Position numbers and translations under genes: made by a program
In this document: piece after piece, positions 1 through 64,000 of the stretch
Position numbering within the stretch: the stretch's first letter is position 1
Layout: each line of letters starts with the position of its first letter
The notes under the pieces: generated by a model
The model's input: the letters and a program-made list of their open reading frames with translations, nothing else
The model's database searches: none
Told to the model about the DNA's origin: nothing
Virus record (IMG/VR): IMGVR_UViG_3300046005_000547
Coordinates: 170,736-234,735 of that record
Direction: 5' to 3' (one strand)
Length of the DNA: 64,000 nucleotides

Positions 1-2
1 CG

Positions 3-1916
3 GCTGGTGTTGTTAGGTTTAAAATTTATCTTGGTAGTACGCGAATAATTGGCGCATCGCAAGCTAATGCAGGTGTACCGAACCTTGCTATCGCACGTCA
101 TATCAATGGACAGTCGCAGAATTTGTGGTTGAACGGTGTAAAAGATACCTCAGGTGGTGCATTTACAGGCAATAGTGTTGGTTTTGGGTATTACGGATTT
201 AATCATAGTAGCGGTACAGGCGCGTCTATTCTTAACGCTGTTTGGAATCGCGCATTAACTGATACTGAAATCAAATCGTTATCTGAAAATCCTTGGCAAA
301 TTTTCGTGCCTGAACGTCGTATTGTTGCGTTTGATGCGGCTGTTGTTAGTGGGGTGATTGATTTACCTATTTTTGGTGTAGAAATAGATTCTAATGTTGA
401 ATCCCCAATTATTTCAACATTAGAATCCCCAATTAATTCTGTATTGAGCGTATGTTCTGCAGAAAATGTAATACATTCATCTTTTAATGATTTATCCAAT
501 ACTCAATCGATTTCATTTATTGGTATTCCAAATGTAATTGGTTCATTTAATTTATCTTCGATTGGTTTGACCGGTGGTGTAGGGAATGTATCTGTTTCCG
601 TAAATGAATCGTCTTCGATAGAATTATCAGGGATCTCATCAGGATTCGGAGATGGATTCGTTACAAAATTGATAAATGTGTCGTTGAATGGATTATCTTC
701 TAATGTTGGAATTGGTGATATTTTTAAAAATGTACAGAAATCTATCACCAATATACAATCTAATGGATTATTAAATTCATTTAATGTATTAAATGATGGT
801 TTCGTAATAGGTTCATCAGCGAATGTATATATTGGATTAACATCAAGTCTAATAAATAAACAAATTTCTGATGTAAATTCTATTTCTGATGTAAATGATT
901 TGTTGAATACAAGAAGTAATTTATTGAATGGGATATCGTTAAATTCGAGTTCTGGAACCATGAGTAACGGATCGCTGAAAATTATTCAATCTTTATATTC
1001 AAACGTTTCATTAGGTAATATCGCAAACGATACAAATAAAATTATTGTTGGTAATAATTCAACACACAACGTTGGAATTTTACAAATTTTAGCAGCCAAT
1101 GATATATCTTCAACAATTTCCTCTGTAATGGGATTATTGAATTTAGGATTATTGCCGTCATCTAGTTCTTCTGTTGTATCATTGACAAATAATGCATCTA
1201 TTTTAAATTTTGGAATTATTAATAAATCTATATCAAGAAACGTATTATCAAATAATGTAAATGTTTATTCTGGTAATCTAGATAAATCGTTTAACAAAAT
1301 TGTTAATGGAATTTTGATTAGTTCTAATGTAAATGGATTATCTTCTAAATTCGAAAAACAAATTATACAAAACGTATCTTCTGTTTTAATCAATGGATTA
1401 AATGTTTCTTCAAATTTTGATATATCTTCGAATTTGATTACAAATAATCTATCATTTTTAGGTAAGAATGTAACTAAAATTATTCAACAAAATTCTATAA
1501 ACGGATATGTTAATACGATGTATCCAGAATTGTTGGGATATTTTCAAGAATTAGTTGGTATATCCTCATCATTATATCAAGGAAATTTCAATAAAAATAC
1601 CTCAAAAATGATTGATTCAATTTCTGGGTATTCTGAATTAGGGTTTATTGATGTGAATCTATTGTTTGGTTTGACGTCAGACAATATAAATGTATCGTTG
1701 AATGATTTAGATGATTTGTTTCGAGATAATGTTTTGTTACCAATTCTATTGAATTCTGAAATAGATGGAATGTATACGTCTAAACAATTTTTGAAAATCT
1801 TGGCAACCGTCATTTATTTCAATTCCATAAAAGATAGTAAATTGAATTTCAACACAATAACAGATATTAATAGATTAAATTTTAATACCATAATAGACAA
1901 AAAGGGGAAATTTTAA
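3..1916 (+). CDS. Virion/tail structural protein, 5'-truncated: end of a LamG/concanavalin-A-like domain followed by a long N/S/I-rich repetitive region
   Basis: Frame is open from nt 3 (AGVVRFKIYLG...), upstream of the listed start. AVWNRALTDTEIKSLSENPWQIF is a typical LamG-domain C-terminus. Followed by a BppU-like gene with TAATG overlap. Confidence 0.6.
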   Translation, partial: AGVVRFKIYLGSTRIIGASQANAGVPNLAIARHINGQSQNLWLNGVKDTSGGAFTGNSVGFGYYGFNHSSGTGASILNAVWNRALTDTEIKSLSENPWQIFVPERRIVAFDAAVVSGVIDLPIFGVEIDSNVESPIISTLESPINSVLSVCSAENVIHSSFNDLSNTQSISFIGIPNVIGSFNLSSIGLTGGVGNVSVSVNESSSIELSGISSGFGDGFVTKLINVSLNGLSSNVGIGDIFKNVQKSITNIQSNGLLNSFNVLNDGFVIGSSANVYIGLTSSLINKQISDVNSISDVNDLLNTRSNLLNGISLNSSSGTMSNGSLKIIQSLYSNVSLGNIANDTNKIIVGNNSTHNVGILQILAANDISSTISSVMGLLNLGLLPSSSSSVVSLTNNASILNFGIINKSISRNVLSNNVNVYSGNLDKSFNKIVNGILISSNVNGLSSKFEKQIIQNVSSVLINGLNVSSNFDISSNLITNNLSFLGKNVTKIIQQNSINGYVNTMYPELLGYFQELVGISSSLYQGNFNKNTSKMIDSISGYSELGFIDVNLLFGLTSDNINVSLNDLDDLFRDNVLLPILLNSEIDGMYTSKQFLKILATVIYFNSIKDSKLNFNTITDINRLNFNTIIDKKGKF

Positions 1917-2224
1917 TGGCAAACTTTGTCGAAGGAGATACAGAATCCGCGTTACGCGTCACTTGTATGGACAATAATAATTCTTCCATAATAAACCTTA
2001 ATGGAACTTCTGTTAAGATACGTTGGAAGAATAAATCGAATGTTATTAAATTGAAAGAAATGACGATAATTGATGCACCTAAGGGTGTCGTTCAATATCA
2101 ATTTGATGTTGGTGAATTAGAACCACCAGAAATGTATTTTGATATTATAATAACAAATCTTTCTTCTGGAAGAACCGTCACATGCGAAAATGTAGTGAAG
2201 ATTATTGTAAGACATCATATTTGA
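1916..2224 (+). CDS. BppU N-terminal-like (baseplate upper protein) domain protein
   Basis: GDT..LRVTCMD...INLNGTSVKIRW...DAPKGVVQYQF..GEL pattern matches BppU/DUF2479-type beta sandwich. Confidence 0.6.
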   Translation: MANFVEGDTESALRVTCMDNNNSSIINLNGTSVKIRWKNKSNVIKLKEMTIIDAPKGVVQYQFDVGELEPPEMYFDIIITNLSSGRTVTCENVVKIIVRHHI

Positions 2225-2228
2225 ATCC

Positions 2229-2273
2229 AATAAAGAATCCCGTAAGACTAATCATCTTATGGGATTCTTTATT
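2229..2273. terminator. Bidirectional intrinsic terminator between convergent genes
   Basis: AATAAAGAATCCCGTAAGA-loop-TCTTATGGGATTCTTTATT. Confidence 0.85.
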
Positions 2274-2730
2274 TCAAACTTTTCAACAATTTTGGATATT
2301 CAACATTCCAATTGTTTAAGAAAACATGTTGAGCTTGTTTTAATGTAATCTTACCAGAACATAACAATTTATGTACAGCATGTTCGATTACATCTTTTTG
2401 TTTGGCATTATCTAATGATTCGGGCCATAAATTATGTGGATCTGTTGGATGACCGGAAACGCTTAACGGAATCCTATGGTCTTCTTGATAATGTTTAGGA
2501 TTTGTATCTGAATATCCATACTCATGAATCTGTTGGATTTTCAATTTATTGGTATAATTTGATGATGGTCTAATCTTAGTGGTAAATCCTGGAACACAAA
2601 CTGTCTGATTCAAATTTTCCTGCGATACGTTTGTATTTAACGATCCTGGAGTTAATTCTCTGTTTGGTTCAACAGTATCCGCTGATACATTAGTTGTAAT
2701 TAAAAGGAATAACATAAACAGTAATTTCAT
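2269..2730 (-). CDS. Secreted HNH-family nuclease-like protein
   Basis: Signal peptide MKLLFMLFLLITTNVSA; YQEDHRIPLSVSGHPTDPHNLWPE His-Me finger motif. Confidence 0.6.
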   Translation of the reverse strand: MKLLFMLFLLITTNVSADTVEPNRELTPGSLNTNVSQENLNQTVCVPGFTTKIRPSSNYTNKLKIQQIHEYGYSDTNPKHYQEDHRIPLSVSGHPTDPHNLWPESLDNAKQKDVIEHAVHKLLCSGKITLKQAQHVFLNNWNVEYPKLLKSLK

Positions 2731-3146
2731 AATTTCACGTGTAATTGATGGACTCTACATTGTATCTGGCGATTCAAGTATTCATCAGATTCCAACACTC
2801 TACGATCCATTTGTTCCCTTGCTTCCAAATAAGACATAGTCCCTAGATTACCACATAAATGTAATATCTCTCTGATGTAATTATCTTCACCTAATTGTTC
2901 TATTTCCAATTTCAAATCATCAGAACTTGAAAAGTAAGTCTTCCAATCAGATTCAGATTTCTTCTTCACTCGTTTCTTCTTTTTGGTTCCATTTTTCAAT
3001 GTAACAGTTTTCATTGAAGAAGTGAATGAATAGAATTGTTTCTTACCAACGTATTTTCTGTTGTTAGATTTATTTGTGATAAGATATACAAATCCTATTT
3101 TACCTTCTGGTATATCTGTTAATTCGATTCCTTGATACAACCACAT
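2727..3146 (-). CDS. GIY-YIG-like endonuclease conserved in T4-like phages
   Basis: GFVYLITNKSNNRKYVGKK ... SDWKTYFSSS ... YLEAREQ. Confidence 0.75.
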   Translation of the reverse strand: MWLYQGIELTDIPEGKIGFVYLITNKSNNRKYVGKKQFYSFTSSMKTVTLKNGTKKKKRVKKKSESDWKTYFSSSDDLKLEIEQLGEDNYIREILHLCGNLGTMSYLEAREQMDRRVLESDEYLNRQIQCRVHQLHVKL

Positions 3147-3199
3147 ATTTGATTCTCCATAGTATGATATTATTACATATGAAGAATTTAATGATGGGT

Positions 3200-3862
3200 T
3201 TATTTGTGTGCAATTAAAACAAATCTTCTACCTTTACTGTTTGGTAACCAAATCTTATCGTCAGCCAAATTCTTTGTATCATAATTGATTACTTTACCAG
3301 AATCATCCTTTATGAAATCATGTTCTATTGTATCATAAACAAATACATTTAATGAAGGAACTATTGATAACTTCTTCCATAATCTTTTACCGCCTTCATA
3401 TTGAACGTTATCGGAAACAATAACGTATCCATCATCCATCAATGCTTGGTATATAGAAGAAGCTAATCCAAGTCCTTCTAAGTTGGGAACTGTTGCTACA
3501 ATTGATATTTGTAATTGTTTCTTATGTTCCAATTCCGCTGGTAAATTATCAATCAAAGGGTGTTTAAAATGAACTAGACACGCAACATAATATATTTTAG
3601 CTCCGTCTTCTTGCCGTATAGTTGGTATATAAACGCCAGCCATCCCTTTTGTTTTTGTCAATAAAATTGTATAATCACCAATAACACTCGAATTTTTTAC
3701 AGTTTTAATCAAATCAAATCTTCTTTGAACTGTTTCATCTGTTATATATCTACCAGCATCACCTTCGGCCGATATTGTAATCCAAGCAGACTGGTCTTTC
3801 GTTTCTGGTCTATGTTCAGGCATTTCTAATATCATCTTTCTAATTTCTGCAAATGTTTTCAT
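3200..3862 (-). CDS. GNAT-fold protein with capsid-targeting-like N-terminus
   Basis: N-term MKTFAEIRKMILE; VATVPNLEGLGLASSIY...SDNVQYEGGKRLW resembles GNAT motif A; late-promoter-like TTAAATA upstream. Confidence 0.5.
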   Translation of the reverse strand: MKTFAEIRKMILEMPEHRPETKDQSAWITISAEGDAGRYITDETVQRRFDLIKTVKNSSVIGDYTILLTKTKGMAGVYIPTIRQEDGAKIYYVACLVHFKHPLIDNLPAELEHKKQLQISIVATVPNLEGLGLASSIYQALMDDGYVIVSDNVQYEGGKRLWKKLSIVPSLNVFVYDTIEHDFIKDDSGKVINYDTKNLADDKIWLPNSKGRRFVLIAHK

Positions 3863-3905
3863 GTTATATTTCCCCTTTAAATTTTATTATAGATTTATTT
3901 AATCC

Positions 3906-3945
3906 AAAAAGAAACCCGTTAGAGCATTCAATCTCTAACGGGTTT
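3906..3945 (-). terminator. Intrinsic terminator
   Basis: AAACCCGTTAGAG/CTCTAACGGGTTT stem with A-tract on + strand (U-tract on -); near-identical to the one at 17031-17069. Confidence 0.8.
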
Positions 3946-3956
3946 GGTATCACAAT

Positions 3957-4109
3957 CTATTCTTCATCTTCTTCAATATCATCCAATAACGGCGTTCCGC
4001 AAATTGGACAACTTCTAATGTCATTTTCCGAAAAATCCTTTGATTTAATTGTAATAGATCCTTGCGCATCACAATGGTCGCAAGCGAAGTTCTTTTTTAC
4101 TGATGCCAT
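3957..4109 (-). CDS. 50-aa zinc-ribbon protein (not in ORF track)
   Basis: Translated by hand: MASVKKNFACDHCDAQGSITIKSKDFSENDIRSCPICGTPLLDDIEEDEE; CxxC...CPxCG. Confidence 0.7.
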   Translation of the reverse strand: MASVKKNFACDHCDAQGSITIKSKDFSENDIRSCPICGTPLLDDIEEDEE

Positions 4110-4248
4110 TTTAATTCCTTTTAATGTGTTATTGTATATTCATTTAATTGTATTTAATATGAAATTATTCATGTCATTAGATAATTCTTCTATCTTTTTG
4201 AATAATAAATTTTTATTTTTAATTTCAAAATCCCAGATTACCAATACA

Positions 4249-5217
4249 TTATAACCAGACATCACCCCAAGAACCAGTTAATGCACCTTTTGAATAATCC
4301 GTAATTGTAGTTTCAAAGAAATTTCCATGAATTGGCGCATTAATCATTTCGTCAATCCAATTCAATGGGTTTTTCTTAATTTTATAAATTCCTTTCAATC
4401 CCATGGAAATCAATCTTCTATCGCAAAGGTATCTAATGTATTGTTTAATATCACCTGCGGATAAATTTTCCATGTCACCCATACTGAACGACAAATCAAT
4501 GAATTTGTCTTCTAGTTCAACCATTTTTTCTGCGATAGAATATAATTCGGATTTTAATTTATCGTTCCAGATATGTCTATTTTCTTCGATATGAGTTCTA
4601 AACAGTTTAATCATACCTTCGCAATGCATTGATTCATCAACTAAACTCCAAGAAACTAATTGACCCATACCTTTCAATTTACCATGTCTAGGAAAATTTA
4701 ATAACATAGCAAATGATGAGAATAATTGTAATCCTTCTGTGAATGCGCTGAATACTGCAATTTGCTGAGCAATAGTGGTGTTATCCATATGAGTGAATCT
4801 ATCAACATAATCATGTTTTTCTTTCATCTCAGAATATTCATTAAATTCGTTGTATATTCTTTCTGGCATCCCAAGAGTTTCAATTAAATGCGAATATGCA
4901 GCAATATGAATTGATTCTCTTGCAGCAAATCCTAATAACATCATTCTTATTTCTGGTTGAGGGAATGTTGGTAAATAATTTTTAACATATCCTCCAGCAA
5001 CATCGATATCACCTTGAGTGAAGAATCTAAACAAATTTGTTAAAAAATGTTTGCTGGATTCATCTAATTTCGACCAATCTTTAATATCGTCTTGCATAGA
5101 CACTTCAGTGAACATCCAATGACTTTGTTCATGAGTCAACCAATAATCATACGCCCATCCATATCTATGCGGTTTGTAATATGGTCTTTCGTCAGTTAAT
5201 TTTAAATTTTTACTCAT
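4249..5217 (-). CDS. nrdB: Ribonucleotide reductase class Ia beta subunit
   Basis: FFTQGDIDV, RESIHIAAY, EGLQLFSSF, DESMH di-iron motifs; start set at MSKNLK. Confidence 0.97.
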   Translation of the reverse strand: MSKNLKLTDERPYYKPHRYGWAYDYWLTHEQSHWMFTEVSMQDDIKDWSKLDESSKHFLTNLFRFFTQGDIDVAGGYVKNYLPTFPQPEIRMMLLGFAARESIHIAAYSHLIETLGMPERIYNEFNEYSEMKEKHDYVDRFTHMDNTTIAQQIAVFSAFTEGLQLFSSFAMLLNFPRHGKLKGMGQLVSWSLVDESMHCEGMIKLFRTHIEENRHIWNDKLKSELYSIAEKMVELEDKFIDLSFSMGDMENLSAGDIKQYIRYLCDRRLISMGLKGIYKIKKNPLNWIDEMINAPIHGNFFETTITDYSKGALTGSWGDVWL

Positions 5218-5224
5218 TTTATAG

Positions 5225-7021
5225 TTACCCTTCACAAGCCAAACAAGAATTTCCCTCGGCAACAGACATCATATTCATTTCTTCAATAATATGTCGTTGA
5301 ATTTGTTGTGACACTTTATCAGCCTTTCCGACTTTATTAGATCTCAAATAATACAAACTTTTTAATCCGCGTTTCCACGCACTAAAATGGACGGCATGTA
5401 AGTATTTTATATGTGCATCTGGTCTGAAAAATACATTTATAGATTGTCCTTGGTCAATAATAGCTGCTCTATCCGCAGCTAAATCGATAATCCATCTTTG
5501 GTCAATCTCCATAGACGTTTTAAACACATCCTTTTCATCTTGAGATAAAATATCTAAATGTTGAACAGATCCTTCATTTGCAATAACGCTTTTCCAAATA
5601 TCGTCTAATTTTGATTCTGTTAATGATTTATTAGATAATAATTTTTCTAATTGTTTGTTTTTGTAAATTGAAAATCCTGAAAGTGTATCTTGTCTATATG
5701 CATTTGCTCTAAATGGTTCAACACTTGGTGATGTATTTCCGACCAAAATAGACGTAGATGCATTAGGTGCGATTGCCTGCATATGAGCAAATCTTTTACC
5801 ATAACCAATTCCATCTGGACATTCCCCTCGTTCTAATGCCAATTCAGAATTACACTTATCTAAATGAACTTTGATACTTTTAAAGATACGCAAATTTGTA
5901 CTTTTTGCTAATGCGCATTCGAATGGTATATTTTTTTGTTGAAAATAATCGTGTAATCCTAATACACCTATACCAATAGAACGTTCATTCTTTGCGGATT
6001 CAACTGCTCTACGTAATTCTGGCGGAGCATTTTCGATAAAATGGGTTAAAACATTATCCAACATTTCGGCAACATCTCTATGAAATTGATAATCATCTTT
6101 CCATTCATCATAATAATTTAAGTTTAATGACGATAAACAACAAACCGCAGTTCTATCTTCAGAAGTTGCGAGTTCTACCTCTACGCAGAGATTCGAGCCA
6201 TTGATTTTTAAGCCTTTTTTTCTTTGAAATTCTGGTAATGCTCTATTTGCCGTATCAATAAAATGCAAATATGGTTCACCGCGTTGAACTCTAGTTTCAA
6301 TCAATAATTGCCAAACTTCTTTTGCCGAAACAGTTTGTGTTATTTCTTTGGTTGCTGGATCTATTAAATTCCAAGAATCGTCAAAATCTGGTTCAATCAT
6401 ACATTTTTCAATGATTTGCATAAAATCATCTGTTATATTTACACCATGATTCAAATTTGGACATCGGATATTTGGATCTCCAGTCGCCTTTCTCATTTCA
6501 ATAAATGGTATAATTTCAGGATGAGAAATATCCAAGAATGCCGCGTAACTACCTCTTCGAGTAGAACCTTGTTTATACGCTAAAGAAGACGCATCATATG
6601 TTTTTAAATGCGGGATGATTCCAGTTGATTTATCGCCAGCAGAACGAATATCCATATGGATACCAACACCCCCACCTAACATGGATAATGTATTGACTTC
6701 AGATAATGTATCAATAAGGCCCTTTGATGTATCTGGTAAGTAAGACAAAAAACAAGAAATTGGTAATCCTTTTTTATTTCTACCGAATGATAAAATCGGA
6801 GTCGAATAACTCAACCAATGCTTAGATGCATAATCATATAATCTTTGTGAATGTTCTTTATTAGTACCAAACGCATTAGAAACATATGCATATCTTTGCT
6901 GAGGTGATGATTCATCAGACATCATGTACGATTCCTTAAATCGTTTATGTCCTAATTCATCTATCAAATTGTCTCGCGAATAATCAACATTTATTCCTAA
7001 ATACAATTCCGTTATACTCAT
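5225..7021 (-). CDS. nrdA: Ribonucleotide reductase class Ia alpha subunit (short form without ATP-cone)
   Basis: PISCF, SNLCVEV catalytic motif, IAPNASTS, SLYYLR, C-terminal CLACEG. Confidence 0.97.
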   Translation of the reverse strand: MSITELYLGINVDYSRDNLIDELGHKRFKESYMMSDESSPQQRYAYVSNAFGTNKEHSQRLYDYASKHWLSYSTPILSFGRNKKGLPISCFLSYLPDTSKGLIDTLSEVNTLSMLGGGVGIHMDIRSAGDKSTGIIPHLKTYDASSLAYKQGSTRRGSYAAFLDISHPEIIPFIEMRKATGDPNIRCPNLNHGVNITDDFMQIIEKCMIEPDFDDSWNLIDPATKEITQTVSAKEVWQLLIETRVQRGEPYLHFIDTANRALPEFQRKKGLKINGSNLCVEVELATSEDRTAVCCLSSLNLNYYDEWKDDYQFHRDVAEMLDNVLTHFIENAPPELRRAVESAKNERSIGIGVLGLHDYFQQKNIPFECALAKSTNLRIFKSIKVHLDKCNSELALERGECPDGIGYGKRFAHMQAIAPNASTSILVGNTSPSVEPFRANAYRQDTLSGFSIYKNKQLEKLLSNKSLTESKLDDIWKSVIANEGSVQHLDILSQDEKDVFKTSMEIDQRWIIDLAADRAAIIDQGQSINVFFRPDAHIKYLHAVHFSAWKRGLKSLYYLRSNKVGKADKVSQQIQRHIIEEMNMMSVAEGNSCLACEG

Positions 7022-7030
7022 ATAATTTCC

Positions 7031-7240
7031 TTATGGTTTTTCTTTCAAGATAAAAACACCATCTGCCGCGCAGGTCATATATTCATTCATGATATAATCT
7101 TCACAATTGAATACAGTTGCCAAAGATGGAACAATTTTACATATTTCTTGAAATGATGGTTTATGATTGAATTCTGTAATGATTTCAGTTTTAAAATCAT
7201 TACCAGATTCGTTATAGATTTTATGTAATTGATACGTCAT
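7031..7240 (-). CDS. Hypothetical protein
   Basis: Tightly packed ORF with RBS in operon. Confidence 0.6.
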   Translation of the reverse strand: MTYQLHKIYNESGNDFKTEIITEFNHKPSFQEICKIVPSLATVFNCEDYIMNEYMTCAADGVFILKEKP

Positions 7241-7248
7241 GATATAAT

Positions 7249-7830
7249 TTAGTTGAAAAGATTTGGAGCAACTTCTGTCATTTGACGTTCAATTTCCTGC
7301 GCAACTAATCTGATTTCATATTGAGCTTCTTTTGTGTTGCGCAATTTAATGAAATCCAACCATGCTTGGAAATTACCAACAACATTTAATGAGGTCGGCG
7401 AGAAATTCGGAAGCACCATTCTAGCGTCTTCTTTCTTTGCACCTAATGATAATAATTTATCATATTGTTCATAAGAATGTTCTAATGATTCTTTTAATAC
7501 AATAGATGCTTCTTCAGATGTTTCAAAAAATGGCGGAACTTCTAATTCCAAGAGTTCGGATACATCTGATTTGGTGTAACGTTGACTCTTTTGAAGGAAG
7601 TCAAGATGTTTGGAACGAACCATTTGATGAGAACAGACTCTTGAGATGTCAGAGATTCTGAAGACAGCATGAGCAAAACGTAATACCGCAAGATGACCTT
7701 TTGATGAACAATGTTTGGCACGTTTTACATTTTTATCAGGATCTGATATATCGGCACCATAACATTCTCCTGCTACAATACCTAAGAATTCTTCTGCGTT
7801 TGGTGTAACAAATAACAATTCAACTTTCAT
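7249..7830 (-). CDS. thyX: Flavin-dependent thymidylate synthase
   Basis: GHLAVLRFAHAVF, ISRVCSHQMVRSKHLDFLQKSQRY, KEDARMVLP, FIKLR..KEAQYEIR. Confidence 0.92.
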   Translation of the reverse strand: MKVELLFVTPNAEEFLGIVAGECYGADISDPDKNVKRAKHCSSKGHLAVLRFAHAVFRISDISRVCSHQMVRSKHLDFLQKSQRYTKSDVSELLELEVPPFFETSEEASIVLKESLEHSYEQYDKLLSLGAKKEDARMVLPNFSPTSLNVVGNFQAWLDFIKLRNTKEAQYEIRLVAQEIERQMTEVAPNLFN

Positions 7831-7837
7831 ATTTCCC

Positions 7838-8389
7838 TTATTTTATTTCTTTAATTTTAGTCTTCTCTACGAATCCATAAAATTGTAAATCGATTAGTTT
7901 ATCAGTTTCTTTACCAGTACAAATACATTCACCATTCATAAAACAAACTTTTTTGTTTTTAATGGATTCATTATATTTCGCTTGGAATAAGAATTTCATT
8001 GGTATGTATATCGTTCCTCTTTTGGAATTATACGGATATTTCAATACATAATTTTTCAACCATTCAGACCACCATGGTATTTTAATTTCATATAATGTTT
8101 CAATACCTTGTTTGATGTATTTACCAGTACATTCAAATTCACCATTAAGATGTTGATGGTATCCCCCTGTTATACTTACTCGAGTTCCAATTCTACAATC
8201 CATTGTTTTATTATATTTGATTGGAATTAATTCATTATTCCATACAAATCGTTTTTCATAATCAATTTGATATTTTCTGAAAAATAGAAATTTTGATATG
8301 AATTTATTTGTTTTCTCCGTTTGTACCACTATATTCCTGAACGGATCCGTTTTGAATAGGTAATTCATTTTGAACCTTATTTGTATCAA
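7838..8389 (-). CDS. Hypothetical protein
   Basis: Long ORF in operon, no recognisable motif. Confidence 0.6.
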   Translation of the reverse strand: MIQIRFKMNYLFKTDPFRNIVVQTEKTNKFISKFLFFRKYQIDYEKRFVWNNELIPIKYNKTMDCRIGTRVSITGGYHQHLNGEFECTGKYIKQGIETLYEIKIPWWSEWLKNYVLKYPYNSKRGTIYIPMKFLFQAKYNESIKNKKVCFMNGECICTGKETDKLIDLQFYGFVEKTKIKEIK

Positions 8390-8488
8390 TTAAAGCGTTG
8401 ATGATGTGTAATTCATTTTCATCATATTTCAATTTCATTAGATCTTTCAATTCTTTATCAACATCAAATTTACAAGGTTTATCTTCTT

Positions 8489-9502
8489 TCAACATTTCCT
8501 CCAAGTGATATATTTCATGAGAGCGGATGCTCCGACGAATGTATTATTATCTATAATACTTTTTGCGTCTATACCATTCAAATACATATCATTGATGTCT
8601 TTTTGTTTTATCTTGGAATCCCAAATACAAACCGAATATCCAAATTTGATACTGTTTTCGAGTAATCTCATTATTTCAATTGCTCTGGGTTCATTATCAT
8701 AAACCAAGACAACATTGTCTTTATGTTCCTTAATGAACACATTACTGTTAAATGACGAACCAGAAACAGCTATACAATTATCTATAAACAATGAATCAAT
8801 TGGACCTTCAACAACGTATATCTTCTTAGAAGTATCAATTCTTTCTAAACCATATACAGGATAATCCGTATCCATCAATTTGATATTAGAATATCTCATG
8901 AAGTTGTTATCAATTGCTCTACCCGTTAATTGGAATATATATCCTTCTGGATTGAAATATGGAATAACAATTCTAGGTGAATCAATTACAGAATCAAACT
9001 TTTCTGGGATGATCGAATTGATTAACTTTTTGTATTCTGTTGTATAATACAATAGTTTCCATTTATCCTCTGGTATATTTCTTCTTGAGAGAAATTCAAT
9101 TGCTTCTTTAGATTCAGATGCTGGAATCAATTGAGATAGAATTTTGTTATTGTAAATTGATGATTCAGAAAATGATGGTTTTGAATCAGGAAGTTCAATT
9201 GTTTTGTTTGCTCTATGTTTATTGATTCCTTGTTTGTATCGTTCGACAACATAATCTGAATATAACAAAGAATTGACTTCTTTTAGGAATGTACCAAACG
9301 ATACAGAATACTGGCAATTGAAACATCTATAGAACATATCATTTTTAACGGTATAGATGAATCCTCTGGCTTTTCTGGTATTCTTTTTTGAATCCCCACA
9401 AATTGGACAACTCATCTTCCATGTTTCTTCATTTATCTTTCTGAAGTTGCGCATGGAAGATGAGAACAAATGGATGTATTTCTTATCGATGTATAATGAC
9501 AT
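8489..9502 (-). CDS. 61: T4 gp61-like DNA primase
   Basis: CPICGDS...ARG...FYRCFNC zinc-binding domain; YVVEGPIDSLF TOPRIM motif; DNEPR; KDINDM. Confidence 0.96.
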   Translation of the reverse strand: MSLYIDKKYIHLFSSSMRNFRKINEETWKMSCPICGDSKKNTRKARGFIYTVKNDMFYRCFNCQYSVSFGTFLKEVNSLLYSDYVVERYKQGINKHRANKTIELPDSKPSFSESSIYNNKILSQLIPASESKEAIEFLSRRNIPEDKWKLLYYTTEYKKLINSIIPEKFDSVIDSPRIVIPYFNPEGYIFQLTGRAIDNNFMRYSNIKLMDTDYPVYGLERIDTSKKIYVVEGPIDSLFIDNCIAVSGSSFNSNVFIKEHKDNVVLVYDNEPRAIEIMRLLENSIKFGYSVCIWDSKIKQKDINDMYLNGIDAKSIIDNNTFVGASALMKYITWRKC

Positions 9503-9824
9503 ACTTTACCATTTCTTTTGATTCTTGTTGTTATATTGTTTAGGAGGATGCGTCTGTTTTCCTGTCTTTGGAATTTCAATGTATCGTACATTAGCATCCA
9601 CTCCATTACATGTTAATATAAACATTTCATCTTTTTGGATACCACCTAACATAATTCCTTCCAATTCATTTATCATAATAATTTCATTCCAATTAAACCA
9701 CTATACATAATCAAACAAATTCCAATGTAAAACAATTTGAACACTTCATGTAGTTTTAATCTACCAGAAAATAACATATCCATACAAAAATAAACCCCGA
9801 TTAGATTTAATAAAATCAATAAAT

Positions 9825-10154
9825 TCATAATTCACCTTTAATGTAAGAAATGATTGAATCGAACGGTATATCTTCAACAGAATTGTATCTTGTATATCCA
9901 ATATCGTTATATTCAATCCATATTAAAATGTCATCATTATTAACATTTATTTCAATGTAACAAGTCTCAGATTCATTATCCAATTCTATCTTAACTGATT
10001 TAAAATCTTCGGAAATATCCACGGTTTTGATATTCTGTTTTATATCATCTAATTCATATAGAATCCTTTTTGAATTAGAAATTATAACAAATGATGGATT
10101 ATCCAATGAATCTAAATTATCTATTTCCTCTAAAAAAGAATCAATGTGAGACAT
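9825..10154 (-). CDS. Hypothetical acidic protein
   Basis: ORF coupled to upstream ORF. Confidence 0.6.
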   Translation of the reverse strand: MSHIDSFLEEIDNLDSLDNPSFVIISNSKRILYELDDIKQNIKTVDISEDFKSVKIELDNESETCYIEINVNNDDILIWIEYNDIGYTRYNSVEDIPFDSIISYIKGEL

Positions 10155-10372
10155 TATTCTAATCCATCAGAATTCAAATTGTAAATTTGGTCAATAAACA
10201 TTTGGAAATTCGATTCATTTAATTCATTACTTCTAATGCCTTTATAATAAACAGAAGATCCTTTTGAATGTAGAACCTCAATTTTGTTTTCATGAACGTC
10301 GAAATATGTAACATTGTCTACAATCAAAACTCGAACTACATTGTTGTTAAATTCAATCTTAATGGCTCTCAT
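10154..10372 (-). CDS. Hypothetical protein
   Basis: ORF with AGGAG RBS directly downstream of promoter 10397-10424. Confidence 0.65.
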   Translation of the reverse strand: MRAIKIEFNNNVVRVLIVDNVTYFDVHENKIEVLHSKGSSVYYKGIRSNELNESNFQMFIDQIYNLNSDGLE

Positions 10373-10396
10373 ATTTTCTCCTAGTTGAAAAACTAT

Positions 10397-10424
10397 ATTA
10401 TAATCTATTATATCAGAAACGAAA
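10397..10424 (-). promoter_or_regulatory. Early-type promoter
   Basis: TTTCGT-N16-TATAAT on minus strand. Confidence 0.6.
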
Positions 10425-10433
10425 GAATAAAGA

Positions 10434-10538
10434 TATAATACATCTTATTTGTTGAATACACAACGAAAACAATACATCCTGTATGATATATTGTTCTAAT
10501 CATTAACATTGTTTAAACGACAAATAAGATGTATTATA
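10434..10538. repeat. Dispersed ~105 bp inverted-repeat element, copy H1 (divergent)
   Basis: Perfect 19-bp arms TATAATACATCTTATTTGT (10434-10452) / ACAAATAAGATGTATTATA (10520-10538) with ATCCTGTA core. Confidence 0.85.
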
Positions 10539-10555
10539 ACTGATATTTTATCCAA

Positions 10556-10585
10556 AAGAAATCCCATCATTTTATTGATGGGATT
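10556..10585 (-). terminator. Intrinsic terminator
   Basis: AATCCCATCA/TGATGGGATT stem, A-tract on + strand. Confidence 0.8.
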
Positions 10586-10588
10586 ATC

Positions 10589-11035
10589 TTAAGGTTTTGA
10601 CGCAAATACATTAAAATGTTCAATATAATAACCGATTGCGCCAGCTATACCAACAATAAACCATTTCCATTGTTCAATCTTAGAAATACGTTCTTCTAAT
10701 TCTTCAATTTTATCTACAGTGTCTTCCAATTTATCTTTGTGAGCTTCAGCAAATTTTGAACCAAATTCAGCAACGCTTTTATTGATTTGTTTATCAGATT
10801 CATCCACTTTAGAAGATACGGCTTTAACATCTTGAACTAGAGATTTATGTTGTTCTTCAAATTTAATAATTTTTTCTTCATGTACAGCAACCATTTTATT
10901 CATGGTGATTGTATTTTCAGCAACCTTTTCAACAACTTTTTCTAATCTGTCGATTGTTCTTTGTTGGGATGCCAATTCAATATCGGCGACGTGGTCGGAT
11001 GCTCTTCTTTTAACAATCTGCTCTTCCATATGCAT
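10589..11035 (-). CDS. Coiled-coil protein with C-terminal TM helix (XhlA/holin-like architecture)
   Basis: Heptad-rich body; RISKIEQWKWFIVGIAGAIGYYI. Confidence 0.45.
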   Translation of the reverse strand: MHMEEQIVKRRASDHVADIELASQQRTIDRLEKVVEKVAENTITMNKMVAVHEEKIIKFEEQHKSLVQDVKAVSSKVDESDKQINKSVAEFGSKFAEAHKDKLEDTVDKIEELEERISKIEQWKWFIVGIAGAIGYYIEHFNVFASKP

Positions 11036-11420
11036 TTTCCGTTAAAGTTAAAAAATCAATCACTTGAATTTCTTCTTGTAATCGTTTATTTGATGAGACA
11101 ATATCTAAAAATTGTTCAGAAATTATATTCTCATCCATGTTGTTCTTGTATGATTCTTTGATTAAGAACATAGCAGCAGCTAAATTTTTAATTCTAGTGT
11201 CACCTCCAGGCAACATATTCATCATACGTTTTAAATTAAAAACTAATCTTTTTAGATAATTGACTGAATCTTTCTCTTCAGATGTTTTTAATGTATTGTA
11301 TTTTTTCAACACTTTACCATTCTCATCAATGATGCCTAATTTAAAAGCATCAGTTTGATTAAATGGTGTGGTCAATAATGACAATATACGTAAAGCAATA
11401 AGATTATCGATAATTTTCAT
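11010..11420 (-). CDS. Conserved T4-like phage hypothetical protein
   Basis: ALRILSLLTTPFNQTDAFKLGIIDENGKVLK motif seen in T4-like/jumbo phage late-region genes. Confidence 0.65.
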   Translation of the reverse strand: MKIIDNLIALRILSLLTTPFNQTDAFKLGIIDENGKVLKKYNTLKTSEEKDSVNYLKRLVFNLKRMMNMLPGGDTRIKNLAAAMFLIKESYKNNMDENIISEQFLDIVSSNKRLQEEIQVIDFLTLTENAYGRADC

Positions 11421-11761
11421 TACATTCCTCTTAACATGTTAAATGTTTTTTCATCATATTCCATTCCTTCATCTATATCATAATTAAGAAACATTACAAC
11501 AGAAGCAATTACACCCCAATGTTTCTTATCTATTTTATTGTAGAGGAATTCTGTTGTATTAACACCAAAAACATTATATAGAATTATGATATGATTGACT
11601 ATCAATTTAATACAAGATTCTTCATTGTTTGTATATCTGACAAGCAATTTCCTCAATAAATTAAATCTTGCATAATCATATTTGAATTCAAAGATATTAT
11701 TACATTGAAGATTATTATAAGAATTTTTTGCTTTATCGAAGAAATCATTGTCGTCATTCAT
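11420..11761 (-). CDS. Conserved T4-like phage hypothetical protein
   Basis: EFKYDYARFNLLRKLLVRY...LIVNHIIILYNVFG. Confidence 0.65.
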   Translation of the reverse strand: MNDDNDFFDKAKNSYNNLQCNNIFEFKYDYARFNLLRKLLVRYTNNEESCIKLIVNHIIILYNVFGVNTTEFLYNKIDKKHWGVIASVVMFLNYDIDEGMEYDEKTFNMLRGM

Positions 11762-11763
11762 TT

Positions 11764-12633
11764 TTACACCACAGTCAACGTTGCAGCTGTTGTTAATTTA
11801 GGTGTAGCATTTGTTGCCGTCACATTACACGTATACTTTTTACCATTCAAACCAGTTGTATTTGAAATGGTCAATGTCGCGGTCGTTGTGCCGGTATAAA
11901 CACCCACGTTTGTTAAATCAACGCCATCGACTTTCCATTGGTAACTTAATGTACCACCACCAGCCGAAATTGTAGCAGTCGTCGCAAATGTTGTTCCAGC
12001 AGGAGCAGTAATTGTTCTATTTGTTGGAGCAGACGCTGAAATTACAAATGGATCTTTCATTCGCAATTCGCCAAATTTAGTAGTCACAGTATCAGCATTA
12101 GCTGCAGTTACAATACAACGATATTTCTTACCAATCAAACCAGTCGTAGAAGAAATAGATAACGTATTTGTCGTCGCTCCTAAATAAACACCAGTATTGG
12201 ATACGTTGGCGAATGTTTTATTCGAAGCAGAAACTTGCCATTGGTAACTTAATGCACCACCACCAACCGAAATAGTCGCTGTTGTTGAAACGGTTGCTGC
12301 AGTTCCTTCGAAGATTACACTTGATGCTGGATCTGTAGCTGAAATTACATAAGTTTGAGTCGCAGTTAAATTGGCATCCACTGCTCTGGTGACACCAATT
12401 GAATATCCAGAATTCGATGCTGGATTTAACAATTCAGCTTTATGTCGAGTTGTTCCAGCGGAATCTTTATACGTAAAGTATTTCCAATATCCTGAACATG
12501 TAATCCCTTTCAATTTAGTGTCTGGATCGTCAGCTTCCGCTTGAGATACAAAAATTACATTTCTTCTATCATCTTCCGATAGAAATGACGGTAAATTGGT
12601 TTCCGTATCTGTTCCAAATTTCCATGTACCCAT
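11764..12633 (-). CDS. Hoc-like virion decoration protein with two Ig-like domains
   Basis: Duplicated LSYQW...GVY.G.TT.TL.IS.TTGL.GKKY.C.VTA; TATAAATA late promoter upstream. Confidence 0.75.
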   Translation of the reverse strand: MGTWKFGTDTETNLPSFLSEDDRRNVIFVSQAEADDPDTKLKGITCSGYWKYFTYKDSAGTTRHKAELLNPASNSGYSIGVTRAVDANLTATQTYVISATDPASSVIFEGTAATVSTTATISVGGGALSYQWQVSASNKTFANVSNTGVYLGATTNTLSISSTTGLIGKKYRCIVTAANADTVTTKFGELRMKDPFVISASAPTNRTITAPAGTTFATTATISAGGGTLSYQWKVDGVDLTNVGVYTGTTTATLTISNTTGLNGKKYTCNVTATNATPKLTTAATLTVV

Positions 12634-12671
12634 TTTGTTTGTTCCTTATAAAAATAATAGTGGTATGGAAT

Positions 12672-12679
12672 TATTTATA
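12672..12679 (-). promoter_or_regulatory. T4-type late promoter
   Basis: Exact TATAAATA about 40 nt upstream of Ig-domain gene. Confidence 0.75.
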
Positions 12680-12688
12680 TGGATGTAT

Positions 12689-13621
12689 CTAACGATGCGC
12701 AGATAATCTCGCAGATTCAATTTTCTTGATTTTTGGTAACAATTTATTTGCCAATTTTGTGATAGTTGCTCGTTTCTTCTGAACCATCTTTTCCAATCTT
12801 TCTTTTTCAGGAATCGATAATGTATTCAGAGGTTTCTTAGCCATTTTTGTTTTAAACGCAATAATGGCAGCATGTCTTGCTCTGGAAGCAATTTTAGCTG
12901 GAGATGATTTTGTATGTAATGCCAATTTCATTTTAGCGGTTCGTTTCGATTGAGATTGATGAAATTTAACAGCCATTTTCAATCGAGCCATTCTACTTAA
13001 CATTTCATCAAGACGTTCCACAGATTCATTAGTTGGTACATAAGGATCTACAATACCTGGATGAATATACCCCATATGATTATCTTCATCATCAACAATA
13101 TGTAATTCATCGTCGTCATATACATCCATACCAATTAAATCTTCTAAATCTCCGATACTGTCGTAAATATCATCAACAACATCATCGTTAATTCCAATTA
13201 AATTCCCGAAAATATCTTCTGTTGTTGTATCGTCTTCTAAATCATATTCTAATTCTTCAACTTTACCGTCATTGTCGATATCTCCATCAATCTTACCATC
13301 TTTATTCTTATCTTGTAAATGATCTGGAATATCATCATCATTGAAATCTGTATAAGATTTTCTTGGTACATTATATAATGAATCCATTGTACCACTAGAT
13401 GTGGCTTCATTTACTCGTTTTCTTAATTCTTTGAATGTTTGCATTGGTTTAACCGATTCTGATACTGTTGAAATAATGACATTCGATGCCGTCTTTTTAA
13501 GAGCATCGGGGATTGTCTTGTCGTCTTTTAATCTTACCATCATTTTCTTCTTAAAATCTTTATCTTTTGGATTTAAGTCAAATGTATCGGCAAGCATCTG
13601 TAATAATTGTTCGTCTTTCAT
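12689..13621 (-). CDS. Putative head-associated protein: acidic middle, basic helical C-terminal domain, internal protease-site motifs
   Basis: ESVKPMQTFKELRKRVNE/A; DKNKDGKIDGDIDNDGK; basic C-terminal region; CATAAATA upstream (13647-13654). Confidence 0.55.
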   Translation of the reverse strand: MKDEQLLQMLADTFDLNPKDKDFKKKMMVRLKDDKTIPDALKKTASNVIISTVSESVKPMQTFKELRKRVNEATSSGTMDSLYNVPRKSYTDFNDDDIPDHLQDKNKDGKIDGDIDNDGKVEELEYDLEDDTTTEDIFGNLIGINDDVVDDIYDSIGDLEDLIGMDVYDDDELHIVDDEDNHMGYIHPGIVDPYVPTNESVERLDEMLSRMARLKMAVKFHQSQSKRTAKMKLALHTKSSPAKIASRARHAAIIAFKTKMAKKPLNTLSIPEKERLEKMVQKKRATITKLANKLLPKIKKIESARLSAHR

Positions 13622-13645
13622 GAGATTCCTCTATTCAATATGTTA

Positions 13646-14191
13646 TTATTTATGTATTAAACATTCCCATATTTCAAGAGCTTCCCTATAATGACATTCA
13701 TGGGGTAACATTTTATAGAAAGAATTGTAATCATTATTTTCAACATATTCTCTCATTTTAGAACTGGAATAGGATGACGGTCCAATACCAAATCTTTCAC
13801 CTCTTGATACAATTTCAACAGATTTGAATTCAAAATAATCTCTTGTATTTAAAAACAAATCGAATCGAGTTTTATATTCATCAAATCTATCTTCACCGCA
13901 TACCACTATTACTTTTTCATATTGATTTTGATGTGCGTAATGTAATAGATTGATTGGTTGTTTTACTTTTTTATCATAATCAATCTTAACAAGTCCGTCT
14001 GTCCATTTGTTCATCAACAACGATTTAATCTCATATGGTAAAGGATTTTTGTTATTGTCTTCTGTGTGAGATAAGAACATAGCAGAATCAGCATTGTATT
14101 TCTTAGCCAACTCCTTGATTTTAGAAATCAATAAGAAATGTCCTTTATGTGGTGGATTGCATCTGGCAAATGAACAGACTAATGTTTTCAT
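13646..14191 (-). CDS. Cytidylyltransferase-like (HIGH-class) nucleotidyltransferase
   Basis: FARCNPPHKGH ... NPLPYE.K ... VVCGEDR ... SSSKMRE. Confidence 0.85.
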   Translation of the reverse strand: MKTLVCSFARCNPPHKGHFLLISKIKELAKKYNADSAMFLSHTEDNNKNPLPYEIKSLLMNKWTDGLVKIDYDKKVKQPINLLHYAHQNQYEKVIVVCGEDRFDEYKTRFDLFLNTRDYFEFKSVEIVSRGERFGIGPSSYSSSKMREYVENNDYNSFYKMLPHECHYREALEIWECLIHK

Positions 14192-15039
14192 TGTTTCATC
14201 AACTCCTTAAATTCTAATGTTGTAACTTTATACCATGTATCGTTAATCTTAAACATAATACCTTCAAACATTTCTCCCATTAAATTGGTTCCGACAACCT
14301 GAGATAAAATATATTCAGAAAACAAATCTTTACGTTCTTGTAATACATGTTTGATTGATTCTTTTTGAACCTTATCTATTTTCTTTCTTGATGTTAAAAT
14401 TTGTTCAACATTTGGTATGTCCAATACTTTGAACACCCATTCTAATTCTTTCAGAATATTGACATTTTTGAATGAGATGAACGGATTAATGAATTTGTAA
14501 TTATTATTTGATTCCATTAACAAACCATCAATTATTTGTTTTGATTCAGGATGTTCTTCATTATACACTGAATCTAAGACAGTGTGTGGGAATAATGTAG
14601 CAACTTGCCCCAATAATGGACAAGGATATGCGATATGTACAAATTTGATTGTATTCATTCGCATTGGAGTCAATCCATTTTTGTACATTAGAACTTCCAT
14701 ACAAACTTCTGTATCACAAGGAATACACAAAAATCCATTCAAATATGAATCAGCCAAATCTCTATACATTTCTGCTCGTTTGATTTGTAAAGGATCTGTA
14801 ATTCCTTTCAATTCGATATAATCAATGAATTCTTGACCTCTGTAAATTTCACCAGAATTGCTTGTTTTAACATAAAGTTTTCCTGATAATTCTTTACCAA
14901 TTCTGAATCCAAATCCATCAATTTTTAACATGACTGGAATATCAGAAAGGATGTCCCCTTTTTGTTTAATTGTTTTTAACATATTGATGAATTCAATATC
15001 TTTCATCTTATGTACATGTTGAACAGATTTTCTAGTCAT
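14188..15039 (-). CDS. ATP-dependent ligase/capping-fold nucleotidyltransferase-like protein
   Basis: Motif I-like MLKIDG; motif IV/V-like FEGIMFK...WYKV at C-terminus. Confidence 0.5.
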   Translation of the reverse strand: MTRKSVQHVHKMKDIEFINMLKTIKQKGDILSDIPVMLKIDGFGFRIGKELSGKLYVKTSNSGEIYRGQEFIDYIELKGITDPLQIKRAEMYRDLADSYLNGFLCIPCDTEVCMEVLMYKNGLTPMRMNTIKFVHIAYPCPLLGQVATLFPHTVLDSVYNEEHPESKQIIDGLLMESNNNYKFINPFISFKNVNILKELEWVFKVLDIPNVEQILTSRKKIDKVQKESIKHVLQERKDLFSEYILSQVVGTNLMGEMFEGIMFKINDTWYKVTTLEFKELMKQ

Positions 15040-16096
15040 TGTTTAATCCTCTTGAATAATAATCAGATATTATCTTACTATAATTTACATCTAAATCAAT
15101 ATCTAATTTTTCGCATATAAACATCAATCCTGTAACTTTTTCATCATAATCTTTAACAGGATTATCTCTTACAATCATCTGAGAGTTGACACTAAACATC
15201 CTACCAACATAATCATCTACAATCGATTTAATATGTTCTGGTAGGAATCGTTGAATCAATCTAATACATCCATTGAATGATTTTATTTCATTCTTATACA
15301 TCAATGATTTTACTCCAAACAATATCTCAAGGATACTATCCAAATCTGTATGGAATATCGATTCATCAGATGTCAGTTCATTAAATACAGGAATTCCATT
15401 ATCAAACAATTCAGTTGGTATGTATCGCCAACGTAATCCTCGTTGAACAGAAAATGCTAATTGACTTTTTTCAACAATTTTTGGTTTCTTTGTTTTTCCT
15501 GTTAACAATACAATTCGTTCTTTTGTCCTTGAAGCGGCAATAGATTGTAACATGTATTTGTGATGGAATCCTTTAATGTCTTGAATTATATCATCCCATG
15601 AACTAGAATGTGAAAATTTACTCCATTCAGTGGGTTCTCCGTTTTCAAATTCAACCAGTTCAAAATCAATCTGAATGTTGAGATTAAATTGATTGAAATG
15701 CCATAATGTGATGTATTGACCAGCAGATGTCTTATATCCAATTAGTTTCCATTTTTCAAAATCAACATATCCAGTCAGACTATCAAGCATTCTTCTGATT
15801 GAATCTTTCGTGTTAATATCAACCATCAAATCAATATCACCAACTGTATCCTTTTTCAATACAAATTGATATGTTGGTATATCATCTACGTTGAATAGAT
15901 GATATGATGAACCAGAAAGGAATTGTTTGGAATTGAATAATGAATCATTCCAAATTTGTCGTTTATTGAACGTATTATGTAATTGATTCAATGTTGATAA
16001 CAATTCATCAACTTCTTGGACTAGGGTATCTCTGTCAACATGTAATAAATCAATCCTGTCTGCTTTGATACCATCAATTATAACATTTCCACCCAT
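15032..16096 (-). CDS. Pol-beta-superfamily nucleotidyltransferase (MGGN-start jumbo phage family)
   Basis: LSGSS ... VGDIDLMVD ... IQIDFE; IKGFHHKYMLQS. Confidence 0.7.
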   Translation of the reverse strand: MGGNVIIDGIKADRIDLLHVDRDTLVQEVDELLSTLNQLHNTFNKRQIWNDSLFNSKQFLSGSSYHLFNVDDIPTYQFVLKKDTVGDIDLMVDINTKDSIRRMLDSLTGYVDFEKWKLIGYKTSAGQYITLWHFNQFNLNIQIDFELVEFENGEPTEWSKFSHSSSWDDIIQDIKGFHHKYMLQSIAASRTKERIVLLTGKTKKPKIVEKSQLAFSVQRGLRWRYIPTELFDNGIPVFNELTSDESIFHTDLDSILEILFGVKSLMYKNEIKSFNGCIRLIQRFLPEHIKSIVDDYVGRMFSVNSQMIVRDNPVKDYDEKVTGLMFICEKLDIDLDVNYSKIISDYYSRGLNND

Positions 16097-16296
16097 TAGA
16101 TTTTACCTTTACGTTCTTCAAATGCATATGACTGTATTTTATCCACTAAATCTGGTCTACGTTTTTTATAGAATACATCGGTACAACGTTCATCAATCGC
16201 AGAGTAAATTTGTTTTATCACATTAAAAGGATCTTCTCCTTTACGGATATGATTTTTTAATATGATGTTCAATAACCATTTTTCTAATCTATTCAT
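16096..16296 (-). CDS. Hypothetical protein
   Basis: Coupled ORF. Confidence 0.55.
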   Translation of the reverse strand: MNRLEKWLLNIILKNHIRKGEDPFNVIKQIYSAIDERCTDVFYKKRRPDLVDKIQSYAFEERKGKI

Positions 16297-16537
16297 TTTT
16301 AAATACCTGATGGAAGAAACGTTCGTCGGATAATTTGAAACCTAATTCAACGCAATTCAAATATACATCTATATCAGAATCAATGATATTGTCATTGGTG
16401 TTGACATATTTCATGATTGATTTATACACTGATGTTGAACTTCTGCTACCAGAATAAAATCCAGTTAACATCTGTTTGAATTGCTTGGAGTTGATATATT
16501 CAGAAATTGATAACATTTGAGTTCCTTTAAGATTCAT
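16289..16537 (-). CDS. Hypothetical protein
   Basis: Overlapping ORF in operon. Confidence 0.55.
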   Translation of the reverse strand: MNLKGTQMLSISEYINSKQFKQMLTGFYSGSRSSTSVYKSIMKYVNTNDNIIDSDIDVYLNCVELGFKLSDERFFHQVFKNE

Positions 16538-16952
16538 GACGTAAAGAGTTTTTCTTTACTTTACCAGTTGATGTTAATGAGACATTCCATAAAATACCAG
16601 TATCAGAATTGATATGGAACCAGACATATTTCTGAGTTTGGTCAACAATTTTGATTTCATCTGATTCCAGTAAATCCGCTTCTTTTTTGATTTGTGTTGT
16701 TAAATCAGAAACGGTATTTTCTACATATAAAATTTTAATCAAAGCTGTTTGGATGTGATTGTCATCAAGGTATTCATAAAACGTATCAGACAATGTATAA
16801 TTTTCTAATTTATTGATGTGATGGAAGATTCTCCATGCTTGTTGGACTCTTGATTGGTCAGAAACCAAAGACAATGGTAATTTGAACTCTGAGATACCAT
16901 GCATTTCAATAGCAGTTTTCAACATTGTTTGATGTTCAGATGTCATTTTCAT
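16527..16952 (-). CDS. Hypothetical protein
   Basis: GGAGG RBS, follows promoter 16988-17015. Confidence 0.7.
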   Translation of the reverse strand: MKMTSEHQTMLKTAIEMHGISEFKLPLSLVSDQSRVQQAWRIFHHINKLENYTLSDTFYEYLDDNHIQTALIKILYVENTVSDLTTQIKKEADLLESDEIKIVDQTQKYVWFHINSDTGILWNVSLTSTGKVKKNSLRHES

Positions 16953-16987
16953 TTTTAATTCCTCCGATATAATTCAACATGAAATCT

Positions 16988-17015
16988 ATTATAATGTTTT
17001 TTAGATTCATCGAAA
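16988..17015 (-). promoter_or_regulatory. Early-type promoter
   Basis: TTTCGA-N16-TATAAT. Confidence 0.75.
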
Positions 17016-17030
17016 GACTTTTCTTTATCT

Positions 17031-17069
17031 AAAAAGAAACCCGATAGAGATTTTCGCTCTATCGGGTTT
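17031..17069 (-). terminator. Intrinsic terminator
   Basis: AAACCCGATAGAG/CTCTATCGGGTTT. Confidence 0.8.
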
Positions 17070-17073
17070 GGTG

Positions 17074-18540
17074 TCATGAAATTTTGTAGAACACAGAACT
17101 AAAATGATTTTGTTTCTTAGAGGATAAACATAACATCTTTAATGTTTCTCTCATGTTAGTTTGTTCTAAACAATATAAGAAATGTAATAACACAAGACAT
17201 CTTTTAATTGTATATTGATTATCAGGTTCTTCAGTTTCCAACGTTTGAATGTCAATGAATACAAATTTATCGTTCTTTACATAATCAACAAATCCTGAAT
17301 ACTTTGAATCAATCGAATCCAATGTTTTCAATACATTAGATTCAGGAACTAATTGATAATCAACGTAATCCTTGAATTCAGGAATAATGAAATCAGTCAA
17401 TTTGTTAATCAATGCCTTAGAACTGCTACCGTCCCAATTAGATTTGTTGAAATCGGCAGAACCTTGACAATATACATTCAGGTCGTTACTCTTACCTCTT
17501 GGTGCCAATCTGAACATGTATTCGTAATCTTTACCAAATTCTTCCATGATACAATACATATTGATGTAAGATAACATATCATTGAATTTGAAAATCTTTA
17601 ATGGTCTATCATACCATAAATTATCAACATAATTGTAATCAACTTCGACTTTCTCTACCTTAGCAAATTCATTCAATGTTGATTCAGAAACTAATCCTGT
17701 TGTTGGAGCAATGACTTTCTTCAGGGAGAAACCAATCAATTGTCTTGTGTCAAACAGATGTTTAATGGTATCATTCAGGTCATATACATCTGCTCGTCCT
17801 GTTTCAATTCTGTATAGAACTTCCGAGAGGGTATCAATGACATTTTGTTTATGATGTTTGTTGATTGCCCATACATCAGATGGATTCCAATTATCTTTCG
17901 AGTCTGGTAGATATTTGGATTGAGTCATTGTAGTCAGAATTGGTAATTTATTCTTATCGGAATCTCTATAGAATTCATAAGAATGAATATCAATCACTCT
18001 ACTGACAGCATTATATGTTTCTTTGAATGATAAGAACCATGTGTCGTCAAATTCAAACCCGATTGTCTTATTGATTTGAGATTTGGTAGGATATTCAGGA
18101 AATGAGTTTAAAATGTAAGTGATAGCTTCTTCATGTTGATATGAACTTGGTCTATTATTTACAGTTTCATTACCATCTTCATCAACCACTCTTTTGAATC
18201 CACCTCCAGATTTATAGAATGTAAATGATACTCCACCGGTATGGAATTTAATGGCATTCTTGTCTTCTGAGATATGTTCAATACCAATATGCGAGATAGC
18301 ATCATACATTCGTTTGATGGATTGAAAATCATCTACAATGGAGAAATGGATGTTGTTTGTGATTTTATTATCGATTATCTTTAGATGCAATTTAGATGCA
18401 TAAGGTTGTAATGCATTCAACAATGTATTTATATGAGAATTGTTTTGAAATTGTTGACGTATTACTTCGAACGCAGATTTACCTAATCTATAATGGGTTG
18501 CTTCCTGTATTGTGTTGTTATACTGTTTAAAAGATAGCAT
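17074..18540 (-). CDS. PD-(D/E)xK restriction-like endonuclease with capsid-targeting-like N-terminus
   Basis: MLSFKQYNNTIQE/A; QHEEAI ... DNWNPSDVWAI ... LIGFSLKK (D...SLK variant active site). Confidence 0.55.
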   Translation of the reverse strand: MLSFKQYNNTIQEATHYRLGKSAFEVIRQQFQNNSHINTLLNALQPYASKLHLKIIDNKITNNIHFSIVDDFQSIKRMYDAISHIGIEHISEDKNAIKFHTGGVSFTFYKSGGGFKRVVDEDGNETVNNRPSSYQHEEAITYILNSFPEYPTKSQINKTIGFEFDDTWFLSFKETYNAVSRVIDIHSYEFYRDSDKNKLPILTTMTQSKYLPDSKDNWNPSDVWAINKHHKQNVIDTLSEVLYRIETGRADVYDLNDTIKHLFDTRQLIGFSLKKVIAPTTGLVSESTLNEFAKVEKVEVDYNYVDNLWYDRPLKIFKFNDMLSYINMYCIMEEFGKDYEYMFRLAPRGKSNDLNVYCQGSADFNKSNWDGSSSKALINKLTDFIIPEFKDYVDYQLVPESNVLKTLDSIDSKYSGFVDYVKNDKFVFIDIQTLETEEPDNQYTIKRCLVLLHFLYCLEQTNMRETLKMLCLSSKKQNHFSSVFYKIS

Positions 18541-18633
18541 TTATATTCCTTGGAAAAACAATATCATTGATAAAGATTTCCTATTTGGTTAAATTGAAAA
18601 AGCGAAAAACCTCGTCAGGAATTTCGCTTTGTA

Positions 18634-19230
18634 TTACATTGTAATTTGTTTATTCCTTAAAATCAATCTGATATGAGATAAGTCTTTATCATAAGACCAT
18701 ACTCGAGTATCGAATTCCCAATCGTTAGACCCATGATATAATGTAACATCAGTTTCAACGATTTTGTTTTCTTTCAAATCGATAATGTCGACGCAAACAT
18801 CTTCCATTCTGGATAATTTAGTCCATAATTTTCTGGCACCAAAGAATTGTTCCTCGTCGCCTAAGATAATCATATCATTATTCTTAACAAAATGTGTATA
18901 CATTCCAGCAGCGATTCTAGTACCTTGACATTTCGTAACAACCCTTACTCCGTCGACATTATATACGTTGTTGTAATGTAAAATCGAACCTCTGTAATCT
19001 AATTCAATTATACCATACGTTCTAAATTCAGTAATTTGTCTTCTTGTACAAAATTTACCAAGACGATACATTATGTTAGATTTTGATTCTAACTTACGAA
19101 TTTCATATTTCCATCCCTGTACATTTATTTCTTCAGGAATAGGATATTTGTCCTCTATAATTTGAAGAGAAACATTTTGAAAATCAATATCATCAATCCA
19201 GTCACCAACTCTAGCAATCGACATTTCCAA
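18634..19230 (-). CDS. GNAT-fold protein (paralog of 3200-3862 and 42203-42814)
   Basis: VRVVTKCQGTRIAAGMY...ILGDEEQFFGARKLWTKL. Confidence 0.5.
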   Translation of the reverse strand: MEMSIARVGDWIDDIDFQNVSLQIIEDKYPIPEEINVQGWKYEIRKLESKSNIMYRLGKFCTRRQITEFRTYGIIELDYRGSILHYNNVYNVDGVRVVTKCQGTRIAAGMYTHFVKNNDMIILGDEEQFFGARKLWTKLSRMEDVCVDIIDLKENKIVETDVTLYHGSNDWEFDTRVWSYDKDLSHIRLILRNKQITM

Positions 19231-19236
19231 CCTTAT

Positions 19237-19395
19237 TTAATTGTTTCTAAGAACTCCGAAAATAATGAATTCATATTTGGTGATAATTTCCTCATTTGAT
19301 AAATCAATGTTTGATTCAATTTCTTCCTGTAAAATATTGAACAATCCAAGTAGGATAGAAATTTGAGGATTGTTAAAAATAGTTGGATTTAACAT
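19237..19395 (-). CDS. 52-aa hypothetical protein (not in ORF track)
   Basis: Hand translation MLNPTIFNNPQISILLGLFNILQEEIES...LRNN*, packed between kinase and GNAT gene. Confidence 0.5.
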   Translation of the reverse strand: MLNPTIFNNPQISILLGLFNILQEEIESNIDLSNEEIITKYEFIIFGVLRNN

Positions 19396-19396
19396 A

Positions 19397-19942
19397 TTAT
19401 TTTTCCGAAAGAATTGAATTGATAAAATCTAAGATTTTAGATTGTTCTTCTTTTGTCTCATTTTTGAATTCTGTGATATATTCAGCTAATGAAAAATTGT
19501 TTTGGATATTTGAGATTTTCGTTTCTCTACCGTTCAAGAATTGGTCAGATTGATTAGATCCTCTATCCGCATATCGTTGTTTCAACAAATCTTGTTTACA
19601 TTTTAAGACAACGATATGAAATTCAATATCAGGTTGTTCTGACATCAATTCATATAGATTCATATTTGTTAATCTATCACCTTCCATCAAAATGTTTGAT
19701 TCTGTGACCTTGAACCATTTAACAAATTCTGGTTGAACAGCCAGACTCAACTTATCTGTTCCAGGAAACGTCTCACCTTCATCATATTTCCCTAAGATAT
19801 ACAAATCTAAATCTTTAGAGTATTCAGAATCCACTAATTTGGCAGGTTGTGTTCTTTCCCAAGTGGACGATTTCATGAATTCTCTGAACAGAGTAGATTT
19901 ACCAGTTCCTGGAACCCCACATACAGCAATAACTTTTCTCAT
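19397..19942 (-). CDS. P-loop kinase, 5-hydroxymethyluracil-DNA-kinase-like
   Basis: [17 protein letters not shown] Walker A; ILGKY...FPGTDKLS..VQP; LMEGDRL; TAATG overlap with upstream aGPT-Pplase gene. Confidence 0.75.
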   Translation of the reverse strand: MRKVIAVCGVPGTGKSTLFREFMKSSTWERTQPAKLVDSEYSKDLDLYILGKYDEGETFPGTDKLSLAVQPEFVKWFKVTESNILMEGDRLTNMNLYELMSEQPDIEFHIVVLKCKQDLLKQRYADRGSNQSDQFLNGRETKISNIQNNFSLAEYITEFKNETKEEQSKILDFINSILSEK

Positions 19943-20859
19943 TATATTTTCTCGCAATCTAATTCTGTTATATTCATGTCAATCAATTTTAATCTATTAC
20001 TCAATAGATTATCAACTGAACCTTTCAATTTCTCTGCTATCAGAGAATCATTATTATACTCTAATGCAGCTCTTAATTTAAGAACTTTATCACCTTTGTT
20101 TAATGTCCCTTTAAATGTCTTCCTATAATCGCAAAAGAATGTCTCAATTTCAGTGACGCCAATACATCTATTTGGATTATGAGGACATTTATATTCTTTG
20201 AAGAATTCCAATTCCGATAAGAACAATTCATCTAACAGAGGATCTTGTCTAATCTGTTCCGATGAACGTTTGGAGATAGACGATCCTGTTCTAACCAATT
20301 CAAATCCCGATAATGAACCCTTTGGTATAGTCTTCTTGAAATCATCCGACCAGACTGGTTTGTAATTCATGTCAAATATAGATTCAACCATATCAGCAAC
20401 TTTGAACGCAAAGTATTCACCAAACGTAGGAATCATCTTAGCGGATTCAAGTGATGTCTTCCAATCAACAGTATGTTCTAATACATTATCAATCCATTGT
20501 TCAGGAGTTTTAATCCTCATTTTATCTATCTGAGTGTTATAACTTCTTGATTTAACATTTGTTTCTCTTGAAGCTACATCAATTCTGTCTTTACCAACTT
20601 TTGCTTCCTTGAACAACATTCTCACATAATCATAGTATTCATCGTCTGGTATAGAACATAATTTAATGGAATGTTTTAAATCATATACCATTAGATTAGA
20701 GAAGATTAACCGTTTCTTCTCAGTGTCCGATAATTCAGAATTTCTAATCATTGTATAGATGGGATCCACTTCACCCAGAGCAATATGTTGAAATGAAAAC
20801 TTCCTGAATTCATCTAATAATATATAGACATCATCAAATAGATTATTCATTGGATTCAC
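19942..20859 (-). CDS. aGPT-Pplase / amino-acid:DNA transferase (HhH glycosylase-like fold)
   Basis: GEVDPIY; [12 protein letters not shown]; [11 protein letters not shown]; adjacent to kinase. Confidence 0.7.
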
Positions 20860-21313
20860 TAATCATCTGGTAATATCCTTTATTTGCCAGAGAATCCGCC
20901 TTCTCGTTTCCTGGATGACCAACATGTCCTTTAATCCATACAAATTCAATATCATGTAAATTCATTGCTTCATCTAATCTCCTCCATAGATCCTCATTTT
21001 TAACGGGTTGTTTAGAAGCAGTCTTCCAACCATTTTGTTTCCAACCTTTCATCCAAGATGATGCTCCATCTAATACATATTTAGAATCACAACATAATTT
21101 AACGGGACATGGTCGTTTTAACAATTCTAACGCATTGATAACAGCCATTAATTCCATTCTGTTATTGGTTGTATTACGTTCTCCACCACAGATTTCCTTC
21201 TCAACACCCTTGAATGAAAGGATAGCTCCCCATCCACCATTTGAATTATCTTTACCGTTGGATTTACAAGCTCCATCCGCATAGATTATCACTTGTTCAG
21301 TCATAATTATCAC
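20843..21313 (-). CDS. rnhA: Ribonuclease HI
   Basis: [43 protein letters not shown]. Confidence 0.97.
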
Positions 21314-21506
21314 TTAATGTATATAATTCAGAAATTGTATTCGATTCATGATTCCATAGTTCTGTTCTAATGATTTCATGAATGGAAATAGGTTCAACAT
21401 TTTCATCAGAATGAATCATCCAATCAGCATCGTTGATTGCGTCAATAATGTTCTCGTGAAATGATGATTCAATTTTACTACCAGTTGCATATTGTAATTC
21501 AAACAT
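21297..21506 (-). CDS. Hypothetical protein
   Basis: Packed ORF. Confidence 0.55.
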
Positions 21507-21512
21507 ATTTTG

Positions 21513-22022
21513 TTATAATCCTAATTGGTCTAATCTTTCTCTGACAAAATGAACCGATACCCAAAAGTAATCGGCAAGATCTGTCGCAGAATATCCTTCT
21601 ATAATTTTATTTTTAACTTCATCTTCCGGCATCAAAAAATGATACGCAAATTCATCTGCTTCATTTAATTCGTCGAAGATGTATTTTTGATACGATCCAT
21701 ATTCAATTTCAGGAACATCCGTATGAATTAGATATTCACCAATACATCTGGCAACTAATTCCCGTAAGATAAGGATCGATTTGGCGTAATCATTTACAAT
21801 GAAAATTGGGTTTGAATTTGGACCAATTGAAACCAACGTCTGTAATTCATACCCAAATTCTCCATTATGAAAACATTGTAGATTACCAATTTTATTGGCA
21901 ATTTTGATTACATCAACTGGAAACAGATGTTTTGTATTCAATTCAATACGTTTTATATCAGCATATTCAGCTAATGCTGGATTCAATTCTTTAATTGTAT
22001 TATGCCCTCTAGGTGATTTCAT
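21513..22022 (-). CDS. ImmA/IrrE-family metallopeptidase-like protein with degenerate HExxH
   Basis: IFIVND...RELVARCIGEYLIH (vs R.F..AHELGH..LH); EADEFAYHFLMP..V...LADYFWVS...VRERL. Confidence 0.6.
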   Translation of the reverse strand: MKSPRGHNTIKELNPALAEYADIKRIELNTKHLFPVDVIKIANKIGNLQCFHNGEFGYELQTLVSIGPNSNPIFIVNDYAKSILILRELVARCIGEYLIHTDVPEIEYGSYQKYIFDELNEADEFAYHFLMPEDEVKNKIIEGYSATDLADYFWVSVHFVRERLDQLGL

Positions 22023-22023
22023 A

Positions 22024-22500
22024 TTATAATCCCATTGATTTAGCTGTTGACACAAATTTCATTAGATTACCAAATGATTCTTTACAGAATTCTTGAAATT
22101 TCATTCTCGTTTCTGGTTTGATTTTATTTGAACGTAATGCTCTGATAGCAACACCGGCGGATCTAGTGTCAACTCGTCTTGATGTCCCGTCTTTGAAGAA
22201 CACTTTATGATTTTTATTGGTACAATTTCTTAATTGAGAGATGATGTTATCGAATACAAGTTCATTACCACAAATCATTTCAACTTCTTCGTCTACGTTT
22301 TTTGTTACAGGAGGAACTTTATAATAATCTTTGGCAATTTTATTTTCACTCATCCATGTTTTAACGGATGCTGGAATTTCAGATAACCCCAATAGAGAAG
22401 ATACATGTTCAAAAACTTCTTCATGTAATCCATGGTCAAATTTAGAATCAGATTTGTAGTAAAATGTAGTGACGATTGATAAGAATGTATTTTTGTCCAT
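22024..22500 (-). CDS. Hypothetical protein, paralog family with 24985-25485 and 26667-27335
   Basis: Shared W..EN....YY..P and F.DGTS..VD...KPE.R...SF.NL blocks. Confidence 0.7.
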   Translation of the reverse strand: MDKNTFLSIVTTFYYKSDSKFDHGLHEEVFEHVSSLLGLSEIPASVKTWMSENKIAKDYYKVPPVTKNVDEEVEMICGNELVFDNIISQLRNCTNKNHKVFFKDGTSRRVDTRSAGVAIRALRSNKIKPETRMKFQEFCKESFGNLMKFVSTAKSMGL

Positions 22501-22509
22501 GGTAATCTC

Positions 22510-22800
22510 CTAAATTGTAAAAGTAAGTTCTAAATCAGATGAAATTGAATCGGATACAATAATGTCTTTGTATTCATGTAATCTATTTTGTATATGAATC
22601 AAAAATTGTAATACAACTTTGTTATCATATATTGATAGATATCCTTGTTTTATCGAAAACACTTCGTATTTGCCAATTTTGTTTGTATTAACCAAATATG
22701 AGATTGATACCAATACGTCATCTTGTATTTGGAATAATAAATCTCTAATTCCAGATGAGTGTTCAACATTAGTGATTAATTTGGCAACGTTCTTTGTCAT
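22510..22800 (-). CDS. Hypothetical protein
   Basis: GGAGG RBS. Confidence 0.6.
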   Translation of the reverse strand: MTKNVAKLITNVEHSSGIRDLLFQIQDDVLVSISYLVNTNKIGKYEVFSIKQGYLSIYDNKVVLQFLIHIQNRLHEYKDIIVSDSISSDLELTFTI

Positions 22801-23128
22801 TGTTTTCCTCCAAGTTAAATTGTATCAATACATCATATTCGCCTTGTAATTCCAAATCAGAATCTAAGTTTAATGATATTTTATATCGTCCAAAGTTTTT
22901 CATTAGATGTTTGATGAATGAAAAGATTATCATATTATGTTTGTAATCTAAAATCAAATCTTTTCTGGATGCTTTATAATTATGGATGAATCCAGTTACA
23001 CCATCAATGGTCATTTCTAATTGTAATTCATCAGAACCGTTCTCATCCCAAAAATCAAAAAGAATGTTTCTATGTTCTTCATTGAACCCAGATTCATAAT
23101 TGAAATTAATACCAGAAAAATTACTCAT
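22769..23128 (-). CDS. Hypothetical protein
   Basis: Overlapping ORF in operon. Confidence 0.6.
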   Translation of the reverse strand: MSNFSGINFNYESGFNEEHRNILFDFWDENGSDELQLEMTIDGVTGFIHNYKASRKDLILDYKHNMIIFSFIKHLMKNFGRYKISLNLDSDLELQGEYDVLIQFNLEENNDKERCQINH

Positions 23129-23357
23129 GTATCATTCCTCGTTTTTTAGCTATCTCCGTCGCTTTGTCGATTGCATGTTCAAAATCATTTGTTGCGTATA
23201 ACATTTCACTAAGCGATGGTGAAGATACATCTTGTATACCAATTTTATACTTAGAATAAATTGTTTTCAAAATGACAACCTTAATACCATTCTTTACATC
23301 AGATTCATATTTCTCTGAGAATCTATTTGTAATTGGTTCAATCTTATGTAATTTCAT
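23121..23357 (-). CDS. Hypothetical protein
   Basis: AGGAGG RBS downstream of promoter 23383-23410. Confidence 0.7.
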   Translation of the reverse strand: MKLHKIEPITNRFSEKYESDVKNGIKVVILKTIYSKYKIGIQDVSSPSLSEMLYATNDFEHAIDKATEIAKKRGMIHE

Positions 23358-23382
23358 AATTCCTCCTATTAAAGTAAGTTCT

Positions 23383-23410
23383 ATTATACTACTTTAAACG
23401 ATCTTCGAAA
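23383..23410 (-). promoter_or_regulatory. Early-type promoter
   Basis: TTTCGA-N16-TATAAT. Confidence 0.75.
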
Positions 23411-23446
23411 CTTTAAATAATAACATATTAAATAAGGAGAGAAACA

Positions 23447-24172
23447 ATGAAAGCATTATCTATTGGTATCAACAAATACAACGTAGCACCTCTGAGAGGT
23501 TGTATAACAGATTCTAATGATTTAACAACAGAATTGATTGAAAGGGGATTTGATGTATCGAGGTTGTTAGACGAACAAGCAACCAAATCAAACATTATTG
23601 AAAAGATGCATCAATTATTGTCTGAATCCAAAACAAAATTCATTTTACATTATTCTGGACACGGTTCACAGATCCCATGTTCAAATGGTTCGGAAGAAGA
23701 TGGATTGACTGAAATCCTATGTCCATTCGATTTAATCAATTCAGACGGTTCATGGACATCCAATTATATCACAGATGATGAAATACAACAATTGTTCTCA
23801 GAGTTTCCTGATATTCATATAGAAGTTATTCTTGATTGTTGCCATTCAGGAACCGCAACTAGAGATATTAAACCAACATCCATTACTCCTAGATTCATAC
23901 AATCTCCTGTTATAAATTCATCTAAGAATATTCCATTCGGAGTATCTAATGATAATGTAATCTGTTGGAGCGGATGCACCGATAATCAGACGGCAGCTGA
24001 CTCGTTCATCGACGGGAAATACAGGGGAGCATTTACCACAGCATTTTTGACTGCTTCTGGTAACAGAGAAATAATGTTTAAGAATATTACGGATTACATG
24101 ATTAAGAATGGATATGAACAACGACCAGTCTTAACTTGTACAGATAAACAAAGGACAGAATCAATGTTCTAA
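23447..24172 (+). CDS. Metacaspase / caspase-family (C14) peptidase
   Basis: ALSIGINKY..LRGCITD; HYSGHGSQ (His); ILDCCHSGT (Cys); GAFT; AGGAG RBS and TTAAATA upstream. Confidence 0.93.
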   Translation: MKALSIGINKYNVAPLRGCITDSNDLTTELIERGFDVSRLLDEQATKSNIIEKMHQLLSESKTKFILHYSGHGSQIPCSNGSEEDGLTEILCPFDLINSDGSWTSNYITDDEIQQLFSEFPDIHIEVILDCCHSGTATRDIKPTSITPRFIQSPVINSSKNIPFGVSNDNVICWSGCTDNQTAADSFIDGKYRGAFTTAFLTASGNREIMFKNITDYMIKNGYEQRPVLTCTDKQRTESMF

Positions 24173-24210
24173 AGAAATGGGATAGAATGTAAAGTTCTAT
24201 CCCATTTTTA
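24172..24210. terminator. Intrinsic terminator
   Basis: AAATGGGATAGAA/TTCTATCCCATTT followed by TTTT. Confidence 0.8.
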
Positions 24211-24301
24211 TTAATGAATCATTGCTATCGAGCCGATTATGTAAATCAATATAGATGTTACAACCCAGCAAGATACAAACAATACTCCATTTATAATTCT
24301 C

Positions 24302-24988
24302 TTAATCATATTTGAATTCCTTTATATTATTTGCGTTCATCAACAATTCTTCTATTTCATGTATGTCTGGAAACTTATTGTCTACATTCAGAATAGGATA
24401 CATCGTCAATTCATTATTTTCATACATTGAATTACATTTAGTTCTTAATTGGAGTTCCTTACTTTGTAATTCATCTTTACTCAATTTCTGATAACGTCCA
24501 ATATCATTTAATTCTGGTAATCTACCCTCCAATAGACATTCAGCAACGTAAAGACATCTTGAAATATGAAATGATTTTCGATTCTTTTTATCTTTACTTG
24601 TATTCAATAATTTCAAATCAAATTTAGCTCTACCGACGAATCCTTTTATAATTTTGTACGTTCTACATGTTAATAATTTATCCGAATTCGTTATGTCTGT
24701 GAATAACACCAATTCAGCAAAAATGTTAGATTCACCAGATAATAAATTTTTGTAAAACGTAGATTCAGTTGTCAACATCCATTGAGTGTTATTTTCGATG
24801 TCATCAAATTGAAAACAATGGATGTTTGGATAAATTCTATCTGAATTGAAAATATCGTCGAGTATTAAAACAATATCCTTGTCCGATTGTTCTGTATTGG
24901 TTTTATGTAAATGGGATCCAAACGTATATCTAGAAATTGTATATTGTTTCAATATATCAAATTGTTCTTTTGTAATTTTTATGTTCAT
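24302..24988 (-). CDS. Pol-beta-family nucleotidyltransferase (RlaP/YcgL-like)
   Basis: FGSHLHKTNTEQSDKDIV (GS...SDxD). Confidence 0.7.
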   Translation of the reverse strand: MNIKITKEQFDILKQYTISRYTFGSHLHKTNTEQSDKDIVLILDDIFNSDRIYPNIHCFQFDDIENNTQWMLTTESTFYKNLLSGESNIFAELVLFTDITNSDKLLTCRTYKIIKGFVGRAKFDLKLLNTSKDKKNRKSFHISRCLYVAECLLEGRLPELNDIGRYQKLSKDELQSKELQLRTKCNSMYENNELTMYPILNVDNKFPDIHEIEELLMNANNIKEFKYD

Positions 24989-25485
24989 TTTTCTCCTTTC
25001 ATCATTTCTCTGTTTAATTCAACCACTTTCAATAGATTGTTATAATTTTCGGAGACGTAATTCTGTAATTCAAACCTATTTTCTGGTTTGATGTATTCAT
25101 CCGTTAAGATTGAATATAATTCTTTTAATGTACGTTTGTCGATCTTCTTGGAGGTTCCATCTGTAAATTTGATTTCATTATTATATCGAATTGCTTTATT
25201 ACATTGGATGATAATAGGTTCTAATGGTTTTGGTTGTTTCTTCAGATTAAGGTATTGTTGAACAAAAATATCAACATCTTCTTCGATCTTGGGGATTTCA
25301 TAGAATCCTTTTGAACGAGTATTTTCTTTCATCCATTGTTTGATTCCTTTGGGTGATGGGATGTTAAGATATTCATTTGTTTCTTGGAAGAAATACTCTG
25401 GGATACCGCCTGAATTCTGCGTATCTGATAAGAAGTAAATTGATGAGATTAGAGATAGGTATTGATTAAGTGATAATTCTTTCAT
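24985..25485 (-). CDS. Hypothetical protein, paralog family
   Basis: WMKEN...FYEIP; FTDGTSKKID; KPENR; YNNLL. Confidence 0.7.
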   Translation of the reverse strand: MKELSLNQYLSLISSIYFLSDTQNSGGIPEYFFQETNEYLNIPSPKGIKQWMKENTRSKGFYEIPKIEEDVDIFVQQYLNLKKQPKPLEPIIIQCNKAIRYNNEIKFTDGTSKKIDKRTLKELYSILTDEYIKPENRFELQNYVSENYNNLLKVVELNREMMKGEK

Positions 25486-25499
25486 TATTGTATTTGTTT

Positions 25500-26200
25500 A
25501 ATTGTTAGTATAATGTATTAGATATAATCGAAAAAGAGTCTTGAAGTAATATAGAAAATAATAAAAGAATATTAAAATGAAACAATAGAACTAACTCAAA
25601 CCGTCGACATAGTCTAGTATACTGGGTTTTTATCGATTTCGAAAGGAGTAATTAGACGTTGATTATTACACATTCGATAACCTTGGTCTCTTTCGATACG
25701 TGATTATAATTGTTTCGATGTTAATGTTTAATTTAACAGTCTATATTGTTGTTTTAAGATGTATTAAATGTATCCTGTAGAGTTGATTGACATAATAAGG
25801 AAAGATTCCATTAGAGCGGATTATTGGACAAATAATGGATGTTAATGATTCAACATAGAATTGATATATTGTAAATTTCAAACAATAAAAATCCCGACAG
25901 AATTGTTCATTCTTATCGGGATCTGAGACTCAGAGATTTTATGTTGAATTATTGTATAGAATATATTCGATAAAGACATTAATATACTCTATAAAGAATC
26001 TAATAGTAATATAAAAGAATATAGAAAAACAATAGATACACTAACTGAAACGTCGACATAGTCTAGTATACTGTATTTTTTATCATTTCGAAAGGAGTAA
26101 TTAGACTCTGTAATAATCATATTTATTCGATATCCAGTCAATCTTAAGACGTATTCGATGTTCCTTTCGATACATGATATAATCAGTTTCGATGAATAAC
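25500..26200. repeat. Tandem cassette array A: two GTCGACATAGTCTA-anchored units, period 449 bp
   Basis: Anchors at 25603 and 26052; minus-strand promoters TTTCGA-N17-TATACT at 25616-25644 and 26065-26093; hairpin element 25738-25841; terminator 25884-25923. Confidence 0.9.
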
Positions 26201-26488
26201 TTCGATAGATTCAATCTTAACATTATTTGATTTACGTCTATCCAACATATATTCATTGACATTTAATCTAACGAAATTCTCCGATCCTGATACAATCTTA
26301 AATTTACAGATAATATCATATCGACCATCAACCAAGTTTGAATTGTTAAAATTACCGTCAGTTACTCGTTTTAATATGAAGTCAATGTTTGGACTGAACC
26401 ATTTGAATCTCTTGGTAAAATCCAATCTATCTTTTGAATTTTCATATTCCTTCAAACACATCGCTCTGTACATTATCATATCCATCAT
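26183..26488 (-). CDS. Hypothetical protein sitting inside the repeat scaffold
   Basis: RBS+ATG supplied by left end of hairpin element H3; 3' end overlaps TTCGA boxes. Confidence 0.7.
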   Translation of the reverse strand: MMDMIMYRAMCLKEYENSKDRLDFTKRFKWFSPNIDFILKRVTDGNFNNSNLVDGRYDIICKFKIVSGSENFVRLNVNEYMLDRRKSNNVKIESIEVIHRN

Positions 26489-26491
26489 TTA

Positions 26492-26587
26492 ATCCATCTT
26501 ATTTGTCGTTTAAACAACGTTTCCATTATATCCTGTAGAGTTGATTGACAATATCAATAATCGTCAACTATGGACAAATAATGTCCA
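26492..26587. repeat. Inverted-repeat element copy H3
   Basis: Core TCCTGTAGAGTTGATTGACA at 26531-26550; arms TCCATCTTATTTGTC / GACAAATAATGTCCA. Confidence 0.85.
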
Positions 26588-26619
26588 TAATACAATAGGA
26601 ATAATAAACCTTTACGCAT

Positions 26620-26656
26620 AAAAAAATCCTAATCAACTTTTCAGCCGATTAGGATC
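26620..26656 (-). terminator. Intrinsic terminator
   Basis: ATCCTAATC/GATTAGGAT stem with A7 tract on + strand. Confidence 0.75.
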
Positions 26657-26666
26657 GTATTAACAA

Positions 26667-27335
26667 TTATTTGTTTTGTTCAATAAGTTCCAACAAATTA
26701 TTGTAAGATTGACCACTATATGTTTGGAATGTCAATCTATGTTCAGTTTTGTAATCTTCAGAAGTCAATAAATCAACACCAGCTTGAGCAATTTCTCTTG
26801 GAACAATCAATGATTCGCCATTTTCAAACACGGTTTTAATAGTTGATTCCGAATCAATAGATTTATACAACTGGATTAAAATGTTTGAGAATTTTTGTTC
26901 TTCTTCGTCTTCCTCAACAATTTCGGTATCAATGATTTCTTCTTCAATATCGTCATCACCTTCTCTGTTGGTTTCATCAACCAAATCTTTCAAAATTTGA
27001 ATACCTTTTTGAAATTGAACTTGTTTAACATCAACAGTTTTTACGTCAGTTGGTTTTTTAACGGTGGTTCTTAATCTAGAACCATTAATAATGTCAGTCA
27101 AATCAACAACGATTTCAGGCAATTTGTACATTCCAACATCAGCACGATTATCTTTGAACCATTGATTTGCGCATTTAGGTGGTGAAGTTCTCCCCAACAA
27201 ATAGTTTGTTTCAAGAACCATTGGTTTAGTGATGAAAGGAACTTCTTTAGTTGAATTGTCCCAAACATAACGCAAGATTGAAGTGTATAATTCAACTGTG
27301 TTTCTTCTTTCAGTTTTGTTTTCAACGTTTGACAT
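26667..27335 (-). CDS. Hypothetical protein, paralog family (with acidic linker)
   Basis: QWFKDN...MYKLP; FENGES; YNNLL. Confidence 0.7.
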   Translation of the reverse strand: MSNVENKTERRNTVELYTSILRYVWDNSTKEVPFITKPMVLETNYLLGRTSPPKCANQWFKDNRADVGMYKLPEIVVDLTDIINGSRLRTTVKKPTDVKTVDVKQVQFQKGIQILKDLVDETNREGDDDIEEEIIDTEIVEEDEEEQKFSNILIQLYKSIDSESTIKTVFENGESLIVPREIAQAGVDLLTSEDYKTEHRLTFQTYSGQSYNNLLELIEQNK

Positions 27336-27364
27336 GATAATCCGCCTTATAATATAGTTTGTTT

Positions 27365-27424
27365 AAAGTTCATTGGATTCTTCCAACTTGAACTCTATTA
27401 TAGTGGTTATCTTAATCATCGAAA
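27365..27424 (-). promoter_or_regulatory. Early promoter plus 5' stem-loop leader (PeSL-like)
   Basis: TTTCGA-N16-TATAAT at 27397-27424; 27365-27402 identical to 55430-55467. Confidence 0.8.
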
Positions 27425-27431
27425 GAGATTT

Positions 27432-28637
27432 CTATAACTCGTACAAAGAAATATTTTTATCTTCGTTACCCGTAAATTTTAACATATTTCTAGGATTATA
27501 TTTTGTTTCGAATTCTATTCTTTCTTTTTCGTCAAACCATTCATTATAATGGGAAACGCACAATTTTCCTCCAATTGATTTTTCTAAATTAAACCCCATT
27601 ATTTCTCTGGAGTTTGGTTCGTCTTTGTAATAAGTGTGGGTGTCAAAATTCAATCCTTTATCATATAATGCACTAGAATATTCTTTTTTTGTTTTTGCGA
27701 ATTCTTTCGCAAATTTACCTTTCGTATTCATAGCGATTACGAAAGGTTTAAAATTTATTTCACCTTCCCAAGAATAATATAATTTATCGTATAATTCTGC
27801 GATTTTATTGGTATTTACGTACAATTGGTAGAATAAAGGATTATGTTTTATCGTTTTTCTTAATTGACATAAACAAGTTTCTAAATTATAAATATCGATA
27901 TGGATTATAGAATTATCGTTACAATAATGATATATTTCTTTAACCTTTTCTTCGAAAAATAATAATCTATTTATGTCCGTATTTTTTGTTTTTTTAATTA
28001 TTTGCCATTCTTCTTTATTTAAAACCCAACAAAGAGCATTCCATTGCGACCAACTATTTTGGTTTTCCAACTGTAATTCCGGTATATCTATATCATAATC
28101 GAAAAACTCATACATCATTTGTTTCGTTAACCAAACCCCCATTCTACCGTATCCATGTAAACTTTGTAATTCTTCGGTTAAATTATTGAAATTAGTTATA
28201 GGATTTCCAGTTTTGGTTAATTTTTCAAAATGTTCGATTATGTCAATGTTTTCGTATCGTTCTTTTAAATCTTTAAATAATCCGACAAAATTCCTATAAC
28301 ATTTCAAAGTATCAGTCGCGTAGAAACATCTTTTCGAATTATTTTCAACGAATTCGTTTATTTCTTCTACAGAAGTTTCTAAAAAATTAGGAAACTTCTG
28401 TAGAATTATCATTGGCCAATGACTCCGATAAGATTGACCAAAAATTAAGCAATAAAAAAGTTTTTGTTTATCTGTTAAATTCATTTCGGAAGCGATAACT
28501 TTACCATGGTGCCAATGATCTATATCTCCTTCTAACATTAAAACGTTTGTATACCTTCTAAACAATTCCATTCTATTTTCAGGTAATCTCCAATCTTTAT
28601 AATTCGATTCTTCTAATTCATAATCAAATAAACTCAT
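27432..28637 (-). CDS. Second aGPT-Pplase / amino-acid:DNA transferase
   Basis: DWRLPENRMELF; EGDIDH; LHGYGRMGVWL; NLETCLCQLRK; immediately downstream of a TET/JBP gene. Confidence 0.7.
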   Translation of the reverse strand: MSLFDYELEESNYKDWRLPENRMELFRRYTNVLMLEGDIDHWHHGKVIASEMNLTDKQKLFYCLIFGQSYRSHWPMIILQKFPNFLETSVEEINEFVENNSKRCFYATDTLKCYRNFVGLFKDLKERYENIDIIEHFEKLTKTGNPITNFNNLTEELQSLHGYGRMGVWLTKQMMYEFFDYDIDIPELQLENQNSWSQWNALCWVLNKEEWQIIKKTKNTDINRLLFFEEKVKEIYHYCNDNSIIHIDIYNLETCLCQLRKTIKHNPLFYQLYVNTNKIAELYDKLYYSWEGEINFKPFVIAMNTKGKFAKEFAKTKKEYSSALYDKGLNFDTHTYYKDEPNSREIMGFNLEKSIGGKLCVSHYNEWFDEKERIEFETKYNPRNMLKFTGNEDKNISLYEL

Positions 28638-28767
28638 TATTTTTTTCCTTTATCTTATTTGGTTTAATCTTCATTTAGAAATCTATTTAATAATATATTT
28701 GCGTTCGCTGTTATATCTCCAGTAAAACGAAAAATGGAGAAACCCGTTAAGGTCTCTCCAATCTTAT

Positions 28768-30138
28768 TTAAAAGAATTCATCCAATGATGTAGATTCAAA
28801 TTCATCTTTAAGGTCTTGATGATATTCATCAATCCATTGTTGCCCTTTCTCATGTTCTAATAAGAAATCGTACCATTCTTTCGATGTCCACATTTTTTGG
28901 AAAACGCCGTTCCAAAGTGGGCGCCATAATGGATGCGTCTCATCTTTACGTCTGGTGTCAACAAACAAACGTCTATAATCTTCATATTCCTTTGAACCCA
29001 GACCCAACATGTCTTCTCTGAAATAAGCAATAACAGAAATACGTTCACCACCTTCTTCGGTTTGAATGAATTCAGTGTTTCCATGTAAAATTTCATGATT
29101 ATTGATTAAACATAAATCTCTTGGTCTAATGTTAACTGCAATTCTATATGCAGGAAACACTAGATAACAACCTTCATAATTCTCATTTTTAGATAACACC
29201 AATAGATTTGAGAACCCTGATGTCAAATCACCGGCATCAAAATGATAATGCGTACGAAACGATTTATTTACAGTCACTGTTGTAAATACGGTTTCGGGAA
29301 TCAAAAATGCTGGATCCATTTTGTCGGCAGCTGCTCTCTGGTTACCCCATCTCCAAGGTAATAATTCCTTGAATCCTCCATTCAAACGTTTGAAAAATGG
29401 AAATGATAATTTGAATTTATCAAAATGATGGTCGGTGTATCCGGTTGCTCTACCATAAGGGATTCGTGGGTATCTTGAATACCATCCAGCAATACCAGAA
29501 TATGCTGGAGCAGCATAAACTGTATTAGACACCCAATTTTTCATTACAAATAATGCTCGTTCTTTGGCATCTTCTTGGTCCATGGATTCTAATTCTGAAA
29601 CCAATTCATCAAATTTAAAATTGTCTGGAGTTTTATTAGTCAACCATACAGAAGTTCTTAAACCGTTGTTAGATGAATTATCTTGTTGTTTGAGTTGTTC
29701 TAATGGATCCGAACCGTCTAATGTACTTGTTCTATCAATAAAGTATTCTAAAATATCATGTTGACGTTTAGTGAATCGTTCGCGTCGTTCATTATCTGTT
29801 ATTTCTTCTAACATACCAGCAGCAAGTCCGCGATTGTTAGATAATACAGCAGCATCTCTTAATCCGCCGTACGCTCCATCGTGTTCTTCAATAGTGAAAA
29901 ATCCTTTACGATATTTAAATGCGATACGCCGTTCATCAGAACCTTTATCGCATGAATTACATTCAGATACACAAGTTGCTTTGGTTGATAAATCGCATAA
30001 TGGTTCCATGTATACATCAACGTCTTCGTCGATATCTCCCCCAGGTCCAATTAAAATATCATAATGAGATCTATCTGCACCATGACCCAATAGGTGGTCT
30101 ACGTTATGTTTTTCTTTTGCTACAATAATTCTTGCCAT
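28768..30138 (-). CDS. TET/JBP-family 2OG-Fe(II) dioxygenase, paralog A
   Basis: PETVFTTVTVNKSFRTHYHFDAGD (HxD); ILHGNT; ERISVIAYFRE; YPRIPYGRAT. Confidence 0.9.
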   Translation of the reverse strand: MARIIVAKEKHNVDHLLGHGADRSHYDILIGPGGDIDEDVDVYMEPLCDLSTKATCVSECNSCDKGSDERRIAFKYRKGFFTIEEHDGAYGGLRDAAVLSNNRGLAAGMLEEITDNERRERFTKRQHDILEYFIDRTSTLDGSDPLEQLKQQDNSSNNGLRTSVWLTNKTPDNFKFDELVSELESMDQEDAKERALFVMKNWVSNTVYAAPAYSGIAGWYSRYPRIPYGRATGYTDHHFDKFKLSFPFFKRLNGGFKELLPWRWGNQRAAADKMDPAFLIPETVFTTVTVNKSFRTHYHFDAGDLTSGFSNLLVLSKNENYEGCYLVFPAYRIAVNIRPRDLCLINNHEILHGNTEFIQTEEGGERISVIAYFREDMLGLGSKEYEDYRRLFVDTRRKDETHPLWRPLWNGVFQKMWTSKEWYDFLLEHEKGQQWIDEYHQDLKDEFESTSLDEFF

Positions 30139-30318
30139 ATGTTTGCCCTTTTGTTTAAAATTACATTATACTCTATAATGTTTAAAATAGAAATCTTCTT
30201 AATACATTACATATAATACACAAATCTAATGGAGTTCAGAATAATATCTGAACTCCATGTTTATCACCAACTAATTGTCCATGTATAATTTACAGTGGAA
30301 TGTCATTTTCGATATTCA

Positions 30319-31047
30319 TTATTGTTTCCGTTTAATCAAAGTTTGTTTCCAATCAATTTCACCAGACTGGATAGCGTCATACAATTTATCGTCTAAAGAT
30401 ATTGATTCGTATGAATTATCATTGATACCTTCACCCCACATTTCTGTTTCATCTCTGTCTTCCATAATAGGTTTAAATCTGTAGAACATTCCCTCTGGTA
30501 TTAAATTGATACCAACCAAATCAATAGAAAAATACTGCATATCTTCGGAACAATTCTTATTCCATACGTTACCAGTAATGAAATCATTGTATGTGATGAC
30601 ATCTTTATTTACATTAGTTCTGAAAATAATAGTTGAATAATTATATAATTCGTTCCCAATATCAAAGAATGTTTTAATATACTCGTATTGACCGTTTCTA
30701 CCATTATCCCAATATCTTTCTTTGCGCGTTGGTGCCGTTTCAAATTCAAACAATTCGCCGTCTTCATCCATGGCAGCACAAACTGCCCAATCGTTTTTGA
30801 ATTCATAATTTAACAATCCAGGATAAATTGGTTTATCGATTGTTCCGTTGTAATGATTTACAAAATCTCTAATATCAGTATCAGAATATCCATTATCATT
30901 CAAACAATTATGAATTTCTTCAAATAATTCAATACGTTCTAATTCTTCTTTAATCAAATTTACAGGAACATTAACTTGTTGATTGGTTGATGTATCTTTC
31001 ATGTTTAAAATGTAATCCGATTGTTTGGTTGTGTTAATAATAATCAT
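30319..31047 (-). CDS. Hypothetical protein
   Basis: Long ORF with AGGAG RBS. Confidence 0.7.
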   Translation of the reverse strand: MIIINTTKQSDYILNMKDTSTNQQVNVPVNLIKEELERIELFEEIHNCLNDNGYSDTDIRDFVNHYNGTIDKPIYPGLLNYEFKNDWAVCAAMDEDGELFEFETAPTRKERYWDNGRNGQYEYIKTFFDIGNELYNYSTIIFRTNVNKDVITYNDFITGNVWNKNCSEDMQYFSIDLVGINLIPEGMFYRFKPIMEDRDETEMWGEGINDNSYESISLDDKLYDAIQSGEIDWKQTLIKRKQ

Positions 31048-31059
31048 TTGGTTCTCCTG

Positions 31060-31596
31060 TTATTTTGTTGGGTCTAAATTCATTGATGCTTTACTTCTTT
31101 TGATGGCTTGTTCTCTGGTTGGATACGCTAATCCATTTTCAATATAAAACAATGATGAATGTTCATACTTCAACGTCGTATAAAAATTAGGATTCATGTT
31201 TGCTATATAGAAAATAGACCCTTCTCTAAATCCATCTCTTTGACCGTCTTCAACAAACCAACCATTTACGTTTATTTTTGGTAATTCTTTAATTCTTCTG
31301 TATTTTACTGTTCCTGATCGATGGTCATGAAAATCGGGGTGTTCTGTACAATTAACGTATCCAAATTGTGTTAATTTTTGCCATTTTTCATATGGTGTTG
31401 AATTATGTTTCCAATCTTCTGAATATGCATCAATCATAATGTTAATATCTCTACAATCGGAGAATTCCGTTACAATACAATTATCTCGATACATTCTATT
31501 ACATTTCCCGCATTTAAATTCATTTTGGTATCTAGAATCAACGCCCTTTTTAGATATAATACCATAACAATCTTCACAATGTAATTCATCTTGCAT
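31060..31596 (-). CDS. Hypothetical protein; N-terminal Cys pairs, C-terminal domain shared with 41065-41556
   Basis: CEDC..CGKC; INVNGWFVEDG...GLAYPTREQAIKRSKASMNLDP. Confidence 0.7.
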   Translation of the reverse strand: MQDELHCEDCYGIISKKGVDSRYQNEFKCGKCNRMYRDNCIVTEFSDCRDINIMIDAYSEDWKHNSTPYEKWQKLTQFGYVNCTEHPDFHDHRSGTVKYRRIKELPKINVNGWFVEDGQRDGFREGSIFYIANMNPNFYTTLKYEHSSLFYIENGLAYPTREQAIKRSKASMNLDPTK

Positions 31597-31626
31597 TTCT
31601 TATACTCTTAAAATTAACATATTTCT

Positions 31627-31654
31627 ATTATACTTTATAAAACGAAATAAGAAA
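31627..31654 (-). promoter_or_regulatory. Early-type promoter
   Basis: TTTCTT-N16-TATAAT. Confidence 0.55.
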
Positions 31655-31659
31655 GAATC

Positions 31660-32577
31660 TTATGTAATAAAAGTATGGTTTGTTGATTTAATATGTCTAG
31701 TTACATGGGATAGACTGTTTGTTTTAAATGAACAATCTTTACAATAATGCATTACATCAGGCGTTCTATTTGGATTTCTATCAGGATTTTGTTTACAATT
31801 ATCATTATGATATTTTGTTATAATCGTTTTATTTTCAGATTCAAATCCACAAACATTACAAAAATGTTTCTTTACGTTTCTATCTGGATTCTGTTTACAA
31901 TTATCTCCATGGTATCTAACATAATTACCTTTATTAGAATACACAAATTCTTCAGAACAATGAATACAAACAAATTTCGGTTCAATCGTGTCTAAGAATG
32001 ATTTGGTTTCCAACATTTTCTTGTTCATTCTATCTCGTTCTTCAGATGACATATTAACATGCCATTCTGTAACAAGTTCAGATCTTAAATCTTTTATGTA
32101 ACTTTGACTGATTCTAATTTTCTCACTAATTGCATTTTGTTCTTCTTGCGTTCGTTTGGAAATAGTGTCAGCAATTTGATTCTTAATCCTTAATTTTTCT
32201 TCTTCTGATTTGGATTTTAAATTTTTAGAATGTTCTATATTTTTGAAAATAGACAATTCAGAATATTGTCTACTTGTGATTCCTTTTTGGTATACTCTAC
32301 ACAATTTATGTAAAGTAGGAAACGATTTCTTTAATATCCAATGGGCAACATAATGTTGACGTTTTGTTAAAATTATTCTATTCCAAGGAAATAATGTAAA
32401 ACATTCAAATTCAGGAAACATATCACTACCTCTAGGTAAAATATGATGTTTGTCTGTATGTTTCATCTTAGGGTGATTCTTTCCTTGTAAAGATGTAATA
32501 AATTTTATGTATCTATTCAGATAATGTATATTGTGCGGTTTGGTGTGTAAATGTTCTATAAATGTATTGTTGTTCAT
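31660..32577 (-). CDS. HNH homing endonuclease with C-terminal zinc-finger repeats
   Basis: KHHILPRG...NRIILTKRQHYVAHWIL; two CxxC...YH.DNCKQNPDRN repeats. Confidence 0.85.
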   Translation of the reverse strand: MNNNTFIEHLHTKPHNIHYLNRYIKFITSLQGKNHPKMKHTDKHHILPRGSDMFPEFECFTLFPWNRIILTKRQHYVAHWILKKSFPTLHKLCRVYQKGITSRQYSELSIFKNIEHSKNLKSKSEEEKLRIKNQIADTISKRTQEEQNAISEKIRISQSYIKDLRSELVTEWHVNMSSEERDRMNKKMLETKSFLDTIEPKFVCIHCSEEFVYSNKGNYVRYHGDNCKQNPDRNVKKHFCNVCGFESENKTIITKYHNDNCKQNPDRNPNRTPDVMHYCKDCSFKTNSLSHVTRHIKSTNHTFIT

Positions 32578-32633
32578 GTTTAGTAATAATTGAAAAATGG
32601 AGATAGAATTGACCTATCTCCATGTGTATATTA

Positions 32634-33995
32634 TTATCCCATTAGATCTTCTAATGAAACTGATTCGAATTTGTCTTTTAAATCTTGATGATATTCATCT
32701 AACCATTGTTGTCCTTTATCGTGAATCAATAAGAAATCATACCATTCTTTTGAGTCAAACATATGAGGATAAACCCCATTAAAGAATTCATGCCATTTTG
32801 GATTTGTTTTATCATGTTTAGAATTTTCAACAAATTGTTTTCTATGGTCTTCATATTCTTTAGAACCACATTCTAACAATCCATGTCTAAAATATGAGAT
32901 GACGCTTACTCTATGTGCATCTGGTTCATTTTTGATAATTTTTGTATTACCATGCATGATTTTACTATTATCGACAATTAACAAATCTCCTGGTCTTACA
33001 TTAACAGCAATTCTATATTCAGGGAATACTAGATACCCACCAGAGTAATTATCATTGTTAGATAATACCAACAAATTAGAAATAGCATCCTGTAAATTGG
33101 CTGCATCGAAGTGGCAACCCGTAACCCACGTGTTATTTACAGTTAGAGTGGTGAACACTGTTTCGGGAATCAAAAATGCTGGATCGATTTTATCTGTGGC
33201 ATCTTTTTGTAATTGCCATCTTCTTGGCATTAAATCTCTGAATCCTCGATTTAATGACTGGATAAATGGGTAACATTTTTTAAATTTATCAAAATGATGG
33301 TCTGTATAAGCAGTAGCTCTACCATAAGGTTGACGAGGATATCTACTCCACCACCCACAAACTCCACTCATGGCAGGAACCGCCATTGACGTTCCAGATA
33401 CATGTTTCTTATGGATTCGGATAGCTTCTGCTTGAGCATCTTCTCTACTCATCTTTGATAATGAATCCACCCATGATTCAAAATCAAACATTTCCTCACC
33501 ATACAGAACCCAGACGACACCCTTTGTTACAGTGGTATCATCTTTACGTTTCCGTAATTCAGATAATGTATCGTCATCATATAATGAATCTAACGGATTC
33601 ATGAAGTAATCAAAGATTGAACGTTGGTAATCAGATACATAATTACGTTTGGCATCTTTGTTGTTCGATTTATCGCGTTCTGTATATTTACCAGCAGCAG
33701 TTCCTCTATTGTTTGAAATAGTGGCAGCATCTTTCAATCCTTCTAATGCCATGTCTTGTTCTTCTTTTGTGAAGAAGTTCTTACGAAACTTGAACGCAAC
33801 TCTGAATTCATCAATACCTTTATCGCATGAATGACATTCAGATACACAATCAAGTTTTGTTGATAGGTCACAGACTGGTGGAGTATAAACGTCCGCATCT
33901 GATTCAATTAAAACATCATAAAATGAATCATCAATGAATGTTCCCAGTAAATGTTCACAATCAAGTTTTTCTTTTGCTACAATAATTTGAACCAT
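32634..33995 (-). CDS. TET/JBP-family 2OG-Fe(II) dioxygenase, paralog B
   Basis: PETVFTTLTVNNTWVTGCHFDAAN; IMHGNT; HRVSVISYFRH. Confidence 0.9.
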   Translation of the reverse strand: MVQIIVAKEKLDCEHLLGTFIDDSFYDVLIESDADVYTPPVCDLSTKLDCVSECHSCDKGIDEFRVAFKFRKNFFTKEEQDMALEGLKDAATISNNRGTAAGKYTERDKSNNKDAKRNYVSDYQRSIFDYFMNPLDSLYDDDTLSELRKRKDDTTVTKGVVWVLYGEEMFDFESWVDSLSKMSREDAQAEAIRIHKKHVSGTSMAVPAMSGVCGWWSRYPRQPYGRATAYTDHHFDKFKKCYPFIQSLNRGFRDLMPRRWQLQKDATDKIDPAFLIPETVFTTLTVNNTWVTGCHFDAANLQDAISNLLVLSNNDNYSGGYLVFPEYRIAVNVRPGDLLIVDNSKIMHGNTKIIKNEPDAHRVSVISYFRHGLLECGSKEYEDHRKQFVENSKHDKTNPKWHEFFNGVYPHMFDSKEWYDFLLIHDKGQQWLDEYHQDLKDKFESVSLEDLMG

Positions 33996-34022
33996 ATTTG
34001 TTATCCTGCTCTTGGAGTATTG

Positions 34023-34400
34023 TTAAAGAATTTTGAATTTAGACATTTGAATGTTTCTTAGTTGTTGAACATTTTGATTTACAACTACATCAACTGTTGA
34101 ATATCTATCGGAAGTAGAAACTAATTGTTCTGTTTCGGATAATTTAGAATTCATTGAATATAATAATTCAGTTTCTTCATATTTGTTCCAAATCTTGGAT
34201 ACAACATTTTCATTTAATGTTGCTTCAATACAATAACCAGTTACATTACATCTGAATCTTAAATTTGGATCCGTAATAGATTTGTTGAAGTATCCACAAT
34301 TTTTACATTGTTCTTTAATGGATAAATGTTCAACGTATCTCATACAGGTTGGAGCCACTGAATTAGTGGCTGTGATAATTTTATATCTAAATGATTTCAT
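34023..34400 (-). CDS. Hypothetical Cys-containing protein
   Basis: Coupled to helicase stop; CKNC...CNVTGYC. Confidence 0.6.
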   Translation of the reverse strand: MKSFRYKIITATNSVAPTCMRYVEHLSIKEQCKNCGYFNKSITDPNLRFRCNVTGYCIEATLNENVVSKIWNKYEETELLYSMNSKLSETEQLVSTSDRYSTVDVVVNQNVQQLRNIQMSKFKIL

Positions 34401-35800
34401 TAGAATACAAAGTCCGATGTTGATACTTGTTTTGTTTTAGTTAAAGATGGCATTGGATTATCCTTAAATGGAGTGTAATCTGTTGAACCCTTGCCAGAGA
34501 TATTTGCTTGAGCAGAATCTTCTAAATCAAACAATCGCATTTTAGAACGGTCAATACCAACAGTGAATCTTCTATGATTATCCAAAGAATTGTAACGATT
34601 CTTCAATTGTTTAATCATTAGTTGTTGCATACCTTCTAGTTCTTCAGTTGAAATGAGACCTAAGAATAAATCACAAGTTGCTGGTAACCCAAACGATTCA
34701 CTGGTATTGGTTAAATCCATATCCGTTGAATTTGCGGCGTCCCTCGTACTCTGAGTAGCTGAGATAATAGGAACTTCATATTCAACAGCCAATCCTCTGA
34801 ATTCCTCGGCAATTGATTTGACATAAGAATATGAATTAACACTGTTACCGAATTTTAATTTCTGAGAAGCGCAGATGTTAAGATAATCGATGATAATCAT
34901 ATCTGGTTTGAAATTCTTTTTTAATTTCAATTCTTCAAGTAACGCTCTGAAATGACCAACATGAGCAGAACTGGTTGGGTATTCTTTAATAATCAATTTA
35001 CCAATAGATTTATCCATTAATCGTTTGATTCTGGTTTCGAACAAGGATTTATCCATTGTTTCTAATTCAGCAATGTTGACATTCAATAGATTAGCGTCGA
35101 TACGTTCGGCAATCTTTTCTTCTGACATCTCAGCTGTAATATACAGGACGTTCTTACCTTGCGCAATAGTTGAAGCAGCAATATGACACATAACAAGAGA
35201 TTTACCAACGCCTGTGGATGCCAATAATACATTTAACGTCTTCTTACTTAGACCACCCTTTGTAATGTTATTCAATAATTCAATATCAAATGGAATCTTA
35301 TCTTCTTTTAGATGATACAAATCAAAACGAGATTCCCAATCATCAATATATGAATGTCCAATATTGGTATCAAACGATACAGCCAATGCGTCCGATAAAA
35401 TGCTTGGTAATGCGTCTTTTGTTACATTCTGAACTTTACCATCAATCACCTTAATAGAATGCATAATGGCATTATATAAAGCTCTGTCTTGACAATACCG
35501 TTCGGTTTCCTGGATTAACCATTCAATGTTGATATTCTTATCAGAATATGAATTGACTAGATTTTCAATATCCTTTAATTCATCTTCCTTAACGTCCGTT
35601 CTGTTAGAGGATTCAATTTGTATAATTTGTTTTGTTGGTAGAGTATTGTATTTGGAAAAATACGTATCTATTTGTTGTAGGATAATCTGTTCAGAACGTT
35701 CTTGGAAATAATCTAATTTTAAAAATGGCAAGACCTTCCGACAATACTCATCTGAATGGATTAAGTTTTCTAGGATTACATTTTCTATTCTATCGCTCAT
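34400..35800 (-). CDS. 41: T4 gp41-like replicative helicase
   Basis: LASTGVGKS Walker A; YITAEMSEEKIAERID; IIIDYLN; ISATQ; KQLKNRY. Confidence 0.97.
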   Translation of the reverse strand: MSDRIENVILENLIHSDEYCRKVLPFLKLDYFQERSEQIILQQIDTYFSKYNTLPTKQIIQIESSNRTDVKEDELKDIENLVNSYSDKNINIEWLIQETERYCQDRALYNAIMHSIKVIDGKVQNVTKDALPSILSDALAVSFDTNIGHSYIDDWESRFDLYHLKEDKIPFDIELLNNITKGGLSKKTLNVLLASTGVGKSLVMCHIAASTIAQGKNVLYITAEMSEEKIAERIDANLLNVNIAELETMDKSLFETRIKRLMDKSIGKLIIKEYPTSSAHVGHFRALLEELKLKKNFKPDMIIIDYLNICASQKLKFGNSVNSYSYVKSIAEEFRGLAVEYEVPIISATQSTRDAANSTDMDLTNTSESFGLPATCDLFLGLISTEELEGMQQLMIKQLKNRYNSLDNHRRFTVGIDRSKMRLFDLEDSAQANISGKGSTDYTPFKDNPMPSLTKTKQVSTSDFVF

Positions 35801-35801
35801 C

Positions 35802-36065
35802 TTACTCCTTTGTTAACACTCTTTCTTCCACTTGTTTAATTCCATCTATGATTGACATACATGGTAAATTAAATTTATGTTTCTCGGAGAAATCTATGAT
35901 GGCAAGACTAATCCAACCATCAGGATCCAAACCATATTCAATCCAATATCCGTTTGGTTCTATATAAACAAATATAGTTCTATTGGATACATAACATGTT
36001 TTCACATTATTATATACCCAACGCAAACTATATTCAAAATCTTCCCACTTACTAATTTTAAACAT
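35802..36065 (-). CDS. Hypothetical protein
   Basis: Packed ORF. Confidence 0.6.
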   Translation of the reverse strand: MFKISKWEDFEYSLRWVYNNVKTCYVSNRTIFVYIEPNGYWIEYGLDPDGWISLAIIDFSEKHKFNLPCMSIIDGIKQVEERVLTKE

Positions 36066-36624
36066 ACAATGCTAGATTATCCAATTTTGGTTTAAATTTC
36101 ATCAATCTAAATGAATACACAAGAATCTTCAACATATTTGAGTAATCTTCTGATTTACCAACAAATTTATGTTCAATATACAATTTGAAATTATCATGAG
36201 GAAAACATTCTACGGTGGCATGTTTAGAATCACCTAATCCAAATAATGAACGTTCACTTGGAAATTTGAATTCAACTATTAATCCGTTTTCCTTTGAATG
36301 TTCTGTTGACATCCACTTGGCGTGAAAATTCATTGACATAAATCCAGTCAAATCTGATATAATTTTACCACTGTTTCGTTGTAAAGATTGTAACAATAAT
36401 TCTTCCAATTCATTTAAAGTGTTCACCAAAATAAATGATGTATCGTCATTGAAATAACATTCAAATCCATTTATATTTCCCTTGACAGTTAATATCTGAA
36501 ATTGATTTTTGAATGTGAATAATTCCCCATCTTGTGAAATATCAAACCATTTTGAGATGTTTGTCTTATCGAAAATTTGAATTGGTAATGACATTATAGA
36601 TCCTCTTGTGATAAATTGTTCCAT
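36058..36624 (-). CDS. Hypothetical protein
   Basis: Packed ORF. Confidence 0.6.
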   Translation of the reverse strand: MEQFITRGSIMSLPIQIFDKTNISKWFDISQDGELFTFKNQFQILTVKGNINGFECYFNDDTSFILVNTLNELEELLLQSLQRNSGKIISDLTGFMSMNFHAKWMSTEHSKENGLIVEFKFPSERSLFGLGDSKHATVECFPHDNFKLYIEHKFVGKSEDYSNMLKILVYSFRLMKFKPKLDNLALYV

Positions 36625-37016
36625 TCTATGATGGTTTCGTTAAGTTTTTCTCTGATGTCCAATAATCTATCAACACCAACTTCAATTCCTGAGAATTCTT
36701 TACAAAAATCAATAAATCCTTCTTTTACATCAACTTTTTCATAAGAAGCAATTCCATTGAAATAGACAGTTGAATCGTTGTTGAAACCAATTGAAATTCC
36801 ATCAACATAAAGTTTAATCATACCAGATGGAGTGACATGGATCCAAGGATTTCCTTTGTAAGAAAGGGTTCTACCAACATTCATTGAATAAGACATAATG
36901 AAGTTTGAGACTTTGATTGAATTGTATCCCCCGAAGAAGAACTTTTTGAGAATTCCTTTACGGAACATTGAAGTTTCTGAAACGATTAAAGATTGAATTT
37001 CAGTATTGTTTGACAT
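36594..37016 (-). CDS. Hypothetical protein
   Basis: GAGG RBS after promoter 37057-37084. Confidence 0.7.
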   Translation of the reverse strand: MSNNTEIQSLIVSETSMFRKGILKKFFFGGYNSIKVSNFIMSYSMNVGRTLSYKGNPWIHVTPSGMIKLYVDGISIGFNNDSTVYFNGIASYEKVDVKEGFIDFCKEFSGIEVGVDRLLDIREKLNETIIEWNNLSQEDL

Positions 37017-37056
37017 TTGTAGATCCTCAAGTAAAGTATAAAAGTAATTACGTTCT

Positions 37057-37084
37057 ATTATACTTTACATTTAGAGATTCGAAA
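37057..37084 (-). promoter_or_regulatory. Early-type promoter
   Basis: TTTCGA-N16-TATAAT. Confidence 0.75.
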
Positions 37085-37096
37085 GAACTTTTTAGA

Positions 37097-37381
37097 TTAT
37101 TCTAAAATAGCTAACACATCATCTTCTCGGAGAATCAATAATGTTTCCCCATCAATCTTTGCTTCGATTCCAGCATTTCTACCAAATAACACTTTATCAT
37201 CAATGGAAATCGACATTGGTCTTAATGAACCATTTTCCAATGATTTACCAGAACCAACTGAAACAACAATCCCTTGACAAGGTTTCTCTGTTCCTGCGGT
37301 AGTTAAGATAAGACCACCAGCAGATGTCGTTTCTGCTTCAGTTCGTTTTACAACAATTTTATCATACAATGGTTTAATCAT
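37097..37381 (-). CDS. groES: Co-chaperonin GroES (bacterial type)
   Basis: IKPLYDKIVV...TSAGGLIL...EKP..GIVVSVGSG...LILREDDVLAILE. Confidence 0.95.
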   Translation of the reverse strand: MIKPLYDKIVVKRTEAETTSAGGLILTTAGTEKPCQGIVVSVGSGKSLENGSLRPMSISIDDKVLFGRNAGIEAKIDGETLLILREDDVLAILE

Positions 37382-37390
37382 TTTAATTCC

Positions 37391-38098
37391 TTATTTGGTT
37401 ACAACAGCGAAGGTGTTTTCTGACACTTGATAGTTTGAAATGAATTTCAATTTTAATTGTTTTTCAACAAATGTTTGTAATGTATAATTTTCTGGATATG
37501 GAAACTTCTTACGTAAAAGGCCGTTACCGCTTACGATTCCAATGTCACCAAATTCCTTTGAAATTGTATAGATTTTATGATATGATGGTGTCATAAAATC
37601 TACAATATCATCAACTGTATTACATTCTTGTTGCATTGATAAATCATGTTCATCTTTGATTGAATGATTTGTGACAAAATACATTGAATTTGTATTTTCA
37701 TTTACTCTAACATGACCAACAAGTTTCCCGTCTTTCCATAATTCAATGTATGTATCTAAAATTACATCATCAAATTGTCGTTTAATTTCTGTATTAAATT
37801 TAATGGCGAAATTCTTTTGGAAATTAGAGTTTGCATAAACATCCAATAATAATTGATTCTTATCAACAGTCTTCTTTAAATTAGAATGAGTTGCCAACAT
37901 TGTAATGAATTCAGGAATATCGTCTTTATCCACAATAATTGTATCCGAATCGTCTAATCCAAAGATTTTGACTGTTCCATCATTTTCGTAACTATCTGTT
38001 ACATAATAAACGTTTTCATTGGAACATTCTTGTTTTAATGACGTAGATATATACCCGTCTTCTTTTTCTTGTTCAATATACATTTTATTTTCCTTCAA
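37391..38098 (-). CDS. Hypothetical protein
   Basis: Long ORF in operon. Confidence 0.65.
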   Translation of the reverse strand: MKENKMYIEQEKEDGYISTSLKQECSNENVYYVTDSYENDGTVKIFGLDDSDTIIVDKDDIPEFITMLATHSNLKKTVDKNQLLLDVYANSNFQKNFAIKFNTEIKRQFDDVILDTYIELWKDGKLVGHVRVNENTNSMYFVTNHSIKDEHDLSMQQECNTVDDIVDFMTPSYHKIYTISKEFGDIGIVSGNGLLRKKFPYPENYTLQTFVEKQLKLKFISNYQVSENTFAVVTK

Positions 38099-38187
38099 TA
38101 GTGATTATGTTAAAATTTCTACATCTAAATGTTGATTCGGATAACCAACAAATACATTATAATTGATTATCCGTTAAAAGTAAAATC

Positions 38188-38667
38188 TTATCTATCGTTA
38201 TTTAAAATCGAATCATTACAATTCCCTTTAATTGAACCATTCACTGTTGAACATTTACCACCAATAGAACCTCCGACTTTAACGTTTCCATTGGTCGTTT
38301 TTACGTTACCAGCGACATTCTTTTCAATCTTAACGGATCCATTCGTGGTTTCGACTTCACCAACATCTCCAGTAACAAATACGTTTTCGCATACGTCTAC
38401 TTGTAATGATTCGATATTACCATTAATTGTGATGTTAATTGTTTTCTCATCATCAGAATTCACCAATTTGTCATTAACATACACTTTATTGTTTACAACT
38501 CGAACGTTTCTACCACCAGCATATTGTTTATCGTTTACAATAATACTACCAGCAACGTTATCTGTATCTTTTGAATTCCAAAATGCCATTTTATTTCTCC
38601 ATCTTCTTGAAAATGGTATCACAAATCTTAGGAACTTGTTCTCCTGCCTTACCTTCAAAGAATTCAA
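38188..38667 (-). CDS. Beta-helix repeat protein (DUF4097/adhesin-like)
   Basis: Repeats GDVGEVETTNGSV / GNVKTTNGNV / GKCSTVNGSI. Confidence 0.6.
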   Translation of the reverse strand: MNSLKVRQENKFLRFVIPFSRRWRNKMAFWNSKDTDNVAGSIIVNDKQYAGGRNVRVVNNKVYVNDKLVNSDDEKTINITINGNIESLQVDVCENVFVTGDVGEVETTNGSVKIEKNVAGNVKTTNGNVKVGGSIGGKCSTVNGSIKGNCNDSILNNDR

Positions 38668-39280
38668 ATTCAGCCCACATTGTTGATGGTTTAACTAAAT
38701 CCACCAATAAAATTTTACAGTCTGAACCGACGGCATCCAATAATGACGCAGCAGGATAAACTGATAACGACGTTCCAACCACAACCATGTAATCATAATG
38801 TTCTTCTTTAATCATTGCATATGCAGTTTCAAACATCGGAACATCTTCATAGAAGAATACAATATGTGGTCTTAATTGATTACCTTGTTCAGATAATGTT
38901 CCCACAAACATATCATCAGTCCAATCATATGTAAATCCTGTTACGGTATCTCTTGCTTTAAGTAATTCGCCATGTAGATGGATAACTTTGCTGGAACCTG
39001 CTCGTTCATGTAAATTATCAACATTGGTTGTGATGACTGTTACATCATGATATTGTTCCAATTCCTTGATAGCAATATGTGCTGCATTAGGTTCAACAGT
39101 CTGAACTTCTTTGCGTCTCATGTTATAAAATTCATGAACCAATTCAGGAGTTTCGGCTAATGCCTTTGGTGTACAAACATCTTCAATGTTGTAGTTGTTC
39201 CATAATCCATCTGAATTTCTAAATGTACTCAGACCAGATTCAGCTGATATACCAGCACCCGTTAAAAATAATATCTTCAT
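38591..39280 (-). CDS. Sir2/CobB NAD-dependent deacylase
   Basis: TGAGISAESGLSTFR, TNVDNLHERAGS, HLHGEL, LRPHIVFF, VGTSLSVYPAA. Confidence 0.93.
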   Translation of the reverse strand: MKILFLTGAGISAESGLSTFRNSDGLWNNYNIEDVCTPKALAETPELVHEFYNMRRKEVQTVEPNAAHIAIKELEQYHDVTVITTNVDNLHERAGSSKVIHLHGELLKARDTVTGFTYDWTDDMFVGTLSEQGNQLRPHIVFFYEDVPMFETAYAMIKEEHYDYMVVVGTSLSVYPAASLLDAVGSDCKILLVDLVKPSTMWAEFEFFEGKAGEQVPKICDTIFKKMEK

Positions 39281-39591
39281 AATAATTTCTCAATAAATTT
39301 ACCAAAAATGAATCCTTGATAGAAAGGATGAACTTCATTATAATGAATCTTATTTGTCCCACCCCATTCATCAAAGAATTCAACATATGGTATTTTTCCT
39401 TGTAAAATAGTGACTCTACAAGTTTTCCAACCACCAAAACAATACTCAATATCATAAATCCCATCTTGAATATCTTTCAACAAAATACCATCATTAAGTT
39501 CATCATATGTAATGTTTGGTAAATCATATGTGTCTTCTAATTGGGTTATCTGACGATACGATAATTGATTTTCATTATCTGATTTTAACAT
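39277..39591 (-). CDS. Hypothetical protein
   Basis: Coupled ORF. Confidence 0.55.
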   Translation of the reverse strand: MLKSDNENQLSYRQITQLEDTYDLPNITYDELNDGILLKDIQDGIYDIEYCFGGWKTCRVTILQGKIPYVEFFDEWGGTNKIHYNEVHPFYQGFIFGKFIEKLL

Positions 39592-39641
39592 TTTTCAATC
39601 CTCTATAAAGCGGAACATCCATTATAGATGTTCCGTCCAAA

Positions 39642-39899
39642 TTATTTGTATTGATGTTTTCGTTTAGATTGAGTCTTCCAACATTTATCTGAATGACGAT
39701 GTATATCATCCCATGAACTTGGTAATCTATTTGCTCTATTACGACCAGATACATGTAATCCAGTTTCAATTACATCAGGATCGATAAAACTCATCTTACG
39801 TTCTTGTGTTGTTCTAATGGTTCTGTAACCAACGTGCATAATTTTCTCCAATTGAATAAATTCAGTGGAACCCATTATTTCTGTTATGTAAAATTTCAA
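39642..39899 (-). CDS. Conserved phage hypothetical protein
   Basis: LPSSWDD...KCWK...HQYK C-terminal motif common in myoviruses. Confidence 0.6.
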   Translation of the reverse strand: MKFYITEIMGSTEFIQLEKIMHVGYRTIRTTQERKMSFIDPDVIETGLHVSGRNRANRLPSSWDDIHRHSDKCWKTQSKRKHQYK

Positions 39900-40053
39900 T
39901 CATTTTTCATCTTCCAGTAATTGTTCTACAACAGATTGTTTCCAACTCTGGTCGCCGACATTAAACAATTTCAATTGGTTGATTAACAATAATGAACCAG
40001 CTAATTGTATCTTCTCAATCGTTTGTTCATCATAAACTTGTGGTTCCGTTAAA

Positions 40054-40638
40054 TCAATCATATATTGTTCCTTTCAAATTATCGATAAACTGTTCATGTA
40101 ATGCTTCTAATGTATACACAAAATTGTGTTCTGTACCAATATGATTTAATGTAATACAATCATACAATGTTCCTTGGAAATCCATCTTCTGAACAGAAAC
40201 TTTCTTATACTCAATTCCAGTTTCTTTATGTGTATAATAATTAGCCAATTCCAATGGTCGTTTATATCTACATAAAACCACATCGCCAAGAGATTCACCT
40301 GTAGGTGATCTAGTTTGACCTTTCAATACATAAGACGCAACACCTTTATGCATAACAGTCCAATCTGGTTCCAACAATTTGAATACATTGATTTCCTGAG
40401 ATTCAATAAAACCTCTAATCAATTTTTCATAATCAAACACTTTATCTGTTGAACATATTTTTGCCAACTCTTTAATTTGACCATCAATTAATCCAACAGC
40501 TTGTTTTTTAACTAATGGTTTCTTATCATCAAACCATACATTAAGATAATTCTTGTAATCATTTGTACTATACAAATCTCGTTTATGTCTAACCAAGAAT
40601 TCCGATAAATCATCAATAAATTGTGGTTCCATTTTCAT
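40054..40638 (-). CDS. Hypothetical protein
   Basis: GGAG RBS; promoter TTTCTT-N16-TATAAT at 40662-40689. Confidence 0.7.
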   Translation of the reverse strand: MKMEPQFIDDLSEFLVRHKRDLYSTNDYKNYLNVWFDDKKPLVKKQAVGLIDGQIKELAKICSTDKVFDYEKLIRGFIESQEINVFKLLEPDWTVMHKGVASYVLKGQTRSPTGESLGDVVLCRYKRPLELANYYTHKETGIEYKKVSVQKMDFQGTLYDCITLNHIGTEHNFVYTLEALHEQFIDNLKGTIYD

Positions 40639-40697
40639 CTCCTCTCTGTTAATATATTTCTATTATATTCATTTAGTCCAAATAAGAAAGAACTATT

Positions 40698-41072
40698 TTA
40701 ATCGAATTGTTTATATTCAAAATGAAATTTAGTCTGACTTTCGTTCATCAATTTAACAATACGTCTACCATCAGCATGAAATTCATCAGAACAATTCTTA
40801 TGTTCCTCTAAATCCGTATGTCCTTCCCAATACGCATGCCAATAATATAAAGCAATCATCAATCCTTCTGGTACGTATTGTTCAACATCACATTCACTAA
40901 TCATCAATCCTGTTTCATGTTCCCATAACCCACTAGAACAATAATCAGGAAATACATCAATACGTTTCTTATTCATCTTGCCCAATATATCAACCATCTT
41001 GTGATATGATTCCTTCTTGTCTTTCTGTAAATCAACAATCTCGTCTTCGGTCAACATTCTAAATTCAATCAT
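40698..41072 (-). CDS. Hypothetical protein
   Basis: PDY..SGLW motif, packed ORF. Confidence 0.65.
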   Translation of the reverse strand: MIEFRMLTEDEIVDLQKDKKESYHKMVDILGKMNKKRIDVFPDYCSSGLWEHETGLMISECDVEQYVPEGLMIALYYWHAYWEGHTDLEEHKNCSDEFHADGRRIVKLMNESQTKFHFEYKQFD

Positions 41073-41556
41073 TAGGATCTATCCCCATCATTGATTTAGC
41101 TCGATTTCTAGCGGAATCTCTATCTTTATACACCATACCAGACTTTACCAATGCATTTTGAATTTCTGAATATGTATCGTATCTATTCACAAAATTTGTA
41201 TGATTGATTGAACCAAAATCAGGATAATAAAAGGAATCTCCAGGTTTCAACAATCTATTACCATCTTCTACTTCAAATCCATTGATGGTAATCATCTTCT
41301 TTACTCGTTCTGGTCTTTTTAATATACAAATCGAAGTAGATTTACCATAGGTTGTATCGAATTTCGATTTATGTATCATTCTGAATTCAACAGTCGCACA
41401 ATCATCTGGTTGTTTATCCCAATCAACAAATTGTTCGAAAAACGCATTAGGATTTTCTTTGTGAAACTCATCTATCGCTTCAATCAATTCATCCTTGTAT
41501 TCATTGTCTAACCCAATTGTTTCTAAAATACATTCGGCTAATTTAACATTACTCAT
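41065..41556 (-). CDS. Hypothetical protein; C-terminal domain shared with 31060-31596
   Basis: ITINGFEVEDG...GMVYKDRDSARNRAKSMMGIDP; promoter TTTGGA-N16-TATAAT at 41584-41611. Confidence 0.7.
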   Translation of the reverse strand: MSNVKLAECILETIGLDNEYKDELIEAIDEFHKENPNAFFEQFVDWDKQPDDCATVEFRMIHKSKFDTTYGKSTSICILKRPERVKKMITINGFEVEDGNRLLKPGDSFYYPDFGSINHTNFVNRYDTYSEIQNALVKSGMVYKDRDSARNRAKSMMGIDPND

Positions 41557-41655
41557 TTTGTTCTCCTTTGTTAAGATGGTTCTATTATACTATACTTTTT
41601 CAATATCCAAAGAAAAACCTAGCTGATATTTCTACCAACTAGGTTCTCTGATTAT

Positions 41656-42138
41656 CTATTCAATCCAAAATGACAATTTCATAATAGAATTAAATCTATA
41701 CATTTTAGAATCTTCAACTTTTATTTTCGCGCCGCAACCAATGTATATTTCATCTCCGTTTATAAATGAATTGTAAATTACATCAACCAAATTGTAATCT
41801 ATTTTCTCTCCATTTTTACAGACATCAAAATATACATTTATATGATTTGAAATTGATTCATTAGAAATCTTATATAAATCCTTACTAGAAAATGTATGAG
41901 GATTTATATACAATAAAAATTCAACAAATTTATTTTTAGAATCAACACAAAATCCAATACATTTAGATTCAATGTTACCATCAACATTTTTAAATTCTAA
42001 TGGTTTCAATTCAGAATCATCCATTTTTACAAACATAGAACGTTCGTCAATTATATAATTTTGATTTTCGATTGTATCCAATAAATTATACAAATTATCG
42101 TTACGTTCTGAATATGATTTTGTATATTTTACCAACAT
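41656..42138 (-). CDS. Hypothetical protein
   Basis: Single gene between repeated terminators. Confidence 0.65.
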   Translation of the reverse strand: MLVKYTKSYSERNDNLYNLLDTIENQNYIIDERSMFVKMDDSELKPLEFKNVDGNIESKCIGFCVDSKNKFVEFLLYINPHTFSSKDLYKISNESISNHINVYFDVCKNGEKIDYNLVDVIYNSFINGDEIYIGCGAKIKVEDSKMYRFNSIMKLSFWIE

Positions 42139-42202
42139 CAGAATTCCTATAGTAATTAAAAAAAGAAATCCTAGTTGATATTTCTACCAACTAGGTTCAA
42201 CA

Positions 42203-42814
42203 TTACAACAATTTATCTGTAATCAACATACGTTTCATCTTATGTCTATCAGTTTTACCCCAAATATCTTTATTTTTCTTTTTGAACATTTCCCATTCGT
42301 GTAAATTATCAATCTTCTCCAATTCTTTGGTTAAAAAATCAAAATAATATACGTTCAATCCTTTATTAAACGCCTTACCGATACAACGTTCCCAAAATCG
42401 TTTACCATCAAATGTTTGAATAGAATCCGTTAAAATTGTATGGTGTCGTTTCAATAAAATTTCAAAAAACATTTTAGCCGCAACACCTTCGATATAATTG
42501 TAAACTGGATTTATCCAAACTCCAGATTGCCAAACGAAATCTCCAAGTTCTATACAACTACCCAATTTATATGTCATATCGTATGTAATCAATTCTTCTT
42601 CAATATCTAATACAAAGAAATTATCTCTCCATTCGTACATATTTGAATTTGCCGATAAATTAAACGCCAATTTCTTTCTTTGTTCTTTATACAATTCCAG
42701 ATAATTTTCTCTATTTTTATCTGCATCTATTAATTCTTCTGGATCCCAACTTTTCATAATCTTTGGCATTTCCATCAACATTTTATTGTATTCTCCAAAT
42801 CTCAACATCTTCAT
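42203..42814 (-). CDS. GNAT-fold protein with capsid-targeting-like N-terminus
   Basis: MLRFGEYNKMLME/M; GVAAKMFF...ILTDSIQTFDGKRFW. Confidence 0.5.
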   Translation of the reverse strand: MKMLRFGEYNKMLMEMPKIMKSWDPEELIDADKNRENYLELYKEQRKKLAFNLSANSNMYEWRDNFFVLDIEEELITYDMTYKLGSCIELGDFVWQSGVWINPVYNYIEGVAAKMFFEILLKRHHTILTDSIQTFDGKRFWERCIGKAFNKGLNVYYFDFLTKELEKIDNLHEWEMFKKKNKDIWGKTDRHKMKRMLITDKLL

Positions 42815-42975
42815 TCCCGATAAATTAAATTTGTATTCATTATAGATTATATCTATTGTTTTCCAAAGAAAAACCTAGCTGATATTTCCACCAACTAGGT
42901 TCTCTCATCACTTTTTAAACAAATTCAAAATTGTATCTATCATGACGTATCCAATCAATACTAATGACATCCAAA

Positions 42976-43485
42976 TCATACGTATTCCAATACGTTACAT
43001 TTCAATCCGTTCTCCAATATATCACATAAGATTACCTCGATATATCTCTCAAACTTCTTAACATCAAACACCGAATCAGCTGGTCTGTAATGCACGTTGT
43101 ACTTATAATTGATTACTCTATCATCGTCATCTGAATACACTGGTGGTAACTCGATATCCTCGAATGAGATAATCCATCCAACGTATTCTTCCTTCAATTC
43201 AATCGCTGTAATCTTATCTCCCAAATCGTTAATGTAACTAATTACTTCATATTTGTTTGATTTTAAAGGAATATCCCTAATTACTACAGGCGTTGCTTCC
43301 AACTCCAATACATTATCGTATTGGTCTACAACTTGAATGTCTGTATAACCAATTGATGAGAGATAAGAGATAACTGACTGGTATCTCTGGTCATCGTCAA
43401 TTCCATCCGGCAATTCTCTGATGTTCGATTCTTGGTCTTCGATGATAATTGAATCTTCTAAGTATCTTACTGTAAATTTAATCAT
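42976..43485 (-). CDS. Hypothetical acidic protein
   Basis: Coupled to UvsX stop. Confidence 0.6.
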   Translation of the reverse strand: MIKFTVRYLEDSIIIEDQESNIRELPDGIDDDQRYQSVISYLSSIGYTDIQVVDQYDNVLELEATPVVIRDIPLKSNKYEVISYINDLGDKITAIELKEEYVGWIISFEDIELPPVYSDDDDRVINYKYNVHYRPADSVFDVKKFERYIEVILCDILENGLKCNVLEYV

Positions 43486-44566
43486 CTAAGTCATCCATTT
43501 CCAAGGTATCTAATTCTGCTGTAATATCCGCATCAGTCACTAAATCGCCCGATAATTTGAATTCTTCTTCAATCTTACGTTGGAATATAGGACAATTCAA
43601 TAATGGATCCCAAAATTCAGCAGTATCGGTAGCAGCTCTTCTTAACTTTTGAGGTTCAATTTCACCAGTAGCTAAATCAACTCTTGAGAACCAACCATTA
43701 CTCGGTTTAACAACAGCACCAATATCGATAGCAATATCTAATAAACCAGAGTATTTTTGAATACCACCATCATATTTTACAACAAATGGTAATTTAGATT
43801 TTTCTTTAACATTTCTTGATTTATGAATGTTGATTGTGAATTTCCATCCATCCAATTCACCATCACTAGATTTTTCTTGAGATTTAGTGATAACAAAAAT
43901 TTGATTGGAGGAATACGTCACGGCAGTACCTCCTGGAATTACAACTTTTTGATAGAGCTCGAGTGTAAGATAAACATGGTTGATAAGGAAACATGGTAAA
44001 TTCTTTTTACTTAATTGTATTGTAGCCAATCTCAATAATGACCTTAAACTTTTTGCACGCGTCATATCTACAGTTGATTTTTCATCACTTGTATCATCAA
44101 CTTCTTTTTTTGAACTAATTTGACCAATTGAATCAACCAAAAAGAATACATGGTCACCCCTTTCAATTGAATCTAATTTCTTCATGAAATCGAATTTTAA
44201 TTGTTCAATATGTTCCACTGGAATATGGATTACTCTAGTTGGATCTATTTTAAAACTTTTAATGTAATCAGGAGTGATTCCAAATTCAGTATCATATATA
44301 ATTCCAATGGCGTCATCATATTTGTCCAAATACGCTTTCATACAATATAGAGCCAGAGCCGTCTTAAAAGTTTTGCTATCTCCAGCTGCCGTTGTAATTC
44401 CAGGTGGCACACCACCGTCTAATTTACCATGGAATGCAATATTCAGAATTGGTAAATCTGTCACTGCCAACGGTTTTACTCCAAACATATCAGAATCGGC
44501 TAAAATAGAAGCTCCTGTTGTTGACCCAGTTTTTAACAATTTGTCCAATAATTTATTTTTGCTCAT
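43478..44566 (-). CDS. uvsX: RecA-like recombinase UvsX
   Basis: AGDSKTFKT Walker A; YDTEFG; VDSIG; DMTRAK; INHVY; GGTAVTYSS. Confidence 0.95.
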   Translation of the reverse strand: MSKNKLLDKLLKTGSTTGASILADSDMFGVKPLAVTDLPILNIAFHGKLDGGVPPGITTAAGDSKTFKTALALYCMKAYLDKYDDAIGIIYDTEFGITPDYIKSFKIDPTRVIHIPVEHIEQLKFDFMKKLDSIERGDHVFFLVDSIGQISSKKEVDDTSDEKSTVDMTRAKSLRSLLRLATIQLSKKNLPCFLINHVYLTLELYQKVVIPGGTAVTYSSNQIFVITKSQEKSSDGELDGWKFTINIHKSRNVKEKSKLPFVVKYDGGIQKYSGLLDIAIDIGAVVKPSNGWFSRVDLATGEIEPQKLRRAATDTAEFWDPLLNCPIFQRKIEEEFKLSGDLVTDADITAELDTLEMDDLDD

Positions 44567-44569
44567 GTT

Positions 44570-45958
44570 TTATTCCTTGAATTGTGATGAAGATTTTGAC
44601 TCACAGATCTTCTGTAACTGTTCGAAATCAAAATTATTTTTAAAATCATTCCAACTTTTAGATTCATATGGATTGAAATTATCATTAATAATTTTTTTAA
44701 CTATATTAGCAATTGCATTATCTTCTAACCAGTTGTATGATGGAGATAACAATTCTTTAATTTTTAATGTAGTTTGTTTTTGTGTTGAATTGTATTTGGA
44801 TATTCTATTATACATATCAAAAATTTCATCAGCCTTACTATATGTTAAAATGAAATTTGGTCTTTCTGTTATAGTGGATTGATTTTCCCAAGGTCTCCAT
44901 TTTTCTTTGTTATAATTTGGATGTTGTTTACATTTTTCATTATGGGATTTTGTTATATTACCTTTGGTAGTTTTTGTATGGCAATATATACATTCTATCA
45001 ATTCATTGTGTTTTCTATTCGGATTATTATCGCAAAATAATTCATGAGATAATATCTTCTTAGATGTGTGATCGCAAAATTGACATTTGACTAATGGTTT
45101 GGCATTAAGAGTCTTACTTATCTTAGGTCCTCTAGCCTTTGCTACACCAGGAATTTGAGAAGGATTAGAAACTCCATATTTTATCTGTAATGTTTTATTT
45201 CTAGAAACTGCGATCTTTGCTCCAACACCAGGAATTTGTGATGGAGATGACATTTCCGTTCCATATTTAACTAATAATGCATCCAGAAATCCAATTCTAC
45301 TTTTATCAACGAATTCTTGGATACGCATTACATTATCTACACCATATTTCTTTCTATTACCTTCTAATGCTGCAACTTTACATTTTTCAACAACTTCTGG
45401 TATATGCATAGCGGAAGTGACTCCATGTTTCTCATGATACGCTTCCAATTCTCTTCTGGCTTCTACCATGAATCCTTCACCTTTTGCTAATACGGTGGCA
45501 ACCATATTAGCAGTTCTTCTTACATATATTTCATCCAAAACTTCTTGTGGTGCATTTTTGACCCATAATGGTAAATTACCTTGATTCCCTTCATATCCTA
45601 ATTCAGGAATCAAATTAGCAAAATCTTTATTATTTACAACATCAAACAAATCGCTGTAAAATTTACACATTTCGGCAAATTCTTGTAAATCGTCACTTGA
45701 AAATAAAAGTTTTGTTAAAATTCTAGAAGGATGTTTCTTTAACAACGATTTCCATAATTTACCAGAACCTTTATATTTTACAAATTCTTTAGTTTTTGTT
45801 ATACAAAGATAATTGAATCCTAATTCCCAATGTTGTTTTAACATCAATTTGTATTTCTTTACATCATGTGTCGAATAATCCGTTTGAGGAATTTTATCTT
45901 CCGCGCATAGTTGTTTTGCGATTATTGAATTTTGACGCATTCTTTCCATTAATTCCAT
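44570..45958 (-). CDS. Seg-like GIY-YIG homing endonuclease with helical repeats and zinc ribbons
   Basis: YKLMLKQH...YLCIT...YKGSGKLWKSLLKKH; KYGVDN/KYGVSNPSQIP repeats; CQFC, CIYC. Confidence 0.7.
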   Translation of the reverse strand: MELMERMRQNSIIAKQLCAEDKIPQTDYSTHDVKKYKLMLKQHWELGFNYLCITKTKEFVKYKGSGKLWKSLLKKHPSRILTKLLFSSDDLQEFAEMCKFYSDLFDVVNNKDFANLIPELGYEGNQGNLPLWVKNAPQEVLDEIYVRRTANMVATVLAKGEGFMVEARRELEAYHEKHGVTSAMHIPEVVEKCKVAALEGNRKKYGVDNVMRIQEFVDKSRIGFLDALLVKYGTEMSSPSQIPGVGAKIAVSRNKTLQIKYGVSNPSQIPGVAKARGPKISKTLNAKPLVKCQFCDHTSKKILSHELFCDNNPNRKHNELIECIYCHTKTTKGNITKSHNEKCKQHPNYNKEKWRPWENQSTITERPNFILTYSKADEIFDMYNRISKYNSTQKQTTLKIKELLSPSYNWLEDNAIANIVKKIINDNFNPYESKSWNDFKNNFDFEQLQKICESKSSSQFKE

Positions 45959-46100
45959 TGTTTGTCCTTTCGATTTATTTTATACATTTTGATTGAAAGA
46001 TAGACGTATTTTAACTATCTAGAAAAACATTTACATTCAGTAAATTTATTTCCTTAAATTATTATACTACTAAACTTATCGAAAGGCAAGAGATACCTAG

Positions 46101-46430
46101 ATGCATATAACAAGTAAGCCGATAAACGATTTATATAATCATTATAAGAATTCAGCAGCGTCCCGATCTATCCCATTTACATTAACCAAATTGGATTTCC
46201 ACGAATTGTCCTTTCCATTGACATGCCCTATTTTGGGTATGCCGTTGAGATTTAATACAGGAAGAACGATGTCAGATGATTCTTATTCATTGGACAGGAT
46301 AGATTCAAGTTTGGGATATACAAAGGAGAATTGTATAGTGATATCAAATAGAGCAAATATCTTGAAGAGAGATGCTACATTGGATGAACTTCAGAAATTG
46401 TGTAAATTTTATACAGAGTTGTTGAATTAG
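46101..46430 (+). CDS. His-Me finger (HNH/EndoVII-like) endonuclease
   Basis: CPILG...SLDRIDSSLGYTKENCIVISNRANILK. Confidence 0.8.
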   Translation: MHITSKPINDLYNHYKNSAASRSIPFTLTKLDFHELSFPLTCPILGMPLRFNTGRTMSDDSYSLDRIDSSLGYTKENCIVISNRANILKRDATLDELQKLCKFYTELLN

Positions 46431-47221
46431 GTTTTAAAGATGGTTAATCCAAAGATTGTGGAAGTTGAATCTTCATCGTCTAATATGGATTTTAGGTCAA
46501 CAACATCTTTGATTAAGGAATTCAGGGTGGTACCAGAAGCGATAAGGTCATCTAGGACTAATACAGTGGAGTTCCTTAGTTTGCCAATTTTGGGATCGTC
46601 TTTTAATTTGTAGAAGTTTTGGAGGAATTTGGTGTCGCGTTTATTGAAGTCTTTCATTTGGAAAGAGTCTTTATCATTTGCTCGTTTTAGACCATATTCT
46701 AGCGACCTGATGATGCTGGGAGAAATCTTAGGATGATTTTTGTCTATTTCAATTTTAGAGATTTCATTTTTGACATATAATTTTGGGACAAACGAGATAT
46801 GCGGATTCCTTGATTTCAATTCAACAATTAGGTCATCTAGGATGGAGGATGTTGAATCAGGAGTGATGATTACATCTACCAGCTGATGGTCATTAGATTT
46901 GGTTAAGATTTTGTACGAGATATAGATTGCGGTTCTCCTGATGAAATTTGTATAATCATCAGGAGATAGATTTTGTTGTTTCTTTAATTGTTTGATTACA
47001 GAAGTGACATCCACATATTCATCTTTTGTGGTCTTGTAGATAGAATAAATTGGAACGCCATTTACATTGGAACCTTTTGATACATACGGGTCGAACGATT
47101 TAGTCTTACCAAATTTAGTGGATATGCCTTGTTTGTCGGAGTAGTTGAATTGTAGACCAGAGTCAGTTTGTTTGATTGCTTCTAGCAATTCATTGTATTC
47201 TTTAAAAGATAGCATTCTCAT
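46427..47221 (-). CDS. Type I phosphoribosyltransferase-fold (ComF-like) protein with capsid-targeting-like N-terminus
   Basis: MLSFKEYNELLE/A; VLVLDDLIASGTTL PRPP-binding loop; IITPDST. Confidence 0.75.
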   Translation of the reverse strand: MRMLSFKEYNELLEAIKQTDSGLQFNYSDKQGISTKFGKTKSFDPYVSKGSNVNGVPIYSIYKTTKDEYVDVTSVIKQLKKQQNLSPDDYTNFIRRTAIYISYKILTKSNDHQLVDVIITPDSTSSILDDLIVELKSRNPHISFVPKLYVKNEISKIEIDKNHPKISPSIIRSLEYGLKRANDKDSFQMKDFNKRDTKFLQNFYKLKDDPKIGKLRNSTVLVLDDLIASGTTLNSLIKDVVDLKSILDDEDSTSTIFGLTIFKT

Positions 47222-47549
47222 TCCATATGAATAGTTGTTTGTTTTGTTTTTTAGCATGGTCTATTGAATTCTTTGTACCTTTAGATACGCCGTCCCAGAT
47301 GGCAATGACGCAATCTGAATCATCAATGATTTGTTTATTTCTGACAAATCCAGCACCTCTGCCATATTTCTTCCAATCTGGTTTATAGATTGTGGTGGGA
47401 ATGTTATGTTCATTGGCATATTGTTCTGCCATGGAATCAATACCATTTGCCCCACCAGAAACAATATGAGATATTTCATATTGTTTTAATATATTTACAA
47501 CATATTCATAATCTGTGATGTTTCTTGAACCAACAACTGCGAATTTCAT
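47202..47549 (-). CDS. SLOG-superfamily (YspA/DUF2493-like) protein
   Basis: AVVGSRN, IVSGGANGIDSMA, AGFVRNKQI, AIWDGVSKGT. Confidence 0.88.
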   Translation of the reverse strand: MKFAVVGSRNITDYEYVVNILKQYEISHIVSGGANGIDSMAEQYANEHNIPTTIYKPDWKKYGRGAGFVRNKQIIDDSDCVIAIWDGVSKGTKNSIDHAKKQNKQLFIWNENAIF

Positions 47550-47602
47550 GTCACCTCCAATAAAAATATAATTTTACTCTATTGACTGAATCTTAGAAAG
47601 GA

Positions 47603-47857
47603 TTATCTATCTGTACAACGTTCAAGACAATTCATTTTCATATTGTAACGTCTATCTTTGCATACAGAATATCTAACGGCCCCAAAATGTATTTTGAAAT
47701 ACATGTTAGAGGTTTTCTCTCTGAAAGTATAAAATCTTGAATGGTTGAATTTGGATTCAAATCTATCAAACCATTTATAACGTCTTCTTTTGTTGAGTTG
47801 TTTGTATTTTAATTCCCATAGAATATCAAACGAGTTCATGAGTAATCCATATCCCAA
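47603..47857 (-). CDS. Hypothetical protein
   Basis: Packed ORF. Confidence 0.5.
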   Translation of the reverse strand: MGYGLLMNSFDILWELKYKQLNKRRRYKWFDRFESKFNHSRFYTFREKTSNMYFKIHFGAVRYSVCKDRRYNMKMNCLERCTDR

Positions 47858-48177
47858 ATTTTCAAGACCAACGATTGTACAATTTCTGGATTGTACCTAC
47901 CATTTGTATGTTTCATGAATAACATAGTCAAATCTTTAACAAATGTTGTTCTGTTATTGTAATCTATTGATTCTATGTTTTTATTCAATAATTGGTATAG
48001 TAGTGTTCGGATACGTTGAGTATCATTACCATCTAATCGACGTAGTCCTTTGTCATCAATTATTTGGTCAACAGATTTGTCGGTATTGAATACATCCGAT
48101 AGAATTACTTTGGCAATTTTGAATGTAACGACATCATTTTGTATTGCATCTAGTAAGTCTTTGATTTTAGTTTCCAT
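47836..48177 (-). CDS. Stand-alone GatB/YqeY C-terminal-like domain
   Basis: KIAKVILSDVFNTDKSVDQIIDDKGL...LFMKHTNGRYNPEIVQSLV aligns by eye to GatB tail (K.AK.V...M......P..IVE.KGL...VMK.T.GKA.P..V). Confidence 0.6.
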   Translation of the reverse strand: METKIKDLLDAIQNDVVTFKIAKVILSDVFNTDKSVDQIIDDKGLRRLDGNDTQRIRTLLYQLLNKNIESIDYNNRTTFVKDLTMLFMKHTNGRYNPEIVQSLVLKIWDMDYS

Positions 48178-50963
48178 GCCAAATTACCTGTGCCGTACAT
48201 TTTTGTTGTTTCTTATGTTTATCGAGATACACTGCTGTTCTTACAATTCCAGTATGACCAAATCCATCATCAAATGGTTCTTCAATGTATTCAATTAATT
48301 GACAAGGAGGTTTGGTGTATATAGGATAAAATGGTACAATTTTGTTAGACATAATATATGATTGTCCCAAATGAATTGAATACCGTTATATTAGAAACAG
48401 TGTATCCTTGAGAACGATAATGATTTCTAATATTAGATACATTTTCTATAATCATTTTGGTATCCGTATTTTCATCAACTGGTATTGATATAGGAAACGT
48501 ATTGGTTCGTTCCTTTAATATGATTTGTATTAACATTTTAAATTCCAAAAAGAAACCGATATGCAATTAACATATCGGTTTGAATTATTGATAAAGATTA
48601 TACCATGAGACGAATTGTTCTTTTGAAATCAACCCAAAACTAACTAAATCATATACCGTATCTTCAAAACATCCTCTGAGATTAACATTGAATTCGATTT
48701 GATTGTATTTGTATAGAATGTCGATGTTCTTTGCTTGGAATAAATCAACCAGAGATTCAATTAATTTCAATTCAATATCAGGGTCATGACAATACCCAAA
48801 TACAAATTTACGTTCTTTGTAGAAGAACCATTGGTCATTATGGTCTTGTTTCATTGTTAATTGACATTCGACTTCCATTATATCTTTAACAATATGAATT
48901 TCTGTGTCTTCTTTAATTGTAAATTTCATACCATCAGAAGTGATAACAACGTAATATCTATCATCCAATGTTGCATAGAACCAAAGATAATCCGTCTTCC
49001 ATTCATCTAATCTGAATACATAACCGTCTTGCGGATATAATGTACCTTCATCAGGACATTCTCTGTATAAATCTTTATTTTGCAGTAGTTCGTTTATCTT
49101 CATGTTTTAATTGGTAATTAATAATCAATGATGTTATAATGACAACAATCAACATTAAGAATAACGGTTTATAGATTAAAGAAACAGCCAATAATGTAAC
49201 AATTATCCCAATTAGAAATTTCATCATAATTTATTTTTCGTATTTGTATGTTGTAAGATATCCAGCGTAAAATATAACGACTACGTTGAAAATTAAAAAT
49301 GCTATGTTATAGATATAGTCCAACATTATAGTCTAATCCTAAGTCTTCGATAAATTGAGTGAATGTTTGATTGTTTAAGAAAACTGCTTGGACATGTTTG
49401 TTCTTGCGATTGACTCTGTTGGTATAGAATTTATATTGTTTATTGTTGATGAATTCCAACAATATCACAATAGTGTTTTCGCAACCAGTAGCCATGTAAA
49501 TGTTGATAATCGGAACCTTAGATAAATCAAATGAAAAGTATTGACCACAAGAATCTGATACATCAACTCGTTTTATTTTACAACAAGTTGATTCCCCTTC
49601 ATATGGAACACATTCATTTGTATGTTCATCATTAGAATTCTCGTTACCATTATTTCGATTATCATTTCTTGTTACAATTAAATCTGTCATACTATCTCCC
49701 CAAACGGTCAATGAAAACATTTCTCATTGTATGATATTATTTATTAAAATGGATTCGTTTTACACCTTGAATTTCTTTTTGTATTCTTCCGTACAATTTC
49801 TGATGAATAATTGTTTGGTCGCTTCATTGAAATTGTCGTATCTTGAACCATATTCATCAATGTACATTTTAATGTATTCATCTAATGTCATAGTTTGTCC
49901 TCATTATACATAACTAGACAAGCGATAACAATCATCAATATTCCAGTTAAAATAAGACCTAATGTTTTAAACAACCAAGAAATCATTCCCAGAAAAATAA
50001 TAAAAAATCCTAATACAATAATCTGTTCCATATTATGATCCAATAATTTTGTTATACTCTACAATCCATTCAACAGGAATTTCTTTACCAGTTTCAATTC
50101 TATTGTTGATTGACTCTTTTAGGATAATCTTGAGAAGACCAATATCTTTTGTATCAGATTTAACACGTTCAATTTCTTCAATTAAATCATATTGATGAGG
50201 TCGTTCTTCTCCTTCCAACCATGAACCATTTTTATTCCAATAATCACCTTGTCCATTTGTAAATCTATCGCCTTGATTATTGGTTCCAATTATTTTCACA
50301 ATTGAATCATTTCTTCTACGATACTTCTTACCAACTTCTAATCTAAGATCCCATTTTACAAAAAAATTTGACGGACATTCAAACGTTTTTTCTAATGCAT
50401 CTTGTATTGTTAAATGCGAACAGATACATCCATCTTTATTGTAAACAGAATATGATACAACACCATTATAATTATTTTGGATGATAGAATATGGCGTTTT
50501 ATAATCGTCATTGCGTTGATGAATCCATCCCATTCTAATCATTGTTTAAAACCTCTGTTACATCAGTCATAGTAATTGTTTCTGGGTTATACCAAACTTT
50601 GATTGAATCAACCACTCGATATTTTTCACCATCATTCCATACATCAACAAATTCTTCAATCAATTCTAATATACAATAATCATCAATTTCATTATTCTGA
50701 GACGCAGCATTTTTAATGTATTCTGGTAAAGATTTAAACCAATCAATAACAGATTGTTCGATATCACAAATTTCTCGATTACCAAACGTATTATCGAAAC
50801 TGTTCGATTTGTATCCAGAATTAAACTTTTTGTATATTTCATTCAAGAATAATACTTCCGACCATTCTAATCCAGTGTGAGTTTCTGTTTTGTAATTATC
50901 TCCATCATTTTCCCAAGTGGTAAGTTCAACATAATAACCAGATTCAATAATTTTATCGCTCAT
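48167..50963 (-). other. Block of small hypothetical phage ORFs (48167-48370, 48345-48566, 48585-49103, 49307-49720, 50033-50542, 50535-50963)
   Basis: Co-oriented, tightly packed ORFs with no recognisable motifs. Confidence 0.6.
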
Positions 50964-50964
50964 A

Positions 50965-51888
50965 TCAATCGTCCTCTTTGAATTTTCTAATAAGATTTAA
51001 TTCTAACGCATTTTTGAATTTAATACAATAGTCTTCATTATAATTTTCTTTAATCAAATCATAATTTCTCCAACACCATTCTCTGAACCAACCAGACGTA
51101 ATACTCGTACAGACTTTAACAAGAGCAATATCAAATGTCTTCTTTGGATCCGTCTTAAATTCATTTGGTATCAACCCGCGTTCCAATGATAATACATAAC
51201 ATTCTTCTAACGCGCAATGTAATCGTTGTTGTTCAGTTAATGTATTCCATTTATCCAATGAACATTTAACTTGTTGACCTTCTTCGATAATCATCTTATA
51301 CGCAGGTTGTTCTCCAATTTTGACCGATTCATGAATGTCATCGTGTTGATAAAAATTGTAAGTTTCATCCTTGAAGAACATATTCTTATCTACATTCAAT
51401 ACCGGATGTTTGTAATTATACGTTTCTTTTTCTCTACGTTCAAAGAATTCCTTGTCTTCAATAACGGCACCAGCAGCTTCCATTAACTTAATGTCATTCA
51501 TTGTCTTATGGAAATGCGGCGAATTCTTGAGGTAACGATGACTCATCTTTAATTCATATAGTAGATCCAAATCTGCGATAGTGTTGATAATAATTTCTCT
51601 ATCCGGTTGGTCGACAATTGTATTTTTGTATCGATTAAGAATCATTTCCGCTGTTGAACCTTGCCAAGCAATTTCAATTTCAACAATTTTATCGTCATAT
51701 TTTACAATTTGTTTCTTACCATTATTGGTGGGGTAACATGCACGAATTGTTTTATGTTGTTTCAACAATCCAATGTATTTACAATAAGTATCCCATTTCA
51801 TAATCTTATCCGAATCTCTTGGTTCTCTACCAATATCAAGATGTTGCGATAAAGCGTAACTTCCTATATGAACTATTTGATGGATCAT
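50965..51888 (-). CDS. Putative minimal-nucleotidyltransferase-domain protein conserved in large myoviruses
   Basis: HIGSYAL...REPRDSD (GS...DxD); LKMSHRY; YQHDDIHESV. Confidence 0.55.
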   Translation of the reverse strand: MIHQIVHIGSYALSQHLDIGREPRDSDKIMKWDTYCKYIGLLKQHKTIRACYPTNNGKKQIVKYDDKIVEIEIAWQGSTAEMILNRYKNTIVDQPDREIIINTIADLDLLYELKMSHRYLKNSPHFHKTMNDIKLMEAAGAVIEDKEFFERREKETYNYKHPVLNVDKNMFFKDETYNFYQHDDIHESVKIGEQPAYKMIIEEGQQVKCSLDKWNTLTEQQRLHCALEECYVLSLERGLIPNEFKTDPKKTFDIALVKVCTSITSGWFREWCWRNYDLIKENYNEDYCIKFKNALELNLIRKFKEDD

Positions 51889-51913
51889 AGTGACCTCTAT
51901 GTTATTGTTTTAA

Positions 51914-53650
51914 TTAACAACTTTGCGAGCTTGGATTCCAACCTTGATTGTCAGACGAAATCCAATCGTCATCTGATGCAGCCCAGCTTGGTTTATACCC
52001 AGTGCCATAAAATGTCCCATTCATACCATATTCGAGATCCCAATCAAATTCTAAACCAAATTCATTGGCAATTGCTTCAGCTTTATTGATATTGGTATAA
52101 GCACCATCAAGTAATTCTGCGATCTGTTGGTTTGCTTCTTTGATTTGTTCTTCTGTAAATTTGCTCATGTTAAATTCCTAATTGAGATTCAATGATTACT
52201 TCTAATTCTGTTCTTGTCATCTTTGTGATTACATAATTTCTATCATGTAACCAATCAGCCAATGTCTTCAGTCTGTTCTTTTCCAATGTTCCTTTGTAGA
52301 ATATAGTTGATGAGATTCCTTGTTCATCAATAAGTTTTGTGGAACCGTAAGATAATTCTAATTTAAATTTTTTCATTGTACACCAAATACTGTTTGTAAT
52401 CGTTCAACAATTCCAACATCAATAATCATTGCCTGCGCAAATAATACAATCATTATAACCAAAGATTTGATTCCGTATGAGGTAACAATCATCAGATTCC
52501 TTCACTATATCGTCTTTAGATAGACCAGTATGTTTCATCAGATAACTTCTGAATCTAGCGAAGTTATCGCTGAATGGAATTACAGTTCTGTTATCAATTT
52601 TAATGTTCAGTTTCATTTGACTTCCTGATACATTATTGTAAATGTTGTAGAATTTAATCCATCATCTAAATGATGAGAGAATCCAATAACTTTGTATCCA
52701 TTTTCAATCATGTATTCCACTTGTCGTTCGCAAATTTCATAACTGGAATACGTTTCGATTTTAATGTTCATATCAATACCATTCTTTATCAAATTGTCTT
52801 AATTCGCCGAATTTACCACCTTCAATTAAATTGATACTTTGATAAAATAACCAAGTTCCACCAAATATCAACACCATTTTAAAGATACAATCTAATAATG
52901 GAAATCCCCCAATATACCCTAAGATGAACGATAATGCCACCAAGATAATCCATCCAACTGTTTTACTTTTCATTTGTTAATATTCCTTTCAATTCCGATA
53001 GATGTTTAACAATTCCATCAATAATTTCATTAATTGATTCCGAATTGTTCGTTAAAATTTCAACATTTTGTTTTGTTCTATCGAAGAATTGGGAATAATA
53101 ACGATTATGGTCTAAAATTCTTCTATCAAATTGTTGAATTTCGCAAATAAGATTTTCAATATCGCGTTGTATATTATTCATATTTGAATTGTCCTGTTCT
53201 CATAAAATGTTCAGTTAATTTTAAAGCTAATTGATGTTCTTTAGAAATCCTTTTAAATGAAGCTAAGATTCTCCAATACGGTCTTGACTTATCTTCGGTC
53301 TCAATCAGATTGATTTTGGCATATTCTGTTAACACGATTTTGTTCTTATCAGCAAATTCCAATATCTGTTCATGAGATGGTTTGAAATGTAATTTCATCA
53401 TTAAATGGGATTCGCTGATAACTACATTTTCATCTTTGATTTGTCTGTCGTCATTTATGTCGTCAATAGCAACTTGAATGTAATCAATACGTCGTTGTAT
53501 ATAGTCATCATCGATTTCTTGAGATTCATCTAACGAATTTTGTAGAATGTATTTGGTTGTACTCAATATACCCATTAACAATTCTTCATTGGTCATCTTA
53601 GTTGATTGTCTGATTGTCATTAGATACACTCCAGTAAGATATCCAAACAA
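51914..53650 (-). other. Block of small hypothetical phage ORFs (51914-52168, 52170-52376, 52419-52616, 52773-52973, 52963-53181, 53174-53650)
   Basis: Co-oriented packed ORFs; one is hydrophobic (52773-52973). Confidence 0.6.
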
Positions 53651-54117
53651 ATAGTTGATTGTGTCTTATTCATATTTCGATTCTGTCTTAGATATTGAAT
53701 AATCTGAATTGTTGATTTCTTATAATTATCAGATGGACAATCCATTACATTCGATAATCTATCAACTAATTTAATGGTAAGTCCGTAAGATGACATCGAA
53801 ACTAATTTCAACATCAGGTAATTAGTCTTACCAATAATTTTAATTTGTTCATCGTCGGAAGTCATCTCATCAACTAGGTTGGCAATCAGATCCCCAAATC
53901 TCGTTCTGATTTCATCGTTAGATACTTCACAGTCTTCTTGTACGTCATGTAATAGACAAACAGAAACCAATGATTCGATGTTCTTAGATGTTTTATATTT
54001 GCGTAACAATTCTGCTACATGAATAGGATGAGTGATATATTCTTTACCAGTCTTTCTTCTGAATTGACCTTGATGTTGTTCTGTGGCAAATTTTAACGCA
54101 TCGTCGATAATGTTCAT
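53620..54117 (-). CDS. HD-domain small alarmone hydrolase (SpoT/Mesh1-like)
   Basis: ALKFATEQHQGQFR...YITHPIHVA; LLHDVQED; IKLVDRLSN. Confidence 0.88.
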   Translation of the reverse strand: MNIIDDALKFATEQHQGQFRRKTGKEYITHPIHVAELLRKYKTSKNIESLVSVCLLHDVQEDCEVSNDEIRTRFGDLIANLVDEMTSDDEQIKIIGKTNYLMLKLVSMSSYGLTIKLVDRLSNVMDCPSDNYKKSTIQIIQYLRQNRNMNKTQSTICLDILLECI

Positions 54118-54123
54118 TTAACA

Positions 54124-54223
54124 CCATTATTTGTTGTTTTAAGATGGATTAGATTTATCATGTAGAGTTGATTGACATATTATGGAAACGTTCCACTAGA
54201 GTGGATTATTGGACAAATAATGG
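54124..54223. repeat. Inverted-repeat element copy H4
   Basis: Arms CCATTATTTGT (54124-54134) / ACAAATAATGG (54213-54223); core TCATGTAGAGTTGATTGACA. Confidence 0.9.
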
Positions 54224-54247
54224 AGGAATTATATGCCAATCAACGAA

Positions 54248-55396
54248 TCATTTTTGTACAAAAACGAATGTACAATTACCAGAATCAATCATACAAGTTT
54301 TTAATTTGTTTTTTAATTCTAATGGTGACATCTGGTCGATGTATTGGAACGTCATTTCAATGTCATGGGTTTGTTCAAGTTTATATTGAGAATGAACTTG
54401 AAATCCACTGATACAACTGACAATCAATAATCCACCAGCAATGTTAATGAACATTTTATCTTTGTCATGTTTTTGTAGATAATACAAACTATAACAAAGG
54501 ATAACGATAATTGCGTAATTTGCTTGTAATAGATACGACCACATTTCATCCACCTAAGATTAAACTTGATACATAGACTTGTTGTATCTTATTTGTAGAT
54601 AAGAAATGTACAAGTATATTAACGTGATGATTGTTACCCGTCAAGAACGGTTCGGATATGATTTTACATCTGGCTCTTTCTGGGTGAAATGTAGCAAGTT
54701 GTCCCAATAAAGAACTGTTAATTGAAACGTTCATTTAATACTCATCCTGATTAGACCAGTATTCATAAGACATTTCCAAAAGGACATCTTCAAGGTTAGA
54801 TAATGTTTCTGGTAAAAATTCATCCCAATGTATATTGGCAACAATTTCTCCATCATTACCATACCAATACATTCTTTCGATAAATTCTCCTGTTATAACA
54901 ACCGTTGTATTAACACCGTTGAACACCACTTCATATTTACCTTCTGGTAAAGGTGGAACATCATTGTCTGAATCATGTCCATTAAAGAACCAGTTATCGT
55001 AATCGCTTGACATTGTATTATCCTCTATTGAAATAAGTTGAAAGAAGTTTCTTTATCAACAAAGACTGAAAGATGTTTAACATTTTCATATAATGCCATC
55101 ATTTCTTCACCCTCCCCTTTGTAATTGCATAATTCACAAATCAATAATTCTGGATTGTATTCAACTCCGAATTCTTCTTTGAAACGGATTGTTGGTTCAA
55201 TGTAACAGAATTTACGTTCATTGTCAGACAAATCGTTCCATTCTTCCATCAACATTTCCATGTATTCAGACGCTTGGTAAGGTTTTGAACGGAACATGTT
55301 TCTGTACATTTTGTTTGCTTGTTCAAATGTTCTTGGATCTTTCAAACCAGCTTCAAGAGCTTCAGCTAATTCAGTTTTGAAATTTGGATTTGACAT
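54248..55396 (-). other. Small hypothetical ORFs (54248-54553, 54546-54734, 54735-55013, 55025-55396)
   Basis: Packed ORFs downstream of promoter 55462-55489. Confidence 0.6.
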
Positions 55397-55429
55397 AATA
55401 ACCACCTTATATAGAGTTCGTTTAATTTA

Positions 55430-55489
55430 AAAGTTCATTGGATTCTTCCAACTTGAACTCTATTATAATGATTTTTATTTACATCGAAA
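55430..55489 (-). promoter_or_regulatory. Early promoter plus stem-loop leader identical to 27365-27402
   Basis: TTTCGA-N16-TATAAT at 55462-55489; 38-bp identity. Confidence 0.8.
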
Positions 55490-56136
55490 GAACTTTCTAA
55501 AGATTTAATATAAAAATTAATGTCGTGTGAATTTTTAATAAATTTACCAGTCAATCTATCTTTGATTATGTCCATTATATTACAGTCTTGAACGATATTC
55601 CCTTTGGAATTTATATACATTAAAATCCCATGATGTCTATAAGGATAAATCGGAGTCATGGGAGCATAATCATACGCAGCAGCAAATCTATAATGTGTTG
55701 ATTTAACGTTATCCACAAATTCTTTATTACCAATTCTAGGGGATCCAAAAGAATATATGACACAATCATCTCTGTCGATTAAATGTGAAAAGATAACTGC
55801 GATTGCACCACCCAATGAATGTCCAGTCAAATATAATTTTTTATTTTTGTCTAATCTATCACCCAATGATTCCAATAACAATTCAGAATATCTCAAGAAT
55901 CCACTTTGAATCCCTTTTTTCAATGTAAATGATATATCAGCAATCCAATCTTCTGGTTCGTCAGTGCCTCTGAATACAATTATTTGTTCAGTTTCTGATT
56001 CCAATAAGAATGCTTGCGCAAAACAATTTGAAAATAATTCAACAGAATACCCTTGTACAGTTATTGAATCGTTGTATGATTGTTTAGATAGATTAGCGAA
56101 GAATAATGCTTCATATAGAATCATAAATCTGTCCAT
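55435..56136 (-). CDS. Class 3 lipase (alpha/beta hydrolase)
   Basis: IVFRGTD, LTGHSLGGAIA nucleophile elbow, SFGSPRIGN, HDI..Y. Confidence 0.9.
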   Translation of the reverse strand: MDRFMILYEALFFANLSKQSYNDSITVQGYSVELFSNCFAQAFLLESETEQIIVFRGTDEPEDWIADISFTLKKGIQSGFLRYSELLLESLGDRLDKNKKLYLTGHSLGGAIAVIFSHLIDRDDCVIYSFGSPRIGNKEFVDNVKSTHYRFAAAYDYAPMTPIYPYRHHGILMYINSKGNIVQDCNIMDIIKDRLTGKFIKNSHDINFYIKSLESSFDVNKNHYNRVQVGRIQ

Positions 56137-57787
56137 TCTCTATCAATAAAATAAGACCAAGCATACAACCAAAGTAAAATATACAATGGAAATGCATATT
56201 TGATGTTGAACCAGTCCAATTTTAAGTGTTCCAAATAAAAGAAAGGAAATACACCACATGTAATTGGACTGAATATAATAATGAGATACCATAAATTCTT
56301 TTTCATTTAATATCTCATGGAGTCATATAATGTATCTGTTGAATCTGAAATTGTATATACGGATCCTTGACCGTCGTATCTTCTGAAGAGCAACCCTCGA
56401 TATTCATAACAATATGACATGAACATAGAATCTTCATCCGTTGATTCTACTCCAAATTCGGCGGCGGTTTCAAATAATGCATTATTAAAGAATCTACATC
56501 TACCATTATTCGATTTGTCGATAATCTTATGTAAAACAATTTTAAAGTCTGCGTCAGATAATCCATTTAGATAAACGCCAAATTGTTCTTCGCGTTCTTC
56601 TTGTCGTCTCAACATTTTAAAATGTTTATCTAAAGATGCTTCTCCTTCAGGAGTGTTCATCCAATCTATCATTGATTGTATTGGGTGTTTATTATTCGAC
56701 ATGTAATACTCTCTTCAAAAACGATTCAAGGTGTTCAACCATTTCTTTATGGACATCCATTATGTTATCGATATATTCAGAATTTGTAAATGGTTCTAAT
56801 TTATCGATGTAATGACTGTACATTGAACTTACTAATGCAGAAATCGGTAACACAATTATTGATACCAATGCAATCATTAACGCAACAACTTGAATCGACC
56901 AATATATAAACGTTCTGTATAAGATTTGTCTCATTTATCCTCCAATTTATGGAAAATTTCAATATCAACTTCTGATTCCCAATCCAAGTATTCTTTTAAC
57001 ACAGATAATCCATTATCGTCGCATAAATCAATTTTGTTGAAACTCCAAGGTCCGTCATGTTCTTTTACATGTTGAATCCTGAACGATCTATAATTTTGTT
57101 TAAAGATAATACAGACATCAGAACGAACCGAGCTTAAAAAGATATTGTAATCTATTGTGTTTATTGAAGAATCCTTTCCTCGAAAATGTAAATACTTTTT
57201 GATTTCTTTCAATAACATATTATTCTCTATATTTGTTTGTGAACAAAGCATCATATAATAATTTTGTATATCCAATAACAGCGATACACCCGACAATCAT
57301 AAACAACGCATTCCAAATCATAACCACTCCTCAATAATGTTTAACAATTCGTCGATAGTCTCAAATTTACCATTATCTACATCGATTATAACATAATCTC
57401 CATCCCCTTTAAGACAACAAATCACTTCGCCTATTTGTTTACCGATATCTACAACCATTTTAATTGTGGTGTCTGTATTAGTTAATTCAAACACTCTACC
57501 AACCGTCGAAGGATAATTTCTAATCAGGAACTTTGTTCTCAATAATTCATTGAATTGGATCTGATTATGTAATGATTCTTTCTTCATGACGATCACCCTT
57601 CACATTTAACTGAATACCCAAGGATTGAATCTTGGTTCATTTGTTCCAACAATTTGACTTGTTCTTGTTTTCCTCTGATGCATTCAGAACGAGAAGGATA
57701 CCCAATTTTGTATTCATGATTCACCAATTCAGTTTGTCCACCAGTGATTATTGATGCAGAGAGAAAGGAAACGATTAAGATTGACAT
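56121..57787 (-). other. Small hypothetical ORFs (56121-56306, 56307-56702, 56692-56934, 56931-57296, 57318-57596, 57593-57787), several membrane-associated
   Basis: Packed ORFs downstream of promoter TTTCGA-N16-TATAAT at 57844-57871. Confidence 0.6.
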
Positions 57788-57899
57788 TGTTATTACCTCA
57801 TAAAATTGTAAATGAAATTCAGGATTAAACCAACTTGAAATCTATTATAATGATTTTAATATACATCGAAAGGAATTTTCCAGTTGAAATGTATATAAA

Positions 57900-59560
57900 A
57901 TAAAGTCGAGGAAGACACTAAAAGAAAACCTAAAAACAATAGATACACTAACTCAAACCGTCGACATAGTCTAGTATATCCGAGTTTTATCGATTTCGAA
58001 AGGAGTATTCTTATCATGTAATAATCATATTCGATGCTTACGGTTATCCTTCGATGTCCTTAATGCTCTTTCGATATGTTGAATTTACAGTTTCGATGTA
58101 ATCATTAAATCCTTTCCAATTATTTGTTGTTTAAGATGGATTCATTATATCCTGTAGAGTTGATTGACATTTAACATAAAGATTCCATTAGAGTGGATTA
58201 TTGGACAAACAATAGATACATTAGGGTTGTTTTGGAATGACAATTCTGTATATTGAATCCAATAAAAATCCCAACAGAATGTTTAGTTCATATTGGGATT
58301 CTGGATGACAGAGATTTTATGTTGAATAATTGATATAATAAAGTCTATAAAATGTCTTGTGATGATATAATAAAGTCTATAAAGAGTCTTGAAGTAATAT
58401 AAAAGAATACTAAAACGAGTAAAGAACATTAATAGAACTAACTCAAACCGTCGACATAGTCTAGTATACTGGGTTTTTTATTATTTCGAAAGGAGTATAA
58501 GACGATGATTATTACACATTCGATACATTATTTCATCTTAAGATTCCGTTTCGATGTTTAATATGTTCTTTCGATATGTTGAATTTACAACTTCGATGTT
58601 CTTGTTTATTATAGACATCCATATTGTTGTTTTATGATGGATTCAATATATCCTGTAGAGTTGATTGACATATAATGGAAACGATCCATTAGAGCCCATT
58701 AACGAGCAAATAATGGATATATTAAGAATGATTCGGAACAAACATATTGTAAATTTCAAACAATAAAAATCCCACTCAGAATAAATCTGGCGGGATCTGA
58801 ATGACGGAGATTTTATGTTGAATATAGATGATTATATTATGTCGTTGTAGTAATATAATAATGTCTATAAAGAATCTAATAGTAATATAGAAGAACACTT
58901 AATGAAAGTAAAGGCAATAACTGAAACGTCGACATAGTCTACTATAATTGAATTTCGTCGAAAAGTCAAGAGAAATCTTTAGCTTGTAATAATCATATTC
59001 GATGCCTTAGATTATCGAACAATACCTTTAATGCTCTTTCGATACATGGTATCTATTGTTTCGATGTTAACATAAAATCCTGTCCAGTTATTTGCTGATT
59101 TAAGATGGAGAGATTTTATGACATAGAGTTGATTGACATAATATACAAAGATTCCATTAAGATGGAATATTGGACAAATAATGGATGTTATATGATTGGA
59201 TTGAAATCATATTATGTAAATTTTAAACAATAAAAATCCCAACAGAATGATTAGTTCACGTTGGGATGAATTATAAAGTCGATAAAGAATCTTGAAGTAA
59301 TATAGAAAACAATAAAAGAATATAGAAATGTTATTAAAGGTAATAACTGAAACGTCGACATAGTCTACTATACCCGAGTTTCTGACATTTCGAAAGGAGT
59401 TTAAGACGTTGATTATATCAAGCTCGACGTTTCGTGTATTCTTAAGACTCTTTCGATACATTGAATTTACATCTTCGATGTTAACATTTAATCCTACATG
59501 GAAATTTGCTGATTTAAGGACGATTCATTATATCCTGTAGAGTTTCCTGTCATACATAAT
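57900..59560. repeat. Tandem cassette array B: four units, no credible genes
   Basis: GTCGACATAGTCTA anchors at 57960, 58450, 58928, 59354 (periods 490, 478, 426); hairpin cores at 58150, 58651, 59119, 59533; terminators at about 58261-58300, 58762-58797, 59229-59267. Confidence 0.95.
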
Positions 59561-59629
59561 AAAAACATGTTAAATTGTATTATTGAACAAACAAATAAAT
59601 AAATAAATAAAATAACAAAAGGATAATCC

Positions 59630-62431
59630 ATGAAAACCTTCACTGACATACGCAAACAAATCAACGAGAACAGTCTTTATACTTCTCAACAAGAGAAAGA
59701 CGACTTCCTGAAAGATAAAAAGAAAATTGTAACTGCATTCTTATACTCTTTCATCGGTAATCTATCTCTTTACAATAAAGACTCTGCCAAAGCAAAACAT
59801 TATTTCTTATCGGATAAGAAATTACAGATTGTCAACATCAATGACGATAACAATGATGCGTCTTTAATTCTGAAAATCATGCATGATGAACATGGATTCA
59901 AGAATACAAACACTGCCAATGAGATGACTAAATTATTGGCAAAATTGAAAGTCTCGGATGTATCATCATTCGATGATGCAATTATCAGAGCATGGTTGTC
60001 GGATCTATCTCCTGCGTTCCATTCCGCTATCCCAACGGATTTGAAAAAGACTGTCGATGATTACATGAATAGTGTCACCAGTTTCGATAGATTGAGTTAC
60101 AAATTGTATAAACATAAGACTGCTTATGGTGACGGAGAGTATCTTGATTTGGCAAAGAAAGTTGGTCGAATCGAAAGACATACACATAAACCGAAAGTCG
60201 TAGTGACTCCAACTGCATCTGCCGTTCCACCTACATTAGCAAATCCTCAGATATTTGTTCCTACCGTTAATACATCGACTGCTGTTGTTACAACTCCACC
60301 GGATGTTATAGATGAACCTATTCAAATTGTTGAGAAAGAACCAGAAGTTAAACAATTCAATCAAGAATTGTATGACAAATTTAAAGTTAAAAATTTATTG
60401 AGTGATGATGAATGGGATGAATTGATTGAGGATAAAGAAGTTTTCGTTAAAATAATGATTGAATCTCCGAAACGATTATATACAACCCAATACCATAAAA
60501 TTAGAAAAGTTATGTTCAAAGAATTATCGGAAGAACAACTCATGGAAATGAAGAAAGTCTCCTGGAATTTAGATGTATTTAAATATGATATCAAAGATTC
60601 AATCATGATTCTGAAAGATAGAAATATGGATTTCGTTAAGATTTTTGGACCTTTACGAGTTGCGCAATATATGTGCGACAAAGATATTTCCGCGGGTAAA
60701 GAAATCATTGATTTTTATACTGAACAAAAGATCTTAATTTCAACTGATAATGGTAATCGTATTGTAAAGGATTTTCCAGAAATCTTAGTGGATGCAGTTA
60801 AATTGACAATCAAAGACATGGGAGTCGATTATGGTAGCTCGATGGCTGTTCATTTAAATCAACAACAAATTGATGAAATTTATGATGTTAATGATAGATT
60901 ACTTGTATTACGAAATGTTGTATTGACTGGTAGATTGATAAAGGATCCAGTTGATTTATTGAAGAAATTCAATTACAATGAAGTTTTAATCAAAGCTGGT
61001 TTAGAAAATACAAGTGTGCCTCATTTCACGCCGTATCTAAATTCAATGAATAAATTGTTCATGGAAGATATGGATAAATGGTATCCATGGGAACGAAAAT
61101 ATAGTTACATTAAACAATTATTCACCAAACCAAATGTAATTGATTATTTCAATGATAAATTTAAAAGAGCATTTACGGATGATGGTGTATTTGAATACTT
61201 CGACGACAAAGAACGATTAGATGGTATTTCATCATCATTGTTTGATTTGTTAGTATCCAATTATAAAACCAAACCGGAACTTGTTGATTCTATCTTCAAT
61301 GATTTTGGTGATAAGATTAAAACAAGAGTCAAAAAGAATTTCAACTCGACATTCAGAGTGATGCATGATTTAAAAGATAGCGCATTACCAATCAAAGAAG
61401 AACTAGATGCCAAATCTATTCAAGCTATCTTGGAATTCAATGACATCGACCTTAGTGTAATTTCTGGCACCAAAATGAAATTCTCTAAGAACAAATCGTT
61501 AAGTCAAACAATCAATGATTTTGTTAAAGATGAATCTGTTACCACTATTGAACCATTGAAAATTGTTGATTTGAAAACATCTGATGCAGATAACAAGAAG
61601 TTATCTCAGAAGATTGTTGATGAAACGCATTCTGGTGGTAAACATGGGGACATCTATCCATTAGTCTTACGTCAATTTGAAGTTCATCTACCAGATGATA
61701 AATTCCAAGAGTTCAAAAAATTGATGATTCAGAATAATTCACATAAAGAGATTGTTCCTGCTTTCCATGGCACTGGTTCTATTGCAGCTAATATGATTCT
61801 TAGATATGGATTTAAAGTGTTACCAGAACAAAGTAATTCTGCTATTGGTATACAAGGTAGAATGTTAGGTGATGGTATTTACTTTGGTACCAATATCGAC
61901 AAAGTATTACAATATGTTGGTAATAAAGGAATGACCAGAAGACTTGGTACAACTGGATATGTATTTGAAATGGAGAACGAACTTGGGGTAAAAGGTAATG
62001 ATTACAAAGAAGCTGGGTTGGGTAATGATAAAATTGCTTCGCCAGAATGGGTTGTATTTGATGCCAACAGACAATTAAAAATTATTAAGGCGTATGAAGT
62101 GAAATTGGTAGATAAATCAGAATTAGATAAATCATTAAATGAATCAGTCAAACCAAGAATGATGTCATTCAAAGAATATGTTGATATCAAGAAGAACAAT
62201 TATACATCATACAATTTCTATGACAGAAATGTAATTACGCCTGATGGCAAAGTAATCAAATCGACTGATGTAACAGACACTACATTTAAGAAAGGTATTA
62301 GAGTTGAAATCAGAGGAAGAATTACATCAGTGATTATTCCAACGAAACAATTAGAATTCAATGATGTATTGAGTTGTTATGATTTACAGGATAAACAATT
62401 AGACAAGTATCTTCGTCTATTGAATAAATAA
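59630..62431 (+). CDS. Large PARP-like (H-Y-E) ADP-ribosyltransferase, probable injected head protein (functional analogue of T4 Alt)
   Basis: N-term MKTFTDIRKQINE; catalytic motifs AFHGT, GRMLGDGIYF, SPEWVVF; (TAAA)n late-promoter-like tract and AAGGA RBS upstream. Confidence 0.8.
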   Translation: MKTFTDIRKQINENSLYTSQQEKDDFLKDKKKIVTAFLYSFIGNLSLYNKDSAKAKHYFLSDKKLQIVNINDDNNDASLILKIMHDEHGFKNTNTANEMTKLLAKLKVSDVSSFDDAIIRAWLSDLSPAFHSAIPTDLKKTVDDYMNSVTSFDRLSYKLYKHKTAYGDGEYLDLAKKVGRIERHTHKPKVVVTPTASAVPPTLANPQIFVPTVNTSTAVVTTPPDVIDEPIQIVEKEPEVKQFNQELYDKFKVKNLLSDDEWDELIEDKEVFVKIMIESPKRLYTTQYHKIRKVMFKELSEEQLMEMKKVSWNLDVFKYDIKDSIMILKDRNMDFVKIFGPLRVAQYMCDKDISAGKEIIDFYTEQKILISTDNGNRIVKDFPEILVDAVKLTIKDMGVDYGSSMAVHLNQQQIDEIYDVNDRLLVLRNVVLTGRLIKDPVDLLKKFNYNEVLIKAGLENTSVPHFTPYLNSMNKLFMEDMDKWYPWERKYSYIKQLFTKPNVIDYFNDKFKRAFTDDGVFEYFDDKERLDGISSSLFDLLVSNYKTKPELVDSIFNDFGDKIKTRVKKNFNSTFRVMHDLKDSALPIKEELDAKSIQAILEFNDIDLSVISGTKMKFSKNKSLSQTINDFVKDESVTTIEPLKIVDLKTSDADNKKLSQKIVDETHSGGKHGDIYPLVLRQFEVHLPDDKFQEFKKLMIQNNSHKEIVPAFHGTGSIAANMILRYGFKVLPEQSNSAIGIQGRMLGDGIYFGTNIDKVLQYVGNKGMTRRLGTTGYVFEMENELGVKGNDYKEAGLGNDKIASPEWVVFDANRQLKIIKAYEVKLVDKSELDKSLNESVKPRMMSFKEYVDIKKNNYTSYNFYDRNVITPDGKVIKSTDVTDTTFKKGIRVEIRGRITSVIIPTKQLEFNDVLSCYDLQDKQLDKYLRLLNK

Positions 62432-62470
62432 TGAAAGAATCCCAGACATGTTAAAGTGTCTGGGATTTTT
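62432..62470. terminator. Intrinsic terminator
   Basis: AATCCCAGACA/TGTCTGGGATT followed by TTT. Confidence 0.85.
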
Positions 62471-62471
62471 A

Positions 62472-62645
62472 ATGGAAATTTGTTGTTTTAAGATGGAATA
62501 ATAACATCCTGTAGAGTTTATTGACATATAATGGAAACGAACAACTAGAGTCCATTAACGAACAAATAATGGATGTTTTAATATTGATTTGTGGTCAGAA
62601 TATTGTATCCAATAAAAATCCCAGTCAACTTCGGTCTTCTGGGAT
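62472..62645. repeat. Partial cassette: inverted-repeat element H9 plus the array-type terminator
   Basis: Core TCCTGTAGAGTTTATTGACA at 62507-62526; AATAAAAATCCCAG..CTTCGG..CTGGGAT at about 62611-62645. Confidence 0.85.
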
Positions 62646-62652
62646 AATATAT

Positions 62653-62955
62653 TTAGATAGATGCGATGGAACCTTTGATGATACCAATACCATGTTTTTC
62701 TAAAAATTCGGAAGGTAAATCTTGTACATGGACGATAATACCTTCTTCTCTATGGTTGAATGCACCTTTACCAGAATTTGGACTATCGACAATTTTAGCA
62801 TCAGTGATAAACAATTTAATGTAATCAGTGCCTTTGGCTGACATTTTGATTTTGAAATTTACAGGGCGACCGTCTGCGTCAACGTAAATTTGTTCACCGC
62901 TTGATGATTTAGCTTCTTCCATAACCATCGCTTGGAATTCTTTAAATGTACTCAT
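62653..62955 (-). CDS. Putative internal head protein (T4 IP-like)
   Basis: MSTFKEFQAMVME/E N-terminus; own early promoter TTTCGA-N16-TATAAT at 62987-63014. Confidence 0.55.
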   Translation of the reverse strand: MSTFKEFQAMVMEEAKSSSGEQIYVDADGRPVNFKIKMSAKGTDYIKLFITDAKIVDSPNSGKGAFNHREEGIIVHVQDLPSEFLEKHGIGIIKGSIASI

Positions 62956-63028
62956 GTTTGTTCCTTTTAATTTTAAATTAGAATCAATTATAATGATTTC
63001 GCATTATATCGAAAGACTTTAATTATAT

Positions 63029-63223
63029 TTAGTCTTTCCAATCAATCCTTAGATTGTTCTTTGTAAAGAACTTCACAACGGATGAACTAATTACATTTCT
63101 GAAACATTGATGTAATTTAAAATTAGGTATCTTAACGCCGATATTACGAGTTATCCATTCAGATACATCTTTCTCAACGTAATTAATCAATTCTCTAATC
63201 TCATGGTCTTTTAAACCATTCAT
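63029..63223 (-). CDS. Hypothetical protein
   Basis: ATGA overlap with upstream gene. Confidence 0.6.
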   Translation of the reverse strand: MNGLKDHEIRELINYVEKDVSEWITRNIGVKIPNFKLHQCFRNVISSSVVKFFTKNNLRIDWKD

Positions 63224-63690
63224 GATTCTTTAATCGGTTCAATACTGAATGAATCGAATGTCAATTTATTTCCTTGTAATTGTTTAGTTAATTCTTCGAT
63301 CTTCTGAATATCTTCATCACTTGGTTTATACTTAATCGATAAATGTGGGATGTATTCAGGATAAGAATGTTTGTATCCTAGATTACTCAATACATTATGT
63401 TGAGCAATCAAATCAGGAGATTCTAATGTCAATGTAACGGCACCCCATGTAGAACCTTTCTCACCAAGTAATTTACATCCAGCGATAATACCAACAAATT
63501 TATCATGTAATGATTCAACTTTGTATGCGGGATTAGATACATCATACATTAATGTTACATGTAAATCCTCGATGATGTCTTCAATTCCATTATCATTGAA
63601 GAAACCTCTGATACGTTTGGAATCCTCTTCCGATAATTTAACAGATACGTATCCACCATTATATTGTTTCCATTGTTCAAATGTTAACAT
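63220..63690 (-). CDS. 2H phosphoesterase, T4 gp57B/Acb1-like anti-CBASS nuclease
   Basis: GYVSVKLS; DLHVTLMY (HxT); YKHSYPEYIPHLSIKY (HxS). Confidence 0.8.
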   Translation of the reverse strand: MLTFEQWKQYNGGYVSVKLSEEDSKRIRGFFNDNGIEDIIEDLHVTLMYDVSNPAYKVESLHDKFVGIIAGCKLLGEKGSTWGAVTLTLESPDLIAQHNVLSNLGYKHSYPEYIPHLSIKYKPSDEDIQKIEELTKQLQGNKLTFDSFSIEPIKES

Positions 63691-63999
63691 TTATTTTCCT
63701 TTTAAAATGTATGAATTATTGACCAAATAAAAATTTACAAATCCTTTACTCGTTTTTTCATCAACGAATGTGAACCCCAATGAAGAATCTCTTGAAATCT
63801 TTTTAGATAATACTCTATACATAGAAACTCTGTTTGATTCTGATGTATCTGCACTAAATTGTAATTCAACAATTTCATTATGTGAATGGAAATCCTTTAT
63901 ATTAGATAATACAGTTGAAAATTTTAATGTTGCATTTCCTTTATTAGATTCATCTTGTAGATAATTATCAGAACCTTTAATTTTGAAATCAACTTCATA
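63691..63999 (-). CDS. 3' part of a hypothetical protein (start beyond window)
   Basis: Hand translation YEVDFKIKG...KFSTVLSNIKDF...LQFSAD...RVSMYRVL...ILKGK*, stop abuts the 57B-like start. Confidence 0.65.
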   Translation of the reverse strand, partial: YEVDFKIKGSDNYLQDESNKGNATLKFSTVLSNIKDFHSHNEIVELQFSADTSESNRVSMYRVLSKKISRDSSLGFTFVDEKTSKGFVNFYLVNNSYILKGK

Positions 64000-64000
64000 A

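What the first reader, a model, noticed from the sequence alone, without database searches (positions are those of the whole stretch)
3200..63690. A genome-wide family of T4-like capsid-targeting sequences marks an injected enzyme payload
Seen: N-termini MKTFAEIRKMILE (3862-), MLSFKQYNNTIQE (18540-), MLRFGEYNKMLME (42814-), MLSFKEYNELLE (47221-), MKTFTDIRKQINE (59630+) and MSTFKEFQAMVME (62955-), with a weaker MLTFEQW (63690-). Established: T4 internal proteins use a 10-residue CTS (MKTYQEFIAE) that prohead protease gp21 removes after Glu in (I/L)-x-E. Inference: a GNAT pair, a restriction-like nuclease, a PRTase, a PARP-like ART and an IP-like protein are packaged and injected with the DNA. 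A packaged PRTase and nuclease would be an unusual payload.
Basis: partly seen in the sequence, partly recalled or inferred. Interest (0 to 1): 0.7.

Follow-up and report, generated by a model that had tools for sequence, protein, structure and literature searches.

The report
Capsid-targeting leaders tag a phage's packaged proteins
About fifteen otherwise unrelated genes of this uncultured T4-like phage begin with the same 12-13-residue leader, a longer version of the T4 "capsid targeting sequence". This most likely means the proteins, several of them enzymes, are loaded into the head and injected with the DNA.

Summary
All seven N-termini are present (two start 6 nt from the stated coordinate). 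The motif M-x-[TS]-F-x-[EQ]-aromatic-x3-[ILV]-x-E occurs at 12 or more gene starts against 0.19 expected.

The genome is a complete 234.7-kb T4-type phage with a gp21-type prohead protease and a gp23 capsid protein. A genome-wide scan finds 13 N-terminal leaders, one internal copy and one longer variant. The proteins behind them are mutually unrelated.

In three protein families the leader is a variable-length or absent add-on. It ends exactly where the conserved mature domain begins, after Glu.

Related marine T4-like contigs and cultured cyanophages carry the T4-length (10-aa) version on kinases, cytidylyltransferases and a SAM hydrolase. In cyanophage S-CREM2 every gene start with the leader encodes a protein found by mass spectrometry in purified virions.

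So the capsid-targeting reading is well supported by inference but not shown for this phage.

- **Cargo confirmed:** three GNAT-like proteins, a PRTase and an H-Y-E PARP-like ADP-ribosyltransferase.
- **Cargo not confirmed:** the "restriction-like nuclease" has no fold support, and the weak seventh member is Acb1 with no cleavage Glu.

This is a new variant of a known mechanism.

The parts
3200..3862 (-). 220-aa GNAT-fold protein. Leader MKTFAEIRKMILE is encoded at 3824-3862. A TAAATAA late-promoter-like motif lies 39 nt upstream (about 3895-3901).
   Evidence: (Atlas structure matches to GNAT clusters, TM 0.5-0.79, alignments start at residue 15).
12689..13621 (-). 310-aa protein of unknown function. 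The leader-like motif MQTFKELRKRVNE is internal (aa 60-72, nt 13406-13444). The true start is 13621, with a ribosome-binding site and TAAATAA 31 nt upstream. The next gene downstream (11764-12633) is a Hoc-like head protein.
   Evidence: (the 59-aa N-extension and the internal motif are conserved in a relative that is 84% identical in the neighbouring 488-aa protein).
17074..18540 (-). 488-aa protein of a family found in marine T4-like phages, function unknown. Leader MLSFKQYNNTIQE is encoded at 18502-18540.
   Evidence: leader is an indel ahead of the conserved xT.Y.xG..GF start; AF2 pLDDT 84.9, only residues 1-13 below 50.
42203..42808 (-). 201-aa paralogue of the 220-aa GNAT-like protein. 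Leader MLRFGEYNKMLME is encoded at 42770-42808.
   Evidence: (BLASTP E 6e-5 to the 220-aa protein).
46427..47215 (-). 262-aa type-I phosphoribosyltransferase-fold protein. The 12-aa leader MLSFKEYNELLE is encoded at 47180-47215.
   Evidence: PF00156, below cut-off; TM 0.75 to a PRTase cluster; VLVLDDLIASGTT PRPP loop.
59630..62431 (+). 933-aa protein with a C-terminal PARP-like (H-Y-E) ADP-ribosyltransferase domain. Leader MKTFTDIRKQINE is encoded at 59630-59668. Repeated ATAAATAA motifs lie 26-34 nt upstream.
62653..62955 (-). 100-aa small protein, one of six small proteins sharing the leader class MS[TA]F[KE][EQ]F[KQ]xxVME. Leader encoded at 62917-62955.
63220..63690 (-). Acb1 (anti-CBASS phosphodiesterase). 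Its 11-residue N-terminal extension matches only leader positions 1-9 and has no cleavage Glu, so it is a doubtful member.
   Evidence: 14.9 bits.
63691..64000 (-). 3' part of a 175-aa gene. Its 5' end (leader MLSFNEWRELNE) lies across the 127-bp terminal overlap at genome 345, outside the window.

Best explanation
The shared N-terminus is a capsid targeting sequence (CTS) of the T4 type, one helical turn longer than T4's (12-13 residues against 10).

Proposed mechanism: late in infection the tagged proteins bind the scaffolding core of the prohead through the leader. Phe4, the aromatic or aliphatic residue 7 and the hydrophobic residue 11 would lie on one face of a short helix. The capsid shell closes around them. 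The gp21-type prohead protease then cuts after the Glu of [ILV]-x-E, and the mature proteins stay in the head. They would be ejected with the DNA, so they can act before any phage gene is expressed.

Predicted payload: a PARP-like ADP-ribosyltransferase, three GNAT-like proteins, a PRTase, a 488-aa protein of a family found in marine T4-like phages, two proteins of unknown function and six small IP-like proteins.

Shown here: the motif, its restriction to gene starts, its modularity, the presence of the protease, and the late-promoter association for about half the genes.

Inferred from T4 and from cyanophage virion proteomes: packaging, cleavage and injection.
For: 1. T4-type head machinery is present: a Peptidase_S77 protease (114 bits), gp23 (470 bits), and gp22, gp67 and gp68-like genes. 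The gp23 propeptide has a candidate L-Q-E|A site.

2. In T4 the CTS is MKTYQEFIAE. Residues 4 and 7 determine targeting and residues 8 and 10 determine processing. Here residue 4 is always Phe, residue 7 is F/Y/W/I/L, and the leader ends in [ILVN]-x-E.

3. The motif is enriched roughly 60-fold at gene starts, and profile scores separate cleanly.

4. The mature parts are unrelated by BLASTP, apart from one paralogous pair and one weak local match between the ART and a small protein.

5. Selection acts on the protein, not the DNA: 35% of positions with the same amino acid use different codons.

6. The leader is modular.
   - Homologues of the 488-aa protein carry leaders of 13, 16, 10, 12, 18 or 0 residues, always ending where the conserved domain starts.
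   - The AF2 model is confident everywhere except residues 1-13.
   - The PRTase family behaves the same way: 31 of 138 representatives have aromatic residues at positions 4 and 7 against a 1.4% background, and the commonest leader length is 10.
   - The MAIAxGDW paralogue family occurs with and without a leader within this genome.

7. 58 distinct leader-bearing gene starts, clustered, were found in 80 related IMG/VR loci. They sit on Zeta/AAA_33 kinases, cytidylyltransferases and DUF6267 proteins.

8. There is experimental cross-validation in cultured relatives. In S-CREM2 the annotated starts with the leader are gp6, gp14, gp154 and gp155, and more loosely gp13 and gp136. All are among the 52 of 219 proteins detected in CsCl-purified virions. 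By hand calculation p is about 0.003 for 4 of 4 and about 1.5e-4 for 6 of 6. The cyanophage cytidylyltransferase T4-GC190 was detected in S-SM1 virions, and its P-SSM4 orthologue starts MKKFSAFLKE.

9. TAAATAA marks late genes: it precedes the tail sheath, tail tube, gp48, gp22 and Hoc-like genes. It lies 15-90 nt upstream of 6 of 14 leader genes against 30 of 381 others (Fisher p = 7e-4).
Against: - There is no virion proteome, N-terminal sequencing or transcript timing for this uncultured phage.
- About half of the leader genes lack a recognisable late-promoter motif.
- The leader is 2-3 residues longer than T4's, and several use Val or Asn at the P3 position.
- One copy is internal, 59 residues from the N-terminus.
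- The protease-peptide complex prediction gave no answer.
- The S-CREM2 authors caution that abundant non-structural proteins could co-purify with virions.
- My regular expressions were shaped after seeing the data, so the S-CREM2 test is partly post hoc.
- Some small acidic members could be scaffold-core components that are degraded rather than injected.
Confidence: 0.75

Rival explanations
1. The shared 5' ends are recombination cassettes. Conserved DNA at the start of accessory genes would promote shuffling of gene bodies, and the encoded peptide would have no targeting role.
For: Some leaders are nearly identical at the DNA level, including the upstream ribosome-binding region: 72144+ and 233690- differ at 2 of 42 nt. 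Close relatives differ in which leader genes they carry. An 'ESVKP(R)M' junction precedes the leader-like motif inside two unrelated proteins. T-even IP loci are described as hypervariable apart from a conserved CTS.
Against: 35% of positions with the same amino acid use different codons, and mean nucleotide identity is only 62%. The amino-acid pattern (Phe4, aromatic 7, hydrophobic-x-Glu) persists across distant phages with unrelated DNA. Proteins carrying the leader are found in virions. This explanation is compatible with the CTS reading rather than exclusive of it.
Confidence: 0.1
2. The leader targets proteins to the prohead core, but they are assembly or scaffold components that are degraded and expelled (like T4 gp67, gp68 and gp22) rather than an injected payload.
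For: Three of the small members lie in the late structural block (65248+, 67471+, 72144+). Some are very small and acidic, for example 152208- at 54 aa and pI 4.4. T4 core proteins are also gp21 substrates.
Against: The large cargo proteins are folded enzymes with intact catalytic motifs: ART H-Y-E, the PRTase PRPP loop, and the GNAT acetyl-CoA motif in the 122-aa member. An enzyme has no obvious role as scaffold. Enzymes with equivalent leaders persist in mature cyanophage virions. In T4, CTS proteins are cut once and retained.
Confidence: 0.1
3. The motif is a translation-initiation or N-terminal stability feature of AT-rich, highly expressed phage genes, or a membrane- or protease-adaptor tag, unrelated to the capsid.
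For: The codons are AT-rich (AAA, TTT, GAA), and MK/MS starts are common in phage genes. No direct binding evidence was obtained.
Against: Only about 15 of 437 genes have it. The spacing of Phe4, aromatic 7 and the terminal Glu matches the experimentally mapped T4 determinants. The leader boundary coincides with the start of the conserved domains, and homologues function without it. The motif predicts virion association in S-CREM2.
Confidence: 0.05

Closest known systems
[quoted passage not shown]
   Same: An N-terminal leader directly after Met, aromatic residues at positions 4 and 7, and a hydrophobic-x-Glu end cut by the gp21 protease. It is attached to mutually unrelated, fast-evolving cargo, and the phage encodes a gp21 homologue.
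   Different: The leader is 12-13 residues, not 10. There are about 15 tagged genes dispersed round the genome rather than three. Much of the cargo is large enzymes rather than small basic proteins. No sequence similarity of the cargo to the T4 IPs was seen or tested.
T4 Alt, the packaged and injected ADP-ribosyltransferase
   Same: A large ADP-ribosyltransferase that would be carried in the head and processed by the prohead protease. The 933-aa protein is its functional analogue.
   Different: The domain here matches PARP/tankyrase-type H-Y-E enzymes. From my own knowledge, Alt belongs to the R-S-E type. Alt has a 7-residue propeptide and C-terminal processing, whereas here there is a 13-residue IP-type leader.
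Virion-associated 'non-structural' enzymes of T4-like cyanophages: S-CREM2 SAM hydrolase, APH/ChoK kinase and cytidylyltransferase; the NMNAT-like protein T4-GC190 of S-SM1, S-SCSM1 and S-CBWM1
   Same: These phages have the nearest capsid proteins (64% identity). Their virion enzymes start with the 10-residue form of the same leader, and they were found in virions by mass spectrometry.
   Different: The cargo set differs: no cytidylyltransferase or kinase with a leader was found here. The papers I read do not connect these proteins to a CTS and leave open whether they are contaminants.
Ejection proteins of giant phages (phiKZ, SPN3US) with propeptides cut by a gp21-like protease
   Same: Head-internal proteins are targeted by N-terminal propeptides that are removed after Glu.
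   Different: Those propeptides are mostly over 100 residues and follow another sequence logo. The capsid and scaffold systems are much more divergent.

Membership tests
T4-type capsid targeting sequence (CTS) propeptide | Located at the extreme N-terminus of the precursor | tested here: met
   13 members start with the motif at a Met preceded by a spaced GGA-type ribosome-binding site. One further copy is internal.
T4-type capsid targeting sequence (CTS) propeptide | Targeting determinants: aromatic or hydrophobic residues at positions 4 and 7 (T4 Tyr4, Phe7) | tested here: met
   Phe4 is invariant and position 7 is F/Y/W/I/L in all members.
T4-type capsid targeting sequence (CTS) propeptide | Ends in the gp21 cleavage motif (I/L)-x-E | tested here: met
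   ILE, IQE, LME, LLE, INE, LIE, LNE, VNE and VME (five times). Val or Asn at the P3 or P2 positions is a relaxation of the T4 motif. Acb1 and 153753- lack the Glu.
T4-type capsid targeting sequence (CTS) propeptide | Length of about 10 residues, with the cleavage motif at positions 8-10 | tested here: not met
   Leaders here are 12 residues (three genes) or 13 residues (eleven), with the cleavage motif at 10-12 or 11-13. Relatives carry 10-, 12-, 13-, 15- and 16-residue forms on the same cargo. T4 IP propeptides range from 10 to 19 residues.
T4-type capsid targeting sequence (CTS) propeptide | The genome encodes a gp21-type prohead protease and a gp22-type scaffold | tested here: met
   PF03420, 114 bits. 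A gp22-like 306-aa coiled-coil gene lies between the protease and gp23, recognised by position and composition only.
T4-type capsid targeting sequence (CTS) propeptide | Attached to unrelated cargo: a transferable module | tested here: met
   All-against-all BLASTP of the mature parts. Leader presence, absence and length variation within three families.
T4-type capsid targeting sequence (CTS) propeptide | Precursor incorporated into the prohead core, leader removed, mature protein retained in the virion | not testable with these tools
   Only indirect evidence: proteins with equivalent leaders are detected in S-CREM2 and S-SM1 virions. The complex prediction gave no answer.
T4-type capsid targeting sequence (CTS) propeptide | Expressed late, when proheads assemble | tested here: inconclusive
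   TAAATAA lies upstream of 6-7 of the 14-15 leader genes against 8% of other genes. The motif marks structural genes. The remaining leader genes have no recognisable late motif, and no transcript data exist.
PARP-like (H-Y-E) ADP-ribosyltransferase (933-aa protein) | His, Tyr and Glu catalytic triad in PARP-domain order | tested here: met
   FHGT and GIYF align to the tankyrase His and Tyr. PEWVVF follows at the expected distance (read by eye). The Pfam PARP hit, E 4e-5, is below the curated cut-off. Phage homologues are annotated as ART or PARP.
Type I phosphoribosyltransferase (262-aa protein) | PRPP-binding loop (four hydrophobic residues, D-D, x3, S/T-G-x-T) on a PRTase fold | tested here: met
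   VLVLDDLIASGTT at aa 218-230. PF00156 scores 21.3 bits, below the cut-off of 26.3. Atlas structure TM 0.75 to a PF00156 cluster.
GNAT acetyltransferase (220-aa and 201-aa pair) | GNAT fold with an acetyl-CoA-binding Q/R-x-x-G-x-G/A motif | tested here: inconclusive
   Fold matches to GNAT clusters at TM 0.5-0.79 and pair homology at E 6e-5. There is no Pfam hit, and only approximate motifs (RCIGKA; LEGLGLA) were seen. The separate 122-aa member at genome 60990 passes the Pfam GNAT cut-offs and has RNQGLG.
Restriction-endonuclease-like (PD-(D/E)xK) nuclease (488-aa protein) | Recognisable nuclease fold or profile match | tested here: not met
   No Pfam hit. A profile against PDB sequences found nothing. 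No Foldseek PDB match at E <= 0.001 (best 0.012), with TM no higher than 0.15. The best VIA Z of 6.4 is to the nucleotidyltransferase fold, N-domain only, within the noise range. AFDB and BFVD return only uncharacterised cyanophage and marine proteins. The Atlas lead to RE_HpaII, 0.83, is in the range the tool calls chance.

The most novel reading that the evidence does not exclude
The leader is a sequence-readable address label that holds across environmental T4-like phages, including cyanophages. If so, the injected proteome of uncultured phages could be listed from sequence alone.

Read that way, this phage pre-loads a multi-enzyme arsenal: a PARP-like ART, three GNATs, a PRTase, possibly Acb1, and a set of small inhibitors. 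These would act on host defence or metabolism before transcription starts.

The same label would settle the open question of whether the NMNAT-like enzymes, kinases and SAM hydrolase found in cyanophage virion proteomes are truly packaged.
Probability: 0.55. Interest if true: 0.7.

Novelty: new variant of a known kind. Interest (0 to 1): 0.55.

Why it matters
Proteins injected with phage DNA act before any phage gene is expressed. They are therefore prime candidates for first-strike anti-defence and host-takeover factors, as IPI* and Alt are in T4.

A leader that can be read from sequence would turn "which proteins are injected?" into a genome-annotation problem for the very abundant marine T4-like phages. 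It gives concrete candidates here: an ART, GNATs and a PRTase. It also explains puzzling enzymes in published cyanophage virion proteomes.

This phage also appears to hypermodify its DNA, since it encodes Tet/JBP dioxygenases and an amino-acid:DNA transferase. That is the situation in which T4 relies on an injected inhibitor of modification-dependent restriction.

Tried and rejected
- **TATAAATA as the late promoter.** Only 11 copies in the genome and no association with leader genes. Replaced by TAAATAA after k-mer enrichment upstream of plus-strand genes.
- **Megablast of the ART gene and tblastn of the 488-aa protein against GenBank phages.** No match.
- **Single-protein search for related loci.** Returned only identical contigs; the alignment-based scan worked.
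- **Nuclease reading of the 488-aa protein.** Tested with Pfam, PHROGs, a PDB profile, an AF2 model, Foldseek against PDB, AFDB and BFVD, and VIA-align. No support.
- **Complex prediction of the gp21 homologue with the first 30 residues of the 488-aa protein.** The verdict was 'no answer', so it is not evidence either way.
- **The start at 13444 for gene 12689-13621.** Rejected in favour of 13621, which has a ribosome-binding site, a late motif and an N-extension conserved in a relative.
- **8901- (TerD) and 931-.** Treated as unlikely members.
- **Word-indexed homologue search for the PRTase.** Found only one relative; the exhaustive search found 170.
- **Not done:** a positive-control scan of the T4 genome itself; structure models of the ART, GNATs or small proteins; any host assignment.

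Full report
**What the window is**

The window is bases 170,736-234,735 of a 234,735-bp IMG/VR virus record at 31.5% G+C. The 127-bp terminal repeat is an assembly overlap, so the record is a complete, circularly closed sequence.

It is a T4-type phage.
- A Peptidase_S77 (gp21) prohead protease lies at genome 50384-50821.
- A gp23 major capsid protein lies at 52159-53259.
- They sit in the canonical order portal, small core proteins, protease, scaffold, capsid protein.
- The capsid protein is about 64% identical to those of T4-like cyanophages and Methylophilales phage Melnitz, so this is a distant 'marine' T4 relative of unknown host.

**Checking the observation**

All seven quoted N-termini are present. 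A properly spaced GGA-type ribosome-binding site points to 42808 and 47215 as the true starts, which makes the motif the exact N-terminus.

On a crude set of 437 called genes, a loose core pattern occurs 30 times in 70,384 non-N-terminal positions. That predicts 0.19 N-terminal occurrences, and 12 were seen.

I built a profile from the leaders and scored it on all 4,718 possible start codons with an ORF of at least 40 aa.
- All 14 sequences the profile was built from score 19.6-27.2 bits. Thirteen are N-terminal gene starts and one is internal. This is circular, since the profile was built from them.
- Four non-seed gene starts score 13-20 bits.
- Nothing else scores above 7.8 bits.

Extra members lie at genome 60990+, 65248+, 67471+, 72144+, 136900-, 152208- and 345-. 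The last of these crosses the terminal overlap, and its 3' end is window 63691-64000. There is also a longer variant at 19285-.

The window gene 12689-13621 carries the motif internally at residues 60-72. Its upstream start has a ribosome-binding site and a late-promoter motif, and the 59-residue extension is conserved in a close relative.

The weak seventh member, MLTFEQW, is Acb1, the anti-CBASS phosphodiesterase. Only positions 1-9 resemble the leader and there is no terminal Glu.

**Anatomy of the leader**

The consensus is M-x-[TS]-F-x-[EQD]-[FYWIL]-x-x-x-[ILV]-x-E. Eleven leaders have 13 residues and three have 12.

Three sub-classes are visible:
- MS[TA]F[KE][EQ]F[KQ]xxVME on six small proteins of 47-159 aa.
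- ML[SR]Fx[EQ][YW]... on five proteins.
- M[KQ]TFx[ED][IL]RKx[IV]xE on three proteins.

In T4 the CTS is MKTYQEFIAE. Suppressor analysis mapped targeting to residues 4 and 7 and processing to residues 8 and 10. An Asp at position 10 blocks cleavage but not targeting.

The leader here keeps the aromatic residue at 4, the aromatic or aliphatic residue at 7, and the hydrophobic-x-Glu end, but the end is displaced by two or three residues. My inference is that positions 4, 7 and 11 would lie on one face of a helix, so the variant is one turn longer.

Codon choice differs at 35% of positions where the amino acid is the same. The constraint is therefore on the peptide rather than the DNA, although some small-protein leaders are nearly identical in DNA and have probably been exchanged recently.

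**Is it a module or just paralogy?**

After removing the leader, the mature proteins are unrelated by BLASTP. The exceptions are the 220-aa/201-aa pair (E 6e-5) and a weak 49-residue match between the ART and one small protein.

Three families show the leader as an add-on.

1. The 488-aa protein has 89 homologues. Their conserved domain begins xT-x-Y-x-x-G-x-x-G-F. It is preceded by leaders of 13, 16, 10 (MLSFKEFINE, essentially T4-like), 12 or 18 residues, by a different short leader, or by nothing at all (MAKQYFQG...). The boundary always falls at the predicted cleavage Glu. The AF2 model has a mean pLDDT of 84.9, and the only segment below 50 is residues 1-13.

2. The PRTase family has 170 hits at E <= 0.001 in the exhaustive search, of which the best 150 are listed. 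The same holds there. 31 of 138 full-length representatives have aromatic residues at positions 4 and 7, against a 1.4% background. 26 end in hydrophobic-x-Glu within 18 residues, most often at residue 10. Many others start directly at the conserved G-I-x-I-x-D-G-K-L-x-F-D-Y.

3. A small family starting MAIAxGDW occurs with a leader (genome 19285-, and a 213-aa gene in the relative L099) and without one (window 18634-19230, and a 136-aa gene in L099).

The ART leader is conserved in three relatives, with changes only at non-determinant positions.

**Related phages**

Scanning 80 IMG/VR loci (823 kb) around homologues of the 488-aa protein found 58 distinct gene starts with M-x-x-F-x-x-[FYW]-...-[ILVM]-x-E. 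Most have the T4 length of 10 residues, and they are often clustered several to a locus.

Their cargo includes Zeta-toxin/AAA_33 P-loop kinases, cytidylyltransferase-like proteins, DUF6267 and DUF6321. The one long contig I could test has the gp21-type protease.

The cultured cyanophage P-SSM4 has the leader on its 'cytidyltransferase' (T4-GC190, MKKFSAFLKE) and on a neighbouring gene (MLSFKAYLAE).

**Experimental cross-check from the literature**

Sullivan et al. 2010 detected T4-GC190 in purified S-SM1 virions.

For S-CREM2 a full virion proteome with coordinates is published: 52 of 219 proteins were detected. I fetched the genome and scanned it.

The annotated gene starts that match the leader are:
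- gp6, SAM hydrolase (MKDFDSFLEE)
- gp14, APH/ChoK kinase (MKRFDAFLTE)
- gp154, cytidylyltransferase (MKNFSSFLTE)
- gp155 (an 18-residue form)
- gp13 (MKDLHSFLTE) and gp136 (MQTFSMFFSE), with slightly looser criteria

All six are in the virion proteome. By hand calculation the hypergeometric probability is about 0.003 for four of four and about 1.5e-4 for six of six. The other regex hits were internal or antisense positions, not annotated starts.

The virion 'Cas9-like' gp12 has an internal leader-like LRFASFMAE. This resembles the internal copy in the 310-aa protein here.

The authors of the S-CREM2 and S-SCSM1 papers note the recurrent detection of such enzymes but leave open whether they are contaminants. 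None of the 15 papers in the library that use the phrase 'capsid targeting sequence' concerns cyanophages. The link appears not to have been drawn in the open literature I could search.

**Timing**

T4's TATAAATA is rare here. TAAATAA is 16-fold enriched upstream of plus-strand genes. It precedes the tail sheath, both tail-tube genes, gp48, the scaffold, a Hoc-like head protein and a UvsW-like helicase, so it behaves as the late promoter.

It lies 15-90 nt upstream of 6 of 14 leader genes against 30 of 381 others (Fisher p = 7e-4). With the corrected start of the 310-aa gene the count is seven. The remaining leader genes have no recognisable late motif, and there are no transcript data. This feature is suggestive only.

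**What the cargo is**

- **933-aa protein.** It has a PARP-type domain. The Pfam hit is below the cut-off. Phage homologues are annotated as ART or PARP. Its FHGT and GIYF align with the tankyrase catalytic His and Tyr, and PEWVVF supplies the Glu. It is a functional analogue of T4 Alt but of a different ART clade; the clade assignment of Alt is from my own knowledge.
- **262-aa protein.** It has the PRTase fold and a canonical PRPP loop.
- **220-aa protein.** It matches GNAT-fold clusters from residue 15 onward, and the 201-aa protein is its paralogue.
- **122-aa protein at genome 60990.** A third leader protein, and a GNAT by the Pfam cut-offs.
- **488-aa protein.** It has no nuclease signature in any search. 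The best structural matches are uncharacterised proteins of cyanophages, and the N-domain shows a noise-level resemblance to nucleotidyltransferases. Its function is unknown.
- **The six small proteins, the 310-aa protein and the 175-aa protein.** None has an informative match.

**Conclusion**

The best-supported reading is that these are T4-type capsid targeting propeptides, here in a 12-13-residue variant. They would direct about fifteen proteins into the prohead core, be removed by the gp21 homologue after Glu, and leave the mature proteins to be ejected with the DNA.

Shown: the motif, its positional specificity, its modularity, the head machinery, and part of the promoter association. Inferred: packaging, cleavage and injection. 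The inference rests on T4 genetics and on virion proteomes of relatives whose tagged proteins carry the shorter form of the leader.

The main rivals are a recombination cassette only, degraded core components, and a translation or stability tag. Each explains part of the data but not the virion association or the domain-boundary coincidence.

The mechanism is known. The new elements are the length variant, the size and enzymatic nature of the tagged set, and its reach into marine T4-like phages.

Noticed in passing
window 27432-28637 (-), 28768-30138 (-), 32634-33995 (-): An amino-acid:DNA transferase (PF18724) and two Tet/JBP-family 2OG-Fe(II) dioxygenases. The phage probably hypermodifies its DNA. 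That is the setting in which T4 needs an injected inhibitor of modification-dependent restriction.
   Followed up: no
window 63220-63690 (-): Acb1 (anti-CBASS, PF23474, E 1.5e-15) has an 11-residue N-terminal extension, MLTFEQWKQYN, ahead of the Pfam domain. It resembles the leader at positions 1-9 but has no Glu. In T4 a non-cleavable CTS still targets, so an uncleaved, packaged Acb1 is conceivable but untested.
   Followed up: partly
genome 46842-49727 (L004:2843-5728, +): The portal (gp20) ORF is 961 aa, far longer than usual. It has an internal segment beginning with Cys and containing endonuclease-like motifs, so it looks like an intein insertion (read by eye).
   Followed up: no
genome 53408-55871 (L004:9409-11872, +): Two paralogous ORFs of about 400 aa directly after gp23 share C-terminal ends. 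They look like homing-endonuclease-type insertions in the structural module. Another homing endonuclease lies at genome 5746-6687 with a TAAATAA motif upstream.
   Followed up: no
window 13445-13462 (-) and window 62143-62163 (+); aa 54-60 of the 310-aa protein and aa 838-845 of the ART: The peptide ESVKP(R)M, with similar DNA, immediately precedes a leader-like M-x-[TS]-F-K-E motif inside two unrelated proteins. It may be a trace of gene fusion with a leader-bearing cassette.
   Followed up: partly
L095-L098 (Synechococcus phage S-CREM2, OR473000): The published 'non-structural' virion proteins gp6, gp13, gp14, gp136, gp154 and gp155 all begin with a T4-like CTS. gp12 ('Cas9-like') has one internally at residues 17-25. 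gp15 starts MNFSEFNESLQNPLFE.
   Followed up: yes
whole genome: TAAATAA occurs only 71 times on both strands of a 31% G+C genome. It is concentrated 28-50 nt upstream of structural genes, so it is a T4-late-promoter-like element shifted relative to TATAAATA.
   Followed up: partly
genome 153753 (-), 108 aa: A gene start MKTFKEFRESVQS scores as high as true leaders (19.6 bits) but has Ser where the cleavage Glu should be. It may be an uncleaved or decayed leader.
   Followed up: no
L099 (249-kb JGI contig, relative that is 84% identical in the 488-aa protein), 13700-14866 and 8564-9205: This close relative carries leader genes absent at the same place in this genome: a 388-aa gene starting MITFKELQNKIDE and a 213-aa gene starting MSTFKEYQAEVLKE. 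The tagged repertoire therefore turns over quickly. A caspase-like Peptidase_C14 gene also lies nearby.
   Followed up: partly
genome 8227-8901 (-); window 4249-7021 (-): A TerD-domain protein (PF02342, E 5e-34), and class I ribonucleotide reductase large and small subunits.
   Followed up: no

What the first reader, a model, noticed from the sequence alone, without database searches (positions are those of the whole stretch)
10434..62576. Nine dispersed copies of a ~105-bp nested inverted-repeat element with a conserved asymmetric core
Seen: copies at about 10434, 25738, 26492, 54124, 58114, 58616, 59082, 59497 (partial) and 62472. Outer arms are (T)CCATTATTTGT / ACAAATAATGG(A); H1 has a different perfect 19-bp pair, so pairing is kept while sequence changes. 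Inner arms are AAGATGGA / (T)TCCA(T/C)TA, and the core TCCTGTAGAGTTGATTGACA is strongly conserved. On the minus strand the element usually follows a terminator or gene end, and in five copies it ends in RBS+ATG (GGATTAAATG at 26488 and 59487, GGTGTTAAATG at 54117). The core sits just upstream of a TATAAT in several copies. Inference: a structured ncRNA/riboregulator, an activator-dependent promoter class analogous to the T4 MotA box, or a cruciform recombination site. I do not recognise it as a described element.
Basis: partly seen in the sequence, partly recalled or inferred. Interest (0 to 1): 0.8.

Follow-up and report, generated by a model that had tools for sequence, protein, structure and literature searches.

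The report
Repeated promoter cassette in T4-like phage
The nine repeats are real, but they look like copies of a promoter-containing regulatory cassette of an uncultured lake T4-like phage rather than a folded RNA, resembling the known "PeSL" promoter-terminator cassettes except that an unusual invariant 12-24 bp box replaces the normal -35 element.

Summary
All nine copies exist, all in minus-strand orientation. The source phage genome (234.7 kb, lake water) holds at least 25. The conserved part is a box, ATGTCAATCAACTCTACAGGAT. CAATCAACTCTA within it is invariant even in a relative with about 71-77% identity. A -10-like hexamer (TAnnnT in about 65% of copies) follows directly. The box usually lies about 80-100 nt after an intrinsic terminator. 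It lies 24-39 nt before a start codon, or about 190 nt before a second promoter (CTTTCGA-N16/17-TATAAT class). The nested inverted repeat is not a conserved structure. Only copy 10434 and its ortholog fold strongly. Cognate arms around the box are only slightly more complementary than non-cognate ones (p about 0.01). Most copies sit in tandem ~460-bp units (element, second promoter, terminator) that carry no ORF. Some units carry an ORFan instead, and the arrays are conserved in the relative. The best reading is a PeSL/PmSL-like promoter-terminator cassette with a novel, activator-type box. I found no MotA/AsiA, no Rfam match and no transcript data. New variant of a known kind, moderate interest.

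The parts
58097..58234 (-). Full element copy (c58114). Box is at 58172-58149, -10 TATAAT at 58149-58144, conserved leader, then GGATTTAATG opening a 6-codon ORF.
   Evidence: nhmmer 3.5e-32; coordinates; ORF
58598..58736 (-). Full element copy (c58616). Box is at 58673-58650, -10 TATATT.
59065..59203 (-). Full element copy (c59082). Box variant ends in ...CTCTATGTCAT; -10 TAAAAT.
59479..59595 (-). First, partial copy of the array (c59497), lacking the upstream half. Box is ATGACAGGAAACTCTACAGGAT, -10 TATAAT. It abuts the divergent Alt-like gene. The divergence between the two near-identical genomes starts at 59565, inside this copy.
54114..54242 (-). Solitary full copy between two genes with no terminator upstream. 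The -10 is degenerate (TAAATC). It ends in GGTGTTAAATG, the start of the HD-domain gene. An 11-bp outer pair lies next to the SD, and a 12/13-nt inverted copy of the box lies upstream.
26483..26601 (-). Solitary copy after terminator 26625-26656. It has a perfect box and TATAAT, and is the only promoter candidate for the 101-aa gene 26183-26488. Its upstream half is replaced by other sequence.
25719..25852 (-). Full copy heading an ORF-less unit (-10 TACATT). It is followed by a second promoter at about 25645-25617, then gene 24985-25485.
62462..62591 (-). Copy lying between two convergent terminators with no gene downstream. Box has one change and the -10 has decayed (TGTTAT). Its ortholog in the relative is inverted.
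10429..10544 (-). Divergent copy (H1). The box has decayed to ...CAATATATCATACAGGAT and has been absorbed into a roughly 50-bp near-perfect palindrome. A CTTTCG-class promoter (10425-10397) and the 72-aa gene follow.
58237..58300 (-). Intrinsic terminator preceding c58114: hairpin plus GGGATTTTTATTGG. It is representative of the terminators at about 58773, 59240, 25895, 26630, 62622 and 10565.
   Evidence: Terminator stems covary across units; tails located; for 26625-26656
57960..58002 (-). Second promoter of the unit (P2): CTCCTTTCGAAAT-N-TATACT followed by invariant AGACTATGTCGAC. The same arrangement occurs at 58492-58450, 59396-59354, 26094-26052 and 25645-25603. The variant at 58969-58928 has TTGACT-N17-TATAGT.
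58018..58100 (-). Linker between the element and P2, with (C/T)ATCGAA motifs spaced about 20-22 bp apart. Their reverse complement is the CTTTCGAT -35 box of the second promoter class.
53620..54117 (-). Gene served by c54124: HD-domain phosphohydrolase, 165 aa.
   Evidence: Pfam HD_4 5.6e-15; phrog_990
26183..26488 (-). Gene served by c26492: 101-aa phage ORFan (phrog_22386).

Best explanation
The element is the promoter half of a repeated transcription-control cassette of a T4-like phage.

Anatomy, read on the minus strand:
1. An intrinsic terminator ends the upstream unit.
2. An AT-rich, phased CCA(T/A)TA(T/A)T region follows, at about -45 to -85.
3. Next comes an invariant asymmetric box, at about -34 to -13. 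Its core, CAATCAACTCTA, sits at -29 to -18.
4. A -10 hexamer follows.
5. A conserved roughly 30-nt leader ends either in SD+ATG of a small gene or, about 190 nt later, in a second promoter of the CTTTCGA-N16/17-TATAAT class.

Inferred mechanism:
- Host RNA polymerase uses the -10.
- The box takes the place of a -35 element and is read by a phage-specified factor (Mot-box-like logic) or by a modified polymerase. This would define one temporal class.
- The second promoter would define another class.

Because the cassettes are long and nearly identical, they also act as portable homology for cassette gain, loss and inversion, as described for PeSLs.

The 'nested inverted repeat' is mostly a by-product of repeated ATCCAT/ATGGAT and TTATTTG/CAAATAA motifs and of AT-rich -10-like flanks on both sides of the box. 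In a few copies it has been sharpened into true palindromes.

Shown: the anatomy, orientation, conservation, terminators and absence of a conserved RNA fold. Inferred: promoter activity, the factor, the timing and the recombination role.
For: - The copies are real and far beyond chance.
- All window copies share the orientation of the genes. Elsewhere the downstream ORFs are co-oriented with the element.
- A hexamer of the form TAnnnT follows the box at a fixed offset in about 22 of 34 distinct copies, against roughly 4-12% expected from base composition (my estimate). In the relative it is kept but shifted by 2 bp.
- Of the 34 distinct copies, 21 lie 79-104 nt after a hairpin-plus-T-run terminator. 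The terminator stems covary.
- Gene 26183-26488 has no other promoter candidate between its upstream terminator and its ATG.
- The distance from the -10 to the ATG of real genes is 24-36 nt.
- Units have the order element, P2, (ORF), terminator. ORFs are present in some units (L014 213 aa, L024 116 aa) and absent in others.
- The 4-unit array is conserved at the same locus in the relative.
- Canonical TTGAC-N17-TAnnnT and TGCTT Mot-box promoters are virtually absent from minus-strand intergenic DNA, so this phage uses other boxes.
- The architecture matches the published PeSL/PmSL description.
- Mosaic boundary 59565 lies inside a copy, a 2-gene indel lies beside c62472, and the ortholog of c62472 is inverted between terminators.
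Against: - There is no transcript evidence. No RNA run was listed, and only DNA contigs were available.
- No -35-like hexamer lies at 16-18 bp from the -10, and the conservation runs through what would be the spacer. That is atypical for sigma-70 and for MotA promoters.
- Four copies in front of real genes keep a perfect box but have a poor -10 (TAAATC, TATCCT, TAACAA, TGTTTA). The box may therefore have a function that does not need the -10.
- No candidate factor was found. No T4 MotA/AsiA homolog turned up in about 150 kb of held sequence, and no sigma or RNAP family appeared among the 105 window ORFs scanned against Pfam.
- Cognate arms flanking the box are slightly more complementary than non-cognate ones (p about 0.013). 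A small upstream hairpin shows covariation. Some structural constraint therefore cannot be excluded.
Confidence: 0.58

Rival explanations
1. The element acts at the RNA level as a cis-element. The box would be a single-stranded recognition sequence in 5' leaders or intercistronic RNA, sometimes presented in the loop of a variable stem. It would serve a phage RNA-binding protein, nuclease or antisense RNA that controls translation or processing of the downstream gene.
For: - The box is perfectly kept in copies that lie inside operons and have poor -10 hexamers.
- In L034, L092_12957, L092_14381 and c10434, arms of different sequence flank the box or its remnant.
- Cognate arms beat non-cognate arms with p about 0.013.
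- The box is less complementary to its own flanks than random genome segments are.
- c54124 has an 11-bp outer pair next to its SD, reminiscent of the T4 e/soc-type hairpins (my recollection of that literature).
Against: - No consensus structure was found and the proposed arms do not covary.
- Most copies fold no better than shuffles.
- Most copies lie behind efficient-looking terminators, so little RNA would cross them.
- In most array copies nothing translatable follows.
- There is no Rfam match.
Confidence: 0.15
2. The element acts at the DNA level but is not a promoter. The box would be a site for a phage DNA-binding protein or enzyme: an operator or insulator, an origin-associated site together with the ATCGAA iteron-like linker and promoters (as in T4 origins), a site-specific nick, or a recombination site.
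For: - A 20-24 bp asymmetric invariant site is longer than typical promoter boxes.
- The upstream half of the element is even better conserved between species than the -10.
- ATCGAA motifs are phased at about 20-22 bp between the element and P2.
- Arrays start at divergent gene junctions.
- Mosaic boundaries and an inversion lie at copies.
Against: - The strict co-orientation with transcription, the fixed -10-like hexamer and the spacing to start codons are not needed for such sites.
- Only a few copies are palindromic.
- No recombinase or nickase is linked to the copies.
- Raw reads that could show nicks or ends were not available.
Confidence: 0.17
3. The element is a miniature inverted-repeat transposable element (MITE- or Correia-like) that spread through the phage genome and happens to carry a promoter.
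For: - It is about 105 bp long.
- Some copies have terminal TTATTTGT/ACAAATAA arms.
- It has many dispersed intergenic copies.
Against: - The flanks of most copies are themselves homologous (terminator upstream, linker and P2 downstream), so the repeated unit is about 460 bp, not 105 bp.
- Solitary copies are truncated to different extents and are not bounded by the arms (L038, L051).
- I saw no target-site duplication at c54124.
- The outer arms are unpaired in most copies.
- No filled/empty polymorphism of the 105-bp element alone was seen between the three genomes.
Confidence: 0.03

Closest known systems
PeSL / PmSL cassettes (promoter-early or promoter-middle stem-loops) of T4-like phages RB49/phi1, T4/PST and KVP40/nt-1 (PMC2839356, PMC4122927)
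   Same: - Both are composite intergenic cassettes ordered as terminator stem-loop, AT-rich region, promoter, SD and ATG.
- Both have many near-identical copies.
- Both are concentrated among small ORFans in plastic regions of a T4-like genome.
- Both show degraded copies.
- Both are associated with indels, replacements and mosaic boundaries.
   Different: - The promoter here has no sigma-70 -35 hexamer and no TGCTT Mot box. It has an invariant 12-24 bp box running up to the -10.
- The conserved part is much longer (about 105 bp, within a 460-bp unit).
- Each unit carries a second promoter of another class.
- Many units form tandem ORF-less arrays that are conserved between species.
- Promoter and terminator activity and mini-circles are untested here.
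T4 MotA/AsiA-dependent middle promoters (review PMC2988021 appeared in the search list but I did not read it; details are from my own knowledge)
   Same: - Both have a good -10 with no -35.
- Both have a class-specific box upstream of the -10 at a tolerance of about 2 bp.
- Both occur in tandem with another promoter class in front of the same genes.
   Different: - The box sequence is unrelated to TGCTT, is longer and lies closer to the -10 (about -29 to -18, or -34 to -13).
- No MotA or AsiA homolog was detected in the sequence held.
- It is not known which of the two classes here, if either, is 'middle'.
T4 early promoters (conservation extends beyond -35/-10; from my own knowledge)
   Same: - Both are very strongly conserved over tens of bp, including upstream A/T tracts.
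- Both lie in front of small non-essential genes.
- An Alt-like ADP-ribosyltransferase gene is present in the phage.
   Different: There is no GTTTAC/TTGACA-type -35. Recognition by unmodified host polymerase is therefore doubtful.
Promoters of single-subunit phage RNA polymerases (T7/T3/SP6; from my own knowledge)
   Same: - Both are about 20-23 bp, asymmetric and nearly invariant.
- CTCTACAGGA loosely resembles CACTATAGGGA.
   Different: - No such polymerase was found in the window or expected in a T4-like phage.
- The resemblance is recalled from memory, not tested.
- The 3' half of the box is replaced by TGTCAT in several copies and in the relative.
Correia elements / MITEs of bacteria (from my own knowledge)
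   Same: - Both are about 100-150 bp intergenic repeats with inverted ends.
- Both can carry promoters.
   Different: - Here the arms are not conserved.
- There are no target duplications.
- The flanks are homologous, so the repeated unit is larger than the element.

Membership tests
PeSL/PmSL cassette of T4-like phages | Resides in a T4-like phage genome, preferentially among variable small ORFs | tested here: met
   UvsX is about 52% identical to those of T4-like phages. gp41-like helicase, RNR and an Alt-like gene are present. The neighbours of the element are ORFans.
PeSL/PmSL cassette of T4-like phages | Stem-loop terminator just upstream of the promoter | tested here: met
   A hairpin plus T-run lies 79-104 nt upstream in 21 of 34 copies, including 7 of the 9 window copies. 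The stems covary. It is absent where the copy follows a gene directly or opens an array.
PeSL/PmSL cassette of T4-like phages | Sigma-70-like -35 and -10 boxes (PeSL), or TGCTT Mot box plus -10 (PmSL) | tested here: not met
   A -10-like hexamer is present in about 65% of copies. No -35 hexamer lies at 16-18 bp and there is no TGCTT; an unrelated invariant box stands there instead.
PeSL/PmSL cassette of T4-like phages | SD and start codon of the downstream gene at the 3' end | tested here: inconclusive
   Met for 26488 and 54117, and for L049, L051 and L038. In three window copies the ATG opens only 6 codons. In most array copies a linker and a second promoter follow.
PeSL/PmSL cassette of T4-like phages | Associated with indels, replacements or recombination between close relatives | tested here: inconclusive
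   Divergence between the near-identical genomes begins at 59565 inside a copy. A 2-gene indel lies beside c62472, and its ortholog is inverted in the relative. The number of events is small. The contig lay-out was uninformative.
PeSL/PmSL cassette of T4-like phages | Demonstrated promoter and terminator activity; mini-circle formation | not testable with these tools
   Needs reporter fusions and inverse PCR, as in PMC2839356.
MotA/AsiA-dependent middle promoter | Phage encodes MotA and AsiA | tested here: inconclusive
   phmmer with T4 MotA and AsiA found no hit in 1017 ORFs from about 150 kb of this lineage. No such Pfam family was found in window ORFs. More than half of the genome was not held.
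MotA/AsiA-dependent middle promoter | Mot box (a/t)(a/t)TGCTT(t/c)A centred near -30, 11-13 bp from TAnnnT | tested here: not met
   No intergenic TGCTT-N13-16-TAnnnT occurs on either strand. The box here is CAATCAACTCTA, 5-7 bp from the hexamer.
Structured cis-regulatory RNA / ncRNA | Conserved secondary structure supported by covariation | tested here: not met
RNAalifold finds 0 pairs. Only a 6-bp upstream hairpin does. There is no Rfam family.
MITE / Correia-like element | Conserved terminal inverted repeats, target-site duplication, and unrelated flanks with filled/empty sites | tested here: not met
   The outermost pairs are unpaired in 16-21 of 27 copies. The flanks are homologous. I saw no duplication at c54124.
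T4 e/soc/49-type hairpin that hides the RBS in read-through RNA, with a promoter inside the hairpin | Stem whose 3' arm covers the SD or start codon and whose 5' arm lies upstream of an internal promoter | tested here: inconclusive
   c54124 has an 11-bp outer pair ending 2-3 nt before the GGTG SD, but the MFE fold does not use it. The pair is absent in most copies.

The most novel reading that the evidence does not exclude
The invariant box may be the recognition site of an unknown phage-encoded transcription factor or sigma-appropriation system (or a non-host polymerase). That system would define a new temporal promoter class in a T4-like lineage that appears to lack MotA/AsiA and canonical sigma-70 promoters. 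Under this reading the ORF-less tandem element-P2-terminator units, conserved between species, would be functional in their own right. They might act as polymerase or factor sinks, as short non-coding RNA factories, or as promoter-primed replication origins.
Probability: 0.25. Interest if true: 0.65.

Novelty: new variant of a known kind. Interest (0 to 1): 0.4.

Why it matters
T4 transcription control (early sigma-70, MotA/AsiA middle, gp55 late) is the textbook model. How distant, uncultured T4-like phages schedule their genes is largely unknown.

This abundant lake phage shows two non-canonical promoter classes and a T4-type late motif. One of the two classes is packaged in long, near-identical cassettes of the kind thought to drive modular gene shuffling.

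If the box is confirmed as a factor-dependent promoter, it offers:
- a handle for finding the factor;
- a way to predict early genes in metagenomic phages;
- a way to study cassette-mediated gene exchange.

If not confirmed, the result is still a useful annotation: these repeats are regulatory cassettes, not a new RNA family.

Tried and rejected
- Rfam gathering scan and tRNA scan of the whole window found nothing.
- megablast and blastn of the array and the element against 50,697 phage records gave no match.
- An 18-mer box scan of metagenome contigs gave 30 hits. All were chance: only the box matched and the GC content was wrong.
- In the 16-mer scan of viral contigs, only five contigs of one sample series are true relatives.
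- I considered a plus-strand promoter using the perfect TTGACA in the core. I rejected it because 17 bp downstream stands ATTAGA/ACTAGA (no A at position 2, no T at position 6), terminators and genes are minus-oriented, and there is nothing for it to drive.
- I looked for a structured sRNA between P2 and the terminator. Only the terminator hairpin is conserved.
- I asked whether the 6-codon 'MLTSK' ORFs are leader peptides. The ATG is missing in most units.
- I asked whether an anti-box sequence pairs with the core. This is seen only in c54124.
- The RNA run search listed none. Laying lake DNA contigs showed only repeat-fragmented assemblies with 5-12x summed depth over the array, and gave no usable joints.
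- phmmer with T4 MotA/AsiA and Pfam scans of 105 window ORFs found no transcription factor.

Full report
**Context**

The window is the last 64 kb of IMGVR_UViG_3300046005_000547, a 234.7-kb contig. It is held at high depth by lake-water DNA runs. It encodes UvsX (about 52% identical to those of Sinorhizobium phiM12-type and Aeromonas Aeh1-type T4-like phages), a gp41-like helicase, RNR, two Tet/JBP oxygenases with an ADDT transferase, and a 933-aa Alt-like ADP-ribosyltransferase. GC content is 31% and almost all genes are on the minus strand. No cultured phage matches at the DNA level.

**Observation**

The 20-nt core occurs six times with at most 1 mismatch, against 0 expected. A profile of the nine reported copies recovers exactly those nine places in the window (E 1e-14 to 1e-32). 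It also finds at least 16 more copies in other held pieces of the same genome. So the family is real and has 25 or more members.

All window copies point the same way. Read on the minus strand, the consensus has five parts in order:
- ATCCATTATTTGTCCAATAATCCA-yCyTArTGGAAyc;
- about 12 AT-rich bases;
- ATGTCAATCAACTCTACAGGA;
- TATAAT;
- gAATCCATCTTAAAaCAACAAAT.

**Is it a nested inverted repeat?**

Only weakly.
- RNAalifold on 29 distinct copies predicts no pair at all.
The outermost three pairs are unpaired in most copies.
- In about eight copies the right outer arm is ...AAATTTCCATG, a direct copy of the TCCAT motif rather than an inverted one.
- Single-copy folds have z-scores between about +1 and -2.9 and disagree with one another. 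Only c10434 (z = -7.5) and its ortholog in the relative (L034, z = -4.7) are strongly structured.
- Two residual signals remain. A 6-bp hairpin TCCAyy..rrTGGA in the upstream half covaries (0/500 shuffles). Each copy's own left and right flanks of the box are slightly more complementary than mismatched flanks (-8.9 against -7.9 kcal/mol, p about 0.013). That difference is driven by a handful of copies with perfect 12-21 bp arms of different sequence.

I read the apparent symmetry as mostly due to two things. The ATCCAT/ATGGAT and TTATTTG/CAAATAA motifs recur in both orientations, and -10-like AT-rich hexamers flank the box on both strands. Occasional copies have been sharpened into palindromes. 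Templated quasi-palindrome correction, a process first described in T4, would do that; this last point is my inference from general knowledge.

**What the anatomy says**

- On the minus strand the box is followed at a fixed offset by TAnnnT in about 22 of 34 distinct copies. The commonest forms are TATAAT, TATATT, TAAAAT and TACATT.
- In the relative (IMGVR_UViG_3300046008_000242, 71% amino-acid identity in the neighbouring gene) the same four-unit array exists at the same locus. There the invariant part shrinks to CAATCAACTCTA, and a TATAAT/TAAAAT/TGTAAT hexamer sits 2 bp further away.
- Of the 34 copies, 21 lie 79-104 nt behind a hairpin-plus-T-run terminator. These terminator stems show compensatory changes, which fixes the direction of transcription as minus.
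- Real genes start 24-36 nt after the hexamer: the 101-aa phrog_22386 gene at 26488, the 165-aa HD hydrolase at 54117, and genes in L049, L051 and L038.
- Gene 26183-26488 has no other promoter candidate between terminator 26625-26656 and its ATG.

**The larger unit**

Most copies belong to tandem units of about 460 bp. Each unit has this order:
1. the element;
2. a linker with (C/T)ATCGAA motifs every 20-22 bp;
3. a second promoter, P2 (CTCCTTTCGAAAT-N-TATACT or, at the same position, TTGACT-N17-TATAGT), followed by invariant AGACTATGTCGAC;
4. about 150 nt;
5. a terminator.

In some units an ORF sits between P2 and the terminator (213 aa in L014, 116 aa in L024), or directly after the element (26183-26488). 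Most units have no ORF. The last unit of each array runs into ordinary genes.

P2 belongs to a class, CTTTCG(A)-N16/17-TATAAT-AGA, that precedes about 15 ordinary genes of the window by 50-90 nt. By contrast, TTGAC-N17-TAnnnT and TGCTT Mot-box promoters are essentially absent from minus-strand intergenic DNA. One T4-type late motif, TATAAATA, precedes gene 11764-12633.

So the phage appears to have two non-canonical pre-late promoter classes, often in tandem. The element is one of them.

**Comparison with the literature**

Comeau, Arbiol and Krisch describe PeSLs in T4-like phages as follows (PMC2839356, PMC4122927):
- they are composite cassettes, with a stem-loop terminator just upstream of an AT-rich region and a promoter, ending in the SD and ATG of the next gene;
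- they have many conserved copies in hyperplastic regions;
- degraded copies occur;
- a Mot-box variant (PmSL) exists;
- they act as recombination linkers and form mini-circles.

The present element fits this architecture. Consistent with a linker role:
- The two near-identical genomes are identical for more than 9.9 kb up to 59564, apart from one substitution at about 58885. They then diverge from 59565, inside copy c59497.
- A two-gene indel lies beside c62472.
- The ortholog of c62472 in the relative is inverted between two convergent terminators that share a 19-bp inverted tail.

These are few events, so the support is only suggestive.

**What does not fit**

- There is no -35.
- The conservation runs through the spacer.
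- Four copies with a perfect box have poor -10 hexamers.
- No factor was found. T4 MotA and AsiA have no detectable homolog in about 150 kb of this lineage. Pfam scans of 105 window ORFs show no sigma, polymerase, MotA or AsiA.
- No RNA data exist for this phage.

The promoter assignment is therefore an inference, at confidence about 0.6. An RNA-level or DNA-site function of the box remains possible. A MITE is unlikely: the flanks are homologous, the arms are not conserved and there is no target duplication.

**Verdict**

It is best explained as a PeSL/PmSL-like promoter-terminator cassette with a novel invariant box. The new aspects are the box itself, the companion CTTTCG promoter class, and the conserved ORF-less tandem arrays. 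I rate it a new variant of a known kind, of moderate interest.

Noticed in passing
window minus strand, -35 boxes at 63015, 57872, 55490, 42868, 41612, 40690, 37085, 31655, 27425, 23411, 17016, 10425: A second promoter class, (A)AGTT-CTTTCG(A)-N16/17-TATAAT-AGA, lies 50-90 nt upstream of about 15 ordinary genes. Canonical TTGACA-N17-TATAAT and T4 Mot-box promoters are essentially absent. At the P2 position, TTTCGA and TTGACT alternate in the same register.
   Followed up: partly
window 57800-59600 and 25500-26660; L024 1-1900, L041 3930-5535, L008 (minus orientation) 8000-9400; L092 8380-9900: Tandem arrays of 3-4 units of about 460 bp, ordered element, ATCGAA linker, P2, about 150 nt, terminator. 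Most carry no ORF. The array is conserved at the same locus in a relative of about 71-77% identity. Only the terminator is a conserved RNA structure. The function of the 'empty' units is unexplained.
   Followed up: partly
window 58018-58100, 58505-58590, 58990-59065, 25660-25720, 26110-26195: (C/T)ATCGAA(A/G) motifs are spaced about 20-22 bp apart between the element and P2. Their reverse complement equals the CTTTCGAT -35 box of the second promoter class. They could be decoy or iteron-like sites for whatever reads that box.
   Followed up: no
window 41570-41665, 42150-42215, 42835-42920: Three copies of another composite terminator-promoter. The hairpin CCTAGCTGATATTTC.ACCAACTAGG (read on the plus strand) runs straight into a CTTTGG-N17-TATAAT promoter on the minus strand. 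This is PeSL-like with the second promoter class.
   Followed up: no
window 62462-62640 versus L092 12860-13060: The copy downstream of the Alt-like gene lies between two convergent terminators. It is inverted in the relative, which carries a 19-bp perfect inverted repeat (GGGATTTTTATTGGATAAG) on either side. This suggests inversion by recombination between terminator tails.
   Followed up: partly
window 59565 and 62653-63220: Compared with the near-identical genome IMGVR_UViG_3300046004_000591, there is a single substitution (about 58885) over more than 9.9 kb up to 59564, then 5-10% divergence through the Alt-like gene. A two-gene segment (62653-63220) is present only in the window.
   Followed up: yes
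window 27432-33995: DNA hypermodification cluster: two paralogous Tet/JBP-type oxygenases (28768-30138, 32634-33995; DNA repeats D7/D8 are about 70% identical) and an ADDT amino-acid:DNA transferase (27432-28637). A second ADDT-like hit lies elsewhere in the window.
   Followed up: no
window 59630-62431 (+): A 933-aa protein with a weak PARP-type ADP-ribosyltransferase domain, related to large proteins of Aeromonas and Stenotrophomonas T4-like phages (Alt-like). It is the only long plus-strand gene here, is divergent from the array, and is preceded by an AAATAAATAAATA run.
   Followed up: partly
window 12672-12679 (-): A single T4-type late-promoter motif, TATAAATA, lies 46 nt upstream of gene 11764-12633.
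   Followed up: no
window, ORFs not individually mapped (Pfam scans): The window also encodes Pfam hits to Acb1 (anti-CBASS), Sir2, a caspase-like Peptidase_C14, a SegE-type GIY-YIG endonuclease, Cpn10, ThyX, RNase H, GatB/YqeY and SLOG/DprA-like domains. I did not map which ORF carries which domain.
   Followed up: no
window 54226-54245: Just upstream of c54124, the end of the preceding gene contains GTTGATTGGCATAT. This is a 12/13-nt inverted copy of the box that could pair with it (duplex -16.5 kcal/mol, p about 0.001 against random segments). It is seen in this copy only.
   Followed up: partly

What the first reader, a model, noticed from the sequence alone, without database searches (positions are those of the whole stretch)
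19397..33995. Candidate TET/JBP-initiated, post-replicative thymine hypermodification pathway
Seen: two intact TET/JBP dioxygenases (28768-30138, 32634-33995), an aGPT-Pplase directly downstream of one (27432-28637), and a second aGPT-Pplase coupled (TAATG) to a P-loop kinase (19397-20859). ThyX is present (7249-7830). No dUMP hydroxymethylase, C5 methyltransferase or glycosyltransferase is seen in this window. Established: in ViI, M6, PaMx11 and phiW-14, 5hmdU enters DNA through the nucleotide pool, is phosphorylated by a DNA kinase and is then substituted by amino-acid:DNA transferases. JBP oxidises T to 5hmU in DNA, whereas characterised phage TETs act on 5mC. Inference: here normal T is incorporated, oxidised in DNA, phosphorylated and substituted with two different nucleophiles or in two sequence contexts. 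Such linkage has been predicted computationally, but I know of no biochemical demonstration, and the product base(s) could be new.
Basis: partly seen in the sequence, partly recalled or inferred. Interest (0 to 1): 0.88.

Follow-up and report, generated by a model that had tools for sequence, protein, structure and literature searches.

The report
Phage thymine hypermodification genes, TET-initiated
A large uncultured T4-like phage carries two TET/JBP DNA oxygenases, a DNA-base kinase and two amino-acid:DNA transferases. Together they most likely turn ordinary thymine in its DNA into a bulky modified base. This kind of gene set is already described and partly tested, so this is a well-equipped new example rather than a new system.

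Summary
All five genes are intact on the minus strand: TET-B 32634-33995, TET-A 28768-30138, AADT1 27432-28637, AADT2 19942-20859 and a P-loop kinase 19397-19942. AADT2 and the kinase overlap in TAATG. A ThyX homologue lies at 7249-7830.

The interpretation (T to 5hmU in DNA, then phosphorylation, then amine substitution) is the best-supported reading, but it is not new.
- Lee et al. 2021 described viral contigs where a TET_JBP gene replaces dUMP hydroxymethylase beside these genes.
- Burke 2021 and O'Toole 2026 showed that phage TET/JBP enzymes oxidise T in DNA.

The TET family here has over 2000 members of about 450 aa, mostly on contigs with T4-like replication genes. Of 36 related loci, 24 have an AADT and/or the kinase downstream, and the others sampled have glycosyltransferases. 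Two other phages carry a compact helicase-TET-AADT1-AADT2-kinase operon.

Special to this phage and one close relative are two diverged TET copies. No ParB or amidotransferase was detected.

One caveat: the genome has an intact C5 cytosine methyltransferase about 54 kb away, outside the window, so 5mC remains a possible substrate. About 135 kb of the genome was not read. The product base is unknown.

The parts
32634..33995 (-). TET-B: TET/JBP-family Fe(II)/2-oxoglutarate dioxygenase (5mYOX), 453 aa, next to the gp41-like helicase
   Evidence: PF12851 E 1e-15. It is 53% identical to TET-A over its full length. It keeps H295, D297, H348 and R362. It departs from the family at 20 of 147 columns that are at least 90% conserved, including A299, N300 and A304 just after HxD, and S344. 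An 83% orthologue exists in a 249-kb relative.
28768..30138 (-). TET-A: TET/JBP-family dioxygenase (5mYOX), 456 aa, directly upstream of AADT1
   Evidence: PF12851 E 1.6e-20. H299, D301, H352 and R366 are invariant in 34 sequences, and C48, C56, C60 and C63 are nearly invariant. AlphaFold2 model: pLDDT 85.9, pTM 0.79. Best structural matches are human TET2-DNA (E 2e-10) and Naegleria Tet.
27432..28637 (-). AADT1: amino acid:DNA transferase (aGPT-Pplase) homologue, long form, 401 aa
   Evidence: PF18724 E 3.6e-9, above cut-off. Closest cultured relative is Cr30 AGS81008 (25% identity). E253 and C257 in the ETxxC motif are invariant across AADT types. This type follows the TET in 23 of 36 related loci. 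A profile of this type finds no solved structure.
19942..20859 (-). AADT2: amino acid:DNA transferase of the PaMx11 gp46 / PhiW-14 gp109 type, about 302-305 aa
   Evidence: PDB 8z2m glycinyltransferase E 1.4e-5 over residues 22-263 of the query and 14-267 of the chain. Counterparts of gp46 D24, K150, D175, E243 and C247 are present (residues from PMC11472151). Best cultured-phage hit is the PhiW-14 gp109 putrescine:DNA transferase (E 1e-7). An 82% orthologue exists in the 249-kb relative.
19397..19942 (-). P-loop kinase of the 5-hmdU DNA kinase family, 181 aa, start overlapping the AADT2 stop (TAATG)
   Evidence: PF18751 at 29.8 bits against a cut-off of 27, plus AAA_18. Walker A GVPGTGKST. 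Overlap confirmed. About 42% identical to kinases in the TET clusters of Cr30 and L006.
28735..28760 (-). Terminator-like hairpin with T-run between TET-A and AADT1
   Evidence: 11-bp stem with 5 GC pairs, then TTTTT. A similar hairpin at 32597-32623 follows TET-B. The region has 12 such sites against 5.9 +/- 2.4 in shuffles.
32597..32623 (-). Terminator-like hairpin just after the TET-B stop
26667..27335 (-). Conserved neighbour of unknown function (222 aa) downstream of AADT1; membership in the pathway is uncertain
   Evidence: 70% identical to the gene in the same position in the 249-kb relative. No Pfam or PHROG family. Two weaker paralogues lie at 24985-25485 and 22024-22500.
7249..7830 (-). 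ThyX homologue, the presumed phage source of dTMP; context for the pathway, not part of the cluster
   Evidence: PF02511 E 6e-42. Aligns to M. tuberculosis ThyX with RHR changed to RSK and HAQ changed to EAQ. The RSK form is shared by 119 of the 120 best homologues.
31660..32577 (-). Homing-endonuclease-like ORF inserted between the two TET genes; not a pathway enzyme
   Evidence: phrog_655 E 1.4e-16. No counterpart between the two TETs of the relative L007.

Best explanation
This is a post-replicative thymidine hypermodification system started by a 5-methylpyrimidine dioxygenase.

1. The phage replicates with ordinary dTTP. It encodes ribonucleotide reductase and a ThyX homologue.
2. TET-A and TET-B use Fe(II) and 2-oxoglutarate to hydroxylate the C5 methyl of thymine in double-stranded phage DNA, giving 5-hydroxymethyluracil. 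They probably prefer different sequence contexts.
3. The P-loop kinase phosphorylates the new hydroxyl, giving 5-phosphomethyl-dU.
4. AADT1 and/or AADT2 displace the phosphate with the amine of a free amino acid or polyamine, giving an N-alkylated thymine adduct.
5. No decarboxylase, radical-SAM, flavin or acetyltransferase tailoring gene was recognised nearby, so the adduct may be the final base.

The likely purpose is to protect phage DNA from host nucleases.

Shown here: intact genes, catalytic residues, the predicted fold and conserved gene linkage. Inferred from the families and from published biochemistry on relatives: every chemical step, thymine as substrate, the nucleophile and the biological role.
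For: - Family assignments and catalytic residues.
- TET fold.
- The kinase start overlaps the AADT2 stop (TAATG).
- Linkage: among 36 related viral loci with at least 7 kb downstream of the TET, 16 have GATase+AADT+kinase, 6 have long AADT+kinase (this window's type), 1 has AADT+GATase and 1 has the kinase only.
- Two independent T4-like contigs carry helicase-TET-AADT1 type-AADT2 type-kinase as one compact block.
- TET-kinase adjacency also occurs in Methylophilales phage Melnitz and in Microbacterium phages. Cr30 carries TET, an AADT1 type and the kinase within about 9 kb.
- No C5 methyltransferase homologue lies within 1.06 Mb of TET-anchored loci, and none lies in the window.
- No Thymidylat_synt-family gene was seen in the roughly 100 kb of this genome examined.
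- Literature: phage TET/JBP enzymes oxidise T in DNA (PMC8256090, PMC13229309). The kinase and AADT activities are reconstituted for ViI, M6, PaMx11 and PhiW-14 (PMC8989533, PMC11472151). TET_JBP replaces dUMP hydroxymethylase in some viral contigs (PMC8989533).
Against: - No enzyme of this roughly 450-aa TET subfamily has been assayed. A subset of ParB-less clade C1 enzymes showed no activity on T or 5mC in E. coli (PMC13229309, PMC8256090). I could not place these TETs in that clade scheme.
- An intact C5 methyltransferase exists in the same genome.
- Characterised phage enzymes use 5mC about as well as T in vitro.
- AADT1 lacks the gp46 Lys150 counterpart and has no detectable match to the solved AADT.
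- ThyX has a non-canonical motif.
- About 135 kb of the 234.7-kb contig was not examined.
Confidence: 0.6

Rival explanations
1. The substrate is 5-methylcytosine, not thymine. The phage's own C5 methyltransferase methylates cytosines. The TETs then make 5hmC, and the kinase and AADTs build a cytosine hypermodification.
For: - An intact C5 methyltransferase (351 aa, PF00145; motifs SPPC, ENV, QKRER, GMSVPP) lies at contig positions 144,956-146,011.
- 5mYOX97 and 5mYOX176 act comparably on 5mC and T in vitro (PMC13229309).
- Burke et al. raised the idea of kinase and aGPT-Pplase acting on TET-made 5hmC.
Against: - The methyltransferase is about 54 kb from the TETs, at the end of a different gene block.
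- Its nearest relatives (57% identity) are in Flavobacterium and Bacteroides phages of 37-72 kb (annotated 'DNA methyltransferase' where annotated at all; their TET content was not checked), so it looks like an ordinary orphan methylase.
- None of about 85 TET-anchored loci (1.06 Mb) has a homologue within 10 kb.
- Characterised phage 5mC-TETs sit beside their methyltransferase (PMC8256090).
Confidence: 0.13
2. Division of labour: one TET paralogue and one AADT act on thymine, and the other pair acts on 5mC or on a second thymine context. One genome then carries two chemically different hypermodified bases.
For: - The two TETs are 53% identical.
- Each differs from the family at 20 of 147 highly conserved columns. 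TET-B differs right after the metal-binding HxD.
- The duplication predates the split from the 249-kb relative.
- The two AADTs are barely alignable with each other.
- The C5 methyltransferase is present.
- Different phage T-dioxygenases have different sequence preferences, YTY versus NTR (PMC13229309).
Against: - The AADT pair also occurs with a single TET, so it is not tied to the TET duplication.
- In ViI only one of two AADT paralogues was needed (PMC8989533).
- Nothing here tests substrate specificity.
Confidence: 0.15
3. 5hmU enters through the nucleotide pool, as in ViI, M6 and PhiW-14, using a dUMP hydroxymethylase elsewhere in the genome or a neofunctionalised ThyX. The TETs do something else.
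For: - About 135 kb of the contig is unread.
- The ThyX homologue has RSK for RHR and E for the conserved H, so its product is not certain.
Against: - No Thymidylat_synt-family hit in the window or in contig positions 134,956-174,523.
- All known pool-level hydroxymethylases are ThyA homologues (my own knowledge).
- The TET-kinase-AADT adjacency in many phages argues that the TET makes the hydroxyl.
- Lee et al. found TET_JBP contigs lacking the hydroxymethylase.
Confidence: 0.05
4. The cluster is partly inactive or acts on host rather than phage DNA, for example by marking or damaging the host chromosome.
For: A subset of ParB-less clade C1 TETs was inactive in E. coli assays (PMC13229309).
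Against: - All catalytic residues are intact in both TETs.
- The family has over 2000 members at about 50% identity with conserved synteny, which indicates selection for function.
- The downstream enzymes make sense only if the hydroxyl is built upon.
Confidence: 0.05

Closest known systems
Phage thymine dioxygenases (5mYOX) of O'Toole et al. 2026, PMC13229309: ParB-dependent clade C1 and ParB-independent clade C2
   Same: - TET/JBP fold and HxD...H...R centre.
- No adjacent C5 methyltransferase.
- Linked to P-loop kinases, AADTs and, in relatives, glutamine amidotransferases or glycosyltransferases.
- Proposed role as the priming step of T hypermodification.
   Different: - These TETs are about 455 aa, with a conserved N-terminal region of about 230 aa carrying four cysteines and a C-terminal helical tail of about 80 aa. 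The assayed ParB-independent enzymes are about 290-300 aa.
- No ParB was detected near them.
- No member of this subfamily has been assayed.
- There are two diverged copies here.
Thymidine hypermodification pathways of ViI, M6, PaMx11 and PhiW-14 (5-HMUDK plus AADT; PMC8989533, PMC11472151)
   Same: - A P-loop kinase of the same Pfam family.
- AADT2 aligns over its full length to PaMx11 gp46, with the key residues kept.
- A pair of divergent AADT paralogues, as in ViI.
   Different: - Those phages put 5hmdU into DNA through a dUMP hydroxymethylase and exclude dTTP. Here a TET and a ThyX homologue are present and no hydroxymethylase was seen.
- No PLP, radical-SAM, FAD or acetyltransferase tailoring enzyme was detected.
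Metavirome contigs with TET_JBP beside T-hypermodification genes (Lee et al. 2021, Fig. 2, sequences 22-25)
   Same: The same predicted logic: TET_JBP in place of dUMP hydroxymethylase, next to the kinase and AADT.
   Different: I could not check whether those contigs carry this long TET subfamily. This window adds a second TET and lacks the amidotransferase common in relatives.
Trypanosome JBP1/2 and base J
   Same: Oxidation of T to 5hmU in DNA, followed by decoration of the hydroxyl. Relatives of this TET are followed by TET-associated glycosyltransferases.
   Different: In this window the hydroxyl is predicted to be phosphorylated and replaced by an amine, not glucosylated. There is no J-binding or SNF2 domain, although the Cr30 and DLP6 homologues are annotated as 'SNF2 DNA repair protein'.
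Phage C5-methyltransferase/TET systems that make 5hmC and glycosylated 5hmC (Burke 2021)
   Same: Post-replicative oxidation by a phage TET, followed by further decoration.
   Different: Those TETs sit next to their methyltransferase and act at GpC. Here the only methyltransferase found is about 54 kb away, and relatives of these TETs have none nearby.

Membership tests
TET/JBP (5mYOX) dioxygenases, PF12851 | Profile match above the curated cut-off | tested here: met
   73.4 and 57.8 bits against a cut-off of 34.9.
TET/JBP (5mYOX) dioxygenases, PF12851 | HxD...H iron triad and the 2-oxoglutarate-binding Arg | tested here: met
   TET-A has H299, D301, H352 and R366, invariant in 34 sequences. 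TET-B has H295, D297, H348 and R362.
TET/JBP (5mYOX) dioxygenases, PF12851 | Double-stranded beta-helix fold resembling solved TETs | tested here: met
   Model pLDDT 85.9. Foldseek matches: human TET2-DNA E 2e-10, NgTET1 E 3.5e-9, CMD1 and CcTet.
TET/JBP (5mYOX) dioxygenases, PF12851 | Oxidises T (or 5mC) in DNA | not testable with these tools
   Needs an enzyme assay or nucleoside LC-MS.
ParB-dependent phage T-dioxygenase subclass (PMC13229309) | A cognate ParB-like gene next to the dioxygenase | tested here: not met
   No ParBc or any ParB-like family among the ORFs of at least about 70 aa scanned by Pfam between 16.5 and 37 kb, at E up to 0.001-0.1 depending on the call. None in the precomputed Pfam of four related contexts. 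A very divergent ParB fold cannot be excluded.
ParB-dependent phage T-dioxygenase subclass (PMC13229309) | C-terminal extension beyond the last conserved core residue | tested here: inconclusive
   A helical tail of about 80 aa follows the core (residues about 376-456).
ParB-independent clade C2 T-dioxygenases (5mYOX89/97-like) | Stand-alone enzyme of about 290-300 aa clustering with 5mYOX89 | tested here: inconclusive
   Length is 453-456 aa with an extra conserved N-terminal region. Clade placement was not testable without the reference sequences.
5-hmdU DNA kinase (5-HMUDK), PF18751 | Profile match above cut-off and an intact Walker A motif | tested here: met
   29.8 bits against a cut-off of 27; GVPGTGKST.
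5-hmdU DNA kinase (5-HMUDK), PF18751 | Encoded next to an AADT | tested here: met
   TAATG overlap with AADT2. The same adjacency occurs in L095 and L096 and in many of the related loci listed.
5-hmdU DNA kinase (5-HMUDK), PF18751 | Close similarity to the assayed kinases (ViI gp67/gp243, M6 gp54, PhiW-14 gp37) | tested here: not met
   tblastn against phages at E up to 1e-3 found only Cr30, Melnitz and Microbacterium phages. The relation to the assayed kinases rests on the Pfam profile only.
Amino acid:DNA transferase (AADT / aGPT-Pplase), PF18724 | Profile match above cut-off | tested here: met
   AADT1: 37.1 bits against 26.2 (met). AADT2: 24.2 bits (below cut-off), but it matches the solved gp46 at E 1.4e-5 over its full length, and several relatives carry PF18724.
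Amino acid:DNA transferase (AADT / aGPT-Pplase), PF18724 | Counterparts of gp46 residues D24, K150, D175, E243 and C247 | tested here: met
   AADT2: all five are present (D32, the K of FKVADM, D172, E239, C243), with W146 changed to Y and F173 changed to W. AADT1: only the E and C of ETxxC are clearly kept (E253, C257). The Lys position is Leu in the five-sequence alignment, so for AADT1 this feature is only partly met.
Pool-level hmU hypermodifying phages (ViI, M6, PhiW-14 type) | A phage dUMP hydroxymethylase (ThyA family) | tested here: not met
   None in the window or in contig positions 134,956-174,523. About 135 kb was not read, so this is incomplete.
Phage C5-MT/TET 5hmC systems (Burke clades A/B) | A C5 methyltransferase adjacent to the TET | tested here: not met
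   The nearest one found is about 54 kb away. None lies within 10 kb of the TET in about 85 related loci.

The most novel reading that the evidence does not exclude
The roughly 450-aa, four-cysteine, ParB-less TETs of T4-like phages may be a third, unassayed subclass of phage 5-methylpyrimidine dioxygenase. In this phage the two diverged copies, together with two unrelated-looking AADTs, would run two parallel channels. These could be different thymine contexts, or thymine plus the 5mC made by the phage's own methylase. One genome would then carry two different, possibly undescribed, hypermodified bases made without any pool-level precursor.
Probability: 0.2. Interest if true: 0.7.

Novelty: new member of a known kind. 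Interest (0 to 1): 0.42.

Why it matters
In the papers I could search, no one has reconstituted the whole TET-started route from ordinary thymine to a hypermodified base. This phage offers a compact set with no ParB activator and no amidotransferase: TET, kinase and AADT. That makes it a convenient test case.

The TET subfamily is very abundant in environmental T4-like phages, with over 2000 clusters. If it is active, a large share of aquatic myovirus DNA may carry modified thymine. That would affect restriction and CRISPR escape, sequencing bias and enzyme discovery.

A cultured relative, Caulobacter phage Cr30, carries the TET, an AADT1-type gene and the kinase, so the prediction can be tested at the bench now.

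Tried and rejected
- Megablast of the 15.5-kb region against phage records: no match.
- Pairwise BLAST of the two AADTs, and profile comparison of the AADT1 family with AADT2: only the ETxxC motif aligns. They are not recent paralogues.
- AADT1 alone and its 14-sequence profile against PDB sequences: nothing.
- TET profile against PDB sequences: no TET hit. I therefore could not map the residue three positions after HxD (Asp in the family, Asn in TET-B) onto the cytosine-N4-contacting residue of Naegleria Tet or TET2 that I recall. That stays a lead from memory.
- The N-terminal 230 residues modelled alone gave a poor model (pLDDT 60). This region is not an independent domain, and I ran no fold search on it. 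A fused ParB-like domain is not supported.
- ParB was looked for by Pfam in all neighbouring ORFs and not found.
- The methyltransferase's best solved relative is the carboxymethyltransferase CmoX (8yf3). The Cx-SAM-binding Arg350 is Met here, and no CmoA or ligase lies beside it, so I do not call it a CmoX.
- Walking the genome: one look-up failed on a gene-start mismatch. About 40 kb was read upstream and 10 kb past the window end before look-ups ran low.
- Iyer et al. 2013 was not held.
- One literature search (Cr30 + JBP) returned only irrelevant papers.

Full report
**Origin and setting.** The window is the last 64 kb of IMG/VR contig 3300046005_000547 (234,735 bp). It also occurs, reverse-complemented, in 3300046004_000591. 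GC content is about 31%, and nearly all genes are on the minus strand. The gene content is that of a large T4-like phage:
- ribonucleotide reductase subunits and ThyX;
- UvsX and Sir2;
- a gp41-like DnaB helicase.

No phage record matches at the DNA level.

**The observation.**
- Pfam gives Tet_JBP for 28768-30138 and 32634-33995, and ADDT for 27432-28637 (above cut-off).
- Pfam gives ADDT for 19942-20859 just below cut-off, and Ploopntkinase3 plus AAA_18 for the ORF at 19397-19957.
- The weaker AADT2 call is rescued by a near full-length match to the solved PaMx11 gp46 glycinyltransferase (E 1.4e-5).
- AADT2 keeps the counterparts of gp46 D24, K150, D175, E243 and C247, which the structural paper lists as DNA- and nucleoside-contacting residues (PMC11472151).
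- The best cultured-phage hit of AADT2 is PhiW-14 gp109, the putrescine:DNA transferase (PMC8989533).
- The kinase ATG overlaps the AADT2 stop in TAATG, and its Walker A motif is intact.

**The dioxygenases.** The two TETs are 53% identical over their whole length. In an alignment of 34 family members the HxD...H triad and the Arg are invariant. So are several N-terminal motifs, and four cysteines (CX7CX3CX2C) are nearly invariant.

The AlphaFold2 model of TET-A is confident (pLDDT 85.9). It matches human TET2-DNA best, over about 470 alignment columns, then Naegleria Tet, CMD1 and CcTet. The first 230 residues modelled alone fold poorly. They are therefore an integral elaboration of the core, not a separate module, and there is no sign of a fused ParB.

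The family is huge: 2041 clusters at E below 1e-5, typically 447-449 aa and about 50% identical. Members occur on contigs up to 249 kb, and every context read carries T4-like replication genes. It includes cultured phages Cr30 and DLP6, where the protein is mislabelled 'SNF2 DNA repair protein'.

In a tree, TET-A and TET-B fall in one well-supported clade of eight sequences. Each pairs with its own orthologue in a 249-kb relative, so the duplication predates the split of these two phages. Each copy departs from the rest of the family at 20 of 147 highly conserved columns. In TET-B these include three positions directly after HxD and the His four residues before the second iron ligand. That fits altered specificity rather than decay.

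**Comparative genomics.** I fetched 79 related viral loci and scanned them with HMMs built locally from the window genes and their relatives. Thirty-six loci have at least 7 kb downstream of the TET:

| Downstream content | Loci |
|---|---|
| Glutamine amidotransferase, AADT (326-355 aa) and kinase | 16 |
| Long AADT (390-422 aa) and kinase, no amidotransferase (this window's type) | 6 |
| Partial (AADT+GATase, or kinase only) | 2 |
| None of these | 12 |

Of the 12 loci with none of these, the five I sampled with Pfam gave a TET-associated glycosyltransferase (two loci), a GT1 glycosyltransferase (one), a UDP-galactopyranose mutase (one) and nothing recognisable (one). The family therefore always looks like the maker of a hydroxyl that a second module then decorates.

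AADT2 homologues led to two further T4-like contigs. Their gene order is UvsX, helicase, TET, a 343-358-aa protein, AADT2 type, kinase. A profile comparison shows that the unnamed protein is an AADT1-type relative (96.7% probability, E 3e-10).

The window's five genes are thus an expanded version of a compact four-gene operon. The additions are a second TET, a homing-endonuclease-like ORF (absent from the close relative) and about 7 kb of unrelated genes between AADT1 and AADT2. Only this phage and its 249-kb relative have two TETs.

Terminator-like hairpins follow each TET gene.

**Which base is the substrate?** Evidence for thymine:
- no C5 methyltransferase in the window;
- none within 10 kb of the TET in 1.06 Mb of related loci;
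- a ThyX homologue beside the reductase genes;
- no ThyA-family gene in the roughly 100 kb of this genome that I could read.

This is the same reasoning used by Lee et al. 2021 and O'Toole et al. 2026.

Against certainty, walking upstream found an intact C5 methyltransferase at contig positions 144,956-146,011. Its best solved relative is the carboxymethyltransferase CmoX, but it lacks the key Arg. Its closest phage homologues are in Flavobacterium and Bacteroides phages of 37-72 kb. It looks like an orphan methylase, and it hints at a Bacteroidota host.

The assayed phage enzymes handle 5mC and T about equally in vitro, so some 5mC oxidation is possible. The ThyX homologue also belongs to a conserved subfamily with RSK in place of RHR, so its product is inferred.

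**Mechanism.** Most likely: T to 5hmU by the TETs, 5hmU to 5-phosphomethyl-dU by the kinase, then displacement of the phosphate by an amine through AADT1 and/or AADT2. Every step is inferred from family membership, conserved linkage and published biochemistry on relatives. Nothing here identifies the nucleophile. I recognised no tailoring enzymes.

**Relation to what is known.**
- The kind is known. It was predicted by Iyer et al. 2013 (as cited in PMC8989533) and seen in viral contigs by Lee et al. 2021.
- The first step has been demonstrated for other phage TET/JBP enzymes.
- The kinase and AADT steps were reconstituted in pool-level hmU phages.
- Still open: activity of this long, ParB-less TET subfamily, reconstitution of the whole route, and the product.

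I file this as a new member of a known kind, with some variant features.

**Limits.**
- About 135 kb of the genome is unread.
- I could not place the TETs in the published clade scheme.
- ParB absence rests on sequence profiles.
- Several cluster neighbours have no recognisable family.

Noticed in passing
window 7249-7830 (-): The ThyX homologue has RSK instead of the canonical RHR ThyX motif, and Glu instead of the conserved His in RxxxHAQ. RSK is shared by 119 of the 120 best metagenomic homologues (about 190 aa). It is a conserved divergent subfamily whose thymidylate synthase activity is only assumed.
   Followed up: partly
L091:18740-19795 (contig 3300046005_000547 positions 144,956-146,011, outside the window): An intact C5 DNA methyltransferase with an SPPC motif. 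Its best solved relative is the cytosine carboxymethyltransferase CmoX (8yf3), but the Cx-SAM-binding Arg is Met. Closest phage homologues (57% identity) are in Flavobacterium and Bacteroides phages, hinting at a Bacteroidota host.
   Followed up: partly
window 31660-32577 (-): A homing-endonuclease-like ORF (phrog_655, no Pfam hit) sits between the two TET paralogues. It is missing at that place in the 249-kb relative.
   Followed up: partly
window 26667-27335, 24985-25485, 22024-22500 (-): Three paralogous ORFs of unknown function. The first is conserved (70% identity) directly downstream of the AADT in the close relative.
   Followed up: partly
window 23447-24172 (+) and 21513-22055 (-): A caspase-like Peptidase_C14 gene (E 1e-26) is the only sizeable plus-strand gene between about 9.8 and 46 kb. 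It lies close to an M78/IrrE-like peptidase ORF, inside the stretch that separates AADT1 from AADT2.
   Followed up: no
window 38591-39280, 59630-62431, 63220-63690; L010 just beyond the window end: A set of NAD-related and anti-defence genes. In the window: Sir2, a 933-aa protein with a weak PARP catalytic-domain hit, and Acb1. Just past the window end: two TerD genes, PRPP synthetase, NAMPT, a NADAR domain and a PIF1 helicase.
   Followed up: no
window 20843-21313 (-): An RNase H1-type gene (PF00075, E 9e-45) whose end overlaps the start of AADT2. A separate T4-type RNase H/FEN gene lies upstream of the window (L089:19774-20670).
   Followed up: no
L060:3448-4236, L062:11377-12186, L087:2796-4127, L003:11375-12385: In relatives lacking AADT and kinase, the same TET family is followed by a TET-associated glycosyltransferase (PF20691), a GT1 glycosyltransferase or a UDP-galactopyranose mutase. 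One locus also has a DruA-like gene. This suggests base-J-like glycosylated thymine in those phages.
   Followed up: partly
relatives of the AADT1 type: AADT length tracks the presence of the amidotransferase: 326-355 aa when a GATase gene is present, 390-422 aa when it is absent (401 aa in this window). The extra C-terminal region has no recognisable family.
   Followed up: no
window 2727-3146 (-) and 55435-56136 (-): A SegE-like GIY-YIG endonuclease near the reductase genes, and a class-3 lipase gene.
   Followed up: no
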